Assembly: GCA_965207225.1 (NCBI GenBank)
Contig: CBDBLV010000002.1
Coordinates: 128,001 to 192,000 of the forward strand
DNA: 64,000 bases
Direction: 5' to 3'
DNA from: Dehalococcoidia bacterium
Lineage (GTDB): Bacteria > Chloroflexota > Dehalococcoidia > Plut-88900
Below the pieces are notes generated by a model, which did no database searches, was not told where the DNA came from, and saw nothing but the letters and a program-made list of their open reading frames with translations. Positions 1-64,000 of this stretch are shown here, piece by piece (positions within the stretch are counted from its first letter, which is position 1; each line of letters opens with the position of its first letter). A program made the translations under genes and the position numbers.

Positions 1-116
1 TTCAACTCCACTTTGTACTTGAGAGCAGGCATGTCTTCGTACGTCCTCCCCATAAGATCATACATAAAGACTAACCTATTTCTTATATCTGTTAAATACA
101 CCTGGAAACGGTACTA
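1..116 (-). mobile_element. Left end of a probable IS630-family IS; the transposase starts at 32 and runs off the window
   Basis: Minus-strand ATG at 32 reads MPALKYKVEL with a GGAGG RBS. The terminus TAGTACCGTTTCCAGG ends at TA (115-116), the IS630 target dinucleotide, and interrupts a paralog of 1545..2423. Confidence 0.55.
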
Positions 117-200
117 GTGACCATTGAGCCCGCCGATGACAACGAGGAGGTATTCGGCGAGGCTTGGACGCTCATCGTCCGGTGGCGGGCGCTCACGCTG
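117..200 (+). pseudogene. 3' remnant of a paralog of the HTH protein at 1545..2423
   Basis: VTIEPADDNEEVFGEAWTLIVRWRAL matches VTKEPAPDDEEVFGEAWPLIEEWREI; cut by the IS end, similarity lost after about 195. Confidence 0.75.
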
Positions 201-413
201 AGGTTGTGGACGCAGTCGTGGTCGTCCGGCGTTACGTTGTGCAGGTCGCTTTGGGCAATTTCCGGGGTGGGGGCACGCAGGGGGTCTTTTCGGCCTCACA
301 GATCGGCTATGATGACTTCACTGTTTGGCTTTCTCCAGGGTTTCCGACCATAGAAACCCGGGTGCGTGATCCCTGTTGCACGGGCTTCGCCCAAGAGGGA
401 ATGCTGGCAATGC

Positions 414-524
414 GGAGTTTGACGTTGGTCCTTCGCAACCAGTGCGGGCCGAACCGACGGAGTTGACGCAAGGGCCTCCGTTCTCGGTCCCGTCCAGAGG
501 GTTGGAGTTTGACGTTGGTCCTTC
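414..524 (+). repeat. 21-bp direct repeat GGAGTTTGACGTTGGTCCTTC with a 45-bp period
   Basis: Exact copies at 414 and 504, degenerate copy GGAGTTGACGCAAGGGCCTCC at 459. Confidence 0.8.
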
Positions 525-1338
525 ACCCGCTGGACACCGGTCTGACGGCTGGGGTTGATCGCCTCTCCGTCGGGCCAAGGGAACGGGTGCGCCTTCCGCG
601 CCTCGTCCCCGGCAAACTGGTCGACGTCGGCGCTTGTCGCATCGACCGGTTCAGCATGTCTGCGTGATGGCTGACGCAGTCGGTCGCACCGCAGTTCCGA
701 CACGCGCCCGGCTGCCTGTGTCCATGAGCAGGCTGGCCGCTGCACGTCTGGCTGTTTCTCCCTGTCAGTACCAACTCCCGGGCCAGGTTGCTCGTCCCAA
801 ACCCACTTCGTCCCCTTCGCGCGTCCCTTTGGCTGGCTCACGTCCCAGACGTTCCGCCCTGCCACGTGTGCCACCTAGCCTCGTCAGTCATCTCTGGCCT
901 GACAGTGAGAAGCGCGGGAACAGGCACGGGTGGGCCGCAGTTGTGGCCGCCTGCGCACTATCGCCAGTCGCGCTGTCACCGTCGCCGGTTACGGCGGAGG
1001 CGGCCCTCCGCGTCGGGGCCGGGGTTGAAGTCGATGGTTGCCGCGCCGAACTCGGAGATGGCCCGGCCACTGTTCTCTGATTCTGTTTGGTTCTCGGCTT
1101 CTTTCAAGGTTGCCACTCTCGTCGCGTCGATTGCCCGGCGTTCGAGTTGGGAATCAAAGGACTGCCCGAACTGCAACTGGCTTTCTCCAACCAGCGTGGG
1201 CTATGGGAGAGACGAGCGTTATCCCTCGGAAGGGGTCTTCATCCATGCAACCGTTTCATTCGTGATAGCCCCTTCCAGGGGATACCCCGCCAAGGGGTCG
1301 CCGTGATGTCATGGGGTAGTACAGGAAAACGCGTCCGT

Positions 1339-1530
1339 GTACATGTTGTACATCTGGGCGGTTTGCAAAGCTGGAACAGGGGGAAAGCAGCCCCTACAGG
1401 GCGTGAAAAGCGAACACTTTTTGTCAGGGACCGGTTGCGACGGGCTGGTACATAGCCCGTAGCTGAAGCGGTACATGTTGTACACCCTGAGAGAGTCGGC
1501 AGCCGTGTACAAAACGGGTACATGTTGTAC
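1339..1530. promoter_or_regulatory. Three copies of GTACATGTTGTAC, probable operator sites
   Basis: Copies at 1339, 1471 and 1518 upstream of the HTH gene; the last abuts the GGAGG RBS. Confidence 0.6.
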
Positions 1531-1544
1531 CGGAGGAGGGACTG

Positions 1545-2423
1545 ATGGAAGCGAGTGAGGTGGTCAAGACTGAAGGCGGAGACGCTGAAGAGGAGCACGT
1601 CCAGAGGCTCATGGCCCTGCTGCACGAGGTGGTGCGAAGAGAAGGGAGCCGTAAGGGAGCGGCGCGGGCGCTGGGGATAGACCGGCGGACCGTGGGTGCC
1701 TGCATGGATGGCGGGGGAATGACGTGGCGGCTCAGGGAAGCCCTGGAGCGGGGCCTCCGGGATGGGGTGGGTTCGTCCGCCGCCCGTCACCGGAGGCGTC
1801 ACGACGCGCTGGAGCGTCGGGTGGAGAAGCTGGTGAAGGAACTTCACGAGGGTCTGGACGCCGTCAAAGGCGAGGTGAAAGTCCTGTGTGAGGAGCAGAG
1901 CGGGGCGTTAGCGAAGATCGAGAAGAGGCTGTCGCGTGCGGAAGCCCAGCGAGAGTCCACGACGGGACCGACGGAGGCCCAGGACGCAACCGGAGACGCG
2001 CCGGAGGAGGCCCCGGCGACGGACAAGCCGTCGGCGAGGGCCAGGTACCCGAGGCGGCTGAATCCCGAGCTGGTGACGAAGGAGCCCGCGCCCGACGACG
2101 AGGAGGTCTTCGGCGAGGCGTGGCCGCTCATCGAGGAGTGGCGCGAAATCTGGAAGGCGGGACACGTGGGCACAGGCAAGGGCCTGGCCTGGCTGGAGAC
2201 CGAGGAACGGGTTCGCGAGCTGGAGGTTGCCCTGCTCGAAGAGCACGGGATGACCCTTCCGCCGGAGACGGAGCCGCTGCACGGACTCTACCGAAGCACA
2301 CAGCTCACCTGGCGCAGGGACACCCTCTGGGAGGTCCGCAGGGCGCTGGCGTGGAGATACCTGCTGTGGAAGGCGCTCACGTGCGGCCTGTGGCGGAGCC
2401 GCTGGTGGCCGGGGCGCGCTTAG
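1545..2423 (+). CDS. Island protein with N-terminal HTH, coiled coil and conserved C-terminal domain
   Basis: Good RBS; KGAARALGIDRRTV helix-turn-helix; paralogs at 117 and 36863. Confidence 0.8.
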   Translation: MEASEVVKTEGGDAEEEHVQRLMALLHEVVRREGSRKGAARALGIDRRTVGACMDGGGMTWRLREALERGLRDGVGSSAARHRRRHDALERRVEKLVKELHEGLDAVKGEVKVLCEEQSGALAKIEKRLSRAEAQRESTTGPTEAQDATGDAPEEAPATDKPSARARYPRRLNPELVTKEPAPDDEEVFGEAWPLIEEWREIWKAGHVGTGKGLAWLETEERVRELEVALLEEHGMTLPPETEPLHGLYRSTQLTWRRDTLWEVRRALAWRYLLWKALTCGLWRSRWWPGRA

Positions 2424-4155
2424 AGGCTGTCCCATAAGTGGGAAGTGACGGATAGCGCCCCGGCAGCTGTTCCGACGCGACATCTACGAAGAGATGAAGA
2501 TGCCGCTTAGACCAGGGTTCGCTTTTACGACCCCAGCCGGGAAGTGATAGGGGAATGCTGGATTGAAGGGTGAGAGTTGTGTAGTAGCGGCAGTTGCTGT
2601 GAGAGAGTGGGGAGAGGCACTAGGCCGCGGATACTTGAGTGGAGGGGTCGGCTCCGGGTCTCCACGCCTTCCAGATAGTGCGGAGGTTGAAGGCGATGGC
2701 AAGCACCGTCCATTCGGCCTTCACGTTGGCAAGGCCACGCAACAGGAACCTCCGAGCCCTCAGTTGTTCCTTAAAGATCCCGAAGACCGGTTCGACCAGG
2801 TACTTCCTCCGTTTGTAGGCCGTCGTGGCTGCCTCGGTAGACATCCATTCTCTGTGAGCGCGCAGTACATGGTCGCGTGCCCCGATTTCTAGCTTGCGTC
2901 CCCGTGGGTAATCCTTGGTGCAGACCCCAAATGCGGGGCAACTGCGGCAGGCCGAGGCAGAGGCTGCTCGGTATACCCGGACCGGCGTTCCGGCGTTTGT
3001 GGACGAGCTGGAGAAGCGCAATATCTTTCCATGAGGACAGACGTACCTGTCGTTGCCCTCGTCATAGGTGAATCGGTCCTTGTGATAGGGATTGTCCAGT
3101 GGTCGGGCCATATCCGGCATTGCCACTTGCTGACCTTTACGGTGACTCGCCTCCAGGTTCCGGCCTCCACAATAACCGGCGTCTGCCAACGTCAACGGAG
3201 TCCTGGTTCCTGTAACACCCTCTGCCTGTTCCATCATCGGGGTCAACTGGAGGGCGTCATTGACTTGGTCCACAACGTCTACGGCGGTCAGCAGCATGCC
3301 GGTCGTCTGTCCGCCTGGTGCCAGCGGTGACACCATAGCTTGGGCGTTGTAGCTGGGCATGAAGCCCTGACGGGTCCTCATGAGTTTTGCATCCCGATCG
3401 GTGAGGTTGATGCGCTTGCGATTCCGCTCAGAAGCCAACTCGTCCATCGCATGACGAATCTGCTCCCTCAGCGTTTGCTTGTTGGCTAATTCTTCCGGCA
3501 GATGTAATGCGGGGGTATCCTCACCTGCTTCGTTCTGAGCTTCAAGGTCGGAGATCGCCTTCTCCACCCTGTTCAATAACCGACCCAACTCCCCCGCATC
3601 GTAGGTCCTATCTCTTGCCGCATTGGCCCCCACCTTAGTTCCGTCAACCGCCTGCACCGCCAGATCCACCAGCTTCATCGTCACCGCCGTGCGCACAGTG
3701 CGCTCGAACAGCTTCCTCATGGACTGCCTGTGTTCCTTGTAGAACCGCCACAAGGTGTTGTGGTCAGGATGCTGCCAGCCGGTCAGCCACAGATACGGTA
3801 TCTGGTCCCGGCAGGCCGCCTCCAACTTGCGGCAGGAGCGCACCCCGGTCATGAAACCGTACAGCCACACGCTCAACAAAGCGCGGGGATGGTAGGCCGG
3901 CGCTCCCATCGGGTCGCCGTCTATCTCCACGCCGAGTTCAGCCCAGCCTTCCCTATCCAGTGCGTCCACAAACTCGGCCACGAATCGGGCTGGATGGTCT
4001 AACGGCAACAGATCGTCAAGAGTCGGGGGCAACAGCCACATCTGTTCTCGGTCCATATCTCGAAGCGGCATCTCCATCTCTCCTTCGTCGATGTCGCTTC
4101 AAAGGTACACCTAACAAGGTTCCATTCACCACTCCCCAACTTCTGAGACAGGCTG
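2423..4155 (-). mobile_element. IS1182-family insertion sequence
   Basis: Imperfect IRs GAGGCTGTCCCATAAGT (2423) and the reverse complement of ACTTCTGAGACAGGCTG (to 4155), 13/17 match; GCTTA direct repeats at 2418-2422 and 4156-4160. Confidence 0.85.
2620..4077 (-). CDS. IS1182-family DDE transposase
   Basis: DHPARFV, YHPRALL, PDHNTLWRF, AVDGTK, LADAGY, YVCP..CRSCP..C and VEPVFG motifs. Confidence 0.95.
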   Translation of the reverse strand: MEMPLRDMDREQMWLLPPTLDDLLPLDHPARFVAEFVDALDREGWAELGVEIDGDPMGAPAYHPRALLSVWLYGFMTGVRSCRKLEAACRDQIPYLWLTGWQHPDHNTLWRFYKEHRQSMRKLFERTVRTAVTMKLVDLAVQAVDGTKVGANAARDRTYDAGELGRLLNRVEKAISDLEAQNEAGEDTPALHLPEELANKQTLREQIRHAMDELASERNRKRINLTDRDAKLMRTRQGFMPSYNAQAMVSPLAPGGQTTGMLLTAVDVVDQVNDALQLTPMMEQAEGVTGTRTPLTLADAGYCGGRNLEASHRKGQQVAMPDMARPLDNPYHKDRFTYDEGNDRYVCPHGKILRFSSSSTNAGTPVRVYRAASASACRSCPAFGVCTKDYPRGRKLEIGARDHVLRAHREWMSTEAATTAYKRRKYLVEPVFGIFKEQLRARRFLLRGLANVKAEWTVLAIAFNLRTIWKAWRPGADPSTQVSAA

Positions 4156-4325
4156 GCTTAGGGTTTTCATGAACTGGACAGAACACTTTGGGCGGGGACG
4201 CCGTGAAACCCTTTCCATCCGCTCAACCGTTCGGCAATAATGGAGTCAGTTTCAGGCTTTTCCAGTTGTTTCGTGCCGAGAAACCTGGAGGGTTCCCGTC
4301 CCCCGAATCCGGGACCGGCTGCGTA

Positions 4326-4393
4326 GGATCGAGCACCGCGCTCTCTGAAAGCCACCCAGGGGTCAGACCGGAGGGATCGAGCATTGCGCTCTC
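4326..4393 (+). repeat. 20-bp direct repeat GGATCGAGCAYYGCGCTCTC, two copies 48 bp apart
   Basis: Copies at 4326 and 4374. Confidence 0.7.
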
Positions 4394-4927
4394 CCGAAGT
4401 CCGCCCCTGAGGGACACATTCGCAGCGGCTGAGGCGCGTTTCGCTTCGGCCCCTCGGACACCTTGGCCGGAGTGCGCCCATCACACCTGGTCAGTTCTGC
4501 AAGGCTGCGGCGCAACCGTCACGCGGTTGGGTCGCAGTTTCCACTCTCATTTGGCCCGCGACGACCTCGCAGGCCGCGTCACACTCGCCGCGCCGTCCTG
4601 TGGTTGAACTTCAGGCCGGTCGCATCCCCTTCAACGCAGTTCTCTCCCCTGGGTCGCTCCCCCGTGACGTGACTCTGGGCTGAGCTGCGTCCTTCTCATT
4701 CCCTTCGTCCCCGCGTCCGGCATCCGACCGTGGGCGAAGTGCGTCTCGCGTCAACCGAACCCATCACACAGACAACCCGCGCCCTGGATGCCGCGCGGGT
4801 CAACAACATCAACAACATCGAGGAGGTGAACATGCACGTCGAGTAACCGGTAGGCGAGGTCGAGGGCGTCGGAGTCGGCTTCGACAGCATTCATGCCACG
4901 GCTCTCGCACGCAAGGCCCACATAGCG

Positions 4928-5106
4928 GTTGGCGAGCACAGGGCCGCGTCTCTTCCCAGGAGGAGTCGCGGCCCTTCCCTTTGCCAGCCAACACAAACCC
5001 ACGGAGACAGTCCCGGCCATTCGGGACGCCAATTCAAAGCGGGACTGTCTCCGCCCCACGGGGGTGGTAGGCCGTCCCGCTTCTTCATTTCAAAAGGAGA
5101 AGCGAC
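4928..5106 (+). promoter_or_regulatory. Highly structured 5' leader with alternative pairings and an RBS-sequestering hairpin
   Basis: Long hairpin 4928-4992; perfect 14-bp stem 5002-5015/5040-5053; CGCTTCTTC (5078-5086) pairs with GGAGAAGCG (5096-5104) over the RBS. Confidence 0.5.
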
Positions 5107-6261
5107 ATGACGACGGCAACCACAACGACCAACCCGACGAAGACGACGGAGACACGGACGGATGCGGCGACGCCCGCCGAGTGCAGGGGCAGGCCCGAGA
5201 GCGAACTCAGGTCTGCGGCCAGGAGAAAGGGTCTCACCGTGAAGGAGTTGGCGGCACTCATGGGGGTCAGCGCAAGCCACCTCTCCCAAGTCGGCACGGG
5301 CAGGAAGCCCTGGACCCCCAACCTGCGGGAGAAGGCAATCGCCGTGCTGGGAGAGGTCCCCGGACAGGGCATCGTCTACCGACAGAGCGAAGAGGTCACC
5401 TCCGAGAGTTCCTATATCCGGGAGACCGCACGCAGCCTCGGCATGACGATGCTGGAGCTCTCCGACCGGTCGGGCGTGAGTTACTCGTATCTCACCCAGG
5501 TCGCGAAGGGTCGCAGAACCATGGGCGTGAAGGCGCAGGCCCAGATCGAGTCTGTCCTGGGCGCACCGGCCAAGGTCGCCCCCGCCAATCTCGCCAACCG
5601 CCAGGGCGAGGTTGTGGACGACGACGCTAGCAACTTCATCCGCGAGGCTGCTCGCTCGCTCGGAATAAGCATGAAGGAGCTGGCCAAGATAGTCGGCGTG
5701 TCCGCAGGCTACCTGAGCCAGGTGGCGCGCGGCAAGCGGTGCATGGGGGTGAAGCTCCAAGCCAAGGTAGAGGCCGTGCTTGGAGGGCGTGCGAAGGTCG
5801 CGTCCGCCCAGTGCCCCGACGTAGACCGGCAGTTCATCTGGCAGCGGATGGACGAGTTGGACGTGAGCCAGAACGAGGTGGCACGGCGGGCGGGCATCAG
5901 CTCCGGCCACCTCTCCCAGATCATGAACGGCCAGCGCAGCCCGTCCGCCGTCGTCCTGCGCAAGCTGCACGGGGCGCTGTTTCAGCGGACCCAGGGGAAG
6001 GAGCGGGTGATGCCTGCCGCGCTCAAGGTTCTTGGCTGGAAGAAAGGAGAGCGCAGCGGGATGGTGGTGCACGGCGCTCGCGGAAGGGACGGCACGGCCA
6101 GGGGCGGCGCTGTGCGCGTCGGTGGGCGGGTGCCCTGGGGCGCGGAGGTGGAGTACGCGTTCCGCACCGGGTACGACGGCGCCGGGAAGGTGTCCGTGGA
6201 CCACGTGGTTGCGCCAAGCTACTCCGCTCTGCTCATGCAGCCGGAGGCGGGAGCCGCGTAG
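5107..6261 (+). CDS. Transcriptional regulator with four tandem XRE/Cro HTH domains
   Basis: Four ELA..GVS..(H/Y)LSQ...G.R units plus a Gly/Val-rich C-terminal domain; AGGAG RBS. Confidence 0.85.
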   Translation: MTTATTTTNPTKTTETRTDAATPAECRGRPESELRSAARRKGLTVKELAALMGVSASHLSQVGTGRKPWTPNLREKAIAVLGEVPGQGIVYRQSEEVTSESSYIRETARSLGMTMLELSDRSGVSYSYLTQVAKGRRTMGVKAQAQIESVLGAPAKVAPANLANRQGEVVDDDASNFIREAARSLGISMKELAKIVGVSAGYLSQVARGKRCMGVKLQAKVEAVLGGRAKVASAQCPDVDRQFIWQRMDELDVSQNEVARRAGISSGHLSQIMNGQRSPSAVVLRKLHGALFQRTQGKERVMPAALKVLGWKKGERSGMVVHGARGRDGTARGGAVRVGGRVPWGAEVEYAFRTGYDGAGKVSVDHVVAPSYSALLMQPEAGAA

Positions 6262-6264
6262 TTT

Positions 6265-6309
6265 GCTAGAGAGGGAGGCTATCCATTCGGATGAGCCTCC
6301 CTCTCTAGC
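6265..6309. terminator. Strong hairpin between convergent genes
   Basis: GCTAGAGAGGGAGGCT...AGCCTCCCTCTCTAGC 16-bp stem. Confidence 0.7.
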
Positions 6310-6345
6310 GGCATGTATGCCGCCCACTTCCTCCGTAGGTAACAC

Positions 6346-9306
6346 TCACTGCGACGGCGAACGATGGTAGATGCGCTCCAGCGGCGAAATCATGCCGTTT
6401 GCGGGGAAGCTCCATTCGAAGAAGTCCCGGTTGTCTACGGCGTGCACGATGACCTTCTGGAACTTCTCCAGCAGGCCGGGGGATGCCGAATACCCCACGA
6501 GCAACTCATACAGGTCATGCAAGGGGTATGGGATAGTCGTATGTTCGAGGAATGCCTCGAACGCCTCGCTGAAGTCCCCAAAGGCGACGCAGGAGTACAC
6601 GTAGTTCGCCTGGGCCACCCTGTCCCTCGTCTGGTTGTCCCGCGAATACTCGTAGTGCGTCCTGCGAAGGTTGACGCGCTCGATGAGCGCCTCTTCCAGG
6701 GTGTCGTTCGATGCAAGGATGCGGTGGTACTGCTTCGCCTCGCTGGTCTCCCAGTGCTTCTCCGGTGTCCATTCATCCATCGAATACCCGCCGTTGGGCA
6801 GGTCGGATGCCACGTAGTAGCGGGCGTGCTTGCAGAAGTTGGCCAGGTCCTCGTAGCCGCCCTTGTTGCACGGCCCGCCCATGTCGATGACTCCCAGGGG
6901 CCTGCCCAAGTGCCGTGTCCACGACGCGAGAAAAGCATCTGCGTCAGCGTTCTTCACCTGCGTTGCGAAGAGGTCGCCGCCGGGGCCGCCATGGCCGCTG
7001 AACATGAAGTGATGCTCCCCCTGAGGATGGCGTTCCACTAGCACCGCTGCGAAGTCCTCGAACGCGCTCCGCAGAAAGTCGCTCCGTTCATCCGACGACT
7101 CCTCCGGCATCCCCGTGCGGACGCTCAAGGAGTACTGCTCCCGGTAGGCGATCACATCGTCCTTGGACACTCCTCCTGATACGCCGTAGAGCGGATCGTA
7201 GTCGTTGGGGAATGCGTAGAGGTGAACGGAGCCCATCTCCTCCCATATCGCCGCTTCGTAATACCGGAGCGTTGCACTCTCCTTCTGCGGCACCGCCTGC
7301 GTCCAGCCGCCTGGATTGGAGAACGGCACCCAGTCCTTCGTAACCAGCACGACCCTCAAGAACACGTGCGGTTGCATGGAGTAGGCGGACGTGGGAGTAT
7401 TGGCCGGCGTCGGCTCAGGTGTGGGCGTAGCCGCTGGCGTGGCGGCGCTGGCGGGAACTACCGTCAAAGTGTAGGACCCTGTGGCCCCGATGCCCTCTAC
7501 AAGAACGTAGTACCACCCCGAGCTAGGCGCAACCCACGTAACCCGAGACCCTTGGGCATCCCAATTGTCGTCGCTCCATGTCTCCACATCCCACGAGGAG
7601 TTGTAAAGGGTAAGCCCGGAACTCTCCAGGGTCCCGTGGTCTACCCTTACTTCGTAGCTCTGGCCCTCCTCGGCCTGAAATCGGAAGTAGTCTAGGTCGT
7701 AGTCATTGTCCATTTTCCCTTCGACGCTCTCGCCGGGGTCTACAGTGGTGGCATTCTCGAGATAGTCTCCATGGTCGTCCCCACCGAACACGTTTTCGCC
7801 TTCCACCTCCGGCTCCCGAATGTCCACGGGTTGGTTATAGTCGGACAGAACCGTGACGGCCGTCATCTCCAGCATGATGGTGCTGTTGGTGATGGGGTCG
7901 TCCTCGGTTATCTCCATTTCAATCACGACCCTGCGCACGAGGCTGTCTTCGACCCCGATCCAGTATTCGACCTCACCCTCGCCGTTCCCGATGCTGGGGT
8001 CGTTCAGCATTTCGGCGAGGACCTCACCCGAAACGGGACCTCTCACACGGTAGACGCTCTCGCCGTCGAGTGTTTCCTCTCCTACCAGGACGAAGCCCTG
8101 GGCGACTTCCGGGCCGAAGTCGGTGCCGAATGCCCCGGCTGCCAGCAGTTCATTGCCGAAGGGCGTGGGCAGCTTGGGGAGGGCGGTCCATTCACCCGTG
8201 ATGAAGTCCGTCATGAAGGTCTTGTCGCCGATGGTGATCGCTTCGAACTCCACGGTGACGCCGCCAGCGTTGAAACTGAGCTCCGCCTGGTTGCGGTCCG
8301 GGACCTGGAAGTCACCCACGACGCTCATCGCCATGTCCACCGTCTCGTTCGCCTGCGTCAGCTTGACGGCGATGTCCACCTCCCCGTGGCCGGACTCGAC
8401 GTTCTTCATGGCTGCGGTCGTGGCGTCCAACAATTCCTGCGCGGATGGAGGCTCAGGGGTGGGAGTCGGTGTTGGACTCGGCTCGGGAGTAGGCGTGGCT
8501 GTGGGAGATGGTGCAGGCGTGGCGGTCGGCGATGACACAGAGGACGACACCGAGGTTCCGCCGAATGTCGCTGCGTCCTCGCCCACCCATTTGACGATGA
8601 GGGCATCCAGCGCCCCGTCGGCCTTCATGAACGCTAAGGCAGAGTTCAGCTTCGCCAGCAGGTCGTTGTTGTTGCGCACGCCCATGCCGATCCCCCGGTC
8701 CAGCAGCACGGATGGGCCGACGACGGCCAGTCGTCCCTCGTACTCCGAGAGCTTGTCCACGGCGTAGGCGTGGTCCACCAGCATCGCGTCGATGTCGCCA
8801 TTCAGGAGGGCCGCCAACCGGTCGTCCTCGTCGCTGAACTCTATGTACGCGATGCCCCGTTCCGTAAAGTAGTCCGAGTAGATGGTGCTGGCGTAGGCCC
8901 CTAGCCGCCCCTCGACGGCCTCATCACCCGCGCCCGCCACCGCGAGGTAGACAGACGGTGTGGGAGGGTAGTAGGGCTCGGTGAAGTCGATGGTCATGTC
9001 TCGTTTGTCGGTGATGCTCATACCGGCCATGATGGCGTCGAACTCCCCCGCCACCAGGTCTGGGATCATGCTCTCCCAGTCATTGAGCACCCACTCGCAT
9101 TCAAGCTCGGCCCGGCGGCACAACTCGTCGCCGAGCTCGCGCTCCAACCCGTCGATCTCGCCGTCGTCGTTGATGAAGTTGAAGGGATGGTAATCGCCCT
9201 CGGTGGCGAGGCGAACCGGCTCTGTGCCGTCTCCGCACGAGAGAAGGCACACCGTCAGGACCATGGCCGCTGCCAATGCTACTGTTTGCCTAATCCAGCC
9301 CATCAC
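6346..9306 (-). CDS. Multidomain lipoprotein: amino-acid ABC substrate-binding domain, LppX/LprAFG-like domain, PPC domain and clostripain-like peptidase
   Basis: Lipobox LLSC; ATEGDYHPF..GLERELGDELC (SBP family 3); Pro/Thr linkers; DDHGD..DYFRF (PPC); SGHGG and DMGGPC as a His/Cys dyad candidate. Confidence 0.75.
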   Translation of the reverse strand: MMGWIRQTVALAAAMVLTVCLLSCGDGTEPVRLATEGDYHPFNFINDDGEIDGLERELGDELCRRAELECEWVLNDWESMIPDLVAGEFDAIMAGMSITDKRDMTIDFTEPYYPPTPSVYLAVAGAGDEAVEGRLGAYASTIYSDYFTERGIAYIEFSDEDDRLAALLNGDIDAMLVDHAYAVDKLSEYEGRLAVVGPSVLLDRGIGMGVRNNNDLLAKLNSALAFMKADGALDALIVKWVGEDAATFGGTSVSSSVSSPTATPAPSPTATPTPEPSPTPTPTPEPPSAQELLDATTAAMKNVESGHGEVDIAVKLTQANETVDMAMSVVGDFQVPDRNQAELSFNAGGVTVEFEAITIGDKTFMTDFITGEWTALPKLPTPFGNELLAAGAFGTDFGPEVAQGFVLVGEETLDGESVYRVRGPVSGEVLAEMLNDPSIGNGEGEVEYWIGVEDSLVRRVVIEMEITEDDPITNSTIMLEMTAVTVLSDYNQPVDIREPEVEGENVFGGDDHGDYLENATTVDPGESVEGKMDNDYDLDYFRFQAEEGQSYEVRVDHGTLESSGLTLYNSSWDVETWSDDNWDAQGSRVTWVAPSSGWYYVLVEGIGATGSYTLTVVPASAATPAATPTPEPTPANTPTSAYSMQPHVFLRVVLVTKDWVPFSNPGGWTQAVPQKESATLRYYEAAIWEEMGSVHLYAFPNDYDPLYGVSGGVSKDDVIAYREQYSLSVRTGMPEESSDERSDFLRSAFEDFAAVLVERHPQGEHHFMFSGHGGPGGDLFATQVKNADADAFLASWTRHLGRPLGVIDMGGPCNKGGYEDLANFCKHARYYVASDLPNGGYSMDEWTPEKHWETSEAKQYHRILASNDTLEEALIERVNLRRTHYEYSRDNQTRDRVAQANYVYSCVAFGDFSEAFEAFLEHTTIPYPLHDLYELLVGYSASPGLLEKFQKVIVHAVDNRDFFEWSFPANGMISPLERIYHRSPSQ

Positions 9307-9479
9307 TTGCCGTCCAAGGCCAATTACCGAAGCTCATTGCTCATCCCTGCTCATCCCCCGTCTCTTCCAAATCGTATCTTGGATTTGGTATGTAACAATC
9401 ATTTCACCGAGGTGCGGCATACCAGCTAGGGTTGTGGCACCTCCAATTGGAAACACTGAGCTGGATTGGGAAAAGCTCC

Positions 9480-10349
9480 TTACTGCGCGAGCTTGGATCG
9501 GATGCCTTCCTCAAACTCGTTCAGAGTAACGGGGGAGCCACCCGTCAGTCCCTCGGTAGCCCTCTCAAGTGTAGTGACGTGGACGCTATCCCTCACGAGT
9601 TTGAAGTGCCCGCTGGCGTGGTCTTCCTCGAAGTCTACGGTGAACCATGCTATGTCTCCGCTCGATAGGTCTCCGACCTCTTCCATGCGCCCCAGGGACT
9701 CGTAGAAGTGCTTGTCTACCACTACCACCATCTTCTTGCCCCATCGACGGAGCGTAGGCACCTTGATCTGCAACTGGGGCATCAGACGCTTCGGACCACT
9801 ACTCCGGTAGTCGGGTCGTCGCGTCTGGCCTGGGAAGGGCGGCTGATCACCCGCGTAGTTTCTAATGTTTCTGAATTCTTCCCCCATGCTCCTACCGGAA
9901 AAGTAAACGGCTTGAATCTCCAGGGCGCACCAATTAAGTGCTGTTGTTCCGTCTTCCTGATTCGCCAGAACCATGTCTATCCGGCCTACGTGCGTGTTTC
10001 CATCCTCGGATTTGAGGAAGCCCACCTCGCTGGCTATGGCGGGCGATGAAGTACCCAAAACCACCTCACCTACCCATCGAAAGATGGTCATATCCTCCTC
10101 AAATCGCCGGGGACACAGAACCCTCAATCCGGCCTCAGTGCCCGATACTGGAGTAGCAACGCCATCATCGTCTTCGTATAGCCTGAACGAACAGACCCCA
10201 CCGATCTTCGTGCATGATCCCCCACCCATCCGAAAGGGGCATGGCCGGGAACCGGTCCCGGCGGCATATGCCCGGCGTTCGTCCCGCGTCAGCCCGACGA
10301 ATGAATGTCCGTACCATTCTCCTATGCCGAAGCGTCGAGGTTGAGTCAT
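9480..10349 (-). CDS. NotI-family restriction endonuclease
   Basis: CPF..C.K..GVC..CPRRF Cys4 motif; IDMVL..LEIQAVY; PDYRSSGPKRLMPQL. Confidence 0.85.
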   Translation of the reverse strand: MTQPRRFGIGEWYGHSFVGLTRDERRAYAAGTGSRPCPFRMGGGSCTKIGGVCSFRLYEDDDGVATPVSGTEAGLRVLCPRRFEEDMTIFRWVGEVVLGTSSPAIASEVGFLKSEDGNTHVGRIDMVLANQEDGTTALNWCALEIQAVYFSGRSMGEEFRNIRNYAGDQPPFPGQTRRPDYRSSGPKRLMPQLQIKVPTLRRWGKKMVVVVDKHFYESLGRMEEVGDLSSGDIAWFTVDFEEDHASGHFKLVRDSVHVTTLERATEGLTGGSPVTLNEFEEGIRSKLAQ

Positions 10350-11323
10350 GACGTCAGCTCGTGCGACGTGATTAGCAACTCGTACATCACTGCATGGTGG
10401 GTGTTCTTCATTGCGACCTTGGCCACATGGAATCCTCGCCTGCGCGCCATCTCGATCACGTCGGAACTCTCGTCGTAGGTCATCATGAAGACGCCTCGTA
10501 CCTGTGACATCCGCTTGAACAGTTCCTCGTGGTCGATTTCGTTGTACGTGTACAGTCGCCTCCCCGCCTGCTTACCGGCGGCGGTGTAGGGAGGATCAAT
10601 GAAGAATGCGGTTGCCTCGTTGTACTTGCAGAGTTCCACGAGGCTCACACCATCCCCTTGGAAAAAGTCAAACCGGTCTGCATAGTTCCCGATTGCGCGG
10701 ATACGTGCGGCCAAGGTGTCGGCGTACCAGCGAGAGGAGATCCCATGCCCGTTCTCTCCCTCCTTCATCACCGAGGCACCCTTGGCTAGGATGCCGCCCC
10801 GACTTACTCTGTTCCGCAACAGGGTGCGAAATGCGGCGTCCATACCGCACATCCCCGCATCCGCGAATACCTTGCTCACGTTCTCAGGAGTTGCTTCGAA
10901 ACCCTGCACGCGCTGCGCCAATTCCTCGGCGTCGTCGAGCATGCACTGCCACAGATTGGATATGTCCGGGTCCCTCTCGCAGAGCACTGCACGGTCCACG
11001 TAGTCGTCCATGACTGCCGTTAGGGATGCGATCCCGCCACCGGCGAACGGCTCGACGAATACCTCTGGGCGAAAGTCGAGGCCGTCAAGGTACTTCCTGA
11101 TTTCGGGCACGAGCCACGTCTTACCGCCTGGGTAGCGCAGGGGACTCCGCTGCGGGACTGACGCAACGTTTACCGCTTTGTCGGATAGAACCGGAATAAC
11201 TTGCGCGAACTCCGATTTTGTACAGACTGCGGCAATTGCGCCCTTCAATTCGGTCGTGGCGTTCGTTGGCGACAACCTGGCGCTTTGGTTTACTGTCGAC
11301 CTATTTGTTGGGGTCACTGTCAT
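10346..11323 (-). CDS. Dam/D12-class DNA adenine methyltransferase
   Basis: SPLRYPGGKTWL, EPFAGG and DPPY; overlaps the nuclease start by 4 bp. Confidence 0.9.
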   Translation of the reverse strand: MTVTPTNRSTVNQSARLSPTNATTELKGAIAAVCTKSEFAQVIPVLSDKAVNVASVPQRSPLRYPGGKTWLVPEIRKYLDGLDFRPEVFVEPFAGGGIASLTAVMDDYVDRAVLCERDPDISNLWQCMLDDAEELAQRVQGFEATPENVSKVFADAGMCGMDAAFRTLLRNRVSRGGILAKGASVMKEGENGHGISSRWYADTLAARIRAIGNYADRFDFFQGDGVSLVELCKYNEATAFFIDPPYTAAGKQAGRRLYTYNEIDHEELFKRMSQVRGVFMMTYDESSDVIEMARRRGFHVAKVAMKNTHHAVMYELLITSHELTS

Positions 11324-11547
11324 TGGCGGTGAATACCCTCTCCAGCAATATGGGCAACATATCTGTGTGCCATCCTCAACTTACTAGAATCTATCTTGTC
11401 TGGCCTCCAACGGTAGTGCGGGTCCCTGCAAGTCAGTCAGCTTGTGCCACCCCTCAGCAGGTGTCTCCATGGCCTTTCTAAGGATGGCAATCAACTCTTG
11501 GCATCCATCTACGTCTTAGGAACCTCTCAGAGTTCTTTCCCACTCTA

Positions 11548-11934
11548 CTACGTCCTCGGCTGCTGGGTAGTCGATGGCGTCCATTGGCTCACCATGCTTC
11601 TATAGGCTGCTCTCACCATCTGGTCAATGGCGACGGCGGCCTCCTCGCTGAGGTGGGGGTCTGCGTGCAGGCAGGAGGAGATGACCGCCATCGGCTTCGG
11701 CTCTTGTCTGGCGACGGCGCTCTTGACGAAGCGGTCCACCTCCAGCCCCGACCAGGCGGCCAAGGCAGCCAGGCCGTTCACATCGGGGAGTCTGCCCTGG
11801 GCCATGCGGCTCAATGTGGAAGCGCTGATCCCGCACTCCTCCGCCACCTGCCTCCATGTGCATCGACGGGCCTGCCGCTCCGCGTCCAGGGCGGTGAAGA
11901 AGGCCCCTCCGTCGAAGCTCGCTGTCCTAGCCAT
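11548..11934 (-). CDS. XRE-family HTH regulator
   Basis: WRQVAEECGISASTLSRMAQG; ATG at 11934 follows a GAGGAG RBS; divergent from hen1. Confidence 0.85.
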   Translation of the reverse strand: MARTASFDGGAFFTALDAERQARRCTWRQVAEECGISASTLSRMAQGRLPDVNGLAALAAWSGLEVDRFVKSAVARQEPKPMAVISSCLHADPHLSEEAAVAIDQMVRAAYRSMVSQWTPSTTQQPRT

Positions 11935-11981
11935 CGGTCTCTCCTCAGTGTCCCCGTCTACGGGACAATTCCCATCAACGA

Positions 11982-12035
11982 CCGTGATGTTCTCTGGTTG
12001 TTTGATTATCGCAACTGTATAATGGCTTTGCAACA
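11982..12035 (+). promoter_or_regulatory. Sigma70-like promoter/operator, copy 1
   Basis: TATAAT at 12018 flanked by TCGCAAC and TTGCAAC; 27 bp identical to 18315-18341. Confidence 0.65.
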
Positions 12036-12079
12036 TTCGTCAAAACTCAATCAGGTGTCTCGGTCCCACCATTTGAATC

Positions 12080-13480
12080 ATGTTACTCACCATCACGACG
12101 ACGCATCAACCGGCGACGGACCTGGGGTTCCTGCTGCACAAGAACCCCGGTCGATTCCAGTCGTTCAAGCTGTCTTTCGGCAGGGCCGACGTTTTCTATC
12201 CAGAGGCAGACATCCACCGTTGCACGGTGGCGCTTCTGTTGCACATCGACCCGGTGGGTCTGGTGCGCCCGAAGTCCGGGAACCCCAACGCCGGGGACTG
12301 GTTGGGGCAATACGTGAACGACCGTCCCTACGTGGCCTCATCGCACATGAGCGTGGCGATTGCCTCGGTGTTTGGCAGCGCGCTGGCGGGCAAGAGCGCT
12401 GAACGACCGGAACTTGCCGACTTGGTCATACCGCTGGAAGCCGATGTCCCCGTGATGCCCTCTGCGGATGGGCCGGACCTCATCAGGCGCTTGTTCGAGC
12501 CGCTGGGCTACGACCTTGACATCTCCAGTCAGCCGTTGGATGAGCGTTTCCCTGAGTGGGGACACGGCCCGTACTACGGCGTCCGCCTTTCGTCGAATAT
12601 CCGGCTCAGGGACCTGCTCGCCCATCTCTACGTGCTCTTGCCCGTCCTGGACGACGAAAAGCACTACTGGGTAGGCGACGACGAGGTGGCTAAGCTGCTG
12701 CGCTTCGGCGAGGTGTGGCTGGGCAGTCATCCTCTGCGGGAACTCATCTCGCGCTGCTACCTGAAGCATCAGCGCAGCCTGGTAAGCCAGGCGCTGGCCC
12801 AACTGTTGGACGCGGGGTCGGCTGACCCGGGCGTTGTGGCCGCAAGGCATGAACAGGAAGAGGAACAGCTCAAAGTGCCCCTTCGACTGGGTGAGCAGCG
12901 CATTCAGGCGGTGCTCAAGGCGCTCCGCGACATGGGAGCGGCCAGTGTGCTCGACCTCGGCTGCGGCGAGGGAAAGTTCATCGAGGCTCTACTCGGAGAG
13001 TCTTCGGTTCGTTCGATCACGGGTTTGGATGTCTCACACCGGGCTTTGGAAACGGCGGCCCGCCGGTTGCGCCTCGACACCCTGCCCCCGCGCCAGCGGG
13101 AGCGCATCACTCTCCTGCAAGGCTCCCTCACCTACAGGGACAAGCGCCTCGCGGGGCACGATGCCGCCGTCGCCATGGAGGTGATAGAGCACATCGACCC
13201 CACGCGGCTTGACGCCTTCGAGGACGCCGTTTTCGGGAATGCCAGGCCCGGCGCCGTCCTCATAACGACGCCGAATGCGGAGTACAACTCGCTGTTCGAA
13301 GGACTGGCCGGCGGCGCGTTCAGGCACGGAGACCATCGTTTCGAGTGGACACGAGGAGAATTCCAAGACTGGTCGCGGCAGGTTGCGGACCGCCGCAAGT
13401 ACGACGTGATCTTCCAGGACATCGGCCCCGTCCACCCAGCGCACGGAGCGCCGACCCAGATGGGGGTCTTCACGCGATGA
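12080..13480 (+). CDS. hen1: 3' terminal RNA ribose 2'-O-methyltransferase Hen1
   Basis: MLLTITTT..ATDLGFLLHKNP, QYVNDRPY, KHYWV, DLGCGEG, EVIEH and DHRFEW. Confidence 0.97.
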   Translation: MLLTITTTHQPATDLGFLLHKNPGRFQSFKLSFGRADVFYPEADIHRCTVALLLHIDPVGLVRPKSGNPNAGDWLGQYVNDRPYVASSHMSVAIASVFGSALAGKSAERPELADLVIPLEADVPVMPSADGPDLIRRLFEPLGYDLDISSQPLDERFPEWGHGPYYGVRLSSNIRLRDLLAHLYVLLPVLDDEKHYWVGDDEVAKLLRFGEVWLGSHPLRELISRCYLKHQRSLVSQALAQLLDAGSADPGVVAARHEQEEEQLKVPLRLGEQRIQAVLKALRDMGAASVLDLGCGEGKFIEALLGESSVRSITGLDVSHRALETAARRLRLDTLPPRQRERITLLQGSLTYRDKRLAGHDAAVAMEVIEHIDPTRLDAFEDAVFGNARPGAVLITTPNAEYNSLFEGLAGGAFRHGDHRFEWTRGEFQDWSRQVADRRKYDVIFQDIGPVHPAHGAPTQMGVFTR

Positions 13481-16050
13481 ACATCGCCATTCCTGAGCTG
13501 TGTCTCGTCGCGCTCATCGGCCCCACCGGTTCGGGGAAGTCCCACTTTGCCTCCCGGCACTTCAAGCCCACCGAAGTCGTGTCGTCGGACGATTGCCGGG
13601 CGATGGTGGCCGACGACGCCAACGACCAGTCGGCCACCCCCGACGCCTTTGCGCTGCTCAACTTCATCGCGGCGACACGTTTGAGATCCGGCCGTCTCAC
13701 TGTCATTGACGCCACCAGCGTCCAGCCGGAGGCGCGGAAGTCCCTCGTGGAACTGGCCAGGGAGCATGACTGCCTGCCGGCGGCCATCGTCCTGAACATG
13801 CCCGAGGCCCTATGCCTGGCCCGCAACAGAGAGCGCCCCGACCGCCAATTTGGGGGTCGCGTGGTGCGCCAGCAGGCCCAGCAGCTCAGGCGGTCGCTTC
13901 GCCGTCTGAAGCGCGAGGGCTTCCGGCATGTGTTCGTGCTCAACTCTCCCGAAGAGGTTGACTCCGCAACCGTTCAGCGGACGCCCATGTGGGTCAACCT
14001 GCGCCACGAGCGCGGCCCGTTCGACATCATCGGCGATGTCCACGGATGTTTCGATGAGCTCCTCGCCCTCCTGGAACGCTTAGGCTATGAGGTTGAGACC
14101 CGCACCGAGTCCGACGGCGGTATCGGATATTCAGCAACCCATCCTCAGGGACGAAGGGCCGTGTTCGTCGGCGACCTCGTGGACCGGGGCCCCGGCGTCG
14201 TCAGGGTGCTCAAGCTCGTGATGTCGATGGTGGCCCAGGGTACGGCCCTCTGCGTGGCCGGCAACCACGAGTCCAAGCTCGCCCGCAAGCTACAGGGCAG
14301 GAACGTTCAGGTGACCCACGGACTGGCGGAGTCGCTGGCGCAACTGGACATGGAGTCCGAAGTGTTCCGACAACAGGCTCTTGCCTTCCTGGATGGGCTC
14401 ATCAGCCACTACGTGCTCGACGACGGGGACCTGGCGGTGGCCCACGCGGGCATCAAGTCGGAGTACCAGGGACGCGCCTCGGCACGTGTCCGGGACTTCT
14501 GCCTGTACGGAGAGACCACCGGGGAGAAGGACGAATTCGGACTCCCGATACGCGCCAACTGGGCGGCCGAGTATCGGGGGAAGGCCACGGTTGTCTACGG
14601 CCATACCGCCGTTGTGGAACCAGAGTGGCTCAACCGCACCATCAACATCGATACCGGCTGCGTGTTCGGCGGAAAGCTGACCGCGCTCCGGTATCCCGAG
14701 AAGGAGCTCGTGTCGGTTCCGGCGGCGCAAGTCTACTACGAGCCGGTCAGACCACTGGCCCAATCCGTACCGCCGGAGGAGGCCACTAGGTCAACTGTGA
14801 ACCGCTCGGCGAACCTTCTCGACATCGATGACGTGATCGGCAAGCGTGTCGTCTCGACCCGGCTGCGAGGGAATGTCACGGTGCGGGAGGAGAACGCTGC
14901 TGCGGCGCTTGAGGTGATGAGCCGGTTCGCCCTGGACCCGCGCTGGCTCGTCTACCTTCCGCCCACGATTTCCCCTTCCGAGACCTCCATACTCCCCGGC
15001 CTGCTGGAGCATCCAGCCGAGGCATTCACCTACTACCGGAATGCTGGCGTGTCCGAGGTGGTCTGCGAGGAGAAGCACATGGGTTCACGGGCCGTCGTCG
15101 TGGTTGGGCGGGACGTCTCTGCCATAGAGCGGCGCTTCGGCATCAACGGCGAGGGCGTCGGCGCCTGCTACACGCGGACGGGGCGGAGGTTCTTCGGAGA
15201 CCGCGCCCTGGAGTCGGCGTTCATGGAACGCGTTCGCAGGGGTATTTCGGAGGCTGGCCTGTGGGACGAGCTGGAGACGGACTGGGTGGTGCTGGACAGC
15301 GAAATCATGCCGTGGTCCCTCAAGGCGCATGAGCTGCTCAGCGACCAGTATGCCGCGGTCGGCGCGGCTGCTCGGACCAGCCTGACGGCCGCCGAATCCC
15401 TCCTCCGGCAGACGGCTTCTCGCGGTATTGCGGTGGCCGACGCCGTGGCCGGAGTTGAAGACAGGCTCGACCTGGTCCAGCTCTACGGCGACGCCTACGC
15501 CCGGTACTGCTGGCCGGTCGAATCGCTCGCCGATATCCAGTTCGCGCCATTCCACCTTCTCGCCAGCGAAGGACGAATGCACACCGACAAGGACCACCTT
15601 TGGCACATGAAGATGGCCACGCGCCTGCATGAGGCTGATCCGGCGTTTTTCCGGGACACCCGGCACAAGGTTGTACGACTGGACCAGTCGGATGAGTCTG
15701 AGGCCACCGGCTGGTGGGAGGAGATGACGAGTACAGGCGGCGAGGGTATGGTCGTCAAGCCGTTGGACTTTGTGTCGAGAGGCAAGCGCGGCCTGGTGCA
15801 GCCCGCCGTCAAGTGCAGGGGCACCGAATACCTGCGCATCATCTACGGACCCGAGTACACGCTGCCGAAGAACCTGGAGCGTCTGCGGAACCGGAACATC
15901 TCCGCAAAAAGGTCTCTGGCCCTTCGCGAGTTCGCGCTTGGCGTTGAGGGTCTCCAGCGGTTCGTCGAACGAGAGCCCCTCTACCGGGTGCATGAGTGCG
16001 CCTTCGGCGTGCTCGCCCTTGAGAGCGAGCCGGTCGATCCGAGGCTATGA
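13477..16050 (+). CDS. pnkp: Polynucleotide kinase-phosphatase-ligase Pnkp
   Basis: P-loop GPTGSGKS; GDVHG, GDLVDRG and GNHE phosphoesterase motifs; EEKHMGSR ligase; ends EPVDPRL; ATGA overlap with hen1. Confidence 0.97.
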   Translation: MNIAIPELCLVALIGPTGSGKSHFASRHFKPTEVVSSDDCRAMVADDANDQSATPDAFALLNFIAATRLRSGRLTVIDATSVQPEARKSLVELAREHDCLPAAIVLNMPEALCLARNRERPDRQFGGRVVRQQAQQLRRSLRRLKREGFRHVFVLNSPEEVDSATVQRTPMWVNLRHERGPFDIIGDVHGCFDELLALLERLGYEVETRTESDGGIGYSATHPQGRRAVFVGDLVDRGPGVVRVLKLVMSMVAQGTALCVAGNHESKLARKLQGRNVQVTHGLAESLAQLDMESEVFRQQALAFLDGLISHYVLDDGDLAVAHAGIKSEYQGRASARVRDFCLYGETTGEKDEFGLPIRANWAAEYRGKATVVYGHTAVVEPEWLNRTINIDTGCVFGGKLTALRYPEKELVSVPAAQVYYEPVRPLAQSVPPEEATRSTVNRSANLLDIDDVIGKRVVSTRLRGNVTVREENAAAALEVMSRFALDPRWLVYLPPTISPSETSILPGLLEHPAEAFTYYRNAGVSEVVCEEKHMGSRAVVVVGRDVSAIERRFGINGEGVGACYTRTGRRFFGDRALESAFMERVRRGISEAGLWDELETDWVVLDSEIMPWSLKAHELLSDQYAAVGAAARTSLTAAESLLRQTASRGIAVADAVAGVEDRLDLVQLYGDAYARYCWPVESLADIQFAPFHLLASEGRMHTDKDHLWHMKMATRLHEADPAFFRDTRHKVVRLDQSDESEATGWWEEMTSTGGEGMVVKPLDFVSRGKRGLVQPAVKCRGTEYLRIIYGPEYTLPKNLERLRNRNISAKRSLALREFALGVEGLQRFVEREPLYRVHECAFGVLALESEPVDPRL

Positions 16051-16298
16051 ACGCGCACCTACCAGCGCCAAGTCGAAATGATGTGGAGATTGCATAACCT
16101 TCGGCGTTGTATTGGACATCATCGATGGCGAGCCAATACTGCGGGACTGGAGGGTCATCAGGGAGTCCTTCTGGCGCAGCCGAGTCGGGCGGTTCCCGGA
16201 GAGAACAGGCACAGGGAACTTCGTCGGTCAGCAGGAGCATCGTGAACACACATGGACAGAGGTATTGACTAGTGGACCTACAGGTTGAGAGGCAAGCG

Positions 16299-16946
16299 AT
16301 GACGACGCTCTTCATTCTATTATTCGCAACGTTGACGCCCGCCGCCGTACTACTGGGTGCAGGATCGTGGATGGTCAAGAGGCTACGGGGAGACGTGGGC
16401 CGTGCGCTGGGCGTCATATGCATTGTCCTTGGCCTACTGCTGGTGATAGTGGCCGTCCTACTTGTTTTTCTGGTTCAGACTTCTATCGAAGAAGGGTCGG
16501 GAGTCACTGAGCCTAACCTTCAAGCTTCCCAGACCGAGAGACATCCAACACCGCCGCTTCCTCAAGCGTTCCTTGAATACGATGGTCGCCAGCATCGCGG
16601 ATGGAGGGGGTCCTACTGCTGGCCGGTAGGCGGAAGCAGCATTGTTTGCTCAGACAGCGTGGGGTGGGAGGGCTTTGACAAGGCATCTTCTGTAGTGGTG
16701 GAGCGGGGAAGCGGGTTCAAGATCGTCACTTCAGAGAGCACTCTCCCTGAGCAGGTACGCGTTGAGGTATTCACTGCCCTGGGAACAGAACCGAACATGA
16801 TGCCGAGAGGAGAGCCAGTCTACTTGACTGACGTGCGGGAGGTGCCCGCGCTTGATCTACCGGCAGGTGTTTACTTTGTCAGCGCATTCTTTGGATTCCA
16901 TTTTGGAGACGTTGCCCACGGTTTCAGAGTGGAGATCGTTGAGTAG
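16299..16946 (+). CDS. Membrane-anchored hypothetical protein
   Basis: Two N-terminal hydrophobic helices, then a soluble domain with GSYCW. Confidence 0.7.
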   Translation: MTTLFILLFATLTPAAVLLGAGSWMVKRLRGDVGRALGVICIVLGLLLVIVAVLLVFLVQTSIEEGSGVTEPNLQASQTERHPTPPLPQAFLEYDGRQHRGWRGSYCWPVGGSSIVCSDSVGWEGFDKASSVVVERGSGFKIVTSESTLPEQVRVEVFTALGTEPNMMPRGEPVYLTDVREVPALDLPAGVYFVSAFFGFHFGDVAHGFRVEIVE

Positions 16947-16980
16947 GTACAGTTCCAATTCGCCGGGAGGGGGCACTCCT

Positions 16981-18291
16981 TTGGAATCCTGCCAAGGATC
17001 CACAACATACGATGCTGGAGGTTCTCCGGGAGGGACTCGGGCCTCAATACCGTCCTCTCGTACGGAAGAACCGGACTGGAACGCGGGACGCGGAACCAGA
17101 GCGGCATTGGTGGGTGCCGTCATGGGCCTCGTCCCTGCGATGGTACTCGGCTCTCTTCGGTTCCTGCTGGCTGAGGGACCGGAGCGCACAGAAGAGCTTG
17201 TGGGCAACATCGCCATCGCCCTTGTCTACACCTCCCCCTATGTGCTTACTCTCATAGTGTCTAGGGAGAAATCGCCGGCGCTTCGTGGCGGCCTTCTGTC
17301 AGCGCTCGGCCTGTTGTCATTCGTAGCGAGCTTCTCGGCAATGTCGCTGATCTCCTTAGTCCTACTACCGGCGACCTTCGTGATCTGGTTCGCCGCAGTT
17401 AGAAGCCTTACTGCTTCGGTTCGTCCAATGGTAATGACCTTCCTCGGAACTCTGGCAGGGCTTCTCGTCGCCGTGACGGTCGGCTTTAGTTTCTTCGCCC
17501 AGTTCGGAATCCAGGACGACGAGGACCGATGTTGGGTCCTGTCTCACGACTCCGATGGACAGTCACGCTGGGAGTCTCGGCCAAATGTCGGGGGGCCTGG
17601 GGGCCTCAGTGCCGGACCCCTGAGCGGCGGCCCCGCGATGGTGACCTACGACGGTGGTGTAACGTGGCAGAGAGTTGGCCCCTTGGTAAGCTCCCGAGGC
17701 CACTGTACCAGCGACATCATCTCCAACACCGAAGCCTTCATGAGCATGGGGATCCTGGCGGTTGCATTCCTTGGCACGGTTTTGATACTGAGGATTGGAC
17801 GCGATTCGCGCCGTTTGATCCTGCCTAACTGGCAACTGCCTAGGTGCATTGTCAGGTGTGTGATGCTCGGGGTAAGACGTACCAGCAAGAGTCTAACAAG
17901 GGTCGTCCTGGGACTGGGACGGTGGCAGTACCTCGTAGGCACCCTTGCGGTAGGCTTGCTAGCTTTTGCCATTATGGAAATTAACACTGCCTACCTACGG
18001 GACTTTCTGTCCGTGAGTATATACGGGACGAGGCCTCACAGGATACCGTGCGACGATTGGCCCACGCGTGACGAGGTAGAGCAGACCCTCAAACAACATA
18101 CCGGAGTGATTCGCAGGATAGAGTTTATCGGGTCTGGAAGTGTCGATCTTTCAATCAATACTTGGAGTTGCCCTGGCAAAGCAGAACTCTATATCTACTA
18201 CCCGGCAAAGCGTCACATCAAGACGATAAGGACGATAATCGGAAATGAGAAGTATTTCTTCGGCGTCCCATACACCTTGAGGAATTACTGA
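16981..18291 (+). CDS. Multi-pass membrane protein with a soluble C-terminal domain (start uncertain)
   Basis: Long ORF with about 7 hydrophobic segments; may be a fusion of two genes. Confidence 0.6.
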   Translation: MESCQGSTTYDAGGSPGGTRASIPSSRTEEPDWNAGRGTRAALVGAVMGLVPAMVLGSLRFLLAEGPERTEELVGNIAIALVYTSPYVLTLIVSREKSPALRGGLLSALGLLSFVASFSAMSLISLVLLPATFVIWFAAVRSLTASVRPMVMTFLGTLAGLLVAVTVGFSFFAQFGIQDDEDRCWVLSHDSDGQSRWESRPNVGGPGGLSAGPLSGGPAMVTYDGGVTWQRVGPLVSSRGHCTSDIISNTEAFMSMGILAVAFLGTVLILRIGRDSRRLILPNWQLPRCIVRCVMLGVRRTSKSLTRVVLGLGRWQYLVGTLAVGLLAFAIMEINTAYLRDFLSVSIYGTRPHRIPCDDWPTRDEVEQTLKQHTGVIRRIEFIGSGSVDLSINTWSCPGKAELYIYYPAKRHIKTIRTIIGNEKYFFGVPYTLRNY

Positions 18292-18302
18292 GCATAGACG
18301 AG

Positions 18303-18356
18303 CCGTGACGCTAGCTGGTTGTTTGATTATCGCAACTGTATGATATGATTGCAACA
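18303..18356 (+). promoter_or_regulatory. Sigma70-like promoter/operator, copy 2
   Basis: CTGGTTGTTTGATTATCGCAACTGTATGAT..TTGCAACA, a near copy of 11982-12035. Confidence 0.65.
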
Positions 18357-18467
18357 AATGGCATGGACGGTGACGACGCTTCGCCTCGTCCGTCAGCAAG
18401 AGTTACGCACGCAGAGACAAGAGCGAGACGCTAAAGACACGACAACACTGAAATAAGGAGGTTGATT

Positions 18468-18788
18468 ATGGCCAAGTACCTGTATCAGGCAAACTACACA
18501 CCGACGGGAATGCAGGGCCTGCTGCGGGAAGGCGGCAGTTCGCGACGTAAGGTCTTCGAAGACATGGGCAGGGAGCAAGGCGGACAACTGGAGGCGTTCT
18601 ACTACGCCTTCGGTGGCGCGGACCTGTACATCATCTTTGACCTGCCCGATGCGGCGACGGCAGCCGCGATCTCCCTTGCCATCACGGCGGGAGGCGCACT
18701 CAGCATCAGTACGGTGCAGCTGCTCACTCCAGAGGAGATCGACGAAGCCACGCAGAAAACGGTGAACTATCGTCCTCCGGGAGCCTGA
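18468..18788 (+). CDS. GYD-domain protein
   Basis: MAKYL..NYT..G..GL..EGG..R, GG.LEAFYYAFG and LLTPEEID; AAGGAGG RBS. Confidence 0.85.
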   Translation: MAKYLYQANYTPTGMQGLLREGGSSRRKVFEDMGREQGGQLEAFYYAFGGADLYIIFDLPDAATAAAISLAITAGGALSISTVQLLTPEEIDEATQKTVNYRPPGA

Positions 18789-18895
18789 CTTCCAACTGAG
18801 ACGTAAAATGGGTGGCGGCTAAGTTCTCTCGGAAGGGTGAACGCTGGTTTGAGGAGGAGCGAGAACGATCCTATTGCCACCCGTGGAGGCAGAGC

Positions 18896-20326
18896 ATGTC
18901 GAAGCTGATGGTCCTTGCCGCCTTAGTGTCGCTGTTAGCAATCCTGGCTTGCTCAGACGACGGCCAAACTCCGGCCCCGCAGCCTACGGCCGAGCCAACG
19001 GCCACCCGTGCGCCGGAGGCCACCGCCACTCCGACACCGACAGCCACTCCTCAGCCTACGGCGACGGCGACACCCCAAACGGACAGCTCGGAGGCCAGCC
19101 GGAGTCTTGCCCCGCTGGATTTGGAAGACCCACAGGCGTTCCTGTCGGCTCTATCTGCACAGGAGCAGTCCTGCCTTGCTGACGGCAATCTCGGCATCGC
19201 CCAGATCATGACGGCAATGACTTCGACCGATGGAGCCGCGGAGGGGGACGCCATCCTAGACTGTCTGGAGGATGAGACAGTATTGCGCATGTTCCTGAGC
19301 GAGCCGCTGACGGCAACCGGCGAACTGAGTGATGAGACCTCCGCGTGCATTCGCGAAGGTCTCGGCGGGATGGACCTGCACCCGATGATGAAATCGCCCG
19401 GGGCGGCTGCCGGGGCGATGGATGCCCGGATAGTCGGGATGGCAGGCTTCCTGACGTTCACCGCCTGTCTGAACGATGAGGAGTGGGAAGCGGCATCCTC
19501 CGCACTGGAGTTAGGGCCTCGTGACAAATCCGGTACGGATTGCCTGCTGGCCGAACTCGGCGGACCGACAGGGGTCGCGGAAGCCCTGCTCCGCTTGGAC
19601 CAATCCGGCTTGCCGAGGGACTTCATCGGCGCGGCGGCCAAGTGTGGCGTGGGTTTTGCGGGAATGTCGGAGAACGTGCCTGACGACTCCGGCTCCGGTG
19701 GTATAGGCGGCGACACTTCCACGGAGGGTATGGGGCTGCCGCCGGACACGCTGCACCCCGTAGCTGTTGACGACCCACAAGCCTTCCTGTCTGGACTGTC
19801 GCCCAGGGAGCAGTCCTGCCTCGGCGACAAGGGCATCGGTCCCCAGGAACTCTTGCAGATGACGGGGCACTCTCCAGGCGGCTCGCCGGAGGCCGCTGTG
19901 GACATCGTCAACTGTTTGCAAGACGATACGGTACTGAGGCTGTTCCTGACCACGCTCGTCGGACAGGTTGACCCGTTCAGTCAAGAGACTTCATCGTGCA
20001 TACGGGAAGGATTCGTACCGATTGACCTGCGCGGTCTGTTGGCTCCGGCCGTTGGCGGGTTTACCCCCGAAAACTCCCTGGCGCTGGGGATGACGGCACT
20101 GAACGTCTCAGTGGTCTGCATGAACGACGATGAATGGGAGACCTACGCTCCCAGATTGGGGTTGCCGCCCGATTTCAGGGAGGGCGCTGCCTGCCTGTTC
20201 GAGGAGATGGGTGGACCGGAGAAGCTGGCGAAAGCCATGCAAGAAGCCAGCTTGGGCGAACCATCGGAAGCGTTCCTAAGGGCGGCGGAGACCTGCGGGC
20301 TGGAGGGTATGCCTCCGTCCCGATAA
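18896..20326 (+). CDS. Lipoprotein with two Cys-rich helical repeats
   Basis: Lipobox ILAC, Pro/Thr linker, duplicated DPQAFLS.LS..EQSCL...ETS.CIREG...C.ND.EWE units. Confidence 0.85.
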   Translation: MSKLMVLAALVSLLAILACSDDGQTPAPQPTAEPTATRAPEATATPTPTATPQPTATATPQTDSSEASRSLAPLDLEDPQAFLSALSAQEQSCLADGNLGIAQIMTAMTSTDGAAEGDAILDCLEDETVLRMFLSEPLTATGELSDETSACIREGLGGMDLHPMMKSPGAAAGAMDARIVGMAGFLTFTACLNDEEWEAASSALELGPRDKSGTDCLLAELGGPTGVAEALLRLDQSGLPRDFIGAAAKCGVGFAGMSENVPDDSGSGGIGGDTSTEGMGLPPDTLHPVAVDDPQAFLSGLSPREQSCLGDKGIGPQELLQMTGHSPGGSPEAAVDIVNCLQDDTVLRLFLTTLVGQVDPFSQETSSCIREGFVPIDLRGLLAPAVGGFTPENSLALGMTALNVSVVCMNDDEWETYAPRLGLPPDFREGAACLFEEMGGPEKLAKAMQEASLGEPSEAFLRAAETCGLEGMPPSR

Positions 20327-20388
20327 ATTATTCCGCGCTTCATACCACAAGATGATCGTACGCTACAAATAGATGAAGGGTCACAAAG

Positions 20389-21102
20389 ATTCCCAGGGAC
20401 GGGGTTGTTATCAGAACGCTGCTCGTACATTGGCGATATGTCGGAGTTGCAGCCGGCATCGCGCTGGGCCTGGTCCTGGTGGCGTTTCTCACTTTTCCGG
20501 ACCGCAATGCGCTGGTTGCCAAGGGTCCCATGAACACGGGCCACGAGGGATTGGGCTGCCAGGAATGCCACTCAGCCGTGGCGGGCACCGCCGCGCAACA
20601 ACTGAGCTCCAACGTCTACCACTGGCTGGGCCTGCGGGAGTCCACCATAGGCTTTGGCTCCGAGGATGTCGGTAACGCGGCCTGTCTGGACTGCCACGAG
20701 AGGCCGGATGACCGACACCCCGTATCCCGCTTTGTGGAACCGCGCTTCTCCGATGCGCGGGAGCACATTGCGGCCCACACGTGCGTCACCTGCCACACCG
20801 AGCACCAGGGAGTGCGGGTGACGCAGCCCACCATCGGTTTCTGCACCCACTGCCACCAGGACACCTCGTTGGAAGACGACCCCATCACCCCCACGCATGT
20901 AGAGCTGGTGCGCAGGGGGTCGTGGAACACCTGCCTCCAGTGCCACGACTTCCACGGCAACCACGTCAGGGACACGCCGCTGCGCCTTGAAGAAGGGGTG
21001 CCGGAGGCGCTCATCCTGGAATACTTCCTGGGAGGGCCATCGCCCTACGGCGACGAGAAGCGCGTCGAGCCGTCCTCGACCGGGGAAGGCGGCGACCCAT
21101 GA
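20389..21102 (+). CDS. Pentaheme c-type cytochrome (start uncertain)
   Basis: Five CxxCH motifs (CQECH, CLDCH, CVTCH, CTHCH, CLQCH); the in-frame TM anchor lies upstream of the first canonical start at 20479. Confidence 0.85.
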   Translation: MPRDGVVIRTLLVHWRYVGVAAGIALGLVLVAFLTFPDRNALVAKGPMNTGHEGLGCQECHSAVAGTAAQQLSSNVYHWLGLRESTIGFGSEDVGNAACLDCHERPDDRHPVSRFVEPRFSDAREHIAAHTCVTCHTEHQGVRVTQPTIGFCTHCHQDTSLEDDPITPTHVELVRRGSWNTCLQCHDFHGNHVRDTPLRLEEGVPEALILEYFLGGPSPYGDEKRVEPSSTGEGGDP

Positions 21103-21920
21103 AGTTCGTCGCCGTGGTCGTGGCGGTAGCCATCGTGCTCGTGGCGCTCATCGTCGCGAATGCGCCGCCGCCGGACGACGCACTCACCGATGGCGGCCCG
21201 CCCGTGCCCATTGAAGCTGTTTTCGCAGTGCTGGAAGCCGAGAACGACGCGGTGCGCCAGGTGTGGGCCAGGGACATTGTGGGAGCGGGCCAAGCGCAGG
21301 GGATTCGATTTGACGAGGACTGGCATGACGAGAGGCTGGACGCCGGGCCGCTTCCGGCGCTCTTCCTGCGGGAGACTGCCGAGGGTCTCCGGCGTAGTCC
21401 GGTTCCCCTGTATCTATTCCTCGGCTCGGACTTCCCGATCAATGACGCCAACAAGTTCACCGGCTTGCAGACAGAGCACTTTCAAGTCATCAGGCGCACC
21501 GGCGAGCCGCAGTTCTTCTTGGACCCGGATATCGGCTTTCAGACCGCCATGTTCTCGGACATCGCCTCGGCGGAGGCGTGCGTGGTCTGCCACAACAGCG
21601 ACCCGAACTCGCCCAAGACCGACTGGCAGGTGGGCGACGTCATGGGTGCGACCACCTGGTCATACCCGGAGGACGAGATAAGCATGGCCGAGGCCATGGA
21701 ACTGATAGGAGCTCTGCGCCGGAGCGTCCGTGAAGCCTATGTGCATTACCTGGATAAGGTTGCCATCTTTGCCGACCCTCCCCCCGTGGGAGACCTGTGG
21801 CCCGCAGACGGCTATTTCCTGCCATCGGCCGATGTCTTCATGGCGGAGGTGGAGGAGAGGACATCGGCCCAGACCCTTCGCTTGCTGCTGGAGGCGCAAG
21901 ACATGGGGGAGGCGCGATGA
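21099..21920 (+). CDS. DUF3365/Tll0287-like monoheme c protein
   Basis: Signal anchor, GPLPALFLRE, LGSDFPIN and CVVCH..GDVMGA; ATGA overlaps on both sides. Confidence 0.75.
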   Translation: MKFVAVVVAVAIVLVALIVANAPPPDDALTDGGPPVPIEAVFAVLEAENDAVRQVWARDIVGAGQAQGIRFDEDWHDERLDAGPLPALFLRETAEGLRRSPVPLYLFLGSDFPINDANKFTGLQTEHFQVIRRTGEPQFFLDPDIGFQTAMFSDIASAEACVVCHNSDPNSPKTDWQVGDVMGATTWSYPEDEISMAEAMELIGALRRSVREAYVHYLDKVAIFADPPPVGDLWPADGYFLPSADVFMAEVEERTSAQTLRLLLEAQDMGEAR

Positions 21921-22486
21921 CAACGGGCCAATCCGTAGGTGAATCTCCAGTGGAAGCTGCCGACAGCAACGGGAGCCGGGGAAGGCCCGTTCGTGCTGGC
22001 CGCCCATTCGCGTTGCCGGTAGCGGCGTGGCGGTGGCGGATGGTGGGTGTCCTCGGCGTGCTCCTCTACGTGGGCCAGGATGTCGCTGGGCTGCGGTGGG
22101 AGTGGCTCGCCCAGGCCCAAGACCTGGACGGGTACAAGTATGTCACCGGCGCCGGACTGCTTTCGTATGTGGGATGGCAGTGGTGGCTCTTCTACTCCCG
22201 TCTCAAGCGGCGGAATCTGCGGAGGCTGCTGCCGTGGCATCAGCGGACCGGCGCACTGGTGCCACTGCTGTTCTACGTGCACAGCGTGGAGGTGGGCTAC
22301 GGCTACCTGGCGGCGCTCAGCTGGGTGTTTCTGGGCAACATGCTTGTTGGTGCGGCGAGTCCCCTGGGCATCAGGATCAACAACCGCTACTACACCGTCT
22401 CGTGGGGAGTTGCCCACGTCTCACTGGCCGCCGTCACGGTTGTCCTGGGTCTCTTCCATGCTTACATCGCCGTGTACTACAAGTAG
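21917..22486 (+). CDS. Membrane protein with intramembrane His residues
   Basis: Four to five TM helices with WHQ, VHS, AHV and FHA; third gene of the cytochrome operon. Confidence 0.75.
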   Translation: MTTGQSVGESPVEAADSNGSRGRPVRAGRPFALPVAAWRWRMVGVLGVLLYVGQDVAGLRWEWLAQAQDLDGYKYVTGAGLLSYVGWQWWLFYSRLKRRNLRRLLPWHQRTGALVPLLFYVHSVEVGYGYLAALSWVFLGNMLVGAASPLGIRINNRYYTVSWGVAHVSLAAVTVVLGLFHAYIAVYYK

Positions 22487-22585
22487 CGATGGCAATTGGG
22501 TGTCACACTACAGGGATCGCAAGTCCTTGGTGCGCCGACAGGCTGCCAAGCGACATCTCGAATATGGCGGTATCTACCGTAAGCG

Positions 22586-22792
22586 GTGGTGGAGCTGGAC
22601 GCGCTGGAGACCTGCCGCGCCAGCGAGCAGGGTGAAGACGCCACCCCGTCACCGCCGCCCACGATAGACATCACGGCGGCCAGCGGAGCCACCGAGGGCG
22701 GGGACGCCGTCTTCACGCTGTACGGCCAACCCGGCGCCAGATGCGGCGCTGGACGTGAGCGTTGCGGTCTCGGCCTCGGGCGACTCCGCTAC
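22586..22792 (+). pseudogene. Frameshifted fragment of a Calx-beta-like adhesin repeat
   Basis: PTIDITAASGATEGGDAVFTL, then after a frameshift TANPAPDAALDVSVAVSASGD. Confidence 0.55.
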
Positions 22793-22902
22793 GGACTCTG
22801 GAATTGCGTGTAGCACCACGCCCTGCTGCCGAGGTCAGTTGGCTTCAAGTTCGGCCGCCCATGTGTACCTGATTTTTTTGTCGTTATTGGATAACCGATA
22901 TC

Positions 22903-24123
22903 CTCGCCCAGGAGGTCACCCGGGGGATGCGCGAGGCAGCGTCCAGGGGCTTCTGGGTCACCAGCAGGGTGCCCTACGGCTACCGCAAGCTGATGGTGCA
23001 GGACGGGGCCAAGAAGCGGCCCAGGCTGGACCCCGACGAGGACACGGCCCCAGCCGTCAGTCGCATCTTCGACATGGCCGAGGCCCGCAAGGGCATGCTG
23101 GACATCGCCAAGACCCTGAACGACGAGGGATTCGCCAGCCCCGCTGGAAGGCGCTGGTCGAAGACCGTGATCCACAACATGCTCAGAAACGAGGTCTACA
23201 CGGGCACGCTACTCTGGGGCGTCAGCGGCAAGGGCAAGGCCGAGCCGGTCCGGGTGGAGAACGCATTCCCGGGCATCATCTCCAAGGCCCAGTTCCGCCG
23301 CGTGAGCAGGCTCATGCGCTCCCGAGCACCGAAGAAGACGCACCCCCGCCGCGTGGGAAGCACCTACATGCTCAGCGGCCTCGTCAAGTGCAAAGCCTGC
23401 AACCGGGCATTCAGCGGACAGGAGGCCAAGAGCGGCCGGTTCTCCTACTACGTCTGCCAGTCGATCATGAAGCACGGCGCCGGGGCCTGCGACTCCCCCA
23501 GGATCAACGCCAGGCGCTTCGAGGAGATGGTCATTGGCAACATACGCTCCAACATCCTCACGGACAGCAACATCCGAGCCCTGGTGAAGGTCGTGGACGA
23601 GCGGATGGACGGGGTGGCCGCCGAGCAGCGCCAGCGGCTAGAGACTATCGAGGATGAGCTTGAGGACGTGAAGCGGAAGCTGGGTCGCATATGGCACTAC
23701 ATCGAGTCGACCGATACCGTCGAGATGGCGGACGCCTCGGACCGCATCCGGGAGCACAGGGACCGGCAGGCGCGCCTGGAGGCCGCCGCCTCCGAGGCCA
23801 GGGTGGTTCTCTCCGAGCGCAGGGAGTCCCTCGACGACGTGGAAACCATTGCAGCCTACGCCCAGGACATGAGCGAGTTCCTCAAAGAGAGCGAGCTCAC
23901 CGAGCGCAGGTCCTTCATCGAGACCTTCGTCAGGGAGATCGTCATCATGCCCGGAAAGGCTGTCGTCCGGTACACTGTCCCCATGCCGGACGACAGCCGG
24001 ATTCCTGGCGTTAGCGCCGAGGATATGGCGCTGAACGGCTCAGTTCTGTCTACCGTCAAGTCCGGCCCACCAGACTTGATAAAATCAAGAACCTTCCGGT
24101 TGGCCCTGGTACTGGACTTGTAG
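22903..24123 (+). pseudogene. Large serine recombinase lacking its N-terminal catalytic domain
   Basis: Starts abruptly at LAQEVTRGMREAASRGF, collinear with the full-length paralog at 40771; zinc ribbon CKAC..YYVC..C retained; no YARVS. Confidence 0.9.
24055..24093 (+). other. att junction between islands A and B (left end of island B)
   Basis: GTCAAGTCCGGCCCACCA (24055-24072) matches 42325-42342 at 17/18; 24073-24093 is the inverted copy (20/21) of 42312-42332. Confidence 0.85.
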
Positions 24124-24381
24124 GGCAATCCTACGGGCGAACCGCCTTGGGGAAGGCACCTCGGCGACGGGCGCACCCAGAGCCCTCTACGCGTACTCGC
24201 TATTCTCTGTTCGCCTTCCTCCACCCGATAGCTGGTGCGAGGCTCGCTCAACAGGTGAGTGAGGTCCGCCTTTTCCTAGTCGGGGCAGAGAGTGCCGAAG
24301 AGGACCGGTACATCTTAGACGGCCACCACTCCACCGACCAGTCGCTTCACGGCAACTTGGCGACCCTTGCCTGCCCATGTC

Positions 24382-24427
24382 TTGACTTTTGTAGCAGACT
24401 GCATCACACTGTCGCACAATTGCTACA
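24382..24427 (+). promoter_or_regulatory. Promoter with an inverted-repeat operator
   Basis: TTGACT at 24382; TGTAGCA (24390) and TGCTACA (24421) are inverted. Confidence 0.45.
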
Positions 24428-24448
24428 TACTGCTGCGAGTGTCCTGAA

Positions 24449-24655
24449 TTGGCCAGAAAGCGACGAACGGTTTCCTATCCCGAAGGGGTTACTCCTGACC
24501 TCGAAGAGTTGCTGAACCGACTTCGCGAGTGCAGGGACGGCCCATACTGGAACAGAAGCCTCAGTGACATCGGGGGAATGGTCCTGCTGAAAGGAGCTCA
24601 GTCGGAGCTAGAAAAATACGGTAACCAGGATCAACAAGGGGGGGCGGAGTCATGA
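24449..24655 (+). CDS. Small protein, possible ribbon-helix-helix-like regulator
   Basis: Basic strand-like N-terminus RKRRTVSY then two helices; ATGA-coupled to the MTase. Confidence 0.55.
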   Translation: MARKRRTVSYPEGVTPDLEELLNRLRECRDGPYWNRSLSDIGGMVLLKGAQSELEKYGNQDQQGGAES

Positions 24656-27177
24656 CCCTGACTCATGACCAGGTGCTGGAACGTCTAAAGCACGAGTTCC
24701 ATGGTCTCGGTTATGTCGGCGGGCTCCTGCAAGAAGACTATGCATTCGCGGATGTCCTAGCCTCCCACTATGCGGTAAAACGCATCCCACTCGCAGCATT
24801 CGTTCAAGAACCTCCCTCCTACCGAACCGCCTCGTTTGGTGTGGCCGTAGCCAACGGACGGTCTGGGATCGACTCCATCCTTGACCATCGCTCCTTAGGC
24901 GCTCCGCAGATTCTTGAGGTCAACGACGACCGAGTGCTCAGGTGGAAGGTCACAGGAAAGGGTAGGCCTATACTCTTGGATGAAGTAGGTGTGGATAGGC
25001 TCCATGGCTTCTTTACCCAGCACCGTGATGATTGGTCACCCCAACAAGTTCTGCGGGCCAAGTCCGCAGGGCCTGTGGCTACGCAACTCGACTTCCTTGA
25101 CCTAGACTTAATGCCGCTTCTTGACTACGAGGTGCGCACCAAACTTGATGTGCTCTTACGCGACACTGTAGCTTTGGCACGTAGGACATTCCAGAGAAAC
25201 TTGCCGTTCACAGAAAAGCACTATCCTCCGCTGTTCCGTCTGATCTTCAGACTGATTGCCGCTAAAGTGCTAGCAGATCGTCGCTATCAAGGGGACTGGG
25301 ATTTGGCTGATCCCACATCTGCGATAGAGGCTGTGGAGAACTTGTACTTCAGGGACGCAGCTCTGGAACCCGTTCTTCAGGATTATGAAACGCAACTTGC
25401 CGTTTGGCAGCGTATTAAGGAGACCTTCCATTTTCAAAATCTTTCGGTCGATTCTCTTGCCTACGTCTATGAGAATACTCTGGTAACCCAAGAGACTAGA
25501 AAACTGTTTGGGATACATAGTACTCCACCAGAAATCGCCGAGTACATTGTCAGAAGACTTCCGTTCGACAGCTTGGAGACCCATGAGCGCCGTGTCTTTG
25601 AACCCTTCTCTGGTCACTCAGTGTTTCTGGTGGCCGCGATGCAACGAATGCGTGAACTTCTGCCCGGGGAGATGAACTCTCGCCAGCGGCATGATTACTT
25701 TGTTGACATGCTCTCTGGGATCGAGATAGATGACTTTGCCAGAGAAGTCGCCAAACTATCTCTCATGCTAGCCGACTATCCCAATCCCGACGGGTGGAGG
25801 CTGTATGGTGGAGATGCCCTGAGGTCTCCACTATTTGAGCAAGAATTGGCGAAGGCCAACATCGTCCTATGCAACCCACCGTTTGAGATGTTCAGCGAGG
25901 ATGAAAGAGGTCGTTACGACAATCTGTTCTCATTCCGGAAGCCAGCGGAAATCCTAAGTCGTGTGCTTCAGAATCCCCCCGAACTCTTAGGTTTCGTCCT
26001 CCCACGAGTATTCCTGAAGGGGCAGGGATACAGGAAGCTGCGGTCTCAGCTTGGGAATACTTACGCCTCTGTCGAGCTACTGGCCTTGCCAGAGCGTGTC
26101 TTCAAACGCTCGCGTGCCGAGACCGTGTTGTTGCTCTCCTATGGGCGCGGCCAGGGGACCGTGCGCCTAAAGGCAGGGGAGGTATATGAAGGAGACCACA
26201 AGGGCTTCTACTCTATTCAACCGTCGTACGAATTCGAAGAACACGTAGAAGACGCAGGGAAGGTCTTTGGCCATGGCATGTGGCGCCCGCCTCTTCACGA
26301 TGTCTGGCGGGCGACGGCCAACTTGAAGCGCTTGAGCGACATTTCCTCCGTTCATCGTGGCATCGAATATAACTTACCCTTCGGCGGAAACGAATCACAA
26401 CTAGTATCCAATAGGGACTCACCCGGTTTTGTACCGGGAGTCCACAGGGTAAGGGGCACGGTAGAGCCATTTGCCGTTCTCAATACCGTTTTCCTCAACG
26501 CTTCCGTTGACTTCATGCGTGGGTCCGCTTACACACTTCCTTGGGACAAACCGAAGCTCATTGTAAACGCTAGTCGTCAGTCCGTAGGACATTGGAAGAT
26601 TACGGCTTCATTGGACAATGGAGGCCTCGTCTGTTATCAGAACTTTCATGGGGTTTGGCCGAACGACGGCACTCCTTTGGAAGTCCTGGCTGCCGTGCTC
26701 AATGGCCCTGTTGCTAACGCATTTGTGAGCACCCATGGGACTGGTCGGCATGTTACAGTTCAGTCCTTGAAGGGCATCCCAGTCCCCGAGCTTGGCCATA
26801 CACAGCAGCAGCACATATCGTCACTAGTCAAGCAATACTTGAATGCCCGTAGCCTTTGGCTAACTGAAGGGGTCGGTGCAGAGGAAGCACGCCAGCTATG
26901 CACGTGGCTTCTGAAGTCGATAGACGCCGAAGTACTAAGGGCCTACGATCTATCACCTCGCATAGAGCGTATGCTGTTGGATTACTTCGCTGGGCATTCC
27001 CGCCTTGGACCTGTCGAGTTCACGGAGTACTATCCTCGAGGCTTCGGTCCATACATTCCGTGGCACATTTACATTTCAGAGGAATTCAAGGAGGCCCAAG
27101 CCAAGAATACTCTAGACCGACTTCCTGTCATTCCAGCATCGACTATTATCAATGAAGCCCTTTCCTATGTGGAATAG
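24652..27177 (+). CDS. Large N6-adenine DNA methyltransferase with a C-terminal TRD-like region
   Basis: GIHSTPPEIA, variant motif I EPFSGHSVFL, GIEID, NPPF and AVLNGPVANAF. Confidence 0.85.
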   Translation: MTLTHDQVLERLKHEFHGLGYVGGLLQEDYAFADVLASHYAVKRIPLAAFVQEPPSYRTASFGVAVANGRSGIDSILDHRSLGAPQILEVNDDRVLRWKVTGKGRPILLDEVGVDRLHGFFTQHRDDWSPQQVLRAKSAGPVATQLDFLDLDLMPLLDYEVRTKLDVLLRDTVALARRTFQRNLPFTEKHYPPLFRLIFRLIAAKVLADRRYQGDWDLADPTSAIEAVENLYFRDAALEPVLQDYETQLAVWQRIKETFHFQNLSVDSLAYVYENTLVTQETRKLFGIHSTPPEIAEYIVRRLPFDSLETHERRVFEPFSGHSVFLVAAMQRMRELLPGEMNSRQRHDYFVDMLSGIEIDDFAREVAKLSLMLADYPNPDGWRLYGGDALRSPLFEQELAKANIVLCNPPFEMFSEDERGRYDNLFSFRKPAEILSRVLQNPPELLGFVLPRVFLKGQGYRKLRSQLGNTYASVELLALPERVFKRSRAETVLLLSYGRGQGTVRLKAGEVYEGDHKGFYSIQPSYEFEEHVEDAGKVFGHGMWRPPLHDVWRATANLKRLSDISSVHRGIEYNLPFGGNESQLVSNRDSPGFVPGVHRVRGTVEPFAVLNTVFLNASVDFMRGSAYTLPWDKPKLIVNASRQSVGHWKITASLDNGGLVCYQNFHGVWPNDGTPLEVLAAVLNGPVANAFVSTHGTGRHVTVQSLKGIPVPELGHTQQQHISSLVKQYLNARSLWLTEGVGAEEARQLCTWLLKSIDAEVLRAYDLSPRIERMLLDYFAGHSRLGPVEFTEYYPRGFGPYIPWHIYISEEFKEAQAKNTLDRLPVIPASTIINEALSYVE

Positions 27178-27190
27178 AAGTTGATGACTC

Positions 27191-27700
27191 ATGACAACGG
27201 AAGGCTATCTCTTAGATACAAACATCGCCAGTTGGGCCTGCCACGAGGGTAGTAAACTTCATGCCAGAGTAAGGGCAAGGGTGGATGGCCTCGGAGATGA
27301 TGTAGCGTTCATTTCAGCAGTTTCCTTAGCTGAAGTTGAATATGGTCTCAATCTTGTCCCCTCAGGCGTTCAAGAGCCAGCTAACTTCAGGCGTGCAATG
27401 GATATGTATCAGGTTCTGCCCATTGACCGCCATACGGCAGAAATCTACGGCAGCATACGAGCAGACCTCTTTAGGGCATACGCACCTAGAGACCGCCGGA
27501 ACAGATTCGCCTCCCGTTACGTAGAGGATCTGCGCGAGCGCACTTCAGGTAAAGAACTTGGTATTCAAGAGAATGACCTGTGGATCGTGAGCGTTGCCGT
27601 CGAGTACAACTTGATTTTCGTTACCGGAGATCGTGGCGGTGGCATGAAGAAGATCGTTGAGGTAGCAGACTACGCTCATCGGACACAGTATTGGAGCTAG
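27191..27700 (+). CDS. PIN-domain (VapC-like) ribonuclease
   Basis: YLLDTN, SLAEVEYG, ENDLWI and FVTGD acidic tetrad. Confidence 0.9.
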   Translation: MTTEGYLLDTNIASWACHEGSKLHARVRARVDGLGDDVAFISAVSLAEVEYGLNLVPSGVQEPANFRRAMDMYQVLPIDRHTAEIYGSIRADLFRAYAPRDRRNRFASRYVEDLRERTSGKELGIQENDLWIVSVAVEYNLIFVTGDRGGGMKKIVEVADYAHRTQYWS

Positions 27701-29230
27701 GTTGTATGAGAGCATTACCTAACCAAGCAGGCTTAGGGTTTCCTAGCCATTCGAACACAGGTCGACAGGGTTCATAGAGTAAGATGCCACGCCAGACGGA
27801 GCCGAACGCTAACAACGCCCTCGGCGATTTGCTACGAGGCATGATGCCGGGCTGTGAGGTCCGCTCTGAGAACACCCAGACCTTCATCGACCATCCGGGC
27901 CGCCATGCCGATGTGCTAATCGTCGCGCCGGGCCGCTCCCCGGTAGTCGTCGAGGCGGAGTTTGAGCCGGCTGCCGAGGTGGAGAGAGACGCCTCCGAAC
28001 GCTTGGGGCTTCGCGTGCAAGGGCAACCCCGAACGGTCGAGGCAGCCATAGCGCTGCGCTACCCGAAGGCTGTGGAGGACGCCTATAACGTGCGCCAGGC
28101 CCTCTCCGAAGCCCGTCTCTCTTATTACGTCCTGCATCAAGACGGCGGTCGGTTTCCTGAATCTGGATGGCTAGAAGGTTCTGCAACCGACTTGGCTGAC
28201 CTTGCCCGTCTGGTGTCCGTCCCCCAAAGAGCCGTGGAGCAGGCGGCGGACACACTTGAGCAAGGCATTGGGCAGGCCGCCAGCCGTTTGGAGGAAATGG
28301 CCAAGCTACGGCCCAACGTCACCCCTGTTATTGCCCGGCTGTTGGGAATGAGCGATGTTCCCCAGACCCGCCGCATGGCTTGCGCCATCATCGCCAACGC
28401 TATGGTCTTCCACCAGCGCATCGCGGGGATGCACCAAGAGGTGAAACCCCTGCGCCTGGTGTGCGGTCCCAATGTTGCGAACCCCCAAGGCGAGACGTTA
28501 GCGGCCTGGGACGAAATTCTGGAGATCAACTACTGGCCCATCTTTGCCATAGCCAAGGACATCTTGGAGCAGCTTCCCGGAGACGTTGCCACTAGCGCCA
28601 TGCGGGAGTTGCTGGAGACCGCCCAGGAAGTTGAAGCCACTGGCGTCGACAACGCCCACGACCTGACCGGGCGCATCTTCCAACGGCTGATCGCCGACCG
28701 GAAGTATCTGGCTACCTTCTACACCCTTCCAGCCTCGGCCGCGCTGTTGGCCCGGCTGGCTGTGGCAAAGATTGATGGGGTGGACTGGGCCGACGCCGAG
28801 GCCATCGGCAGACTCCGCATCGGGGATTTCGCCTGCGGTACCGGTGCCTTGCTGTCGGCGGTGTACGAGCAGGTTGCTTCCCACCACGAGCGAGCCGGGG
28901 GTGATTCCACGGCCCTGCATCCCGTGATGATCGAGGAAGTCCTGTACGGCTGCGACGTCATGCCCTCGGCCATTCACATCACCGGCTCCACCCTGTCCGG
29001 TATGCGGCCCAACGTGGGATTCAATCAGTCCCGTCTCTACACCATGCCCTATGGAAAGCAGAAGGACAGCACTGTGAAGATAGGTTCCCTGGAGTTGCTC
29101 CAAGCCTCCACGGCCTTGACCTTGTTCAATACCAGCGACCCAGCTCTGCGCACCGGCAGCGTGGGCGAGGAGACTGCTGCCCAGATTAACGTTGACATCC
29201 CGGATGCGAACTTTGATCTGGTGATAATGA

Positions 29231-31626
29231 ATTGAGTAGGAACGGCGCCGCCAATGACCGGATTTCGCCGACGGGTTTGCGCCATTCCTCTCACCGAACC
29301 GGACGTGCCTCTTTCAAGGCATCCGGCTCTCCATTAGACGGTTGGTTGTTGGCTTGGTTGGCTTTCGGCCTTATGGCACGTCCGGCAGAGCGTGACCAAG
29401 TCTTTGAGCGCGTGGGACTTCATGCCTTTGGTGTGGTGGACTTGGAGAGGACTCCGAGCGCCACACTGCTGGCATCTCATCTCGTCGCGCAACTTGGCCT
29501 TTAGTTTCCGTTCGGCGAGTGCGAGAGGTTCGCTGCGGCTACGTCTGCCGCTGCTTGCCCCGATGGTCGCCGTGTAGGTGCGCTCGTCTGGGCCGGTTTC
29601 TCCCTGTGGATGGTCGCTTGTTGCCTCTGCGTGGCCGGACAGGTAGGGATGCGGGAATCCCGCGGCCCCTTTCTGAAGGTAGCGTTGGCGGTCAAGCTCC
29701 TGTCGGGTGGGGAGCCATTGGTACGCTTCCAGCTTGTTATCGCCTTCGCGTTCCTCTGCGTACCAGCGGGTTCTGCCGTGGAGCCGCCTAGTCTTGGCTT
29801 TCATGAGTTGTCCCTTGTGGCTACCCTTATGCTTCTTTAGTAGCCAGTTGAGGTAGCGGAACCATGTGAACCGCGTGATGTCCTCAACGTCTTGCACAAG
29901 GCTGGTGTACCGATAGTATTCGGCCCAGCCCCGCACGATAGCGTTCAGGGTCGTCAGTCGGGTATACTCGTTCATCCAAGTCCAGTTCCTGGAAGTCAGG
30001 GCCTTGAGTTTCCGCTTCACGCGCTCCTTGGCCTTGGCCGTCGGTCGGAGATACACCGCCCACTTTCCTTCGGTCTTCTTGCGCTGGATGTGGAAACCCA
30101 GGAACTGGAAGCCGTCGTTGACGTGGGTGATGACAGTCTTTTCTTCCGATAGCGTTAGGTGGAGTTTGGTCTCCAGAAACCGTTGTATGGCCTGCTTGGT
30201 CGCTTTAACCTCGGCAATGGGGCCATTGCTGACGACCACGAAGTCGTCGGCGTAGCGCACCATTTTGTAATTGCCGAGACCGGCGTACCGTCTCCGGCGT
30301 CGAGCGTTCTGGTCGAGATCCCACTGCGCCGCCGCCCACTGGTCAAACTCGTTGAGGTAGACGTTGGCGAGCAGTGGGGAGATAACCCCTCCCTGTGGCA
30401 CACCGGATTCGGTGCGAGCGAAGAGGCCCTCTTCCATTACGCCCGATTTCAGGAATTTCCAGATTAAGTCCAGAAGCGCCCTGTCCTTCAACCGCCTCCG
30501 CAACAGCTTCATGAGTGTCCTATGATGGACGGTGTCGAAGTAGCTTTGGAGGTCGCCTTCAATCACGTAGTAGTGTTTCACGCTGGTGATGAACATGGGC
30601 ATAAGGACTGCGATAGCGTCCATCGTGCAACGACCTTTGCGGAAGCCGTAGGAGTGCGGATAGAAGTCCGACTCGTAAATCGGGTCGAGGATGGCCCGAA
30701 GTGCTTCCTGCACGATGCGGTCTCGCAGGGCGGGGATGCCCAGCGGGCGCTTCTTGCCATCGTGCTTGGGTATGTAAACTCGCCGGACGGGTTGTGGCTC
30801 GTACGTTTTGCGCTTCAGTTGGTTGATGAGGGCCGTCATTTGACCCTCGTAGTCCTTCTTGAACGCATCCCGTGTCTTGCCGTCCACGCCGTCGGTCTGG
30901 CTACCCGGTCGTGCAAGTACCCTTTCGGCCGCCGTGTGCATCCAGCAATCCCAGTGCAACAGGTCGTACAGGTTGGTGAACCTGTGGTCTGGATGCTCAT
31001 TGGCCGTCTTTGCCAAGAACCTTTGCTTTTCTGCCATCTTTGTCGGGTTCATACACCCCTCCTCTGGCGTAGTTTGCTTGTGTTCTGCACTCGTCTAATT
31101 GCCCTCCTTCGCCATGTGGCCGGCTTTCCCGACCTCGGACTACTACGAGGGCTCTGCCCCACTTTCGGCATTGGCCGCAAGCTAGCCGACCCCGTTGCCG
31201 GGGAGCCGAACGTGGTTCCCAAGTTCACGTAGGTTGTGTCTGCATTCCGCCTTAGGCTCTGCCTTTACGCCTGGCACGGCTCCTTGCCGCGCTCGCCATC
31301 GGGGGACGTCCGGTTGTACGGAGTGCGGCGTCCCTGTCCTAATGAACTTTCCCCGCAGTGGTTAGACGGGTATCCGATGACTCTGCCCTCGCCCTACCGT
31401 GGACGGACAGTCAGCGATTCGACGCTTCAACCAGCAGTTTCTTGTGTAGCCTTAACGGAACTCTGGCTAGGGGTGCACAGCTTGGTAGGGTCGCTGTCGC
31501 CCCGTTGTCGGGAAGGCTTCAAACACGGTTCTGCTTCGGGTCCCCGTGCCTGCTTCCGTAGCCACCGGCCCACTCCTGGCCGGGCTCCACATCTGGAACT
31601 CTCAACCTATGCGCTTCTTGGCGCAC
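29231..31626 (-). mobile_element. Group II intron, 2396 bp, antisense to its host gene
   Basis: 5' end GTGCG at 31626; domain V GAGAGCCGGATGCCTTGAAAGAGGCACGTCCGGTTC near 29297-29332; 3' end CCTACTCAAT at 29231. Confidence 0.95.
29334..31052 (-). CDS. ltrA: Group II intron reverse transcriptase/maturase with a C-terminal HNH-like domain
   Basis: RPLGIP..DRIVQ, PQGGVISPLLAN, YADD, FLGF, RGWAEYY and CQQC..VHH..LCRTCH. Confidence 0.97.
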   Translation of the reverse strand: MNPTKMAEKQRFLAKTANEHPDHRFTNLYDLLHWDCWMHTAAERVLARPGSQTDGVDGKTRDAFKKDYEGQMTALINQLKRKTYEPQPVRRVYIPKHDGKKRPLGIPALRDRIVQEALRAILDPIYESDFYPHSYGFRKGRCTMDAIAVLMPMFITSVKHYYVIEGDLQSYFDTVHHRTLMKLLRRRLKDRALLDLIWKFLKSGVMEEGLFARTESGVPQGGVISPLLANVYLNEFDQWAAAQWDLDQNARRRRRYAGLGNYKMVRYADDFVVVSNGPIAEVKATKQAIQRFLETKLHLTLSEEKTVITHVNDGFQFLGFHIQRKKTEGKWAVYLRPTAKAKERVKRKLKALTSRNWTWMNEYTRLTTLNAIVRGWAEYYRYTSLVQDVEDITRFTWFRYLNWLLKKHKGSHKGQLMKAKTRRLHGRTRWYAEEREGDNKLEAYQWLPTRQELDRQRYLQKGAAGFPHPYLSGHAEATSDHPQGETGPDERTYTATIGASSGRRSRSEPLALAERKLKAKLRDEMRCQQCGARSPLQVHHTKGMKSHALKDLVTLCRTCHKAESQPSQQPTV

Positions 31627-33111
31627 ACCCACCCTTCACCAGGGCAACTAACCATGAAGGCGCCCATGCGGACATTACCAACCCTGCCTTCGCTGCGTTT
31701 GATGCCACTCCTGCTGACCAATCGGAGATGGGAGACCGGATCAACCAGTTAGGGAAAGGCTCCTGCTACCACGGCAATGCTGGAATCGCTTCAGCATTCG
31801 CTGCGCTGGCCGACAAGAAACTCAAGGCCGGTGGAGTCCTTGCCCTGGTCTTGCCCCTGTCGGCAGCTTCGGGCCTATCCTGGCAAGGGTTCAGAGAGAC
31901 GCTGGCCAAGAACTATACCGACCTTACCGTGTTTAGCATAGCGGCCTCGGACAACGACCACATTTCGTTCTCGGCTGACACGGGCATGGCTGAGTGTCTG
32001 GTTATAGCCCGCAAACTCAGGCAGTCCGAGGAAGCGACGGGTACAGGGCGCGGGCACTTCATATCCCTGAGCCGCCGTGCCGAAGGGTTTGCCCATGCCG
32101 GCTCGCTGGCAATGAACGTCTCCAACCCCGAACAGGCGAGGCGGGTTGAGGATGGGCCTTATGGCGGCACGGCTTGGATGATCGGTGACGAATTGGCCGG
32201 AGAAAGCATGACCGCCCCGGTCCAGTCGGACGGAGAATCCTGGGGTGCGGTCCGTCTGTCAGACCTGTCGCTGGCTCAGACAGCTTTCTCATTGGCCCAA
32301 TCGAAGCTATGGCTTCCCGGCAGCCCATCGGCGTCGGACGTGAAGGTAGCCCCGTTGGACAAGATTGCCACACTGGGCATGGTTCATCGAGATATAACGG
32401 GTCCCCGACCTCGCGGTCCCTTCGACAAGGTTGCCGCGACTCCGACAGCTACCTATCCGTCCCTATGGAACCACGATGCGAAGAACGAGACCAAGATGGT
32501 CTGCCAGCCCGACTCCCAGCTCCGGGTCAGGTCGGGAATGGAGCAAAAGGCCGCCACTGCCTGGGCTACGGCAAGCCGCGCCCATATCAACCTTGATTTC
32601 AGGTTCAACTCTCAGCCGTTGACAGCAGCGTTTACCGAGCGGGACAGCATGGGTGGCAGGGCGTGGCCCAACGTAAGGTTTCCAGGCAGCCGGTTCGATT
32701 ACGCCTTCACGCTGTGGTCCAACTCCACGCTCGGGCTGCTGCTGTATTGGTGGCACTCAAACAGGCAGCACAGCGGTCGAGGCACCACTACTATCAGAAA
32801 CGTTGAATCACTGCCTGTCCTTGACCTACGCGCCCTCAGCGAGGAGCAGTTGAGCACCTCTGAGGCCATTTTCAACGAACTCAAGGACTTGGAGCTGAAA
32901 CCCGCCTATCTTGCCGACGCCGACCCCAACCGTGCTCTTCTGGACCGAAGAGTGGTCTGTGAGCTCTTGGGTTTCGACAAGGAGACCTACGCAGCCGTCC
33001 GTCGCTTGACCGAGAAATGGTGCGCTGAGCCATCGGTGCGTGGCGGCAAGGCACGTCCAAAGAGTGCTAAGGCAATAATCTAAAGTACAGCACGACATCG
33101 GAGATGGCACT

Positions 33112-34545
33112 ATGCCTAGATTGTATGGCAGTGCATTTGAAGATGAACATCCAGGCACTTTGACGCTAAGGCACGAGTCGTCTGACCGGGTCGACGTCTT
33201 CTATACGCCTTCACAGGAACGCGTCCAACTCTCTGGTATAGGGGAAAACGATACCGAGACGTACCGCTTAAGACTGCTCCAGATTGATGGGCGAAAGAAA
33301 TCCCTGACTGTATTTCCAATCAGGACTACCGGTAGACAAGATGTATTTATGAAGCCCAAGTATCCCCAGGTGGAGCGAATCACTGTTGAGGACCAACGCA
33401 ATCTCGACATCGATTTCGAAAGGAGTCCACTTCGCACACAAGAAGATGTCATGATGCTGTTGGAACAACTGCCGTCGTGCTTCGTAAAAGACTTTGATTG
33501 GGGATTGGGACTGAGACAACCCTATCGCTTCATTGTCGATGCGGTCGAGAACCTCTCTGACTGCACTGAGATATTGATATCAGACCAATGCGAGACTGGC
33601 GTTGATCGTGCCAAGAGGCTTTTCTCCATTTCACTTTCGGACTTTAACGATATAAGAAAGACCATAAATAAGATTGCTACTCAGGGTCAGATTGAGGCGC
33701 AAACAGTCAACTACGACAACACATGGTCTTTCTTCGCGGATAAGCTCGGACTAATCCGTGCGCTAGATGTGCATAAGCCAGCCGCAGCCGTGGCAAGACG
33801 CTCAATCCTCAATGTAAGTCGTTCACCTGCACAAGAAGCCCGGGATACAGCGCTGACCATAGTAAACAGGAGTGCTGAAACCATCGCAAAGGACCAACCT
33901 GAACAACTTGCGACCCTAAAGGAGAATATAGAGCTTGCTACTCTTCAAGCACTGATCGATCGATTTGAAAGCATGACAAAATCGAAGGCCCTAGAGAATG
34001 AATGGCAGAGGTTCTTGGATGACAATCCATTTCTGCTGAGCCTAGCATTCGGTTATCCAGTGATCAAAGTTCATGGTCAGGCGTCCGTTGGTGGCCGCAA
34101 GTTGTCTGGGAGAGGCGATAAGGTTGCCGATTTTCTGGTCAAGAACAGCATGACCAACAATTGCGCCATTGTTGAACTCAAGCGGCCCAACACGAAACTT
34201 TTGAATCGCAAGGCGGCTCAGAATGGCGTTTACACTCCATCGAGTGAATTAGTGGGCGCAATCAACCAAGCTCTCGACCAGAAGTATCAATTTGACCGAC
34301 AAATAACACAGATCAAGGAGAATAGCGGCATACACGACATCAAGTCGTATTCCGTCCATTGCTGCCTTCTCATCGGTTCTATGCCGAAGGATGAAGATAG
34401 GCAAAAATCATTCGAGCTCTTTCGCGGTAATTCTAAGGATGTGGAAATCGTCACTTTTGATGAACTGCTGCAAAAGCTGAGGCAGTTCAGGGATTTCTTG
34501 AAGTCTTCGGAAGTCAACCCTAGTCCGCCCATCCAAAGCCAGTGA
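33112..34545 (+). CDS. sduA: Shedu (SduA, DUF4263) anti-phage nuclease
   Basis: ENEWQRFL..NPF, ADFL..IVELKRP, GAINQ and IVTFDELL. Confidence 0.85.
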   Translation: MPRLYGSAFEDEHPGTLTLRHESSDRVDVFYTPSQERVQLSGIGENDTETYRLRLLQIDGRKKSLTVFPIRTTGRQDVFMKPKYPQVERITVEDQRNLDIDFERSPLRTQEDVMMLLEQLPSCFVKDFDWGLGLRQPYRFIVDAVENLSDCTEILISDQCETGVDRAKRLFSISLSDFNDIRKTINKIATQGQIEAQTVNYDNTWSFFADKLGLIRALDVHKPAAAVARRSILNVSRSPAQEARDTALTIVNRSAETIAKDQPEQLATLKENIELATLQALIDRFESMTKSKALENEWQRFLDDNPFLLSLAFGYPVIKVHGQASVGGRKLSGRGDKVADFLVKNSMTNNCAIVELKRPNTKLLNRKAAQNGVYTPSSELVGAINQALDQKYQFDRQITQIKENSGIHDIKSYSVHCCLLIGSMPKDEDRQKSFELFRGNSKDVEIVTFDELLQKLRQFRDFLKSSEVNPSPPIQSQ

Positions 34546-34600
34546 CCTAGCGTCAACTGCCTGTTGCGCCCATGTGTCCCGATTCTGCTAGTCTCGATGT

Positions 34601-36313
34601 ATGCCCCCCACCGAACGACAGCTACTCGACGCCCTCAGCCGGACGCCCTTCGTCGATTCGACGGAGCTGGCACTCATTCTCGGCGAGCCCCACACGACCG
34701 TCCACCGCACCCTGGCCAACTTGATGGCCGAAGGCATCGTGGGGAGAGTGAGCCACGGCACAGCCCACCTGCCGTCGAGCCAGAGGTACCACTTGACGGC
34801 CAGCGGCGTCGGCGAAGCCGCCTGGACGCTCGGCTTCGGCACGCCTTCAGACTATGTGCGAGCCTACCCCATGTCGAGGGAGTGGCTGACGCTGCTCATC
34901 CGCAGGATTGACTCAGTGGTCGGCGTCTACCGACTCGCCGCCTCGATGTCCCCAGGCATCGAAGGACTCCGAACCCGTGTGGAGTTCCACCGCAAAGGCC
35001 GCTTCGACGCCACCATCACGCTGCATGACGGCCGTGACTTCGGCGTGGTGCGCCAGGGCCTCGCCCTGCGGCGCCGGTCCCTCTACGACCGGCTGAGGGC
35101 CATAGCGGAGTACGACTACAGTCGCCGCCCCGACGTCGTTCTCATCCTCGTCCCCAGCGTGTGGGAGGAGAGGCTGACTACGAGGTTCTGCGAGGAACGG
35201 AACGTCCGTGACTGCTACGTTGCCGTGGAGTCCAGAGACGCCCTCGAAAGACGGGACCGCCGCCTCTGGTGCACAACCTCGTGGGTGATCGGAAGCAGCT
35301 TCTTCTCGCTGGAGCAGGTCATCTCCGAAGGACGCCCCGGGAGAAGGCCCTCCACCGAGTCGCCAGAGCGCAAGCGGGCTTCCATACCCCAGCCTGAGCG
35401 GATGGCGCAGGCTGCGCCGGCCTTCGGCATCAGCCCTTCGGAGAAGCGGACGCTGGACATCATCACCGACCACCCGATGATCCCCCGTGAGCACTTGGCC
35501 TTCTGGCTCGGTGTCTCCGAGGGACGAGTCAGCCAGATGATGCGCAGCCTCGTCGATACCTGGGGCCTGGTGGAGCGCCAGGGCAAACGCGGAGACACCC
35601 GCTACACCCTGTCCACCGAGGGCATTCGCTACGTAACCCACCGGGATCGTGCCCAGCTACCCACGACGCAGGGCATCTGGAGCACGGCCCGCACCACCGA
35701 CAAACAGGGCCGCAGGCGTCACATGGGACACCGCATCGAGACGTGGGCTAGGCAAACGAGGCACACCGACGGCATCACGTGGTTCCTCTCGAAGCTGGCA
35801 GCGGAGACCAGGGCCGACCCGAACAGCGAGCTTCTGTGGTCCGTCCCCACCGCCAGGTCAGACCGTGCCTACAACTGGGGCGATTCGGCCATTGCCCCCG
35901 ACGCCTTGGGGGAGTTGGTCACTGGCGGCATCCACATACCGTTCTACTTCGAGCACGAGCTGCGAGCCCGTCACCCCAGGGGCGTCATAGCCCGCCTGCG
36001 TCCCTACGAAAGCTACTACTGGGCACCTGAGCATAAGGACGACCAGCCGCCGTTTCCCACGACGCTCTTCGTCGTTGACACCCAGGAGGTCGAGGATACC
36101 TACGTGAATACTGCCACCCAGATGAGCCGGATGTCGCTGCCCATCCTCGTGTCCTGCATCCCCGTCCTGTCACGAACTGGAATACTAGGAAAGTCATGGC
36201 GTCCACTGTGGGAATCGGAGTCTCCGAGGCTGCCCCTGTCCGGGCTGAGCGCCTTCCGGTGGGATAGTCTCTACCACCGGATGCGCCAGAGTCCTGTAGG
36301 GGGGAATAGATAG
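34601..36313 (+). CDS. Winged-helix / replication-relaxation-like protein
   Basis: Two wHTH-like segments, each followed by a PD-(D/E)xK-like module; H..GITWF, PDALG and FEHE. Confidence 0.6.
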   Translation: MPPTERQLLDALSRTPFVDSTELALILGEPHTTVHRTLANLMAEGIVGRVSHGTAHLPSSQRYHLTASGVGEAAWTLGFGTPSDYVRAYPMSREWLTLLIRRIDSVVGVYRLAASMSPGIEGLRTRVEFHRKGRFDATITLHDGRDFGVVRQGLALRRRSLYDRLRAIAEYDYSRRPDVVLILVPSVWEERLTTRFCEERNVRDCYVAVESRDALERRDRRLWCTTSWVIGSSFFSLEQVISEGRPGRRPSTESPERKRASIPQPERMAQAAPAFGISPSEKRTLDIITDHPMIPREHLAFWLGVSEGRVSQMMRSLVDTWGLVERQGKRGDTRYTLSTEGIRYVTHRDRAQLPTTQGIWSTARTTDKQGRRRHMGHRIETWARQTRHTDGITWFLSKLAAETRADPNSELLWSVPTARSDRAYNWGDSAIAPDALGELVTGGIHIPFYFEHELRARHPRGVIARLRPYESYYWAPEHKDDQPPFPTTLFVVDTQEVEDTYVNTATQMSRMSLPILVSCIPVLSRTGILGKSWRPLWESESPRLPLSGLSAFRWDSLYHRMRQSPVGGNR

Positions 36314-36862
36314 CGACGATACATCGCTATCTGCCCTCTATGCTGTCTGGGGTGGACAAAAGGGAACATTTTGACCCGTCGGCGGGGTCTTGAGAGGCCG
36401 TAGACCGCCCGATTTGCCTCTGATTTAGCTACGAAACGGGCTGATTTCCCGCCTGACCGGTCAGCGACAGAAAATGCAAGTCAGTGGGAAGCCATGCTAA
36501 ACTGAATCGCCCCTTCCGAGACGGCAAAATTGCACTTTCGCACCCCTGACGTGTCAACCGGCTGGGAGGGAATTAGCTTTGGATGGACCTTCCCGGCGGG
36601 TCCGGGGTGTCGATGCGGGTGGGATTTGGGATGTCAGCGTCTGTGTTGGCCCAGTTTGGCCCATCGGTTTTGGCGGGAAACGATGGGGGGATGGGCGACA
36701 CGATTTTGGGGCGCGGGTAGAAACGGACATCCTGGGCCAACTCAGCTATGAAAACACACCGATTTCCTGGTACATCGGACAGTTCCAGTGAACACTTTGA
36801 CGAAAGGGCTGGTTCCACCGAAAAGTGGATGGAATTGCCAAAACGGGCCACCCCCGTAGAGG

Positions 36863-37333
36863 ATGGAAATGAGCGACGGACGGGCATCGAGGGACGACGA
36901 CCATCGGCCCGACCTGAAGTGGGTCGTGGAGTGGCTGGTCGCGCGGGAGGGACAGCGCAAGACTGCCGCCCTTCTGGGCGTGAACCGGAAGACGGTGGCG
37001 CTGGCCCTGCGCCGGGAGCGGCTGACGGGCAGGATGAACCTTGCCGTCCAGCGGCTCATGGCCAACCTGGACGATCCGGGGTGGGAGAAGACGACGCCGG
37101 TAGACAGGTTGGAGGCGAGGATACAGGTGGCGCTCGAAGTGGCGCACGAGCTGGCGGGGCTGGTGGAGAGTCTGACGCAGCGCGTCGCGGCCCTGGAGGC
37201 GGCACAGAGTCCCCAGTCCGACGCTGAAGGCCAGGAGCCGGCGGATGCGCCCGAGCCGGAGGGCCGGGGACTGCGCCTGTTCGACTGGGGGCGGAGGCGT
37301 CGGCCGCGGGGCGAGGAACAGAGCGATGAATGA
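36863..37333 (+). CDS. HTH/coiled-coil protein, shorter paralog of 1545..2423
   Basis: LVAREGQRKTAALLGVNRKTV versus VVRREGSRKGAARALGIDRRTV. Confidence 0.75.
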   Translation: MEMSDGRASRDDDHRPDLKWVVEWLVAREGQRKTAALLGVNRKTVALALRRERLTGRMNLAVQRLMANLDDPGWEKTTPVDRLEARIQVALEVAHELAGLVESLTQRVAALEAAQSPQSDAEGQEPADAPEPEGRGLRLFDWGRRRRPRGEEQSDE

Positions 37334-37769
37334 GCACACCCGCTGGGTGACGAAGGCGGAGGCTGTGCGGGAGATGGAGGTTTCCGTCTCAACCCTCGAC
37401 CGGATGATTCGCCGGGGAGAGATCGAGGTCCGCAGGGAGGGGCGCCGGGTGTACGTGCGGATGGAGGGGCCGGAGCGTGTGAACGACGACGAGCTGCTGC
37501 GCCGGGCTCTCGTTCGAGAGGACGAGCTTAGGCGGAGACTGTGGGAGCTAGATAGGCGAGCATCGAAGTTGGAGAGGGAGAGGGACGAGGCCGGGGACGC
37601 CGCGACCGCCAGCCGTCAGGCGTATGCGGAGATGGAGGAGGCGTACCAGAAGGAGCGCGCCGTACACGAGAGGACGAAGGAGAGGCTCATCGCGGCCCGC
37701 GTGACCGCCTTCGTGCTGTTGGCGCTGCTGATCGGCAGCGTTCTCGTGTGGTGGTTCGTGCTGAGGTAA
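37326..37769 (+). CDS. Excisionase-like HTH + coiled coil + C-terminal TM helix
   Basis: VTKAEAVREMEVSVSTLDRMIRRG; hydrophobic tail VTAFVLLALLIGSVLVWWF. Confidence 0.8.
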   Translation: MNEHTRWVTKAEAVREMEVSVSTLDRMIRRGEIEVRREGRRVYVRMEGPERVNDDELLRRALVREDELRRRLWELDRRASKLERERDEAGDAATASRQAYAEMEEAYQKERAVHERTKERLIAARVTAFVLLALLIGSVLVWWFVLR

Positions 37770-37850
37770 GGGCGGTGCTATGACCCTTCTATGAACAGTG
37801 CTCTATGCTCAGGACCAAATGGAGACCGAGGGTAGGAAGGAGAGCGAATC

Positions 37851-38648
37851 GTGAGCCTTCTCAGAGAGTGGCGCAAATGGGACCCTGAGGACTTCCCATA
37901 CGTATTGGACATGGATGCTGATGTCCTGGAGTCCCCTAGCTGGAAGCCCTCGGTCGCCAAGCACCGAAGTTGGCGGAAAGCAACCGGAGCCCCAGACTTC
38001 TGCAAGTCAGACGACAAGCGGCTCCACTTGGGCCTCATTCCAGTCCCATTTATGGGAGACATGCTGAACGCTTCCATTTACGTGCTGATGCTGAACCCAG
38101 GGCTCGGACCTGGTGACTACTTCGAGTACAAGGTCCCTAGCTTACGGCGGGCACTTATCGCCAACCTGCGGCAGGAGCACATACCCGGAGTCATGCCATT
38201 TGTGTGCTTAGACCCTCGATTCGCTTGGCATGGAGGGTTCGGCTATTGGGACCGAAAACTCAAGGCAATAATGGAGACTCTAGCTGCATCGAAAGGTATG
38301 TCCTTGGCCGATGCACGCTCAGAGCTAGGGAGCAAGCTGGCAGTTGTCCAGCTTGTTCCATATCACAGCTCCGGATTCAATCAGAAGGCGTTACAGGAGC
38401 TACCCTCGGTGCGTCTAGCGAAGGACTTCGTTCGGCGGACAGTTGATAGACGAGTAAGAGCCCAAGAAGCAATTGTCATCGCCACGCGACAGGTCAAGGT
38501 TTGGGATCAATACCTGTCGAATGACCTTGGCGAGGAACGCGGAATAGTTCGATACACGGCTTCAGAAGCGAGAGCGGCGTCGTTGAGTCCTGATTCGAGT
38601 GGAGGTCGCGCCATTCTCCACAAACTAGGCGTCACGGACAGATACTAG
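37851..38648 (+). CDS. Uracil-DNA-glycosylase-superfamily-like protein (Brig1-like)
   Basis: IPVPFMGD..IYVLMLNPG and QLVPYHS motifs; GGAAGGAG RBS region. Confidence 0.55.
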   Translation: MSLLREWRKWDPEDFPYVLDMDADVLESPSWKPSVAKHRSWRKATGAPDFCKSDDKRLHLGLIPVPFMGDMLNASIYVLMLNPGLGPGDYFEYKVPSLRRALIANLRQEHIPGVMPFVCLDPRFAWHGGFGYWDRKLKAIMETLAASKGMSLADARSELGSKLAVVQLVPYHSSGFNQKALQELPSVRLAKDFVRRTVDRRVRAQEAIVIATRQVKVWDQYLSNDLGEERGIVRYTASEARAASLSPDSSGGRAILHKLGVTDRY

Positions 38649-38703
38649 CCCGTGCAACTATAGCGAAGACCCCGAGGCATGTATGTGAACCGGACGAGCA
38701 ACA

Positions 38704-39453
38704 TCAGAAGTCCACGTAATCATAAACGCAGACCAACCTCTTCCCGTCAAGTTCGAGATCGTCGGCCCGGAAATCCTTGCCGTCTCGAACCAGGAGTTTA
38801 CTGCGGGCAGCTTCCATGAAGCTCTCATAGTCTCGAAGGTTCGACAAGCCCTTTCGGTCATCGTACATTGAAGTTCTGAAGACTAGGACGTAAAACACCG
38901 AGACTTCGCCCGGTGCGGCGACCGTCCCGGCGGTTCCTGTCAACAGCTGATACCGAACATCTGCGAACCGGGAAGTGTCCGGTGAACCGTGGTCCGAAAA
39001 ATACTTCGCCAACAGCCCCTTCACCCTCTCGGGCGCGTTGGTGTTCTTCCCGGCCGCCCGTTTCTTCATGGCCGACGAGTACCTGCTCCTCACCGTACTG
39101 GCAAACGTTTCGTCTACCTTGGCTTCTACCCCTACAAACAGACTTGTCCTCGGAGTCAACTCTTCCACATGGCCGGTGATTGCAAGATCCAGGTTGCTAG
39201 GGTTGCCCGGATAGGAGTCGAACTTCGCCAGATGCTCCGGCGTGGCCTGCTCTAACTTTACGTACCGTGACAGGACGGAAGACAAGCGCGTTTCCAGATA
39301 AGCCGCGCCCTTCCGGTCCATAATGAACTCGGCAAGGGAATAGGCACTCCGCCCCTTCTTCCAATCCTTCTCCTTCGACGTCCCATCGAAGATTCGACTT
39401 CGCCACTCACTTAGGTTCGATATTCGTTGGCCGCGGGAATCTACGATTCTCAT
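38704..39453 (-). CDS. DUF6946-like putative PD-(D/E)xK nuclease
   Basis: WKKGRSAYSLA, NLDL..VEAKVDETF and RYQLLTG. Confidence 0.7.
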   Translation of the reverse strand: MRIVDSRGQRISNLSEWRSRIFDGTSKEKDWKKGRSAYSLAEFIMDRKGAAYLETRLSSVLSRYVKLEQATPEHLAKFDSYPGNPSNLDLAITGHVEELTPRTSLFVGVEAKVDETFASTVRSRYSSAMKKRAAGKNTNAPERVKGLLAKYFSDHGSPDTSRFADVRYQLLTGTAGTVAAPGEVSVFYVLVFRTSMYDDRKGLSNLRDYESFMEAARSKLLVRDGKDFRADDLELDGKRLVCVYDYVDF

Positions 39454-39489
39454 GCCTTACACCTCGGACTTCATTCTACCTACTGCCTC

Positions 39490-39519
39490 TTGCGTCTCAG
39501 GTATCCTGTAGCCTACAAT
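39490..39519 (+). promoter_or_regulatory. TA promoter with a palindromic operator
   Basis: TTGCGT-N18-TACAAT overlapping TGTAG-C-CTACA (39507-39517). Confidence 0.55.
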
Positions 39520-39525
39520 GTGGTG

Positions 39526-39816
39526 ATGGTCGAGATTCGCCAGACCGAGGTTTACGCCCGTTGGTTCAGGCGGCTTCGGGACAGGCAGGCCAGAGTGAGA
39601 ATCGACAACCGCATCAGGCGGCTGTCCCTGGGCAACCCCGGAGACGTGAGGCCGGTGGGAGAGGGAGTGTCGGAGATTCGCATCGACTACGGACCCGGCT
39701 ACCGGGTGTACTTCTCGCAGAGCGGGGAAACCCTGGTCGTCCTTCTGGCCGGAGGCGACAAGGACAGCCAGGAGCGGGACATCCGAAGGGCGTTGGAGCT
39801 AGCCAGAGGACTCTAG
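39526..39816 (+). CDS. RelE/HigB-family toxin (addiction module killer protein)
   Basis: GNPGDVRPVGEGVSEIRIDYGPGYRVY..LLAGGDK. Confidence 0.93.
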   Translation: MVEIRQTEVYARWFRRLRDRQARVRIDNRIRRLSLGNPGDVRPVGEGVSEIRIDYGPGYRVYFSQSGETLVVLLAGGDKDSQERDIRRALELARGL

Positions 39817-39825
39817 GAGGCAGCT

Positions 39826-40134
39826 ATGGCAAAGACGCAGACGAGGCCGTGGGACCCGGCGGAGCACCTTGAAACCGAGGAGGACATGGCGGCATACCTG
39901 AATGTCGCCCTGGAAGAGGACGACCTGAGCCTCATCATGGCGACCCTCGGAGACATAGCCCGCGCCCGGAGAATGGCGCTGGTGGCGCAGGAGACGGGGC
40001 TAGGCAGGGAGAGCCTGTACAAGTCTCTGTCGGCCGACGGCAACCCGGAGTTCGCCACAGTCCTGAAGGTGGTGCGCGCCCTGGGACTCAGACTTCAGGC
40101 CGCCGCAGGGCCTGGAGCGAACGACGCCGCTTGA
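39826..40134 (+). CDS. HTH antitoxin (addiction module antidote protein)
   Basis: DPAEHL..YL, LGDIARA and GLGRESLYKSLS..GNPEF. Confidence 0.93.
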   Translation: MAKTQTRPWDPAEHLETEEDMAAYLNVALEEDDLSLIMATLGDIARARRMALVAQETGLGRESLYKSLSADGNPEFATVLKVVRALGLRLQAAAGPGANDAA

Positions 40135-40196
40135 GGGTGTCGCAGGACTGGACGACACGACCGAGACACAGACGAAGCCAACCAGAGAGGATCGGC

Positions 40197-40682
40197 ATGC
40201 TTGAACCCAGAAACCAAGCTATGGGGATAGAAAGAAGAACGATGATAAACCTGGACTTTGTTAAGGAGGTGTTTGACAACTCGCCCAACAAAGCCGATGC
40301 ACCAGTTCATATGGTTACCCAAATAGTCAACTCCCTGCTGGGCTTGCTGGTCCTTCCATATGAGAGAGGTTACGCACTTCTGGAGGACGACGAAGAGTTG
40401 AAGAAACTCTATTCCCAAGGGTGGCCAAAGTGGAACATAACCAAGCGTCCGCCAATGGAACCTCGGACTTTGGGTAAGTTAGCCTGGCATCTGCGGAACG
40501 CGGCCTCACACGGCAGCTATCATTTCTCATCAGATAGTCGCGACCCGTGTCAGGTAACTATTACGGTGACGGATAAACCGATGGGGAAGAACGCACGGAT
40601 AAACTGGCGCGCAAGCATCAGAGCCGATAATCTCTACATCTTTTGCCAACGTCTCAGCGATTACATGGACCCGGCTCTCTGA
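40197..40682 (+). CDS. HEPN-family nuclease (pEK499_p136-like)
   Basis: VTQIVNSLLGLLVLPYE and the RxxxxH motif HLRNAASH. Confidence 0.75.
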   Translation: MLEPRNQAMGIERRTMINLDFVKEVFDNSPNKADAPVHMVTQIVNSLLGLLVLPYERGYALLEDDEELKKLYSQGWPKWNITKRPPMEPRTLGKLAWHLRNAASHGSYHFSSDSRDPCQVTITVTDKPMGKNARINWRASIRADNLYIFCQRLSDYMDPAL

Positions 40683-40770
40683 TGCGAGAATGAAGGTTAG
40701 ATCAGAATGTGGCAGTTTCCCAGGACTCACAGGAAACGACGCCACAACTAGGAGACTCAAGGAGGACAGC

Positions 40771-42354
40771 ATGAAGAAGAAGCACCTACAGCCACTCACG
40801 CCGGCAGCCCTCTACGCCAGGGTGTCCAGTGACCGGCAGGACGTGGACCTGTCCGTGTCCGCACAGCTTCGGGCGCTCAAGGAGTACGCGAAGGCCAACG
40901 GCTACTCCGTGGCCCGGGAGTACGTGGACGAGGCCGAGAGCGGCCGCGTCGCCGACAGGCCCCAGTTCAGGGATATGATCGAGGAGGGCGGCAAGGCCAA
41001 GGCCCCCTTCGAGGTCATCTTGGTATGGAAATTCAGCCGCTTCACCAGGAAGCGGGAGCACGCCGTGGCGTTCAAGGCCCAGCTGCGGCGCAAGGGCATC
41101 CGCGTGGTGTCCATCACCGAGCAGGCCGAGGACAACGCCACCGGCAGGCTGCTTGAGGGCATCATCGAGTCCGTGGACGAATATTACAGCGAAAATCTTG
41201 CGCAGGAGGTCGTCCGTGGCATGAGGGAGGCCGCGTCCCGGGGCTTCTTCCTCGCATCCAACGCCCCCTTCGGCTACAGGAAGATCAAGGTGCAGGACGG
41301 CCCCAAGGAGCGCCCCTCGCTTGAGGTTGACCCGGCCACGGCTCCCGTGGTGAAGGAGATATTCGAGAAGTCCCTGCGAGGCAGCGGCCTCAAGGAGCTG
41401 TGCAAGGAGCTGAACGACCGGGGCATCACCAACAGGGGAAAGCGCTGGTACAAGGGAACGCTTCACTATGTCCTGAGAAACGAGGCGTACACCGGAACCG
41501 CCGTCTGGGGAAAGACCAGCAAGGACGGACAGGCCCCGAACCCGGTGAGAGTGGAGGGAGCCTGGCCCGCGCTGGTGTCGAGGGAGCTGTTCGAGGATGT
41601 TCAGCAGGCGATGAGTGAGCGCGCCCCGAAGGTGCAGAGGCCCGGTAGAGTGGGGAGCAAATACCTGCTGAGCGGGCTGCTCAGGTGCGGGGTGTGCGGC
41701 AGGCCCTATCGCGCCCAGGGAGCCAAGAGCGGCCAGTTCGCCTACTACATCTGCAGTACCCTCCATCTAGAGGGCGCTGGGACGTGCACCGCCGACTATC
41801 TGAACGCCCCGAAGCTGGAGACCTTCGTCGTGGAGAAGATCAGGGAGCGGATACTGAACGAGGAGACCATCGTGGCCCTGGTGCAGCTTGTGGCCGAAGA
41901 GATCGACGCCATGGCCGGAGAACTATCCGGAAGGCTGGAGGTCGTTGAGGCGGAGCTGTCCGACGTACGAAAGCGTCTTGAGAAGCTCTACGAGGCCATT
42001 GAGACGAGCGAGTTGACCCTTGAGGTCCTGTCGCCCCGCATCATGTCTCTGAGGCATCGTGAGGAACAGTTGGAGGCTACAAGGGACGACGCTGAGACCC
42101 AGCTTGAGCAGAGGCGAGTGGAGCTGCCCAACACCGATGAGATAGCCCGGTACGTGGCGGACTTCCGGGAGTTCCTGAAGGACGGGACGATACCGGAGAA
42201 GAAGGTGCTCATCCGCAACTTCGTTGAGGACATCGAGGTGGAAGGAGACGAGGCGACGCTGACGTACACGGTCCCCATGCCGAGCGACGGGGCGATGTCA
42301 GAATCGGCCTCGGTTCTTGATTTTGTCAAGTCCAGCCCACCACCCCTCCATTGA
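40771..42354 (+). CDS. Large serine recombinase (island integrase)
   Basis: YARVSS catalytic Ser, ESG...RPQF, SRFTR, PFGY, zinc ribbon and coiled coil; AGGAGG RBS. Confidence 0.97.
   Translation: MKKKHLQPLTPAALYARVSSDRQDVDLSVSAQLRALKEYAKANGYSVAREYVDEAESGRVADRPQFRDMIEEGGKAKAPFEVILVWKFSRFTRKREHAVAFKAQLRRKGIRVVSITEQAEDNATGRLLEGIIESVDEYYSENLAQEVVRGMREAASRGFFLASNAPFGYRKIKVQDGPKERPSLEVDPATAPVVKEIFEKSLRGSGLKELCKELNDRGITNRGKRWYKGTLHYVLRNEAYTGTAVWGKTSKDGQAPNPVRVEGAWPALVSRELFEDVQQAMSERAPKVQRPGRVGSKYLLSGLLRCGVCGRPYRAQGAKSGQFAYYICSTLHLEGAGTCTADYLNAPKLETFVVEKIRERILNEETIVALVQLVAEEIDAMAGELSGRLEVVEAELSDVRKRLEKLYEAIETSELTLEVLSPRIMSLRHREEQLEATRDDAETQLEQRRVELPNTDEIARYVADFREFLKDGTIPEKKVLIRNFVEDIEVEGDEATLTYTVPMPSDGAMSESASVLDFVKSSPPPLH
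42312..42342 (+). other. att junction at the right end of island B, inside the recombinase 3' end
   Basis: GGTTCTTGATTTTGTCAAGTC arm followed by the CAGCCCACCA core. Confidence 0.85.
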
Positions 42355-42380
42355 CACCCCCGCCCGACCCCAACTACACT
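42351..42380 (+). promoter_or_regulatory. Sigma70 promoter of sthA
   Basis: TTGACA-N18-TACACT; the -35 box contains the recombinase stop codon. Confidence 0.6.
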
Positions 42381-42417
42381 GCCTGTGCGTACCAGGTGGT
42401 TTACTCAAGGAGTTTTC

Positions 42418-43848
42418 TTGAGCCTTTCGAGCGACAGCGGGCGGTACGACATGTTCGTCATCGGCACAGGTCCCGCTGGTCAACGCGCCGCCATCCAGGC
42501 TGCTAAGTTGGGCAAGAAAGTCGGCATCTGCGAACGCAGGGAGGTCGTCGGCGGGGTATGCATCAACACCGGCACCATCCCCTCCAAGACCTTCCGTGAA
42601 GCCGTCCTCTACCTCACCGGTTTCCGCCAGCGCGGCATCTACGGCTCTTCCTTCACCGTCAAGGAAGATATCTCCATGGCCGAAGACCTCCTCTTCCGCT
42701 GCAACCACGTCATCGTCCAGGAGACCGAGGTCATCCGCCACCAGATGCGCCGCAATCGCGTCCAGGTTCTACAGGGCGAGGGAGTGTTCGAAGGGCCTAA
42801 CACCCTTGCAGTTGTTGGCAGAAGCGGCACCGCCCGAGTCGAAGCCGACAAGATCGTCATCGCCACCGGTACCAACCCCGCACCCCTCCCCGGCTTCGAC
42901 GTCGACAGCCGCGTCATCGTCGACTCCGACGGTGTCCTCGGCCTCGACTCCATACCCCGCACCATGACCGTGGTCGGGGCCGGAGTCATCGGAATTGAAT
43001 ACGCCTCCATCTTCGCCGCCCTCGGCGCCGACGTAACCGTTGTCGAAAAGCGCTCTGGCGTCCTCGATTTCGTCGACAGGGAACTGACCGAGGCCCTCGT
43101 CTACCACATGCGCGACATGGGCTGCATCTTCCGCTTGCGCGAAGAAGTCGAGCGGGTGGAGTCCGAAAATGGCAGGGCCGTCGCTTACCTCAAGTCGGGA
43201 AAGACCATAGCCTCCGATATCCTCATGTATTCCGTTGGTCGGGTGGGCGCAACGGCAGCCCTCAACCTGGATTCCGCCGGCCTCACCTCAGACGAACGGG
43301 GCCGCATTCCCGTCGACGAACACTACCAGACCGAGCAGCCCCACATCTACGCCGTTGGAGACGTTGTGGGATTCCCCTCCCTCGCCTCTACATCCATGGA
43401 GCAGGGCAGATCAGCCGCCTGCCACGCCTTCGGCATCGAGTACCACTCCTCCCCCGACAAATTCCCATTCGGCATCTACTCCGTCCCCGAGCTTTCCATG
43501 GTCGGCGGCACCGAGCAGGCTCTCACCGATGCCGGTGTCCCCTACGAGGTTGGCCTCGCCCGGTACCGAGAGATCGCCCGGGGCAACATCCTCGGCGACG
43601 ACACAGGCATGTTGAAGCTCCTCTTCCACCGCGACACCCGGGAGCTCCTGGGCATCCACATCATCGGAGCAGAGGCCACCGAGCTTATCCACATCGGCCA
43701 GGCCGTCCTCGCCTTCCGCGGCACCCTCGACTACTTCGTCAACACCGTCTTCAACTACCCCACCCTCGCCGAGTGCTACAAAGTCGCCGCCCTCGACTGC
43801 TACAACAAGATCGGCCCCGCCCCCGTCTCCCTCGCCCACGCCAATTAG
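42418..43848 (+). CDS. sthA: Soluble pyridine nucleotide transhydrogenase
   Basis: GTGPAG, GGVCINTGTIPSK, SLASTSMEQGR and FNYPTLAECYKVAAL; TTG start after AAGGAG. Confidence 0.93.
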   Translation: MSLSSDSGRYDMFVIGTGPAGQRAAIQAAKLGKKVGICERREVVGGVCINTGTIPSKTFREAVLYLTGFRQRGIYGSSFTVKEDISMAEDLLFRCNHVIVQETEVIRHQMRRNRVQVLQGEGVFEGPNTLAVVGRSGTARVEADKIVIATGTNPAPLPGFDVDSRVIVDSDGVLGLDSIPRTMTVVGAGVIGIEYASIFAALGADVTVVEKRSGVLDFVDRELTEALVYHMRDMGCIFRLREEVERVESENGRAVAYLKSGKTIASDILMYSVGRVGATAALNLDSAGLTSDERGRIPVDEHYQTEQPHIYAVGDVVGFPSLASTSMEQGRSAACHAFGIEYHSSPDKFPFGIYSVPELSMVGGTEQALTDAGVPYEVGLARYREIARGNILGDDTGMLKLLFHRDTRELLGIHIIGAEATELIHIGQAVLAFRGTLDYFVNTVFNYPTLAECYKVAALDCYNKIGPAPVSLAHAN

Positions 43849-43854
43849 CAAACT

Positions 43855-44880
43855 TCATTTGTCTGGAGTTACGGATGTGTAAGCTATCCGGGCAATATCC
43901 TCTATTGGAAAGCTAAAGTGAATCGTTTGGCCATTGGCGCCCGCGCTCGTTATAGGCTGCACATATATGGATTGGTTACCAAGAAGGATCAGCTCAAAAC
44001 TGCAAGATTTGGCCTCGACGTTACACATCCCTGAGACGTCATCTAGCAGAGTACCAACTATTGACCTATGGAACTCAATCTCTACTTGCGGGGCATATTC
44101 CAATGTGAATCTTGCATTTGTTTCCGCGATTTCTACTGCACTAGCCGTCAATACCAACACACCCATAGAGAGGAGGATGAAAAAGAACACAAGTAGAAAT
44201 ATTCTCAGTGTTCTGGTCTTGGCAGGATTATCATCAACGCTTGATGACTCATCCCTCCATACAAATCCGGAAGAGACTATGTAGGAGCCAAGGAGGATTA
44301 GTCCTGTGCGAAAAAACTCTCGCACTCCGAGAAGCCCCGGCCACATTGGTTGAGATTGCTCTCCTAATGGAGAAAATTCAGAAAAGAAGCCTGCACCAAC
44401 CATCACTAATCCGATCAATATTGTTGCCCAATGCCAAGTCTTTGCTCTTGGTACTCTTACTAGCCAAATCACCACCCAAAGCAATGTAATACCAATGCCT
44501 AAGATGGTTACATCAGGAGAAACCAACGCGTAGTCGAGTGGGTTCAGGTAATTTTCTGATGTTGGGATGTTCAAGTTTTCATAGTACGTCAGATAATATA
44601 TGCGCCCCATAAATGTTGAGAGCGCTACAAAGAATGCAAAACTTTGAGCCAAAAGCAGCAGATGTCTTAGATTGAGTGCCCTCATGGAAGTAGTCTCAGT
44701 CTGATGTTGAGTTCCTGTACCCATTGGATCATTACGAGCATTATTGGTAGAGCGACAAGTTGGAGCTATAAGCCGGGTTAAAATAAACAGAATCCCCGCA
44801 ACATAAAGTAGACCAATTCGCCGGATATTTGCGAATAGATCATTAATTGTTTTGCCAATAGTCCCTAGGGCGTTGATCAT
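43855..44880 (-). CDS. Low-GC membrane protein (start uncertain)
   Basis: Several TM helices; visibly AT-richer than its neighbours. Confidence 0.6.
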   Translation of the reverse strand: MINALGTIGKTINDLFANIRRIGLLYVAGILFILTRLIAPTCRSTNNARNDPMGTGTQHQTETTSMRALNLRHLLLLAQSFAFFVALSTFMGRIYYLTYYENLNIPTSENYLNPLDYALVSPDVTILGIGITLLWVVIWLVRVPRAKTWHWATILIGLVMVGAGFFSEFSPLGEQSQPMWPGLLGVREFFRTGLILLGSYIVSSGFVWRDESSSVDDNPAKTRTLRIFLLVFFFILLSMGVLVLTASAVEIAETNARFTLEYAPQVEIEFHRSIVGTLLDDVSGMCNVEAKSCSFELILLGNQSIYVQPITSAGANGQTIHFSFPIEDIARIAYTSVTPDK

Positions 44881-44902
44881 TTAGATCACCACTCCCCACC
44901 CC

Positions 44903-45709
44903 CTACAACCCCCCCAACCCCCGACCCAGCTCTCTCACCAATCCCTCGTCCCCCGATACCTCCACCCGCCCCGACGCCATCGCATCCTCCATCCCAAGCC
45001 TTCCGCTTGAGAGCAGCACCAACGCCTCGCCATCGCATCGAATAGTCGCGCTCACATCCGCCGGAGCCGCGTCACCCCCGACAACCAGGTCCGGCACTTC
45101 ATTCCCATCCGTTAGCTCAAATCTGAACCGGGCCGGCCCCGTCGACGCCATACGCTCCAGCGTCATATTCCCGATAGCCAGCGCCCCCGGCAGCGACTCC
45201 GGGGCCATGTGGTAGTCGGGCTCCAGCGTGGAAAACGCGTCCCAGGCATGAATCGCCAGTTCGTTTACCACCAGGTCTACGAAGTCCGCCACGGTCATCG
45301 TACGCCACGGGTGCCAGCACGGCTTCTTGTAGTCCTCGGGCGTCAGTGAGTCCAGTAATTCAAACCCCTCCTGGTAGTTCTTGCTCAGCGCGTCCAGCAG
45401 CCCATCCCCGAGCTTCTCCCTCAGCCTGATCGCCCCCTGCGCTATCCTCACGTCCGCCGGTACATCCTCCGCCGCCGCCCGCCGGGCCCCCTCCGGCGCA
45501 TCGGATTCACCCTTCAAGCCCCGGGTCGTCATGTTCTTCTGGAACTGCACCACGAACACAACGTGCGCCACCACGTCCCCGACCTGCCACCTGTCGCACG
45601 CGCTCGCCCGATTAAAGTCCTCTGCGGACAACCCCCGCAGCCGACTCTCCAGCCGCGCAAACTCCCTCTTCGCCACCTCTATGTTCTCTCTGACCCTATC
45701 GCTAGCCAT
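44903..45709 (-). CDS. Maleylpyruvate-isomerase N-terminal (MDMPI/DinB-like) + SCP2-like protein
   Basis: SACDRWQVGDVVAH and ELAIHAWD; C-terminal GRVEVSGD. Confidence 0.85.
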   Translation of the reverse strand: MASDRVRENIEVAKREFARLESRLRGLSAEDFNRASACDRWQVGDVVAHVVFVVQFQKNMTTRGLKGESDAPEGARRAAAEDVPADVRIAQGAIRLREKLGDGLLDALSKNYQEGFELLDSLTPEDYKKPCWHPWRTMTVADFVDLVVNELAIHAWDAFSTLEPDYHMAPESLPGALAIGNMTLERMASTGPARFRFELTDGNEVPDLVVGGDAAPADVSATIRCDGEALVLLSSGRLGMEDAMASGRVEVSGDEGLVRELGRGLGGL

Positions 45710-45780
45710 GCTCTCTCCTCCACTTCAGTTTGAGCCCTGGACATCTTAACTGCGTCAGCCCTGCATATGGACTCTTTCGC

Positions 45781-45810
45781 GAGAATCCGGCCCCCGGGGG
45801 CCGGATTCTC
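45781..45810. terminator. Perfect 30-bp palindrome, probable terminator
   Basis: GAGAATCCGGCCCCC/GGGGGCCGGATTCTC downstream of the lipoprotein gene. Confidence 0.7.
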
Positions 45811-45849
45811 CTGTTTCCAGGTCGGATGCCCGACTATGGCGGGTATATC

Positions 45850-46971
45850 CTATTGAGCCGAACTTATTGCGTTCGTAAAGGCCATCTGTAACGTTTCCAG
45901 CTCTTCGTCCGTCATGCAATCGTACTGCCCCAGGCCCGCGTCCGTGATCGCAACGAACTCATCCGGGTCCATCGCCATCATGTTCTCGATGCCGGACTGG
46001 ACCAGCGCCATGTACTCCGGCTGCTCTTTCGCGAATCCCCTTAGACACTCCAGGGACTCATCGCTGAAATCGCCAAGCCCCCATTCCAGGCCCCTTACGA
46101 AGATCTCAATATTGGTCTCCGGCTCGATGCAGTGGATAACCTTGTTTGCAATCGTCACCGCCTGCAGCGGCGTGGTGGTGGCCACGGCTGCCATCTCCTC
46201 CGCCGACAGGTCCCCCATCACGCAGGCCAACTCTTCCTCTGACAGCAGCCCGACAACATCGGCCCCCGTGGCTTGGGCGTTCCGGTCTACGCCTATCCAA
46301 AGCGCTAGCGTGAACTCCTGCTTCTCCTTGTTGGACATGCAGTCGTACACCTGCAGGTTGTAGAGATTTGTTTCACTTGCGTCGGCTGTCGAATCTCCCT
46401 GATAGGCCAGTCCTAGCCTCACGTAGATAGCGTTCGGGTGTCTCCTCCCGACTTCCGTAATGCATGCCCGCGTTTCCTCTTCCCATCCCGTTGACTGGGC
46501 TTCCATGAACGCCACGCCAATGAGCACCAGGTTGTCCTCTTCGATACACCCGAATATGGGTGCTGCCGCCTCCGGACTCGCCGACGCCTGCACTATCGGA
46601 GCGTCCATCATCAACCCGAAAAATGCCTCCCCGATGGCTTCCTTGATGCAGTTTGTCTCTGCTTCGGAGAGTGACCCGAACAATTCGCTCCCAGTCGTCG
46701 TCGGCGTGATTACCAGCGTCTCCAGCGGGTTCATCGCGGCGGGTTCTTCCTCGGGCTCGGGGGCGATTGTGGGGGGAGCGGGAGCAGGGGTCGCCGTGGG
46801 TGGGACAGGTGTGGCCGCAGGGGGAACTGGTGTGGCCGTAGGCGGCGTGGGTGTCGCCGTAGGCTCGGGAGTGGCGGTGGGATCGGACCCGCAGGCCGCG
46901 ACTGCAAGCGCCAGCAACAATGTCAACGAAACAACCCACAACCACCGCTTTTTTAGCATCGACGTAATCAT
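45850..46971 (-). CDS. Lipoprotein with two Cys-rich helical repeats
   Basis: Lipobox VAAC, Pro/Thr linker, duplicated TG.....LSE.E..C...CIE...C...YDCM units. Confidence 0.85.
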   Translation of the reverse strand: MITSMLKKRWLWVVSLTLLLALAVAACGSDPTATPEPTATPTPPTATPVPPAATPVPPTATPAPAPPTIAPEPEEEPAAMNPLETLVITPTTTGSELFGSLSEAETNCIKEAIGEAFFGLMMDAPIVQASASPEAAAPIFGCIEEDNLVLIGVAFMEAQSTGWEEETRACITEVGRRHPNAIYVRLGLAYQGDSTADASETNLYNLQVYDCMSNKEKQEFTLALWIGVDRNAQATGADVVGLLSEEELACVMGDLSAEEMAAVATTTPLQAVTIANKVIHCIEPETNIEIFVRGLEWGLGDFSDESLECLRGFAKEQPEYMALVQSGIENMMAMDPDEFVAITDAGLGQYDCMTDEELETLQMAFTNAISSAQ

Positions 46972-47154
46972 CTTTAGGTCTCCTATAGCGTCAGCAAGAT
47001 ATTTTCCGCTTCCGTGAGTTTATGAAATGCCGATTGAGTGCGCAAGTGACCATGTATCAACTGTCCATGGACTTGGCCTTATAATGGTGCCGAGGCCCCA
47101 GGCTTCTACCTTGTTTACCGGTACCCGCAATAGAGCAGGAAGGCATAGGCGAAC

Positions 47155-47571
47155 ATGGAATTCTTGAAACGGATCGTAGCGATCTACCTTGTTCTGACCG
47201 CCCTGGCCGTCTTCTTCAACTTCATCCTCACCCCCGTCTACCACGACGGCTCGCCGGAATACCCGATCTGGGAGTGGATTAACTACTTCATGGCCGCGGG
47301 CGTGGTGCTGGCCCTCATCGCGAACTTCGCTAGAAAGCGCTCCTCCACCGACCCCTACGCCACCGACGCCGACGTCATGTGGGCCAACATCGCCCTGTAT
47401 GCGTCCATTGCACTGGCCATGCTCTTCTTCTGGCAGTACCTCTGGCTGATGTACCCCGAAAACGAGACAGGCGACGCCGCCCTCTCCCACACCATCTACT
47501 TCCCCCTGGTAGACGCCCTATACGTCGTCGTCACCCTGGACTCGGTGCGCTTCCTCTGGCGGAGGGAATAG
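47155..47571 (+). CDS. Small four-TM membrane protein
   Basis: Hydrophobic segments; high-GC3 codon use. Confidence 0.8.
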   Translation: MEFLKRIVAIYLVLTALAVFFNFILTPVYHDGSPEYPIWEWINYFMAAGVVLALIANFARKRSSTDPYATDADVMWANIALYASIALAMLFFWQYLWLMYPENETGDAALSHTIYFPLVDALYVVVTLDSVRFLWRRE

Positions 47572-47680
47572 GACACAGGGAATCTCCCAAATAGCCACAC
47601 GCCTGTTCCTTCTCGAAGAGGGCTCCGGCACTAATTCTGTTAATTTGGCCGGCGTCGGGTCTTAGATATCTGTCTGCACT

Positions 47681-49063
47681 TTGGCGATGCTAGCTGAACT
47701 TAAGTCCCACCTTAGGCAATGGGACTGGCGTCTTTTCGCCTTTATCCTCCTGTTTATCGGCCTTCCCAACGTATACCAGCTATACAGAGTCCGATTAATC
47801 GGGAATGAATTACCTGATACCGGCGCTCTGGCTATAGTGTCGCAATGGCAATTCGTCGGACTGGCCGTCGAAGTGTTCCAGGAAGCCACCGTCCTTGCAA
47901 TTTTCTTTTTTCTCGGGTCTCAGATACGCAATGGGGCAGCCATACAACTGGATAGGGCAAAGAGCGTATTCGCTCTTATCCTCGGCGTAGCCCTTGCCTT
48001 CTCAATTGGGATATTCCTGTTTCGAGATGCGTTCATCACGCTTATAGGAACCTCTCCCGACATCCAGGCGCAAACCCGAACCTTCTTGGGAATAAGCATA
48101 TTCAGCGTTCCCTTCGCCCTCATGTCCGCCGCCATCATTGTTCTCTTTGAAGCCCTACGGCTCAGAACCCTGGTACTCGTAATGGCAATCGTCAATGTCG
48201 TCCTGCGCTTTGTGCTGGACAGCTTGTTTTTCGGCGGTTATGCATTCTCCTTGGAAGGCTCTACTGCAAACGTGGGCTGGTCCACGCTTTTGGCTAGTGT
48301 TGGAGTGTTCACCATCGCCCTGCTCCTACTCGTTAGGGTCAAAGACATTTCGCCGCGGAGTCTTCTGACCCTCCCGACGTTTTCTGACATGCGCGAATAC
48401 TTCAGGGTTGGCCTTGGCAGTGGCCTTGATAGCCTGATTCGCAATATCGCCTATTTCTTCATGATCGTCCGCATTGTCAACACCATAGGCTCCACCGAGA
48501 TTGGCGGGTATTACCTTGCCATGCAGATACTCTGGAGCTTCATGCTAGTCCCAATACTGGCCTTGGCCGACTCCGCCAAAGCCATGGTGGCCAATGCGTC
48601 CAACGACATTGAAAAAGTAAAAGTGCTTTGGCGTAGTTCCATGCTTATCACCGCAGGCATGATCCTTGTTTGGATCGCCATCGTTCCCGTCCTTCCAAAC
48701 TTCGCAAGATTCCTGTCCAATGATCCGGAGGCCGTAAGTTGGGCCACAACCACCTTAGCCATTCTTTTTGTGCCTTACGTCCTGTTTGCATTTAACGCTA
48801 TGACAGACAGTGTTTTCTATGGCATAGGAAAGACCCAATACCTCGCCTATCAAGCCTTTCTAACTAACGGCACAGTCTATCTCGCTGCATTCTTGCTCCA
48901 TATAACCGGGGCATGGCAGGTCACTTTTGAAGGTGTCATGTTGTTGTTCTCTCTCGGAATCCTGGTTGACTCTGTGCTAACCCTTTATTTCCTAGTTAAA
49001 ATACTGTACTCAGACCAATCCTCGCTGTTGCCTGAACCCGAAAGACCCACCCCACAGGAGTAA
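47681..49063 (+). CDS. MATE-family efflux transporter
   Basis: About 12 TM helices in a two-half pattern; DSLIRN and DSVFYGIGKT. Confidence 0.8.
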   Translation: MAMLAELKSHLRQWDWRLFAFILLFIGLPNVYQLYRVRLIGNELPDTGALAIVSQWQFVGLAVEVFQEATVLAIFFFLGSQIRNGAAIQLDRAKSVFALILGVALAFSIGIFLFRDAFITLIGTSPDIQAQTRTFLGISIFSVPFALMSAAIIVLFEALRLRTLVLVMAIVNVVLRFVLDSLFFGGYAFSLEGSTANVGWSTLLASVGVFTIALLLLVRVKDISPRSLLTLPTFSDMREYFRVGLGSGLDSLIRNIAYFFMIVRIVNTIGSTEIGGYYLAMQILWSFMLVPILALADSAKAMVANASNDIEKVKVLWRSSMLITAGMILVWIAIVPVLPNFARFLSNDPEAVSWATTTLAILFVPYVLFAFNAMTDSVFYGIGKTQYLAYQAFLTNGTVYLAAFLLHITGAWQVTFEGVMLLFSLGILVDSVLTLYFLVKILYSDQSSLLPEPERPTPQE

Positions 49064-49069
49064 CCCCCA

Positions 49070-50863
49070 GTGCCCGCCGACATCACAGACCCCAGTGGCA
49101 TCGAATATGCCTTAGAGTCCCGTAAAGGCTCGACCGAAGACAATCCCCTCGCCCTTCGCCGAGAGTCCATCCGACACTCTGCCTCCCACATCATGGCCGA
49201 GGCCGTCCAGTCCATCTTCCCCGAGGTCAAGTTCGCCATCGGCCCCCCCACCGAGGACGGCTTCTACTACGACTTTGACCTGCCTCGGGCGCTAACCGAC
49301 GAAGACCTTCCCGCCATTGAGAAGAAAATGGCCGAGACCGTCGCCGCCGACCTCCCCTTCCAGCGCACCCAGGCTCCCCGTCCCGAGGCCAATCGCCTCT
49401 TCCACGACCAACCCTTCAAGCTTGAAATCATCGAGGCCATACAAGACGACTCCCTGGGCATATACACCCACGGCAATTTCTCTGACCTCTGCAACGGTCC
49501 CCACGTCGAATCGACGGGGCAGGTGCCTGCATTTAAGCTGCTCAGCGTGGCCGGCGCCTACTGGCGCGGCGACGAAAACCGGCCCATGCTCCAGCGCATC
49601 TACGGTACTGCCTTCGAGTCGCAGGACGCCCTCGACACCTACCTTAATCGGCTTGAAGAAGCCGCCAGGCGTGACCACCGCAAGCTGGGCCGAGACCTCG
49701 GCCTGTTCACCGTCCACAATGAGCTTGGTGCAGGCCTGATCTGCTGGCATCCCAAGGGCGCCCGGGTCCGCAGCCTCGTGGAGGACTTCTGGCGGGAGCT
49801 TCACCTCGACTCGGGCTACTCCCTGGTCTATTCACCCCATATCGGCAAGTCCCGACTCTGGGAGACCAGCGGCCACCTCCAGTTCTACAGCGAGAACATG
49901 TACGCCCCCCTGGAGATAGACGACCAGGACTACTACCTGAAACCCATGAACTGCCCCTTCCACATCCTCATGTACCGCTCATCGCTGCGGAGCTACCGGG
50001 AGCTGCCGATGAGGCTGGCAGAGCTGGGCACCGTCTACCGCTACGAACGGACCGGCGTCCTCCACGGACTCCTGCGAGTCCGGGGGTTCACCCAGGACGA
50101 CGCCCATATCTTTTGCCGCCCCGACCAGCTGGAAGCCGAGGTCCGAGGCGTCCTCGACCTCACCTTCCGCCTCCTCGGCGCCTTTGGGTTCAGCGACTAC
50201 CAGGTCTATCTCTCCGACCGCCCAGAGAAATACGTCGGAGACCTTTCCGAATGGGACACCGCCACCAGCGCCCTTCGCAACACCCTTGAAGAGATGGGCC
50301 TGGACTACAAGGTGGACTCCGGGGGAGGGGCTTTCTACGGGCCCAAGATCGACGTGAAAATTGAGGACGCCATAGGCCGGGACTGGCAGTGCACAACCGT
50401 CCAGTTCGACTTCAACCTCCCCCGCCGCTTCGACCTGTCCTATATCGGAGAAGATGGCCGGGAGCACAGGCCCTACATGGTCCATCGTGCCATCCTTGGC
50501 TCCATGGAACGCTTCATGGGCGTGCTGATTGAGCACTACGGCGGAGCGTTCCCCGTCTGGCTGGCACCCGTTCAGGCTGCCATAGTCCCCATCACCGACC
50601 GCCACCTTGAATACTGCCAGGCAGCGGCGGCAAAGATGTCTGCGGCCGGGCTTCGTGTGGAAGTTGACGACCGCAGCGAGCGCATGAACCGGAAAATTCG
50701 CGACGCCCAGCTCAACAAGATCCCCTACATGATGATAGTGGGCGACAAAGAGGTCGCCGCCGACACCCTGTCCGTTCGAAAGCGCAACGGCGAGGACCTC
50801 GGCCCCACACCCCTCTCCGCCGTCATAGAAATGCTCCGGTCGGACATCGCCGCCAGGGCGTAG
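49070..50863 (+). CDS. thrS: Threonine--tRNA ligase
   Basis: RHSASHIMA, DLCNGPH, RDHRKLG, KPMNCP, FTQDDAH, AFYGPKID and HRAILGSMERF. Confidence 0.98.
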   Translation: MPADITDPSGIEYALESRKGSTEDNPLALRRESIRHSASHIMAEAVQSIFPEVKFAIGPPTEDGFYYDFDLPRALTDEDLPAIEKKMAETVAADLPFQRTQAPRPEANRLFHDQPFKLEIIEAIQDDSLGIYTHGNFSDLCNGPHVESTGQVPAFKLLSVAGAYWRGDENRPMLQRIYGTAFESQDALDTYLNRLEEAARRDHRKLGRDLGLFTVHNELGAGLICWHPKGARVRSLVEDFWRELHLDSGYSLVYSPHIGKSRLWETSGHLQFYSENMYAPLEIDDQDYYLKPMNCPFHILMYRSSLRSYRELPMRLAELGTVYRYERTGVLHGLLRVRGFTQDDAHIFCRPDQLEAEVRGVLDLTFRLLGAFGFSDYQVYLSDRPEKYVGDLSEWDTATSALRNTLEEMGLDYKVDSGGGAFYGPKIDVKIEDAIGRDWQCTTVQFDFNLPRRFDLSYIGEDGREHRPYMVHRAILGSMERFMGVLIEHYGGAFPVWLAPVQAAIVPITDRHLEYCQAAAAKMSAAGLRVEVDDRSERMNRKIRDAQLNKIPYMMIVGDKEVAADTLSVRKRNGEDLGPTPLSAVIEMLRSDIAARA

Positions 50864-50967
50864 AGCCTTCATCCCTTACGGTCATCCCCACCTCCTTCCC
50901 ATCCCCCGGTCCCCTCTCCATCATCCCCGACTTCTCGGGAATGTGAGTTTAGAGAATCCAAGGGTGC

Positions 50968-52405
50968 GGGTTCCGCTCACCCTGAGCGATTAGTCGAAGA
51001 GCCTGCCCCTGCAAAGGCAGGGGGTCGAGCGGGTGGGTGGCCCACATCTCTCCAACCTATCACACCCGTCTTACCCCATTCCACACCCTTCCCTGTCATT
51101 CCGATGCCCCGCGATGAATCTAGGACTTGCCCGCTCACGCCCTTTATCTCCTTCTCCCTTCCTTTCCCCAGTACTGAACTAGAGGGCCACGGGGGTGCGC
51201 AGCACCCCCGTGGCCCTCTAGTTCTTCTCTCCCCCTCTCCCTTAAAGGCCCTAAGAGCCTGCCCCGAGTCCCTCGAGGGGGGGAGGGGGATCAAGGGGGT
51301 GAGGGTTCCCCTGTGGGGCCAAGGGGCATCCCCCCTGAAATTGCACATTTGCCCTACCTGAACCCCCGTGCTATACTACTCCCCGGGCATCCGACCTCGT
51401 ACCTCGGCGCCCATCACAGGAAAGGAATAAAGAGTCTTATGAGACGCAACAGCCTGATCAGCTCTCGTCTTACCCGGGCCCTGCGCAACCGCCCGGCTAC
51501 CGACACGCGCCTCCTTCCTCCACCCTTTCCTACCAGGCGATGGAAGGTCCATCGACCACACGCGGCACACCTGTCTCCCAGGGCATTCCCGCGTCTGCGC
51601 CACCTTAATGGCGTACTCACCCCCGGCCACAGGCCAGGGGGACGACCCGACACCCTCGGGTCCCCGGAGGCCACCGCGCCCCGGCTCGACTCCCCCGTCG
51701 CTTCCCTCGGAACTGCCCCCTTTCACGGCGACGGGAAGGAGTATACGCCCGACCCCCTCCGAAGGGTCGAGAGCGTCTGGGGTTCTTACCCCTTTCAGGA
51801 CTCCCCCCTCTTCCCTCTCGGAGACCCCTGTTCACCCAGAGACGGCAGAGAGTCCGCGCTCCCATCCCTCCGAATGGTAGAGCGTCTCCCGCATACGGAC
51901 AGGCCTGAGCTTCCCTCTAGCCCTGCCGACATGCGGGTCTGGCGCAGCTGGCCCCCGGCCCCTGCGCCCTGGTCATGGATCCTCCATCGCCTACACCCTC
52001 TTCCCGTCATTCCCGACCCCGATCGGGACCCTACGGGCGGGGGTTCCGCTCGCCCTGAGCGGAGTCGAAGGGTCTCAAGAGCGGAACGGAGTGGTATCCC
52101 CTCCTCGGAGCGGGGGACGGCCCACACACGACTGTCATGCCTCGCCAGTCATTCCCACCCCCTCCCCCTCCGTCATTCCTGCGGAGGGCAGAGCCTGCCC
52201 CTGCGAAGGCAGGGGAACCCATCCCTCCGGAACAATCACCTGCGATTTCGCAACTCACGCCATCCCCTCCCTTTCCACCAGTACCAAACTAGAGGGAGCA
52301 GTTGGCGCAGGCGCGCCAACTGCTCCCTCTGTTTTTCCTTCCCCCTCTCCCTTAAAGGCCCTAAGGGAGAGGGGGAACAAGGGGGAGAGGGTTCCCCTGT
52401 GGGGC
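50968..52405. repeat. Cluster of REP-like palindromic repeats between thrS and tRNA-Pro
   Basis: Paired copies at 50968/52041 (21 bp), 50999/52191 (25 bp) and 51230/52340 (26 bp); perfect stems at 51176-51224 and 52291-52330. Confidence 0.8.
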
Positions 52406-52637
52406 TGAGGGTATCCCCTCTCCGTAGGGGCGACCGGCGGGTCGCCCTCCCCCCTGCGACACGCGAAATCCCCAGAAAACCCTTTAGGCGTCGTTCAATC
52501 AAAACAGCTACGAGGTCAATCAACGTTCAATCAAAATCACAACCCCACAACCGGATAGAGACCCGGTGTGTCGCAAACCCACCCCACGGTACCTCGCCTT
52601 GAACACCCCCACCCTTCGTGCTAAGCTACCGACCCGT

Positions 52638-52714
<77 letters not shown>

Positions 52715-52837
52715 TTCCCATCCCTCATACCATCAGCCCGGACTGGTTTTCCTCCTTCCTCCAATGGCCTCTCGTCAGATGAAGTCCAGCCTGTCTGCTA
52801 TAATCGACCCAAATCTGCACTTGGCGGGAGGCTGAAC

Positions 52838-54046
52838 ATGGGAACCGCACTGGACGGAGTTCGAGTCATTGACCTCACCCAGTTCGAGGCTGGAACCACC
52901 TGCACGCAGGCCCTCGCCTGGCTCGGTGCAGACGTCATCAAGGTCGAGGCCCCCGGCCGCGGCGACCCCGGCCGCAAGGTGCGGGACGACGGTAAGGGCT
53001 TCGACAGCTACTACTTCATGACCCTGAACTCCAACAAGAAGAGCATCACCCTGGACCTCAAGACCGAAGAGGGCAAGCTCATCTTCTTCGACCTTATCAG
53101 GAAGGGCGACATCGTAGCCGAGAACATGGGCCCCGGCACCCTGGAGCGCCTCGGTCTCGGATACGATGTTCTTTCCCAGGTAAACCCCCGGATCATCCTG
53201 GCCCGGGTCAAGGGCTTCGGTACCTACGGGCCCTACAGCAGCTACAAGAGCTTCGACATGATAGCCCTCACCACCGGAGGCGCCGTGGCCATGACCGGCG
53301 AACCGGGCGGCCCTCCGCTTCTGCCCGGTGTAACGGCGGGAGACATCGGCACGGGTTACCACACGGCGCTGGGCATCATGGCCGCCCTGTGGCAGCGAGA
53401 GAAGACGGGCAAGGGACAGGAGGTAGAGGTCTCCATGCAGGACGCCGTGGTGAATTTCACCCGGGTCACCATGCACGGCTACTACTACGACAAGGAAATC
53501 CCCGACCGCCGGGGCAGGTCGTCCCCAGGCTCTTCTCCCTGTGATCTGTTCAGGTGCAAGCCCGGCGGCAAAGACGACTACGTTTACCTCTATATCAACG
53601 GCATCATCGGCCAGAGACTGTGGGACGACTTCCTGCGCCTCATGGAACGGGAAGACCTGATAGGAGACCCCCGGTTTTCTACCAACGACGCCCGCGTTGC
53701 CAACAACGACGAGCTCACCTCCATAATCGAAGAATGGTCAGCCAGGCACGACAAGCACGAAATTATGAAGCTGATGGGAGAGATCGGGGTGACTGCCGGT
53801 GCCCTGATGAACGCCGAGGACATCCATTCCGACCCCCACCTCTTGGAAAGGGAAATGATCGTCACTATCGATCATCCCCAGCGCGGCGAGTTCACCTTCC
53901 CCGGCAACCCCATCAAGCTCTCTGACTCCCCCACCCATGTGGAACCCTCCCCGTTGCTGGGCCAGCATACGGAGCAAGTCCTGTCTGAAGTCCTGGGCTA
54001 TGACGGAGAGCGCATCGGCAGGTTGAAGGAGTCGGGCGTCGTTTAG
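52838..54046 (+). CDS. CaiB/BaiF family III CoA-transferase (formyl-CoA transferase-like)
   Basis: LDGVRVIDLT, LGADVIKVE, NSNKKSI and catalytic AGD. Confidence 0.93.
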   Translation: MGTALDGVRVIDLTQFEAGTTCTQALAWLGADVIKVEAPGRGDPGRKVRDDGKGFDSYYFMTLNSNKKSITLDLKTEEGKLIFFDLIRKGDIVAENMGPGTLERLGLGYDVLSQVNPRIILARVKGFGTYGPYSSYKSFDMIALTTGGAVAMTGEPGGPPLLPGVTAGDIGTGYHTALGIMAALWQREKTGKGQEVEVSMQDAVVNFTRVTMHGYYYDKEIPDRRGRSSPGSSPCDLFRCKPGGKDDYVYLYINGIIGQRLWDDFLRLMEREDLIGDPRFSTNDARVANNDELTSIIEEWSARHDKHEIMKLMGEIGVTAGALMNAEDIHSDPHLLEREMIVTIDHPQRGEFTFPGNPIKLSDSPTHVEPSPLLGQHTEQVLSEVLGYDGERIGRLKESGVV

Positions 54047-54169
54047 GGCTCCAGTACTCCGCACAGGGGCCGGGCCATCGATTTAACCTTGTCAAGGGAA
54101 GTCATGGTCAGCTTGTGCGGCGAGTACAACTCTCCTTCTTTCCTAAAGAGCTGGACCTAGGCTCCACCC

Positions 54170-54760
54170 ATGCTGCGATTCTTCCGCAAAAAAGAGCCCA
54201 AACCCCTCGATGTCCAAATAGAGGAGAGGGAGACCCAGGAGGGCAAGACCCGACCCATCCCATGGCGACCTCTACACGTAATCGGGCTGCTGACCGTAGC
54301 CTTCATATTCGTCTTCTCTTGTGGCAGTGTGATCTTCTTCATGGTGGGGCCGGAGCTGGGAGAGGAGCCCGTACCCACAGCCAGGGCCGTCATCCCCGAG
54401 GAGTTCATCATCCGCGGCACCGTATTCGCCGAAGAAGGCCAGTTCGACCTGGCAGTCCGGGACTTTACCGAAGCGCTGCGCCTCCGCCCCGACTACGACG
54501 CCGCATACTACAACCGCGGCCTCACCTACGTGAAGATGGAGCGCTATGAAGAAGGGATCCAGGACTTCACCACCACCATATCCATCGCCCCGACCCACCA
54601 GGGCGCCTACGTTCAGCGGGCCTTCGCCTACGTCCTCCTCGGCCGCGACGCTGAAGCCGAAGCCGACGTGCTTGAAGCAATTGAGTTGGGCGTCGACGAG
54701 GATGAGTTGCGGGCAAGGATAGAGGGAGCGAAATTGTCTCGGGATGCGGAAAACCCCTAG
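54170..54760 (+). CDS. Membrane-anchored TPR protein
   Basis: One TM helix, then AYYNRG and AYVQRA TPR repeats. Confidence 0.88.
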   Translation: MLRFFRKKEPKPLDVQIEERETQEGKTRPIPWRPLHVIGLLTVAFIFVFSCGSVIFFMVGPELGEEPVPTARAVIPEEFIIRGTVFAEEGQFDLAVRDFTEALRLRPDYDAAYYNRGLTYVKMERYEEGIQDFTTTISIAPTHQGAYVQRAFAYVLLGRDAEAEADVLEAIELGVDEDELRARIEGAKLSRDAENP

Positions 54761-55617
54761 GCCCTTCGGCCCTCCACCCAGACCCGGTACACCCTGTTCC
54801 TGCCCACCCCCGACTCTCGTCTCACCCTCTCCACTGCTTCCCTGCCCGTTATCCCCCGAGTCTCCAGGTTTGTCAGAGCAGCCGCCAATTCCTCATCGGT
54901 GACCTCCGTGTCCGGTTGATGGGAGGGTCCGATTACAATGGTGAACTCCCCGCGAGGCTTATCGAAGTAGTTGACAGCATCCGAAGCGGTACCCCTAAAG
55001 ACCTCTTCGTGGAGCTTGGTCAGCTCCCGGCAAACGGCAACCTCGACATCCGGGGCAAGGGCATCTATGTCGTTCAAGGCGGCCAACAATCGGTGCGGCG
55101 CCTCATAGGCCACCACGGTCCGACCCCCTTGTAACACCGAAGCCAACATCTTCCTCCGCTCCGAGGCCTTTCTGGGCAGGAATCCAACAAAGGTGAACTG
55201 GGCGGTGGGGAGACCCGAGACTGCCAGAGTGGAAGTAACGGCGGTTGGGCCCGGGACGGGGACAACAGGTATCGAATCCTTGATGGCTGCCAGAATGAGG
55301 TCGTGGCCCGGATCGCTGATGTTGGGCATCCCCGCCTCCGAGACCAGGGCCAGGTCCAGGGTCCTCATGTGCTCTACCAGCTGGCCCAGCTTGGCATCAC
55401 CGCTGTGGTCGTGGAAGCTGGTGATTCGAGTCTTTATGTCATAGCGTTGGAGGAGGCGTCTCGTTATGCGGGTGTCCTCGGCCGCGATGAGCGGCACTTC
55501 GCGCAGGACGCGAAGCGCCCTAAGGGTTACATCTTCCAGGTTGCCTATAGGCGTCCCAACCAGGTAGAGCAATGCTTCTCCATACGCTCGGCCGCGAGCA
55601 ATCAAACTGTGGGTCAT
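54757..55617 (-). CDS. rsmI: 16S rRNA (cytidine1402-2'-O)-methyltransferase (start uncertain)
   Basis: LYLVGTPIGNLED, AEDTR, GMPNISDPG, YEAPHR and RELTKLHEE. Confidence 0.95.
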   Translation of the reverse strand: MTHSLIARGRAYGEALLYLVGTPIGNLEDVTLRALRVLREVPLIAAEDTRITRRLLQRYDIKTRITSFHDHSGDAKLGQLVEHMRTLDLALVSEAGMPNISDPGHDLILAAIKDSIPVVPVPGPTAVTSTLAVSGLPTAQFTFVGFLPRKASERRKMLASVLQGGRTVVAYEAPHRLLAALNDIDALAPDVEVAVCRELTKLHEEVFRGTASDAVNYFDKPRGEFTIVIGPSHQPDTEVTDEELAAALTNLETRGITGREAVERVRRESGVGRNRVYRVWVEGRRA

Positions 55618-55705
55618 GGTAGCACCGACAGAAAGGGTCTGCCCCTTAACTGCTGCCCAAGTCCAATGCGTTGACAAGCCGACTACCCGCTATTAGGGTT
55701 TTCCC

Positions 55706-56962
55706 ATGAACCTGCTCCCACCGCTCAGAGTCCTGGACATCACGCGTGAAAACGGCTTCCTGTGCGGGAAGATCCTCGCCGATCTGGGCTGCGACGTGCT
55801 CAAGATCGAAGAACCGGGCGGAGACCCGGGCCGGCTCCATGGCCCCTTCTATCAGGACACTTCCGATCCCGACAAAAGCCTTTACTGGTGGGCTTTTAAC
55901 GCCAACAAGCGAGGCATCACCCTCAACATCGAAAGGCCGGAGGGCCGTGCACTCTTCCTTCGTCTCGCAGAAAAGGCAGACTTTGTAATCGAGTCCTTTG
56001 CGCCGGGCTACATGGACGAAATGGGTCTCGGATACCGGGAGCTTGGGAAGCTCAATCCAGGACTCGTAGTGACCTCTATCACCCCCTTCGGGCAGTCGGG
56101 GCCTTACGCCCGATATAAGGTGACCGACCTAATCGGCATGGCTATGGGGGGCATCATGTACATCAGCGGAGATGACGACCGACCTCCGGTCAGAATCAGT
56201 TATCCTCAAGCTTGGAGCCACGCCGCCCTTCAGGCCGCAGTGGGAACCATGAATGCGTACTACTATCGAGAAAGCAGCGGCAAGGGCCAGCACGTGGACG
56301 CCTCCATGCAGCTCTCCGTAATTTGGACACAGATGAACGCGACCATCACGTGGGACATGTCACGCATGAACACCCTGCGGGGCGGAGCTGTGAAGACCTT
56401 CTCAATGGTTAGGGATGGAAAGGCCATGGACGTGCCCATCCGCTACACATGGAAATGCAAGGACGGCTATGTGAATTTCGTCATCGTCGGCTCTGGTCCA
56501 GGTGTCAGGGTAAACCAGGCCCTGGTGGACTGGATGAACAGTGAGGGAATAGGGCTAGAGCTCAAAGGGTTCGATTGGGCGGGATTCGGGTTTGTGCCCA
56601 CAGACCCCGAGACCCGAGAAATGCTGGAACGCAACATCGGTGAGTTCTTTGAGGCCCACACCGTGGAGGAGTTGTACGAAGGAGCCGTGGCCCAGCGTAT
56701 CTGGATAGCGCCTATCGGGACTCCGGCCTACCAGATAGTGAATCCCCAGCTCAAGGCGCGGGGATTCTGGCACGAAGTATTTGACCCGGAGATTGGGGAG
56801 ACGGTGGTATATCCCGGATGGCCCATCAAGCAATCGGAGAGTCCGGTTGGGCCGCCTAATCGGGCGCCGCACGTCGGGGAGCATAACCCGGCAATCTACT
56901 GCGGAGAGCTGGGCTTAGAGGCTGCTGACCTGGCCCGCCATGAGGAATCGGGAGTTATCTGA
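55706..56962 (+). CDS. Family III CoA-transferase subunit, apparently lacking the catalytic Asp
   Basis: LADLGCDVLKIE and NANKRGI; PQAW at the usual Asp position. Confidence 0.9.
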   Translation: MNLLPPLRVLDITRENGFLCGKILADLGCDVLKIEEPGGDPGRLHGPFYQDTSDPDKSLYWWAFNANKRGITLNIERPEGRALFLRLAEKADFVIESFAPGYMDEMGLGYRELGKLNPGLVVTSITPFGQSGPYARYKVTDLIGMAMGGIMYISGDDDRPPVRISYPQAWSHAALQAAVGTMNAYYYRESSGKGQHVDASMQLSVIWTQMNATITWDMSRMNTLRGGAVKTFSMVRDGKAMDVPIRYTWKCKDGYVNFVIVGSGPGVRVNQALVDWMNSEGIGLELKGFDWAGFGFVPTDPETREMLERNIGEFFEAHTVEELYEGAVAQRIWIAPIGTPAYQIVNPQLKARGFWHEVFDPEIGETVVYPGWPIKQSESPVGPPNRAPHVGEHNPAIYCGELGLEAADLARHEESGVI

Positions 56963-56974
56963 GGAGCCTGATCC

Positions 56975-58195
56975 ATGCCCGACCAGATATTTGAAGGGAT
57001 CAAGGTAGCCGACTTCACGTGGGTGGGAGTCGGGCCCATAACCATCAAGAACCTCGCCGACCATGGGGCGACGGTCGTCCACATAGAATCCCACACTCAC
57101 CTGGACACGCTGCGGATGACGCCGCCCTTCAAGGACGGCATCGCGGGTGTGGACCGCAGCGCATTCATGGCGGACTACAACACGAACAAGTACGGCGTGA
57201 GCCTGGACATAAACACCCCCAAGGGGTTGGAGATTGCCCGAGACCTTATCCTTTGGTCGGACGTGGTCGCGGAGTCCTTCAGCCCGCGGGCCATGGGCAA
57301 GTGGGGGCTGGACTACGAGAGCATCAGCAAGATCAAGCCCGACATCATTTACTACAGCGCTAGCCAGCAAGGTCACGGAGGGCCCCATAGTGGTTTCATC
57401 GGGTTCGGAATGATGATGGCCAGCCTGTCCGGATACGCACACCTTACGGGTTGGCCGGACCGGGACCCGGCTCCACCATACGGCGCCTACACCGATTTTA
57501 TATCGCCGTTCTTCGGAGCCGCAGCGCTGGTCGCTGCGTTGGACTACAAGAGGAAGACGGGGGTCGGGCAGCACCTTGACCTGTCCCAGCTGGAGTGCGG
57601 TTTACAGCTCATCGCTCCGGTGCAGATGGACTACGTCCTAAATCGCCACGAGATGAAGCGGGACGGGAACCGGGACCCGAGGGCCGCACCTCACAACGCG
57701 TATCCGTGTCTGGGAGAAGACTCATGGTGTGCAATCGCCGTCTTCACAGAAGAGGAATGGACGAGCCTGTGCATGGTGTTGGACAAGCCCGAATGGGCTA
57801 GAGACCCGCGCTTCGAGAACCTGGAGGCCAGGAAGGCCAACGAGGACGAACTGGACAGGCTGATCGGGGAGTGGACTCGGGGGTGCGAGGCACAGGAAAT
57901 CATGGAAGCCCTGCAGTCCGTGGGCGTCCCGGCGGGCGTAGTGCTCAATGCAGAAGGTCAGTTCAACGATCCCCAGGTCAAGTATCGGGGGTTTTTCAAG
58001 CACCTTGAGCACGAGGTGATCGGGCGGCACGCTTATGACGGGTTTTCTTTTGAGCTTTCCCGCACGCCGGGAACCCTGGCGGCGGCTCCAACTCTCGGAC
58101 AGCACAATGAGTACGTCTACAAGGAGATCTTGGGCATGACCGACGAGGAGATAGGTGACCTCATCGCCGAAGGCGTGATCACCGTAGAGGCCTGA
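56975..58195 (+). CDS. Family III CoA-transferase
   Basis: DFTWVGVGP, NTNKYG and AYTD. Confidence 0.92.
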   Translation: MPDQIFEGIKVADFTWVGVGPITIKNLADHGATVVHIESHTHLDTLRMTPPFKDGIAGVDRSAFMADYNTNKYGVSLDINTPKGLEIARDLILWSDVVAESFSPRAMGKWGLDYESISKIKPDIIYYSASQQGHGGPHSGFIGFGMMMASLSGYAHLTGWPDRDPAPPYGAYTDFISPFFGAAALVAALDYKRKTGVGQHLDLSQLECGLQLIAPVQMDYVLNRHEMKRDGNRDPRAAPHNAYPCLGEDSWCAIAVFTEEEWTSLCMVLDKPEWARDPRFENLEARKANEDELDRLIGEWTRGCEAQEIMEALQSVGVPAGVVLNAEGQFNDPQVKYRGFFKHLEHEVIGRHAYDGFSFELSRTPGTLAAAPTLGQHNEYVYKEILGMTDEEIGDLIAEGVITVEA

Positions 58196-58225
58196 GCCAG
58201 CCATCGGGCCGGGAGGACTTCATAT

Positions 58226-59428
58226 ATGACTTTGCCGCTGGACGGAATCAAGGTAATCGACCTTTCGCGCATGGCCCCGGGGCCCTTCTGCACCATGGTG
58301 CTGTCGGACCTGGGGGCTGACGTGCTGAAGGTTGAGGAGTTCGCGCTGAGCGGGCGTCGAGCGGCGGTAAAGGGGGCGATGGCAGGGGCGGGGTGGCTGA
58401 ACCGTTCAGAAGAAGAGAACGCCTACGACCCCATGGCCCGCGGCAAGCGGAGCATCGGCCTGAACCTGAAGAGTGAAGAGGCGCGCCAGGTGCTATACAA
58501 GCTGGTCAAGGACGCCGACGTATTTGTGGAAGAGTTCAGGCCGGGGGTGGTGAAACGGCTCGGGGTGGACTACGAGACGATAAGCGGGATAAACCCGGGC
58601 ATTGTCTATCTCTCCGTCACGGGATACGGGCAGACCGGGCCTTACAGGAGCATGGTGGGGCATGATATTAACTACACCTCGACGGCCGGGGCCCAGGGGG
58701 CGATTGGGAGCGCAAGCGGAGAACACGCCATCCCCTGGAACCTCTTGGGGGATTTTGCAGGCGGTGGCCTGACCGCAGCAGTGGCAGTTCTGGGAGCACT
58801 GGTGGAGAAGAAGACCACGGGAAGAGGCAGGTACGTGGACGTGGCCATGACGGACGGAGTCATCTACCTGATGGCAACCATGTTCGAGGACTATTTCAAG
58901 ACGGGGGATGTGCCTGTTCTCGGTCGGTCAAGGCTGGCGGGAGGAGACCCGCGGTACTCCGTATACCGCACCAAGGACGACAAGTTCATCTCCATTGCCA
59001 GTCTGGAACCCTGGTTCTACGTGGCACTGTGCCAGGCCATGGGCCTTGAGGAGATCGCCGACCACTACGAGTTCGGCATGGAAGATGGGCGCGTAAACGC
59101 CCAGCTTGCCGAAGCCTTTCTGACCCGTACCCGAGACGAATGGTTCGATGTGTTGAGCGAAGTCGACACCTGCGTGGGCCGGGTGTACGCCATTGACGAG
59201 GTTGCGGGTGACCCGCAGGTCCAGGACCGCGAGATGGTGGTAGAAATGGAACACTCTTCACTGGGAACGGTGAAGCAGGTGGGGATCCCCTTCAAGTTCG
59301 CCGGAGAGGCGATGAGGCCTCGAGGGTTTGGCCCGAGCATCGGGGAGCACACAGAAGATGTCCTGGGGTCGGTTGGCTATACGGCGGAGGATATCGACTC
59401 ATTGCGGGCGTCGGGGGCTGTGGGTTAG
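58226..59428 (+). CDS. Family III CoA-transferase / alpha-methylacyl-CoA racemase-like
   Basis: APGPFC, FRPGV, GHDINY and LLGDFAGG. Confidence 0.92.
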   Translation: MTLPLDGIKVIDLSRMAPGPFCTMVLSDLGADVLKVEEFALSGRRAAVKGAMAGAGWLNRSEEENAYDPMARGKRSIGLNLKSEEARQVLYKLVKDADVFVEEFRPGVVKRLGVDYETISGINPGIVYLSVTGYGQTGPYRSMVGHDINYTSTAGAQGAIGSASGEHAIPWNLLGDFAGGGLTAAVAVLGALVEKKTTGRGRYVDVAMTDGVIYLMATMFEDYFKTGDVPVLGRSRLAGGDPRYSVYRTKDDKFISIASLEPWFYVALCQAMGLEEIADHYEFGMEDGRVNAQLAEAFLTRTRDEWFDVLSEVDTCVGRVYAIDEVAGDPQVQDREMVVEMEHSSLGTVKQVGIPFKFAGEAMRPRGFGPSIGEHTEDVLGSVGYTAEDIDSLRASGAVG

Positions 59429-59445
59429 GGGCCGCAGCACGCGGT

Positions 59446-60876
59446 TCAGCACACGGGATTCTTTACCACCCTGTCGTCTATCTTTCGGAAGAGCAGTGTT
59501 CCGCGCTCCTTTTCTGCGGACAATTGGCCGCCCTCTACTACCACCTTTCCTCGGTGTATGGTCGTCACGGGCCAGCCGTGCACTTCCCATCCCGCCCAGA
59601 TGCTGTAGTCTGCGCCGTGCAGGTCGGAGAGTTCGAGAGACTTGTGATAGTCGGGGTCGATGATGGCGATATCTGCGTCGCTTCCTGGAGCTAAGGCGCC
59701 CTTCTTGGGGTAGAAGCCCAGAAGCCGGGCGGCATTTGCAGAAGTTATATCCACGAACCTCTCCAAGCTCATTCCTCGCTTGACCACTCCTTCGCTGTAG
59801 CCGATACCCATGCGAGCCTCGACTCCCTCTGCACCTCCAGTAGTATCCTCAATTGTCTGGCCGCGCAGCTTCTGTTCCCTCGTAGTCCACAGCTCGTCGG
59901 TGGCGAGGGTGGACAAGCGGCCGTCGAGCAAGCCTTGCCAGAGGGTTTCCTGGTCGACCTCGGTCTTGAGTGAAGGATAGGTATGGTACAGGGCGCCGTC
60001 GGGTCTTTCGTAGTCATTGTGGTTGAAGGAGGCGTAATGGTGAAGGGTCTCTCCATAAACGGGTAAGCCCTTGGCCCGTGCCTCACCTATGGCCTCGACT
60101 CCCTCCCTGGCGCTTACGTGAACAAGGTACAGGGCGCAGTCCATCCATTCCGAGAGTCGGATTACTCGTCTGAATGAAATGTCCTCTGACATGTTGTTGT
60201 GAACATGGTGCATGTACTTGCGATGCACCTGACCTAGGTGGGCCTGCTTCTTGTACATGAACATCACGATGTCCTCATCCTCGGCATGGACGAGCATCAT
60301 TCCCCCGCCCCTGGCAACATGGCTCATGATCTCGCCCAAGTGGCCGATATCGGTCATCTGACGGGGGCGGTGGGGGGTGGTGTTGGTAGTCCAGACCTTG
60401 AAGCTAGGATATCCGGCTTCGATCACCTCCCCTATCTGTTCCATTACGGAGAAGGGCAGGTCGCCCTTGGTGGAATAAAGGGAAACGTGATAGGAATAAT
60501 CGACGTAGCTATTTCCCTTGAAGATGGCCTCTTTCTTTTCAAGGGTCTCGAAGAGGTCTTCACCAGGCTCCCAGTAGGCGAAGTCGATTAGAGTGGTGGT
60601 GCCGCCGAACAGGCAGGCCCGGCTAACATCCTCGATACTGCCAGCACTGACACCTTCGTGGGCGAGGGTGGGCACGGTCCAAGAGCAGTGGGCGTGGGGC
60701 TCGACGCCGCCGGGGACTACGATCTTGCCATTGGCATCGACGATGCGTTCTGCGTCGGACGGAAGGGCGGCTGGGTCGGAAACCGAGACTATGCGGCCGT
60801 CTTTAACCGAGACATCCCAAGGGCCAACGCCCCAAGGAGTCACGACAGTGCCGCCCCGGACCACCAAGTCAAGCAT
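59446..60876 (-). CDS. Dihydropyrimidinase/hydantoinase-like amidohydrolase
   Basis: PGGVEPHAH, GGTTT, SFK, VHAED, VHVS and GSDADI. Confidence 0.88.
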   Translation of the reverse strand: MLDLVVRGGTVVTPWGVGPWDVSVKDGRIVSVSDPAALPSDAERIVDANGKIVVPGGVEPHAHCSWTVPTLAHEGVSAGSIEDVSRACLFGGTTTLIDFAYWEPGEDLFETLEKKEAIFKGNSYVDYSYHVSLYSTKGDLPFSVMEQIGEVIEAGYPSFKVWTTNTTPHRPRQMTDIGHLGEIMSHVARGGGMMLVHAEDEDIVMFMYKKQAHLGQVHRKYMHHVHNNMSEDISFRRVIRLSEWMDCALYLVHVSAREGVEAIGEARAKGLPVYGETLHHYASFNHNDYERPDGALYHTYPSLKTEVDQETLWQGLLDGRLSTLATDELWTTREQKLRGQTIEDTTGGAEGVEARMGIGYSEGVVKRGMSLERFVDITSANAARLLGFYPKKGALAPGSDADIAIIDPDYHKSLELSDLHGADYSIWAGWEVHGWPVTTIHRGKVVVEGGQLSAEKERGTLLFRKIDDRVVKNPVC

Positions 60877-60894
60877 CTTATGCCTCCTCCAACT

Positions 60895-62193
60895 CTATTT
60901 GTACAGATGGGCATGATAGTCCATGCCCACATGTCCCACATCTTCCAATCGCTTGTAGTCGGAGTCCGGCAGGCCCAGCAATTCCTTGAATACGTAGTGG
61001 TTGTGTTCTCCGAGCATTGGTGCGGGTAGCCTGATGCCGTTGGGAGTCTCTTTCAGTTTCCACATCATGCCGGTGTAGGGGTGCCTACCCGTCGAGGACT
61101 GGTCCAGCTGCTCGAAATAGCCGCGAGCTACCATCTGCGGATCATCGTAGAGCTCCCTTTGGTCATGAACTGCGCCCGCCGGAACGCCTTCGGCCTGGAG
61201 AAGATTCATAACTTCGATATGGTCTTTGTCGGCCATCCACTCTTCGAGGTGATCGACGATCACCTCCTGAAGTCGATAGCGACCCAACACCGTATCTAGC
61301 CTCGGATCTCGAGCCCATTTAGGATTGCCCATAGCCCGTTTCAGCGCCACCCATTCTTCGTCGTTGCCGACTGACAGGACGAGCCAGTTGTCCTCACCTC
61401 TACACTTGTAGCAACCCTGGGGGGCACGGGAGGGGTGGGCGTTGGTCAGAGCGGACTGGATGCGACCGTTAACCTGCCAGTCGAGAGTCGACTCGGGGAT
61501 GTAGCTGATTATCGCTTCGGTAGTTGCCACATCTACGAGTTGCCCCTGTCCGGTCCTTTTCCGATGACACAGGGCCATGAGTGCAGCGAAGGCTTCGGTT
61601 ACTCCACCAACAGCATCGCCAAAATATGACGTTCCGGCATCAGTGAGTTGACCGTCTCTGTACCCGCGTATCCACGTGTATCCAGCCGCGGACTCCATCT
61701 GCGGCCCCAATGCCCTGTACTTGGCGTAAGGGCCGGAGAGCCCATAGGCCGGTACCCGAACCATTATGATGTCAGGTCTGACCTGGCGCAGCTGCTCATA
61801 GCTGGCACCAATCTTGTCATAGGTCTGCGGGACGTTGTTTTCGATGACGACGTCCGAGATGGATGCAAGCTGTAGATGGGTGTCCATGATGTCGGGTGCA
61901 GGTATATTTGAAGTCATGCTGAGCTTATTTCGGCCATGAATCTGGAACAAAGAGCTCCTGTTCCAGTGGCGTTCGCCGGGGACATCATCGGGGTAGGAGC
62001 TGGCCCAGTCATACAATCCGCGGTTTATCGGCATTACTTGGATTGCCCGCGTGCCATACTGGAAAATGGAGATGGGTTCAACACGAATCACCTCGGCGCC
62101 CCAGTCGGCCAGAAGTTGCGTTCCAAAGGGTCCAACCCACGCCAGTGTCATATCGATGATTCGCACACCCTCCAAAGGCAATCGTGCAGACAT
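60895..62193 (-). CDS. Family III CoA-transferase
   Basis: LEGVRIIDMT, GRNKLS and YFGD. Confidence 0.92.
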   Translation of the reverse strand: MSARLPLEGVRIIDMTLAWVGPFGTQLLADWGAEVIRVEPISIFQYGTRAIQVMPINRGLYDWASSYPDDVPGERHWNRSSLFQIHGRNKLSMTSNIPAPDIMDTHLQLASISDVVIENNVPQTYDKIGASYEQLRQVRPDIIMVRVPAYGLSGPYAKYRALGPQMESAAGYTWIRGYRDGQLTDAGTSYFGDAVGGVTEAFAALMALCHRKRTGQGQLVDVATTEAIISYIPESTLDWQVNGRIQSALTNAHPSRAPQGCYKCRGEDNWLVLSVGNDEEWVALKRAMGNPKWARDPRLDTVLGRYRLQEVIVDHLEEWMADKDHIEVMNLLQAEGVPAGAVHDQRELYDDPQMVARGYFEQLDQSSTGRHPYTGMMWKLKETPNGIRLPAPMLGEHNHYVFKELLGLPDSDYKRLEDVGHVGMDYHAHLYK

Positions 62194-63428
62194 TAGACAA
62201 TGCTCTCCTGTCGCAGGATGGACAATTCCCGGCGGCTAACGCCAAGCAGGCCGCAGTAGACATGCCTATTGTGCTGGCCGAGACTCGGGGCTGGGCTCCT
62301 AATCTGCCAAGGCGTACGACGCATGATCATGTGCCGACTCGGGAATGTTTGACGACCATACCGGTGATCTTCGATGCCGGCCCATACTCCCCTGGCCCGG
62401 AACCCCGGGTCGGAGGCGACGCCTGCCGGGTTGTAGAGGGGGGCGGAAAGGGTCCTTTGGGCCTGACTTTGAGCCCATCCCTTTATCTGAGTGCGGGTCG
62501 ATATCCACTCGGCGATCAGTTCGTCCAGCTTTTGCACTACACGTGGAGTTGCAAGAGCCGTAGTGACATCTACCCCGTTCTCTTCGAAGAAATCCGGTCT
62601 CCCCAGAAGGGCCAAGAGCCTGGAGGACCCTCCAGCGTACTGCACATCCATGTACCCGTCTTTGCCCGGATACACCTGGGAGAAACCTTTGTTTTCGCCA
62701 GCGAAACGAGAATACCGCCGACCAGTGTAAACGTGGCCAAGCAGGAGAGCTGATTGCCTGTCTATCGTCCCGGCCTGAGTTTCCATTATAGATATGTCCA
62801 AGTGGTCTCCCAGGTTACCGTTACCCATCTGCCGGTATAGCGCAGTAAGAGTGGCGATGGCTGCGACTTGACCCGCGAAGTACATTCCGACTCGTCCGCC
62901 GTGCTTCAAGGGCTCCCGGTGGGAAGCACCGGTAAAGAGCATGGGTCCCCCGGTGGCATATTCCACTATTTCGGTTGCCTTACGATGCCTGTAGGGACCG
63001 GTCTGCCCGAAATTTGAAATGGAAGTTAGGATTAAAGAAGGGTTCAATTCCTTTAGTCGAGAGTAGCCCAGGCCGAATTTTGACATCACACCAGGCTGGA
63101 AGTTCTCCACTATTACATCAGCCCACATGGCCAGGGATTCAATAATTTGAACGCCTGCAGATTGCTTTAGGTCCAAAGTTATGCCGAGTTTATTTTGATT
63201 AAGGTACTGGAAGAGGGCGCTGGACTCGGGGTTGGGGAGGTCTTGATTAAATGGCCCGATTCTGCGTCCGGGATCGCCTGAGCCGGGTCTTTCGAGCTTG
63301 ATTACTTCGGCACCGTAGTCGGCGAGTAGCTTAGTGCAGAAGGGGCCGGCGACGTAGTGGGTCAGGTCCAGGACTCGGGTCCCGGCGAGGGCCTGTAGGG
63401 GAGGTCGGCAAGTCGAATCTTCCGGCAT
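62193..63428 (-). CDS. Family III CoA-transferase subunit, apparently lacking the catalytic Asp
   Basis: LADYGAEVIKLE and NQNKLGI; VGMY at the usual Asp position. Confidence 0.88.
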   Translation of the reverse strand: MPEDSTCRPPLQALAGTRVLDLTHYVAGPFCTKLLADYGAEVIKLERPGSGDPGRRIGPFNQDLPNPESSALFQYLNQNKLGITLDLKQSAGVQIIESLAMWADVIVENFQPGVMSKFGLGYSRLKELNPSLILTSISNFGQTGPYRHRKATEIVEYATGGPMLFTGASHREPLKHGGRVGMYFAGQVAAIATLTALYRQMGNGNLGDHLDISIMETQAGTIDRQSALLLGHVYTGRRYSRFAGENKGFSQVYPGKDGYMDVQYAGGSSRLLALLGRPDFFEENGVDVTTALATPRVVQKLDELIAEWISTRTQIKGWAQSQAQRTLSAPLYNPAGVASDPGFRARGVWAGIEDHRYGRQTFPSRHMIMRRTPWQIRSPAPSLGQHNRHVYCGLLGVSRRELSILRQESIV

Positions 63429-63505
63429 AATAGTTGCACTAATATAGCCGGGCGAAGGTTGGGGGGCAAGGAGTGGATGACACACCCGGTTTTGGGAGAC
63501 GAGTC

Positions 63506-64000
63506 ATGGCAGAGCCGAAATTTGGATTTCACTACAGCAGGATTGAGAACGTAATCCCGCCCGAGGAGTTCGGGCCAATGGCCGAGGAGATGGGCTTCGA
63601 CTCCGTGTGGGTGCCCGAGGCCCTGGTCAACGAGGTGCCGGCGGGAGATATCCTGATGACGATGAGTGCGCTGGTGCACAACACCAACAAGATCCGAGTC
63701 GGGGCGGGGGCGGTGCTGCTGCCACTGAGGAACCCGGTAGTGCTGGCCAAGGAGCTGGCCACGCTGGACATGTACTCGAAAGGGAGGGTGATAGTGGGGT
63801 ATGGGGTGGGGGGGCCACCGGACTCCCACCCAGACGCGTTCGAGGCGTGCGGGGTCAGCCTTCGGGAGAGGGGTGCCCGCACGGACGAGGCCCTGGAAAT
63901 CATGACCAAGTTGTGGACTGGGGAGCCGGTAGACCATGAGGGCAGGTTCCAGAGCTTCACCAAGATTCAGCTGGAGCCAAGGCCTCATCAGCGACCTCAT
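63506..64000 (+). CDS. LLM-class flavin-dependent oxidoreductase (3' end beyond the window)
   Basis: Read by hand, absent from the ORF track: AEEMGFDSVWVPE, LRNPVVLAKELATLD.YSKGRVIVGYGVG. Confidence 0.9.
   Translation, partial: MAEPKFGFHYSRIENVIPPEEFGPMAEEMGFDSVWVPEALVNEVPAGDILMTMSALVHNTNKIRVGAGAVLLPLRNPVVLAKELATLDMYSKGRVIVGYGVGGPPDSHPDAFEACGVSLRERGARTDEALEIMTKLWTGEPVDHEGRFQSFTKIQLEPRPHQRPH

Follow-up and report, generated by a model that had tools for sequence, protein, structure and literature searches.

Attachment site inside a large serine recombinase gene of tRNA-targeting islands in Dehalococcoidia, with a conserved C-terminal tail predicted for the circular form

In the Dehalococcoides ssrA islands, as presented in the main text of McMurdie et al. 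2011 (BMC Genomics 12:287; PMC3146451), DsiB is a CcrB-like large serine recombinase (LSR) of about 540 aa encoded at the island edge; in every case dsiB extends at its 3' end into the att repeat and has its stop codon beyond the island edge, and the C-termini are divergent. According to the proposal of McMurdie et al., only the circular form carries the complete gene; they also listed a 'trivial explanation' of the variable C-termini (PMC3146451). In the literature that we searched, no evidence backing this 2011 serine-integrase proposal was found. For the myxophage Mx8, the work of Tojo 1996 and Magrini 1999 is summarized in a review (PMC6070905): attP lies in the integrase coding sequence (IntP/IntX), integration creates a new 3' end, and the integrated enzyme is not inactivated but changed in specificity. 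Mx8 is also named in the 2014 Islander paper, according to which serine integrases were not known to integrate at tRNA gene 3' ends, and which describes SSV-type archaeal integrases, with an integrase ORF that, as here, extends across attP (PMC4383910). In the integration-dependent immunity of mycobacteriophage BPs and its relatives, as outlined in PMC4557955, attP is located in the repressor gene, so that the repressor has one C-terminus in the virus and another in the prophage, the viral one being longer and bearing an ssrA-like degradation tag; a C-terminal feature is also described for the integrase of these phages.

The window, that is, the whole stretch of 64,000 nucleotides that was analyzed (features are on the + strand unless indicated otherwise), encodes an intact LSR, P0001 (40690..42354), within a 554-aa ORF that ends in ..VLDFVKSSPPPLH* and runs across the right junction of an integrative island. 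Host DNA supplies the final three codons of the gene and its stop (42343-42354), and the chromosomal protein ends in PLH*, which comes from the flank of a tRNA-Lys gene. Translation probably starts at the Met at residue 28 (about 40771), in line with the N-termini of the homologues. P0001 combines a resolvase catalytic domain (Resolvase, PF00239, E 1e-31, residues 39-185) with Recombinase (PF07508, E 2e-25) and zinc ribbon (Zn_ribbon_recom, PF13408, E 5e-15) domains and contains the sequence ..YARVSS.., which we take to be the catalytic serine motif. The best NCBIfam resemblance is to CcrB, at 170 bits with a family cut-off of 900, and P0001 is a predicted catalyst of attP x attB integration. 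In the AlphaFold2 model of a close homologue, P0123 (mean pLDDT 88.5), helices 364-409 and 414-445, both with high pLDDT, are placed between the strands of the zinc ribbon, a predicted long coiled coil inserted in this domain. The confident fold ends near residue 502, and residues 503-537 have pLDDT <50, so nothing in the model shows docking of a tail on the enzyme. Upstream of the island lies a 5'-truncated LSR remnant of the neighboring element, P0002 (22927..24123), which is 44% identical to P0001 and consists of Recombinase and Zn ribbon domains only, without a Resolvase domain.

The island occupies positions 24073..42342 (18,270 bp). This extent follows from homology among 11 islands, which for the 10 sister islands breaks off precisely at 42342; relatives that have the empty site confirm the right boundary. 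Its ends form a 21-nt inverted repeat (95% complementary, 20/21) consisting of the left, or P', arm (24073..24093) and the right, or P, arm (42312..42332), which encodes VLDFVKS. A search for the arm that allowed up to two mismatches gave exactly two hits in the window and none in any of 100 shuffles. A direct 18-mer, GTCAAGTCC[G/A]GCCCACCA, is present at 24055-24072 and 42325-42342 (two matches compared to 0.15 expected, a count reached in no shuffle). The 10-nt spacer, or core, is CGGCCCACCA in the attL copy (24063..24072) and CAGCCCACCA in the attR copy (42333..42342); the left half of the attL-type junction is an arm of the upstream element, AGTTCTGTCTACCGTCAAGTC (24042..24062), of the type found in the B-type recombinase genes of this genome. 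The att site of the island comprises 52 bp, with two 21-nt inverted arms around a 10-nt spacer ending in CCACCA, in the format of LSR att sites (~40-50 bp, imperfect inverted repeats around a central crossover dinucleotide). [quoted passage not shown] The first-pass annotation had described the inverted repeat, the core, the reading frame and both gene ends correctly at every point of fact; its interpretation of the two sites as attL and attR of a discrete island, with the crossover in the last codons of the integrase gene, is borne out by the empty site and by the 11 like islands with the same ends.

The empty site was found in two genomes of the same genus (G006 and G008), where tRNA-Lys(CTT), ending in ..GGCCCACCA, is directly followed by the sequence that starts at window position 42343, in agreement to the base with the right junction. 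The host flank (42343..43848) consists of the original sequence 3' of tRNA-Lys(CTT) and then a pyridine-nucleotide disulphide oxidoreductase gene (42385-43848). In the genome under study, the identical 77-nt tRNA-Lys is located 95,006 bp upstream (C2:75260-75336) and is followed by another LSR island; a tandem array of 95,006 bp separates the tRNA gene from its original flank, and the studied island is the last unit. This 4-Mb genome contains 41 recombinase matches, 13 near-copies of the recombinase gene and many copies of the arm; 11 of its 13 left ends pair with a same-strand LSR right end 11-51 kb downstream, and these eleven pairs have one backbone and different cargo. Among the 86 left ends listed for this and other genomes, 80 are preceded by CCACCA, and 14 directly abut complete tRNA genes (Ala, Glu, Ile, Leu, Lys, Met, Val). 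None of the recombinase matches in the genome under study lies beside its tmRNA gene (C1:198772-199125). These comparative data show a clade of serine recombinases that, judging by the insertion sites, integrates at tRNA gene 3' ends and stacks defense-carrying islands in long arrays. The segment 24073-42342 is an integrative island that is probably mobilizable; the circular junction joining 42342 to 24073 was not seen among the assembled contigs of public runs, and the intact arm-core-arm site was not found in metagenome_contigs or viral_contigs.

The island backbone consists of a relaxase-like protein, an HTH_17 protein and the LSR, and the cargo consists of defense genes. The relaxase-like Replic_Relax protein (34601..36313) contains HTH/MarR domains, and the HTH_17 protein (37245..37769), whose match to the excisionase-family helix-turn-helix type (E 8e-5) falls short of the Pfam cut-off, might serve as a directionality factor or regulator; across the region of 34.5-37.8 kb, each 600-nt bin has matches in roughly 4-8 of the 10 sister islands. 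The cargo includes an MmeI-like N6 DNA methyltransferase-like protein (24652..27177), a PIN-domain protein (27191..27700) and the Shedu defense protein SduA (33112..34545; PF14082; PADLOC SduA, E 6e-143). The island further encodes a group II intron reverse transcriptase/maturase with an HNH domain (29334..31052, minus strand) and, beside P0001, an addiction/defense module of a Gp49-like toxin, an HI1420-type antidote and a HEPN protein (39427..40682). One B-type recombinase has a Replic_Relax protein and a TrwB-like protein as neighbors.

Compared with DsiB as it appears in the main text of the 2011 paper, the present locus belongs to the same class and shares the CcrB-like LSR gene that runs through the att repeat at its 3' end and reaches its stop only beyond the island, as well as tandem island arrays downstream of the target gene, here the 95,006 bp at tRNA-Lys. 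The target differs: ssrA with a 20-bp direct repeat in the DsiB islands, and CCACCA tRNA ends, with tRNA-Lys(CTT) at this locus, in the present ones. Location of the gene on the attR side in sense orientation is a feature of the present island, and no component of the six-gene module described for DsiB (DsiA small resolvase, RecF-like, ParB, Mom) is present beside P0001 or the B-type recombinase just mentioned. For DsiB, the main text describes tails that diverge, without a conserved tail for the circular form; in the present islands, such a tail is conserved (see below). Mx8, in the summarized account, likewise has attP inside the integrase ORF and gains a new 3' end on integration, but its integrase is a phage tyrosine recombinase, in contrast to the serine-type catalytic domain of P0001. 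In BPs, as outlined in its source, attP also lies within a gene and the C-terminus differs by state; however, it is the repressor that is split, by a tyrosine integrase, whereas here the integrase gene is split and no repressor logic is seen. CcrB and CcrC of SCCmec are, similarly, LSRs of islands that stack in tandem at one chromosomal site, but they include a ccrAB pair, in contrast to the single, distantly CcrB-like recombinase gene found here. The target of SCC elements is the end of rlmH, not a tRNA gene, and that of Mx8 is a tRNA gene. SSV-type integrases are tyrosine recombinases of archaeal viruses, and their integration splits the integrase gene in two, with no short tail swap. Thus, the attP-in-integrase arrangement and the idea of completion on the circle have already been published for Mx8 and DsiB; what is new is the comparative evidence for a conserved tail.

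When the right end of the island is read into its left end, the frame is kept and a 16-residue tail results: VLDFVKS is encoded by one arm and S-P-P by the spacer, and the tail (DLIKSRTFRLALVLDL plus TAG, 24073..24123) comes from the second arm and nine further codons and continues the integrase reading frame only if the two ends of the island are fused. The 86 left ends listed (12 from this genome and 74 from other Dehalococcoidia genomes) are not independent because many of the genomes are related assemblies, and the search pattern itself dictated the first 24 nt of each; a 16-codon frame with the stop at codon 17 is present in 75 of them, or 72 of the 83 unique ones, and the other 11 unique ends listed lack it. 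The tail consensus is DL[ITM]KSRTF-x-L-x-F-x-L-x-[LV]. In the 72 unique tails listed, residues 10, 12, 14 and 16 are hydrophobic (L/I/V/M/F) in 72, 72, 72 and 70 cases, respectively, as opposed to only 5, 0, 13 and 6 cases for residues 9, 11, 13 and 15. The same 72 tails end in TAG (49), TAA (19) or TGA (4), and 5-10 different codons serve at the Leu positions; within the codons, T at the second base is conserved and the first and third bases are free, which results in interchange of L, I, V, M and F. Directly after the stop, the per-base entropy climbs to about 1.9-2.0 bits. The pN/pS of the tail is not clearly lower in frame (0.64) than in the +1 frame (0.58); the case for the tail rests on the stop position and the hydrophobic alternation. 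By these two features, the predicted tail is shown to be under purifying selection. The B-type sister islands have their own frame of 15-16 residues, xLT[VI][GD]RT[IV]FE[LM]W[LM]G(x)L*, in 12 of 16 unique ends.

The chromosomal copies present a different picture. VLDFV is found in 117 of the 120 database homologues listed (all 86-93% identical, except for one fused 835-aa match at 74%), and ..VLDFVxxxPP in 111 of these 117, but beyond PP the listed homologues diverge into unrelated tails of 0-344 residues. Seven of the listed database proteins have an A'-type tail, of which three keep the 16-residue length, three diverge and one is too short to judge; in the three length-keeping tails, two of the four hydrophobic positions are occupied by S and P. 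The intact arm-core-arm site was found in 1 of 401 genomes of the class and, additionally, in the natural ORF P0123 in G001; given this rarity, the integrated state offers hardly any opportunity for selection on the tail. The copies with arbitrary tails are mostly intact genes, which fits a dispensable tail. The earlier expectation that the in-frame tail after the core is kept as protein, with frame and length preserved, agrees with the left-end data, and so does the proposal that the upstream remnant borrows the tail of the island: P0002 ends in ..VLSTVKSGPPDLIKSRTFRLALVLDL* (..VKSGPPDLIKSRTFRLALVLDL*), its last 16 codons and stop being 24073-24123, and therefore carries the tail encoded by the island left end. 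The further claim that each integrase gets its tail from the next island was overstated: most chromosomal copies read into the antisense strand of a convergent recombinase gene, the end of another island, or host DNA.

The explanation that we favor as a whole, with moderate confidence, is that the att site of the island lies within the LSR gene, the circle produces a tail-bearing form, and integration changes the enzyme. The tail would be joined to the LSR gene only in the circular state; integration at a CCACCA tRNA 3' end, or at the same core in a resident sister island, would cut the gene after the prolines, and the chromosomal copy ends in whatever adjoins, in this case, the tRNA-Lys flank. 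The tail-bearing protein, we infer, would be the form made from the circle and acting at integration, so that integration would change the enzyme (compare Mx8 IntP/IntX and DsiB). Under the preferred version, loss of the tail would lower or alter activity or stability, and the element would thus be held in place; under a second version, the tail would be a C-terminal degradation signal. The terminus L-[AED]-[LV] resembles the ..LALAA of the tmRNA tag of the same genome, a likeness that is no more than suggestive.

A simpler account, unlikely overall but by no means negligible, holds that the tail is the natural end of the gene without any switching role, the swap being a by-product of an att site in a disordered C-terminal extension, and that the integrated enzyme performs no worse when its tail is foreign or absent. 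In its favor, the model places the last ~35 residues outside the confident fold and shows the whole arm-core-arm region as coil, the chromosomal copies stay open reading frames whatever their tails, and the 'trivial explanation' of McMurdie et al. (PMC3146451) is of the same kind. However, length, stop and hydrophobic alternation are kept in 72 of the 83 unique listed ends, with random DNA past the stop, which argues that some function is selected in the tail-bearing form, whereas the integrated form lacks the tail by construction. The conservation beside the left arm could, alternatively, reflect a DNA signal, for instance a pair of 12-nt direct repeats or an additional site bound by the recombinase or by a directionality factor: the nine codons approximate two copies of TTC-NNN-YTG-NNN, and the conserved region directly adjoins the recombinase-binding arm. 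The conservation of the second codon base with the first and third free, the interchange of the three stop codons and the diversity of Leu codons make such a signal quite improbable, and the corresponding reverse frame is interrupted by a stop in one or more of the copies in this genome.

With 41 recombinase matches, 13 near-copies of the gene and many arm copies in the genome, the inverted repeat might also be a mere family-level repeat, in which case 24073-42342 would not be one mobile unit. This we consider extremely unlikely, given the eleven left-right pairs with one backbone and different cargo, the match of the right junction to the empty tRNA-Lys site of the relatives, and the complete tRNA genes that abut 14 left ends elsewhere, among those listed.

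Serine integrases are widely used genome-engineering tools, and their directionality is usually ascribed to a coiled-coil motif and a separate directionality factor. Within the favored explanation, we propose tentatively, at somewhat less than an even chance, that the amphipathic tail is a state sensor in the LSR: only the circle would make the tail-bearing enzyme, and deletion of the tail by integration would provide att-encoded control of directionality, beside or instead of a directionality factor. The tail might act as a beta-strand in trans, as an autoinhibitory or oligomerization element, or as a C-terminal degron, setting integration competence or lifetime; the first-pass annotation had suggested a switch in the form of a degron, a fold-completing strand or a directionality module. 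The targeting by this clade of generic CCACCA tRNA ends and of each other's ends would explain both the arrays of ~95 kb and the abundance of recombinase matches in the genome. The conserved circle-only tail, set against the arbitrary chromosomal tails, makes the question directly testable; if the proposal is true, integration that rewrites the C-terminus of the enzyme itself would be an added layer of control encoded by the att site.

The island at window positions 24073-42342 (18,270 bp) has its right end within the gene of its own intact large serine recombinase (LSR), denoted P0001 (40690-42354). P0001, of 554 aa, contains Resolvase, Recombinase and zinc-ribbon domains, is CcrB-like by NCBIfam with a score of 170 bits, far under the cut-off of 900, and ends in ..VLDFVKSSPPPLH*. 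Two arms of 21 nt each, at 24073-24093 and 42312-42332 (pair I25), are complementary in 20 of 21 positions; when at most two mismatches are allowed, the 64-kb window contains the arm at just these two positions, and shuffled sequences have zero matches. A direct 18-mer, GTCAAGTCC[G/A]GCCCACCA, is found at 24055 and at 42325, where 0.15 matches are expected. When attL, attR, the empty site and the tRNA junctions are compared, the crossover can lie only within CCACCA; the G/A mismatch between the two core copies of the window excludes a crossover to the left of it, and the symmetry of the arms places the crossover centre probably at the first CC. The left end of the island (24073-24123) encodes a tail of 16 codons and a stop, in frame with P0001 only when the island ends are joined. 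At present, this tail belongs to P0002, the 5'-truncated LSR remnant of the upstream neighbour island (22927-24123), which lacks the catalytic domain, shares 44% identity with P0001 and terminates in ..VKSGPP followed by DLIKSRTFRLALVLDL*, with DLIKSRTFRLALVLDL encoded by the island left end. The arms, the core, the reading frames and the tail of P0002 had all been described correctly in the first-pass annotation.

Two other readings of this site were rejected. An inversion switch is incompatible with cores in direct repeat, recombination between which would excise rather than invert the island. The arm and core do not form a tRNA-like 3' end, the spacing from AAGT to CCA being 8 nt versus the 13 of a T-arm; ARAGORN predicts no tRNA at the arm and core, and the likeness to the end of tRNA-Val is limited to the CCACCA core and 15 of 18 positions. 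In the island arms (24063-24093 and 42312-42342), the GGTTC/GAACC end lies 6 nt farther from the core than does the T-arm GGTTC of the tRNA targets (junctions L011-L084), and in chromosomal recombinase tails of the form xx[TAN]RT, GAACC lies two codons nearer the core. In serine integrases, a shifted zinc-ribbon motif separates attP from attB half-sites; the offset between island arms and tRNA targets recalls such a shift and may be analogous to it. In a public run from another sample (X1), a different arm type precedes the island left end at 24064 (five contigs, consensus agreement 0.63). This might fit the same type of end in another context, but is a weak sign because the arm is multi-copy.

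The host flank to the right of 42342 was found in all eight other genomes of the genus that were searched. In two of these (G006 and G008), a tRNA-Lys(CTT) gene ending in ..GGCCCACCA directly precedes this flank, and the base next to the tRNA in G006 is the homologue of window position 42343. An identical 77-nt tRNA-Lys is located in the genome under study (G000) at C2:75260-75336, followed by a reverse-complement arm and the gene of another LSR. Together with the empty sites of the relatives, this identifies C2:75337-170342 (95,006 bp) as a tandem island array at the tRNA-Lys end, with at least seven recombinase genes or remnants. Window positions 1-42342 are the right part of the array and the island is its last unit, so that P0001 takes its PLH* end from the original flank of tRNA-Lys. 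In another relative (G009, locus L091), the end of a further element, ..CCCCACCA, stands before the same flank; different islands thus occupy the tRNA-Lys site in different relatives. In the island adjoining tRNA-Lys itself (L102, C2:75200-84000 of G000), which is of the B type, the recombinase has a Replic_Relax protein and a TrwB-like coupling protein as neighbours, which suggests conjugative mobilisation.

The genome (4.03 Mb in five contigs, with the window at C2:128001-192000) contains 41 matches to P0001. Thirteen are A-type copies at 85-100% identity, 12 of them near full-length and one without the N-terminal part; a core scan of the genome shows the same arm and core at the end of every A-type gene, with unrelated DNA beyond. 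The other matches are three short fragments at 64-85% identity and about twenty genes at 45-56%, the latter representing the B type and its relatives, with the C-terminus ..VLSTVKSGG. Seven B-like genes converge on tRNA genes (Ile, Ala, Lys, Val at two loci, Met and Gln), with reading frames that extend into antisense tRNA, and seven further ones converge on the end of an A-type gene. Distant homologues (30-50% identity) frequently have C-terminal peptides of the kind that antisense tRNA encodes, so that overlap between the gene and a tRNA-end target characterises the clade.

Outside the recombinase genes, the left-arm motif has 13 copies in the genome, and 11 of these left ends can each be matched to the end of an A-type gene on the same strand without a second left end intervening. 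The paired islands span 18,270 (the island in the window), 13,327, 17,008, 18,917, 19,153, 51,502, 20,596, 15,618, 17,630, 17,326 and 10,967 bp. The recombinase gene is common to all 10 other islands at about 85-90% identity, and homology stops exactly at 42342. The boundaries, the target and the reading frame are shown, and the empty site and the 11 paired islands support the structure proposed in the first-pass annotation.

A backbone at about 34.5-37.8 kb, with a Replic_Relax protein (34601-36313) and an HTH_17 protein (37245-37769), is matched by about four to eight of the 10 other islands per 600-nt bin, and the left halves differ among the islands. The cargo of the window's island is defence-like: an MmeI-like N6-methyltransferase (24652-27177) with a PIN protein (within 24652-27700), Shedu SduA (33112-34545; PADLOC E-value 6e-143), and a Gp49/HI1420 toxin-antidote pair with a HEPN protein (39427-40682). 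The island also contains a group II intron reverse transcriptase/maturase with an HNH domain (29334-31052, minus strand). In public runs, summed contig depth is high for the bins at 30.6-31.3 kb, as it would be for a multi-copy element, although contig depth is not a copy number.

A scan for the left-arm motif, with one genome per species, detected at least 74 loci, each of them in an assembly of Dehalococcoidia or Chloroflexota. The 74 listed loci and 12 ends of the genome under study make up a set of 86 ends, 83 of them unique, which come from related assemblies and are not independent. CCACCA directly precedes 80 of the 86 listed left ends. A complete tRNA gene (Ala, Glu, Ile, Leu, Lys, Met or Val) is abutted by 14 of the 86; of the remainder, 24 are at B-like arms, 10 at a fourth arm type, one at an A-type gene and 37 at other sequence.

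Counted from the first base after CCACCA, a stop is present at codon 17 in 75 of the 86 listed ends (72 of the 83 unique ones). Tail residues 1-8 (DL[ITM]KSRTF) are fixed by the search pattern and the palindrome, and residues 9-16 are free. Among the 72 unique listed tails, residues 10, 12, 14 and 16 are L/I/V/M/F in 72, 72, 72 and 70, respectively, and positions 9, 11, 13 and 15 hold a hydrophobic residue in 5, 0, 13 and 6. Of these tails, 49 terminate with TAG, 19 with TAA and four with TGA; leucine at position 10 or 14 is encoded by 5-10 different codons; and entropy is minimal at second codon positions, reaching about 1.9-2.0 bits at every position just past the stop. This pattern is the signature of a peptide that is translated and under selection, with polarity alternating as in an amphipathic beta-strand, and not of a DNA signal. 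Proposed for testing in the first-pass annotation, conservation of the tail as protein in frame and length is borne out by the shared stop and the hydrophobic alternation. For the eight free codons, pN/pS is 0.64 in frame, 0.58 in +1 (with fewer pairs), 2.07 in +2 and 0.95 past the stop; since alternate residues of the tail can vary freely, this ratio is too coarse to be decisive. The same feature recurs at the far end of B-type islands, where 12 of 16 unique ends give xLT[VI][GD]RT[IV]FE[LM]W[LM]G(x)L*, of 15-16 residues.

The tails found in chromosomes are arbitrary. Among the database matches listed, 117 close homologues have the VLDFV motif, and in 111 of them ..VLDFVxxxPP is followed by divergence. 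Of the tails, 35 are the end of another island type, 32 are antisense of a convergent B-type gene, 20 are short xx[TAN]RT peptides, seven are of the A' type, three consist of 0-3 residues and 20 are others, with lengths from 0 to 344. An intact arm-core-arm site was detected in one of the 401 genomes of the class, along with one natural case in the genome G001, where the reading frame across the site (P0123) ends in ..VLDFVKSGPPDLTKSRTFTLRFRLAL*. Intact sites being rare in chromosomes, selection on the tail must operate chiefly while the two ends are joined in the circle.

Four public runs covered 23500-42900 with assembled short contigs only, and none of the 15 joints listed (48 more lie beyond these) joins 42342 to 24073. 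The intact site had no match in the metagenome_contigs or viral_contigs collections, and neither did the left-end motif alone in viral_contigs; no phage-like form is thus indicated in these collections. An AlphaFold2 model built from an alignment of 85 diverse rows (48 near-identical rows gave a mean pLDDT of 38) is confident to residue 502, with a mean pLDDT of 88.5, whereas residues 503-537, the whole arm-core-tail stretch, form a low-confidence coil. In this model, the att site would therefore lie in a flexible C-terminal extension, which would explain how a DNA site is accommodated inside the gene.

The circle would express a tail-bearing enzyme, and integration would change that enzyme. 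The reading that we rank first is that loss of the tail would lower or alter activity and hold the island in place after a single integration, by the logic of IntP and IntX, the free and integrated forms of the Mx8 integrase. Ranked second, the hydrophobic end L-[AED]-[LV] could be a degradation signal that would make the circle-encoded enzyme short-lived; the tmRNA tag of this genome ends in ..LALAA. The third-ranked explanation is that the tail serves the enzyme in some way and its loss has no regulatory meaning. A 'fold-completing strand', as suggested in the first-pass annotation, finds no support in the monomer model.

Elsewhere in the window, a unit composed of a 23-nt hairpin (100% complementary in one copy and 91% in the other) and a subsequent 35-47-nt repeat occurs twice, about 1.1 kb apart (51176-51255 and 52286-52376), just upstream of tRNA-Pro (52638-52714). 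A 54-nt direct repeat with 83% identity (11982-12035 and 18303-18356, 6.3 kb apart) is AT-rich and promoter-like in appearance (..TTGATTATCGCAACTGTATAAT..).

The closest precedent is the Dehalococcoides ssrA islands with the LSR DsiB (McMurdie et al. 2011, PMC3146451), for which that paper describes a like overlap of recombinase gene and att repeat and proposes a gene that is whole on the circle alone. Those islands differ from the present ones in target (ssrA rather than tRNA), in the position and orientation of the recombinase gene and in the DsiA module, which is absent here, whereas the circle-form tail is demonstrably conserved here. The Mx8 case is summarised in PMC6070905 and named together with SSV in PMC4383910, and integration-dependent immunity of the BPs type is described in PMC4557955. 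PMC4383910 also states that, as of 2014, no serine integrase was known to use a tRNA gene as its target. In the main texts of the openly readable literature, we found no later statement against this and, beyond the DsiB paper, nothing on a serine integrase that targets tRNA genes or whose attP overlaps its own gene. The islands described here put a serine-integrase question that has been open since 2011 into a precise, testable form.
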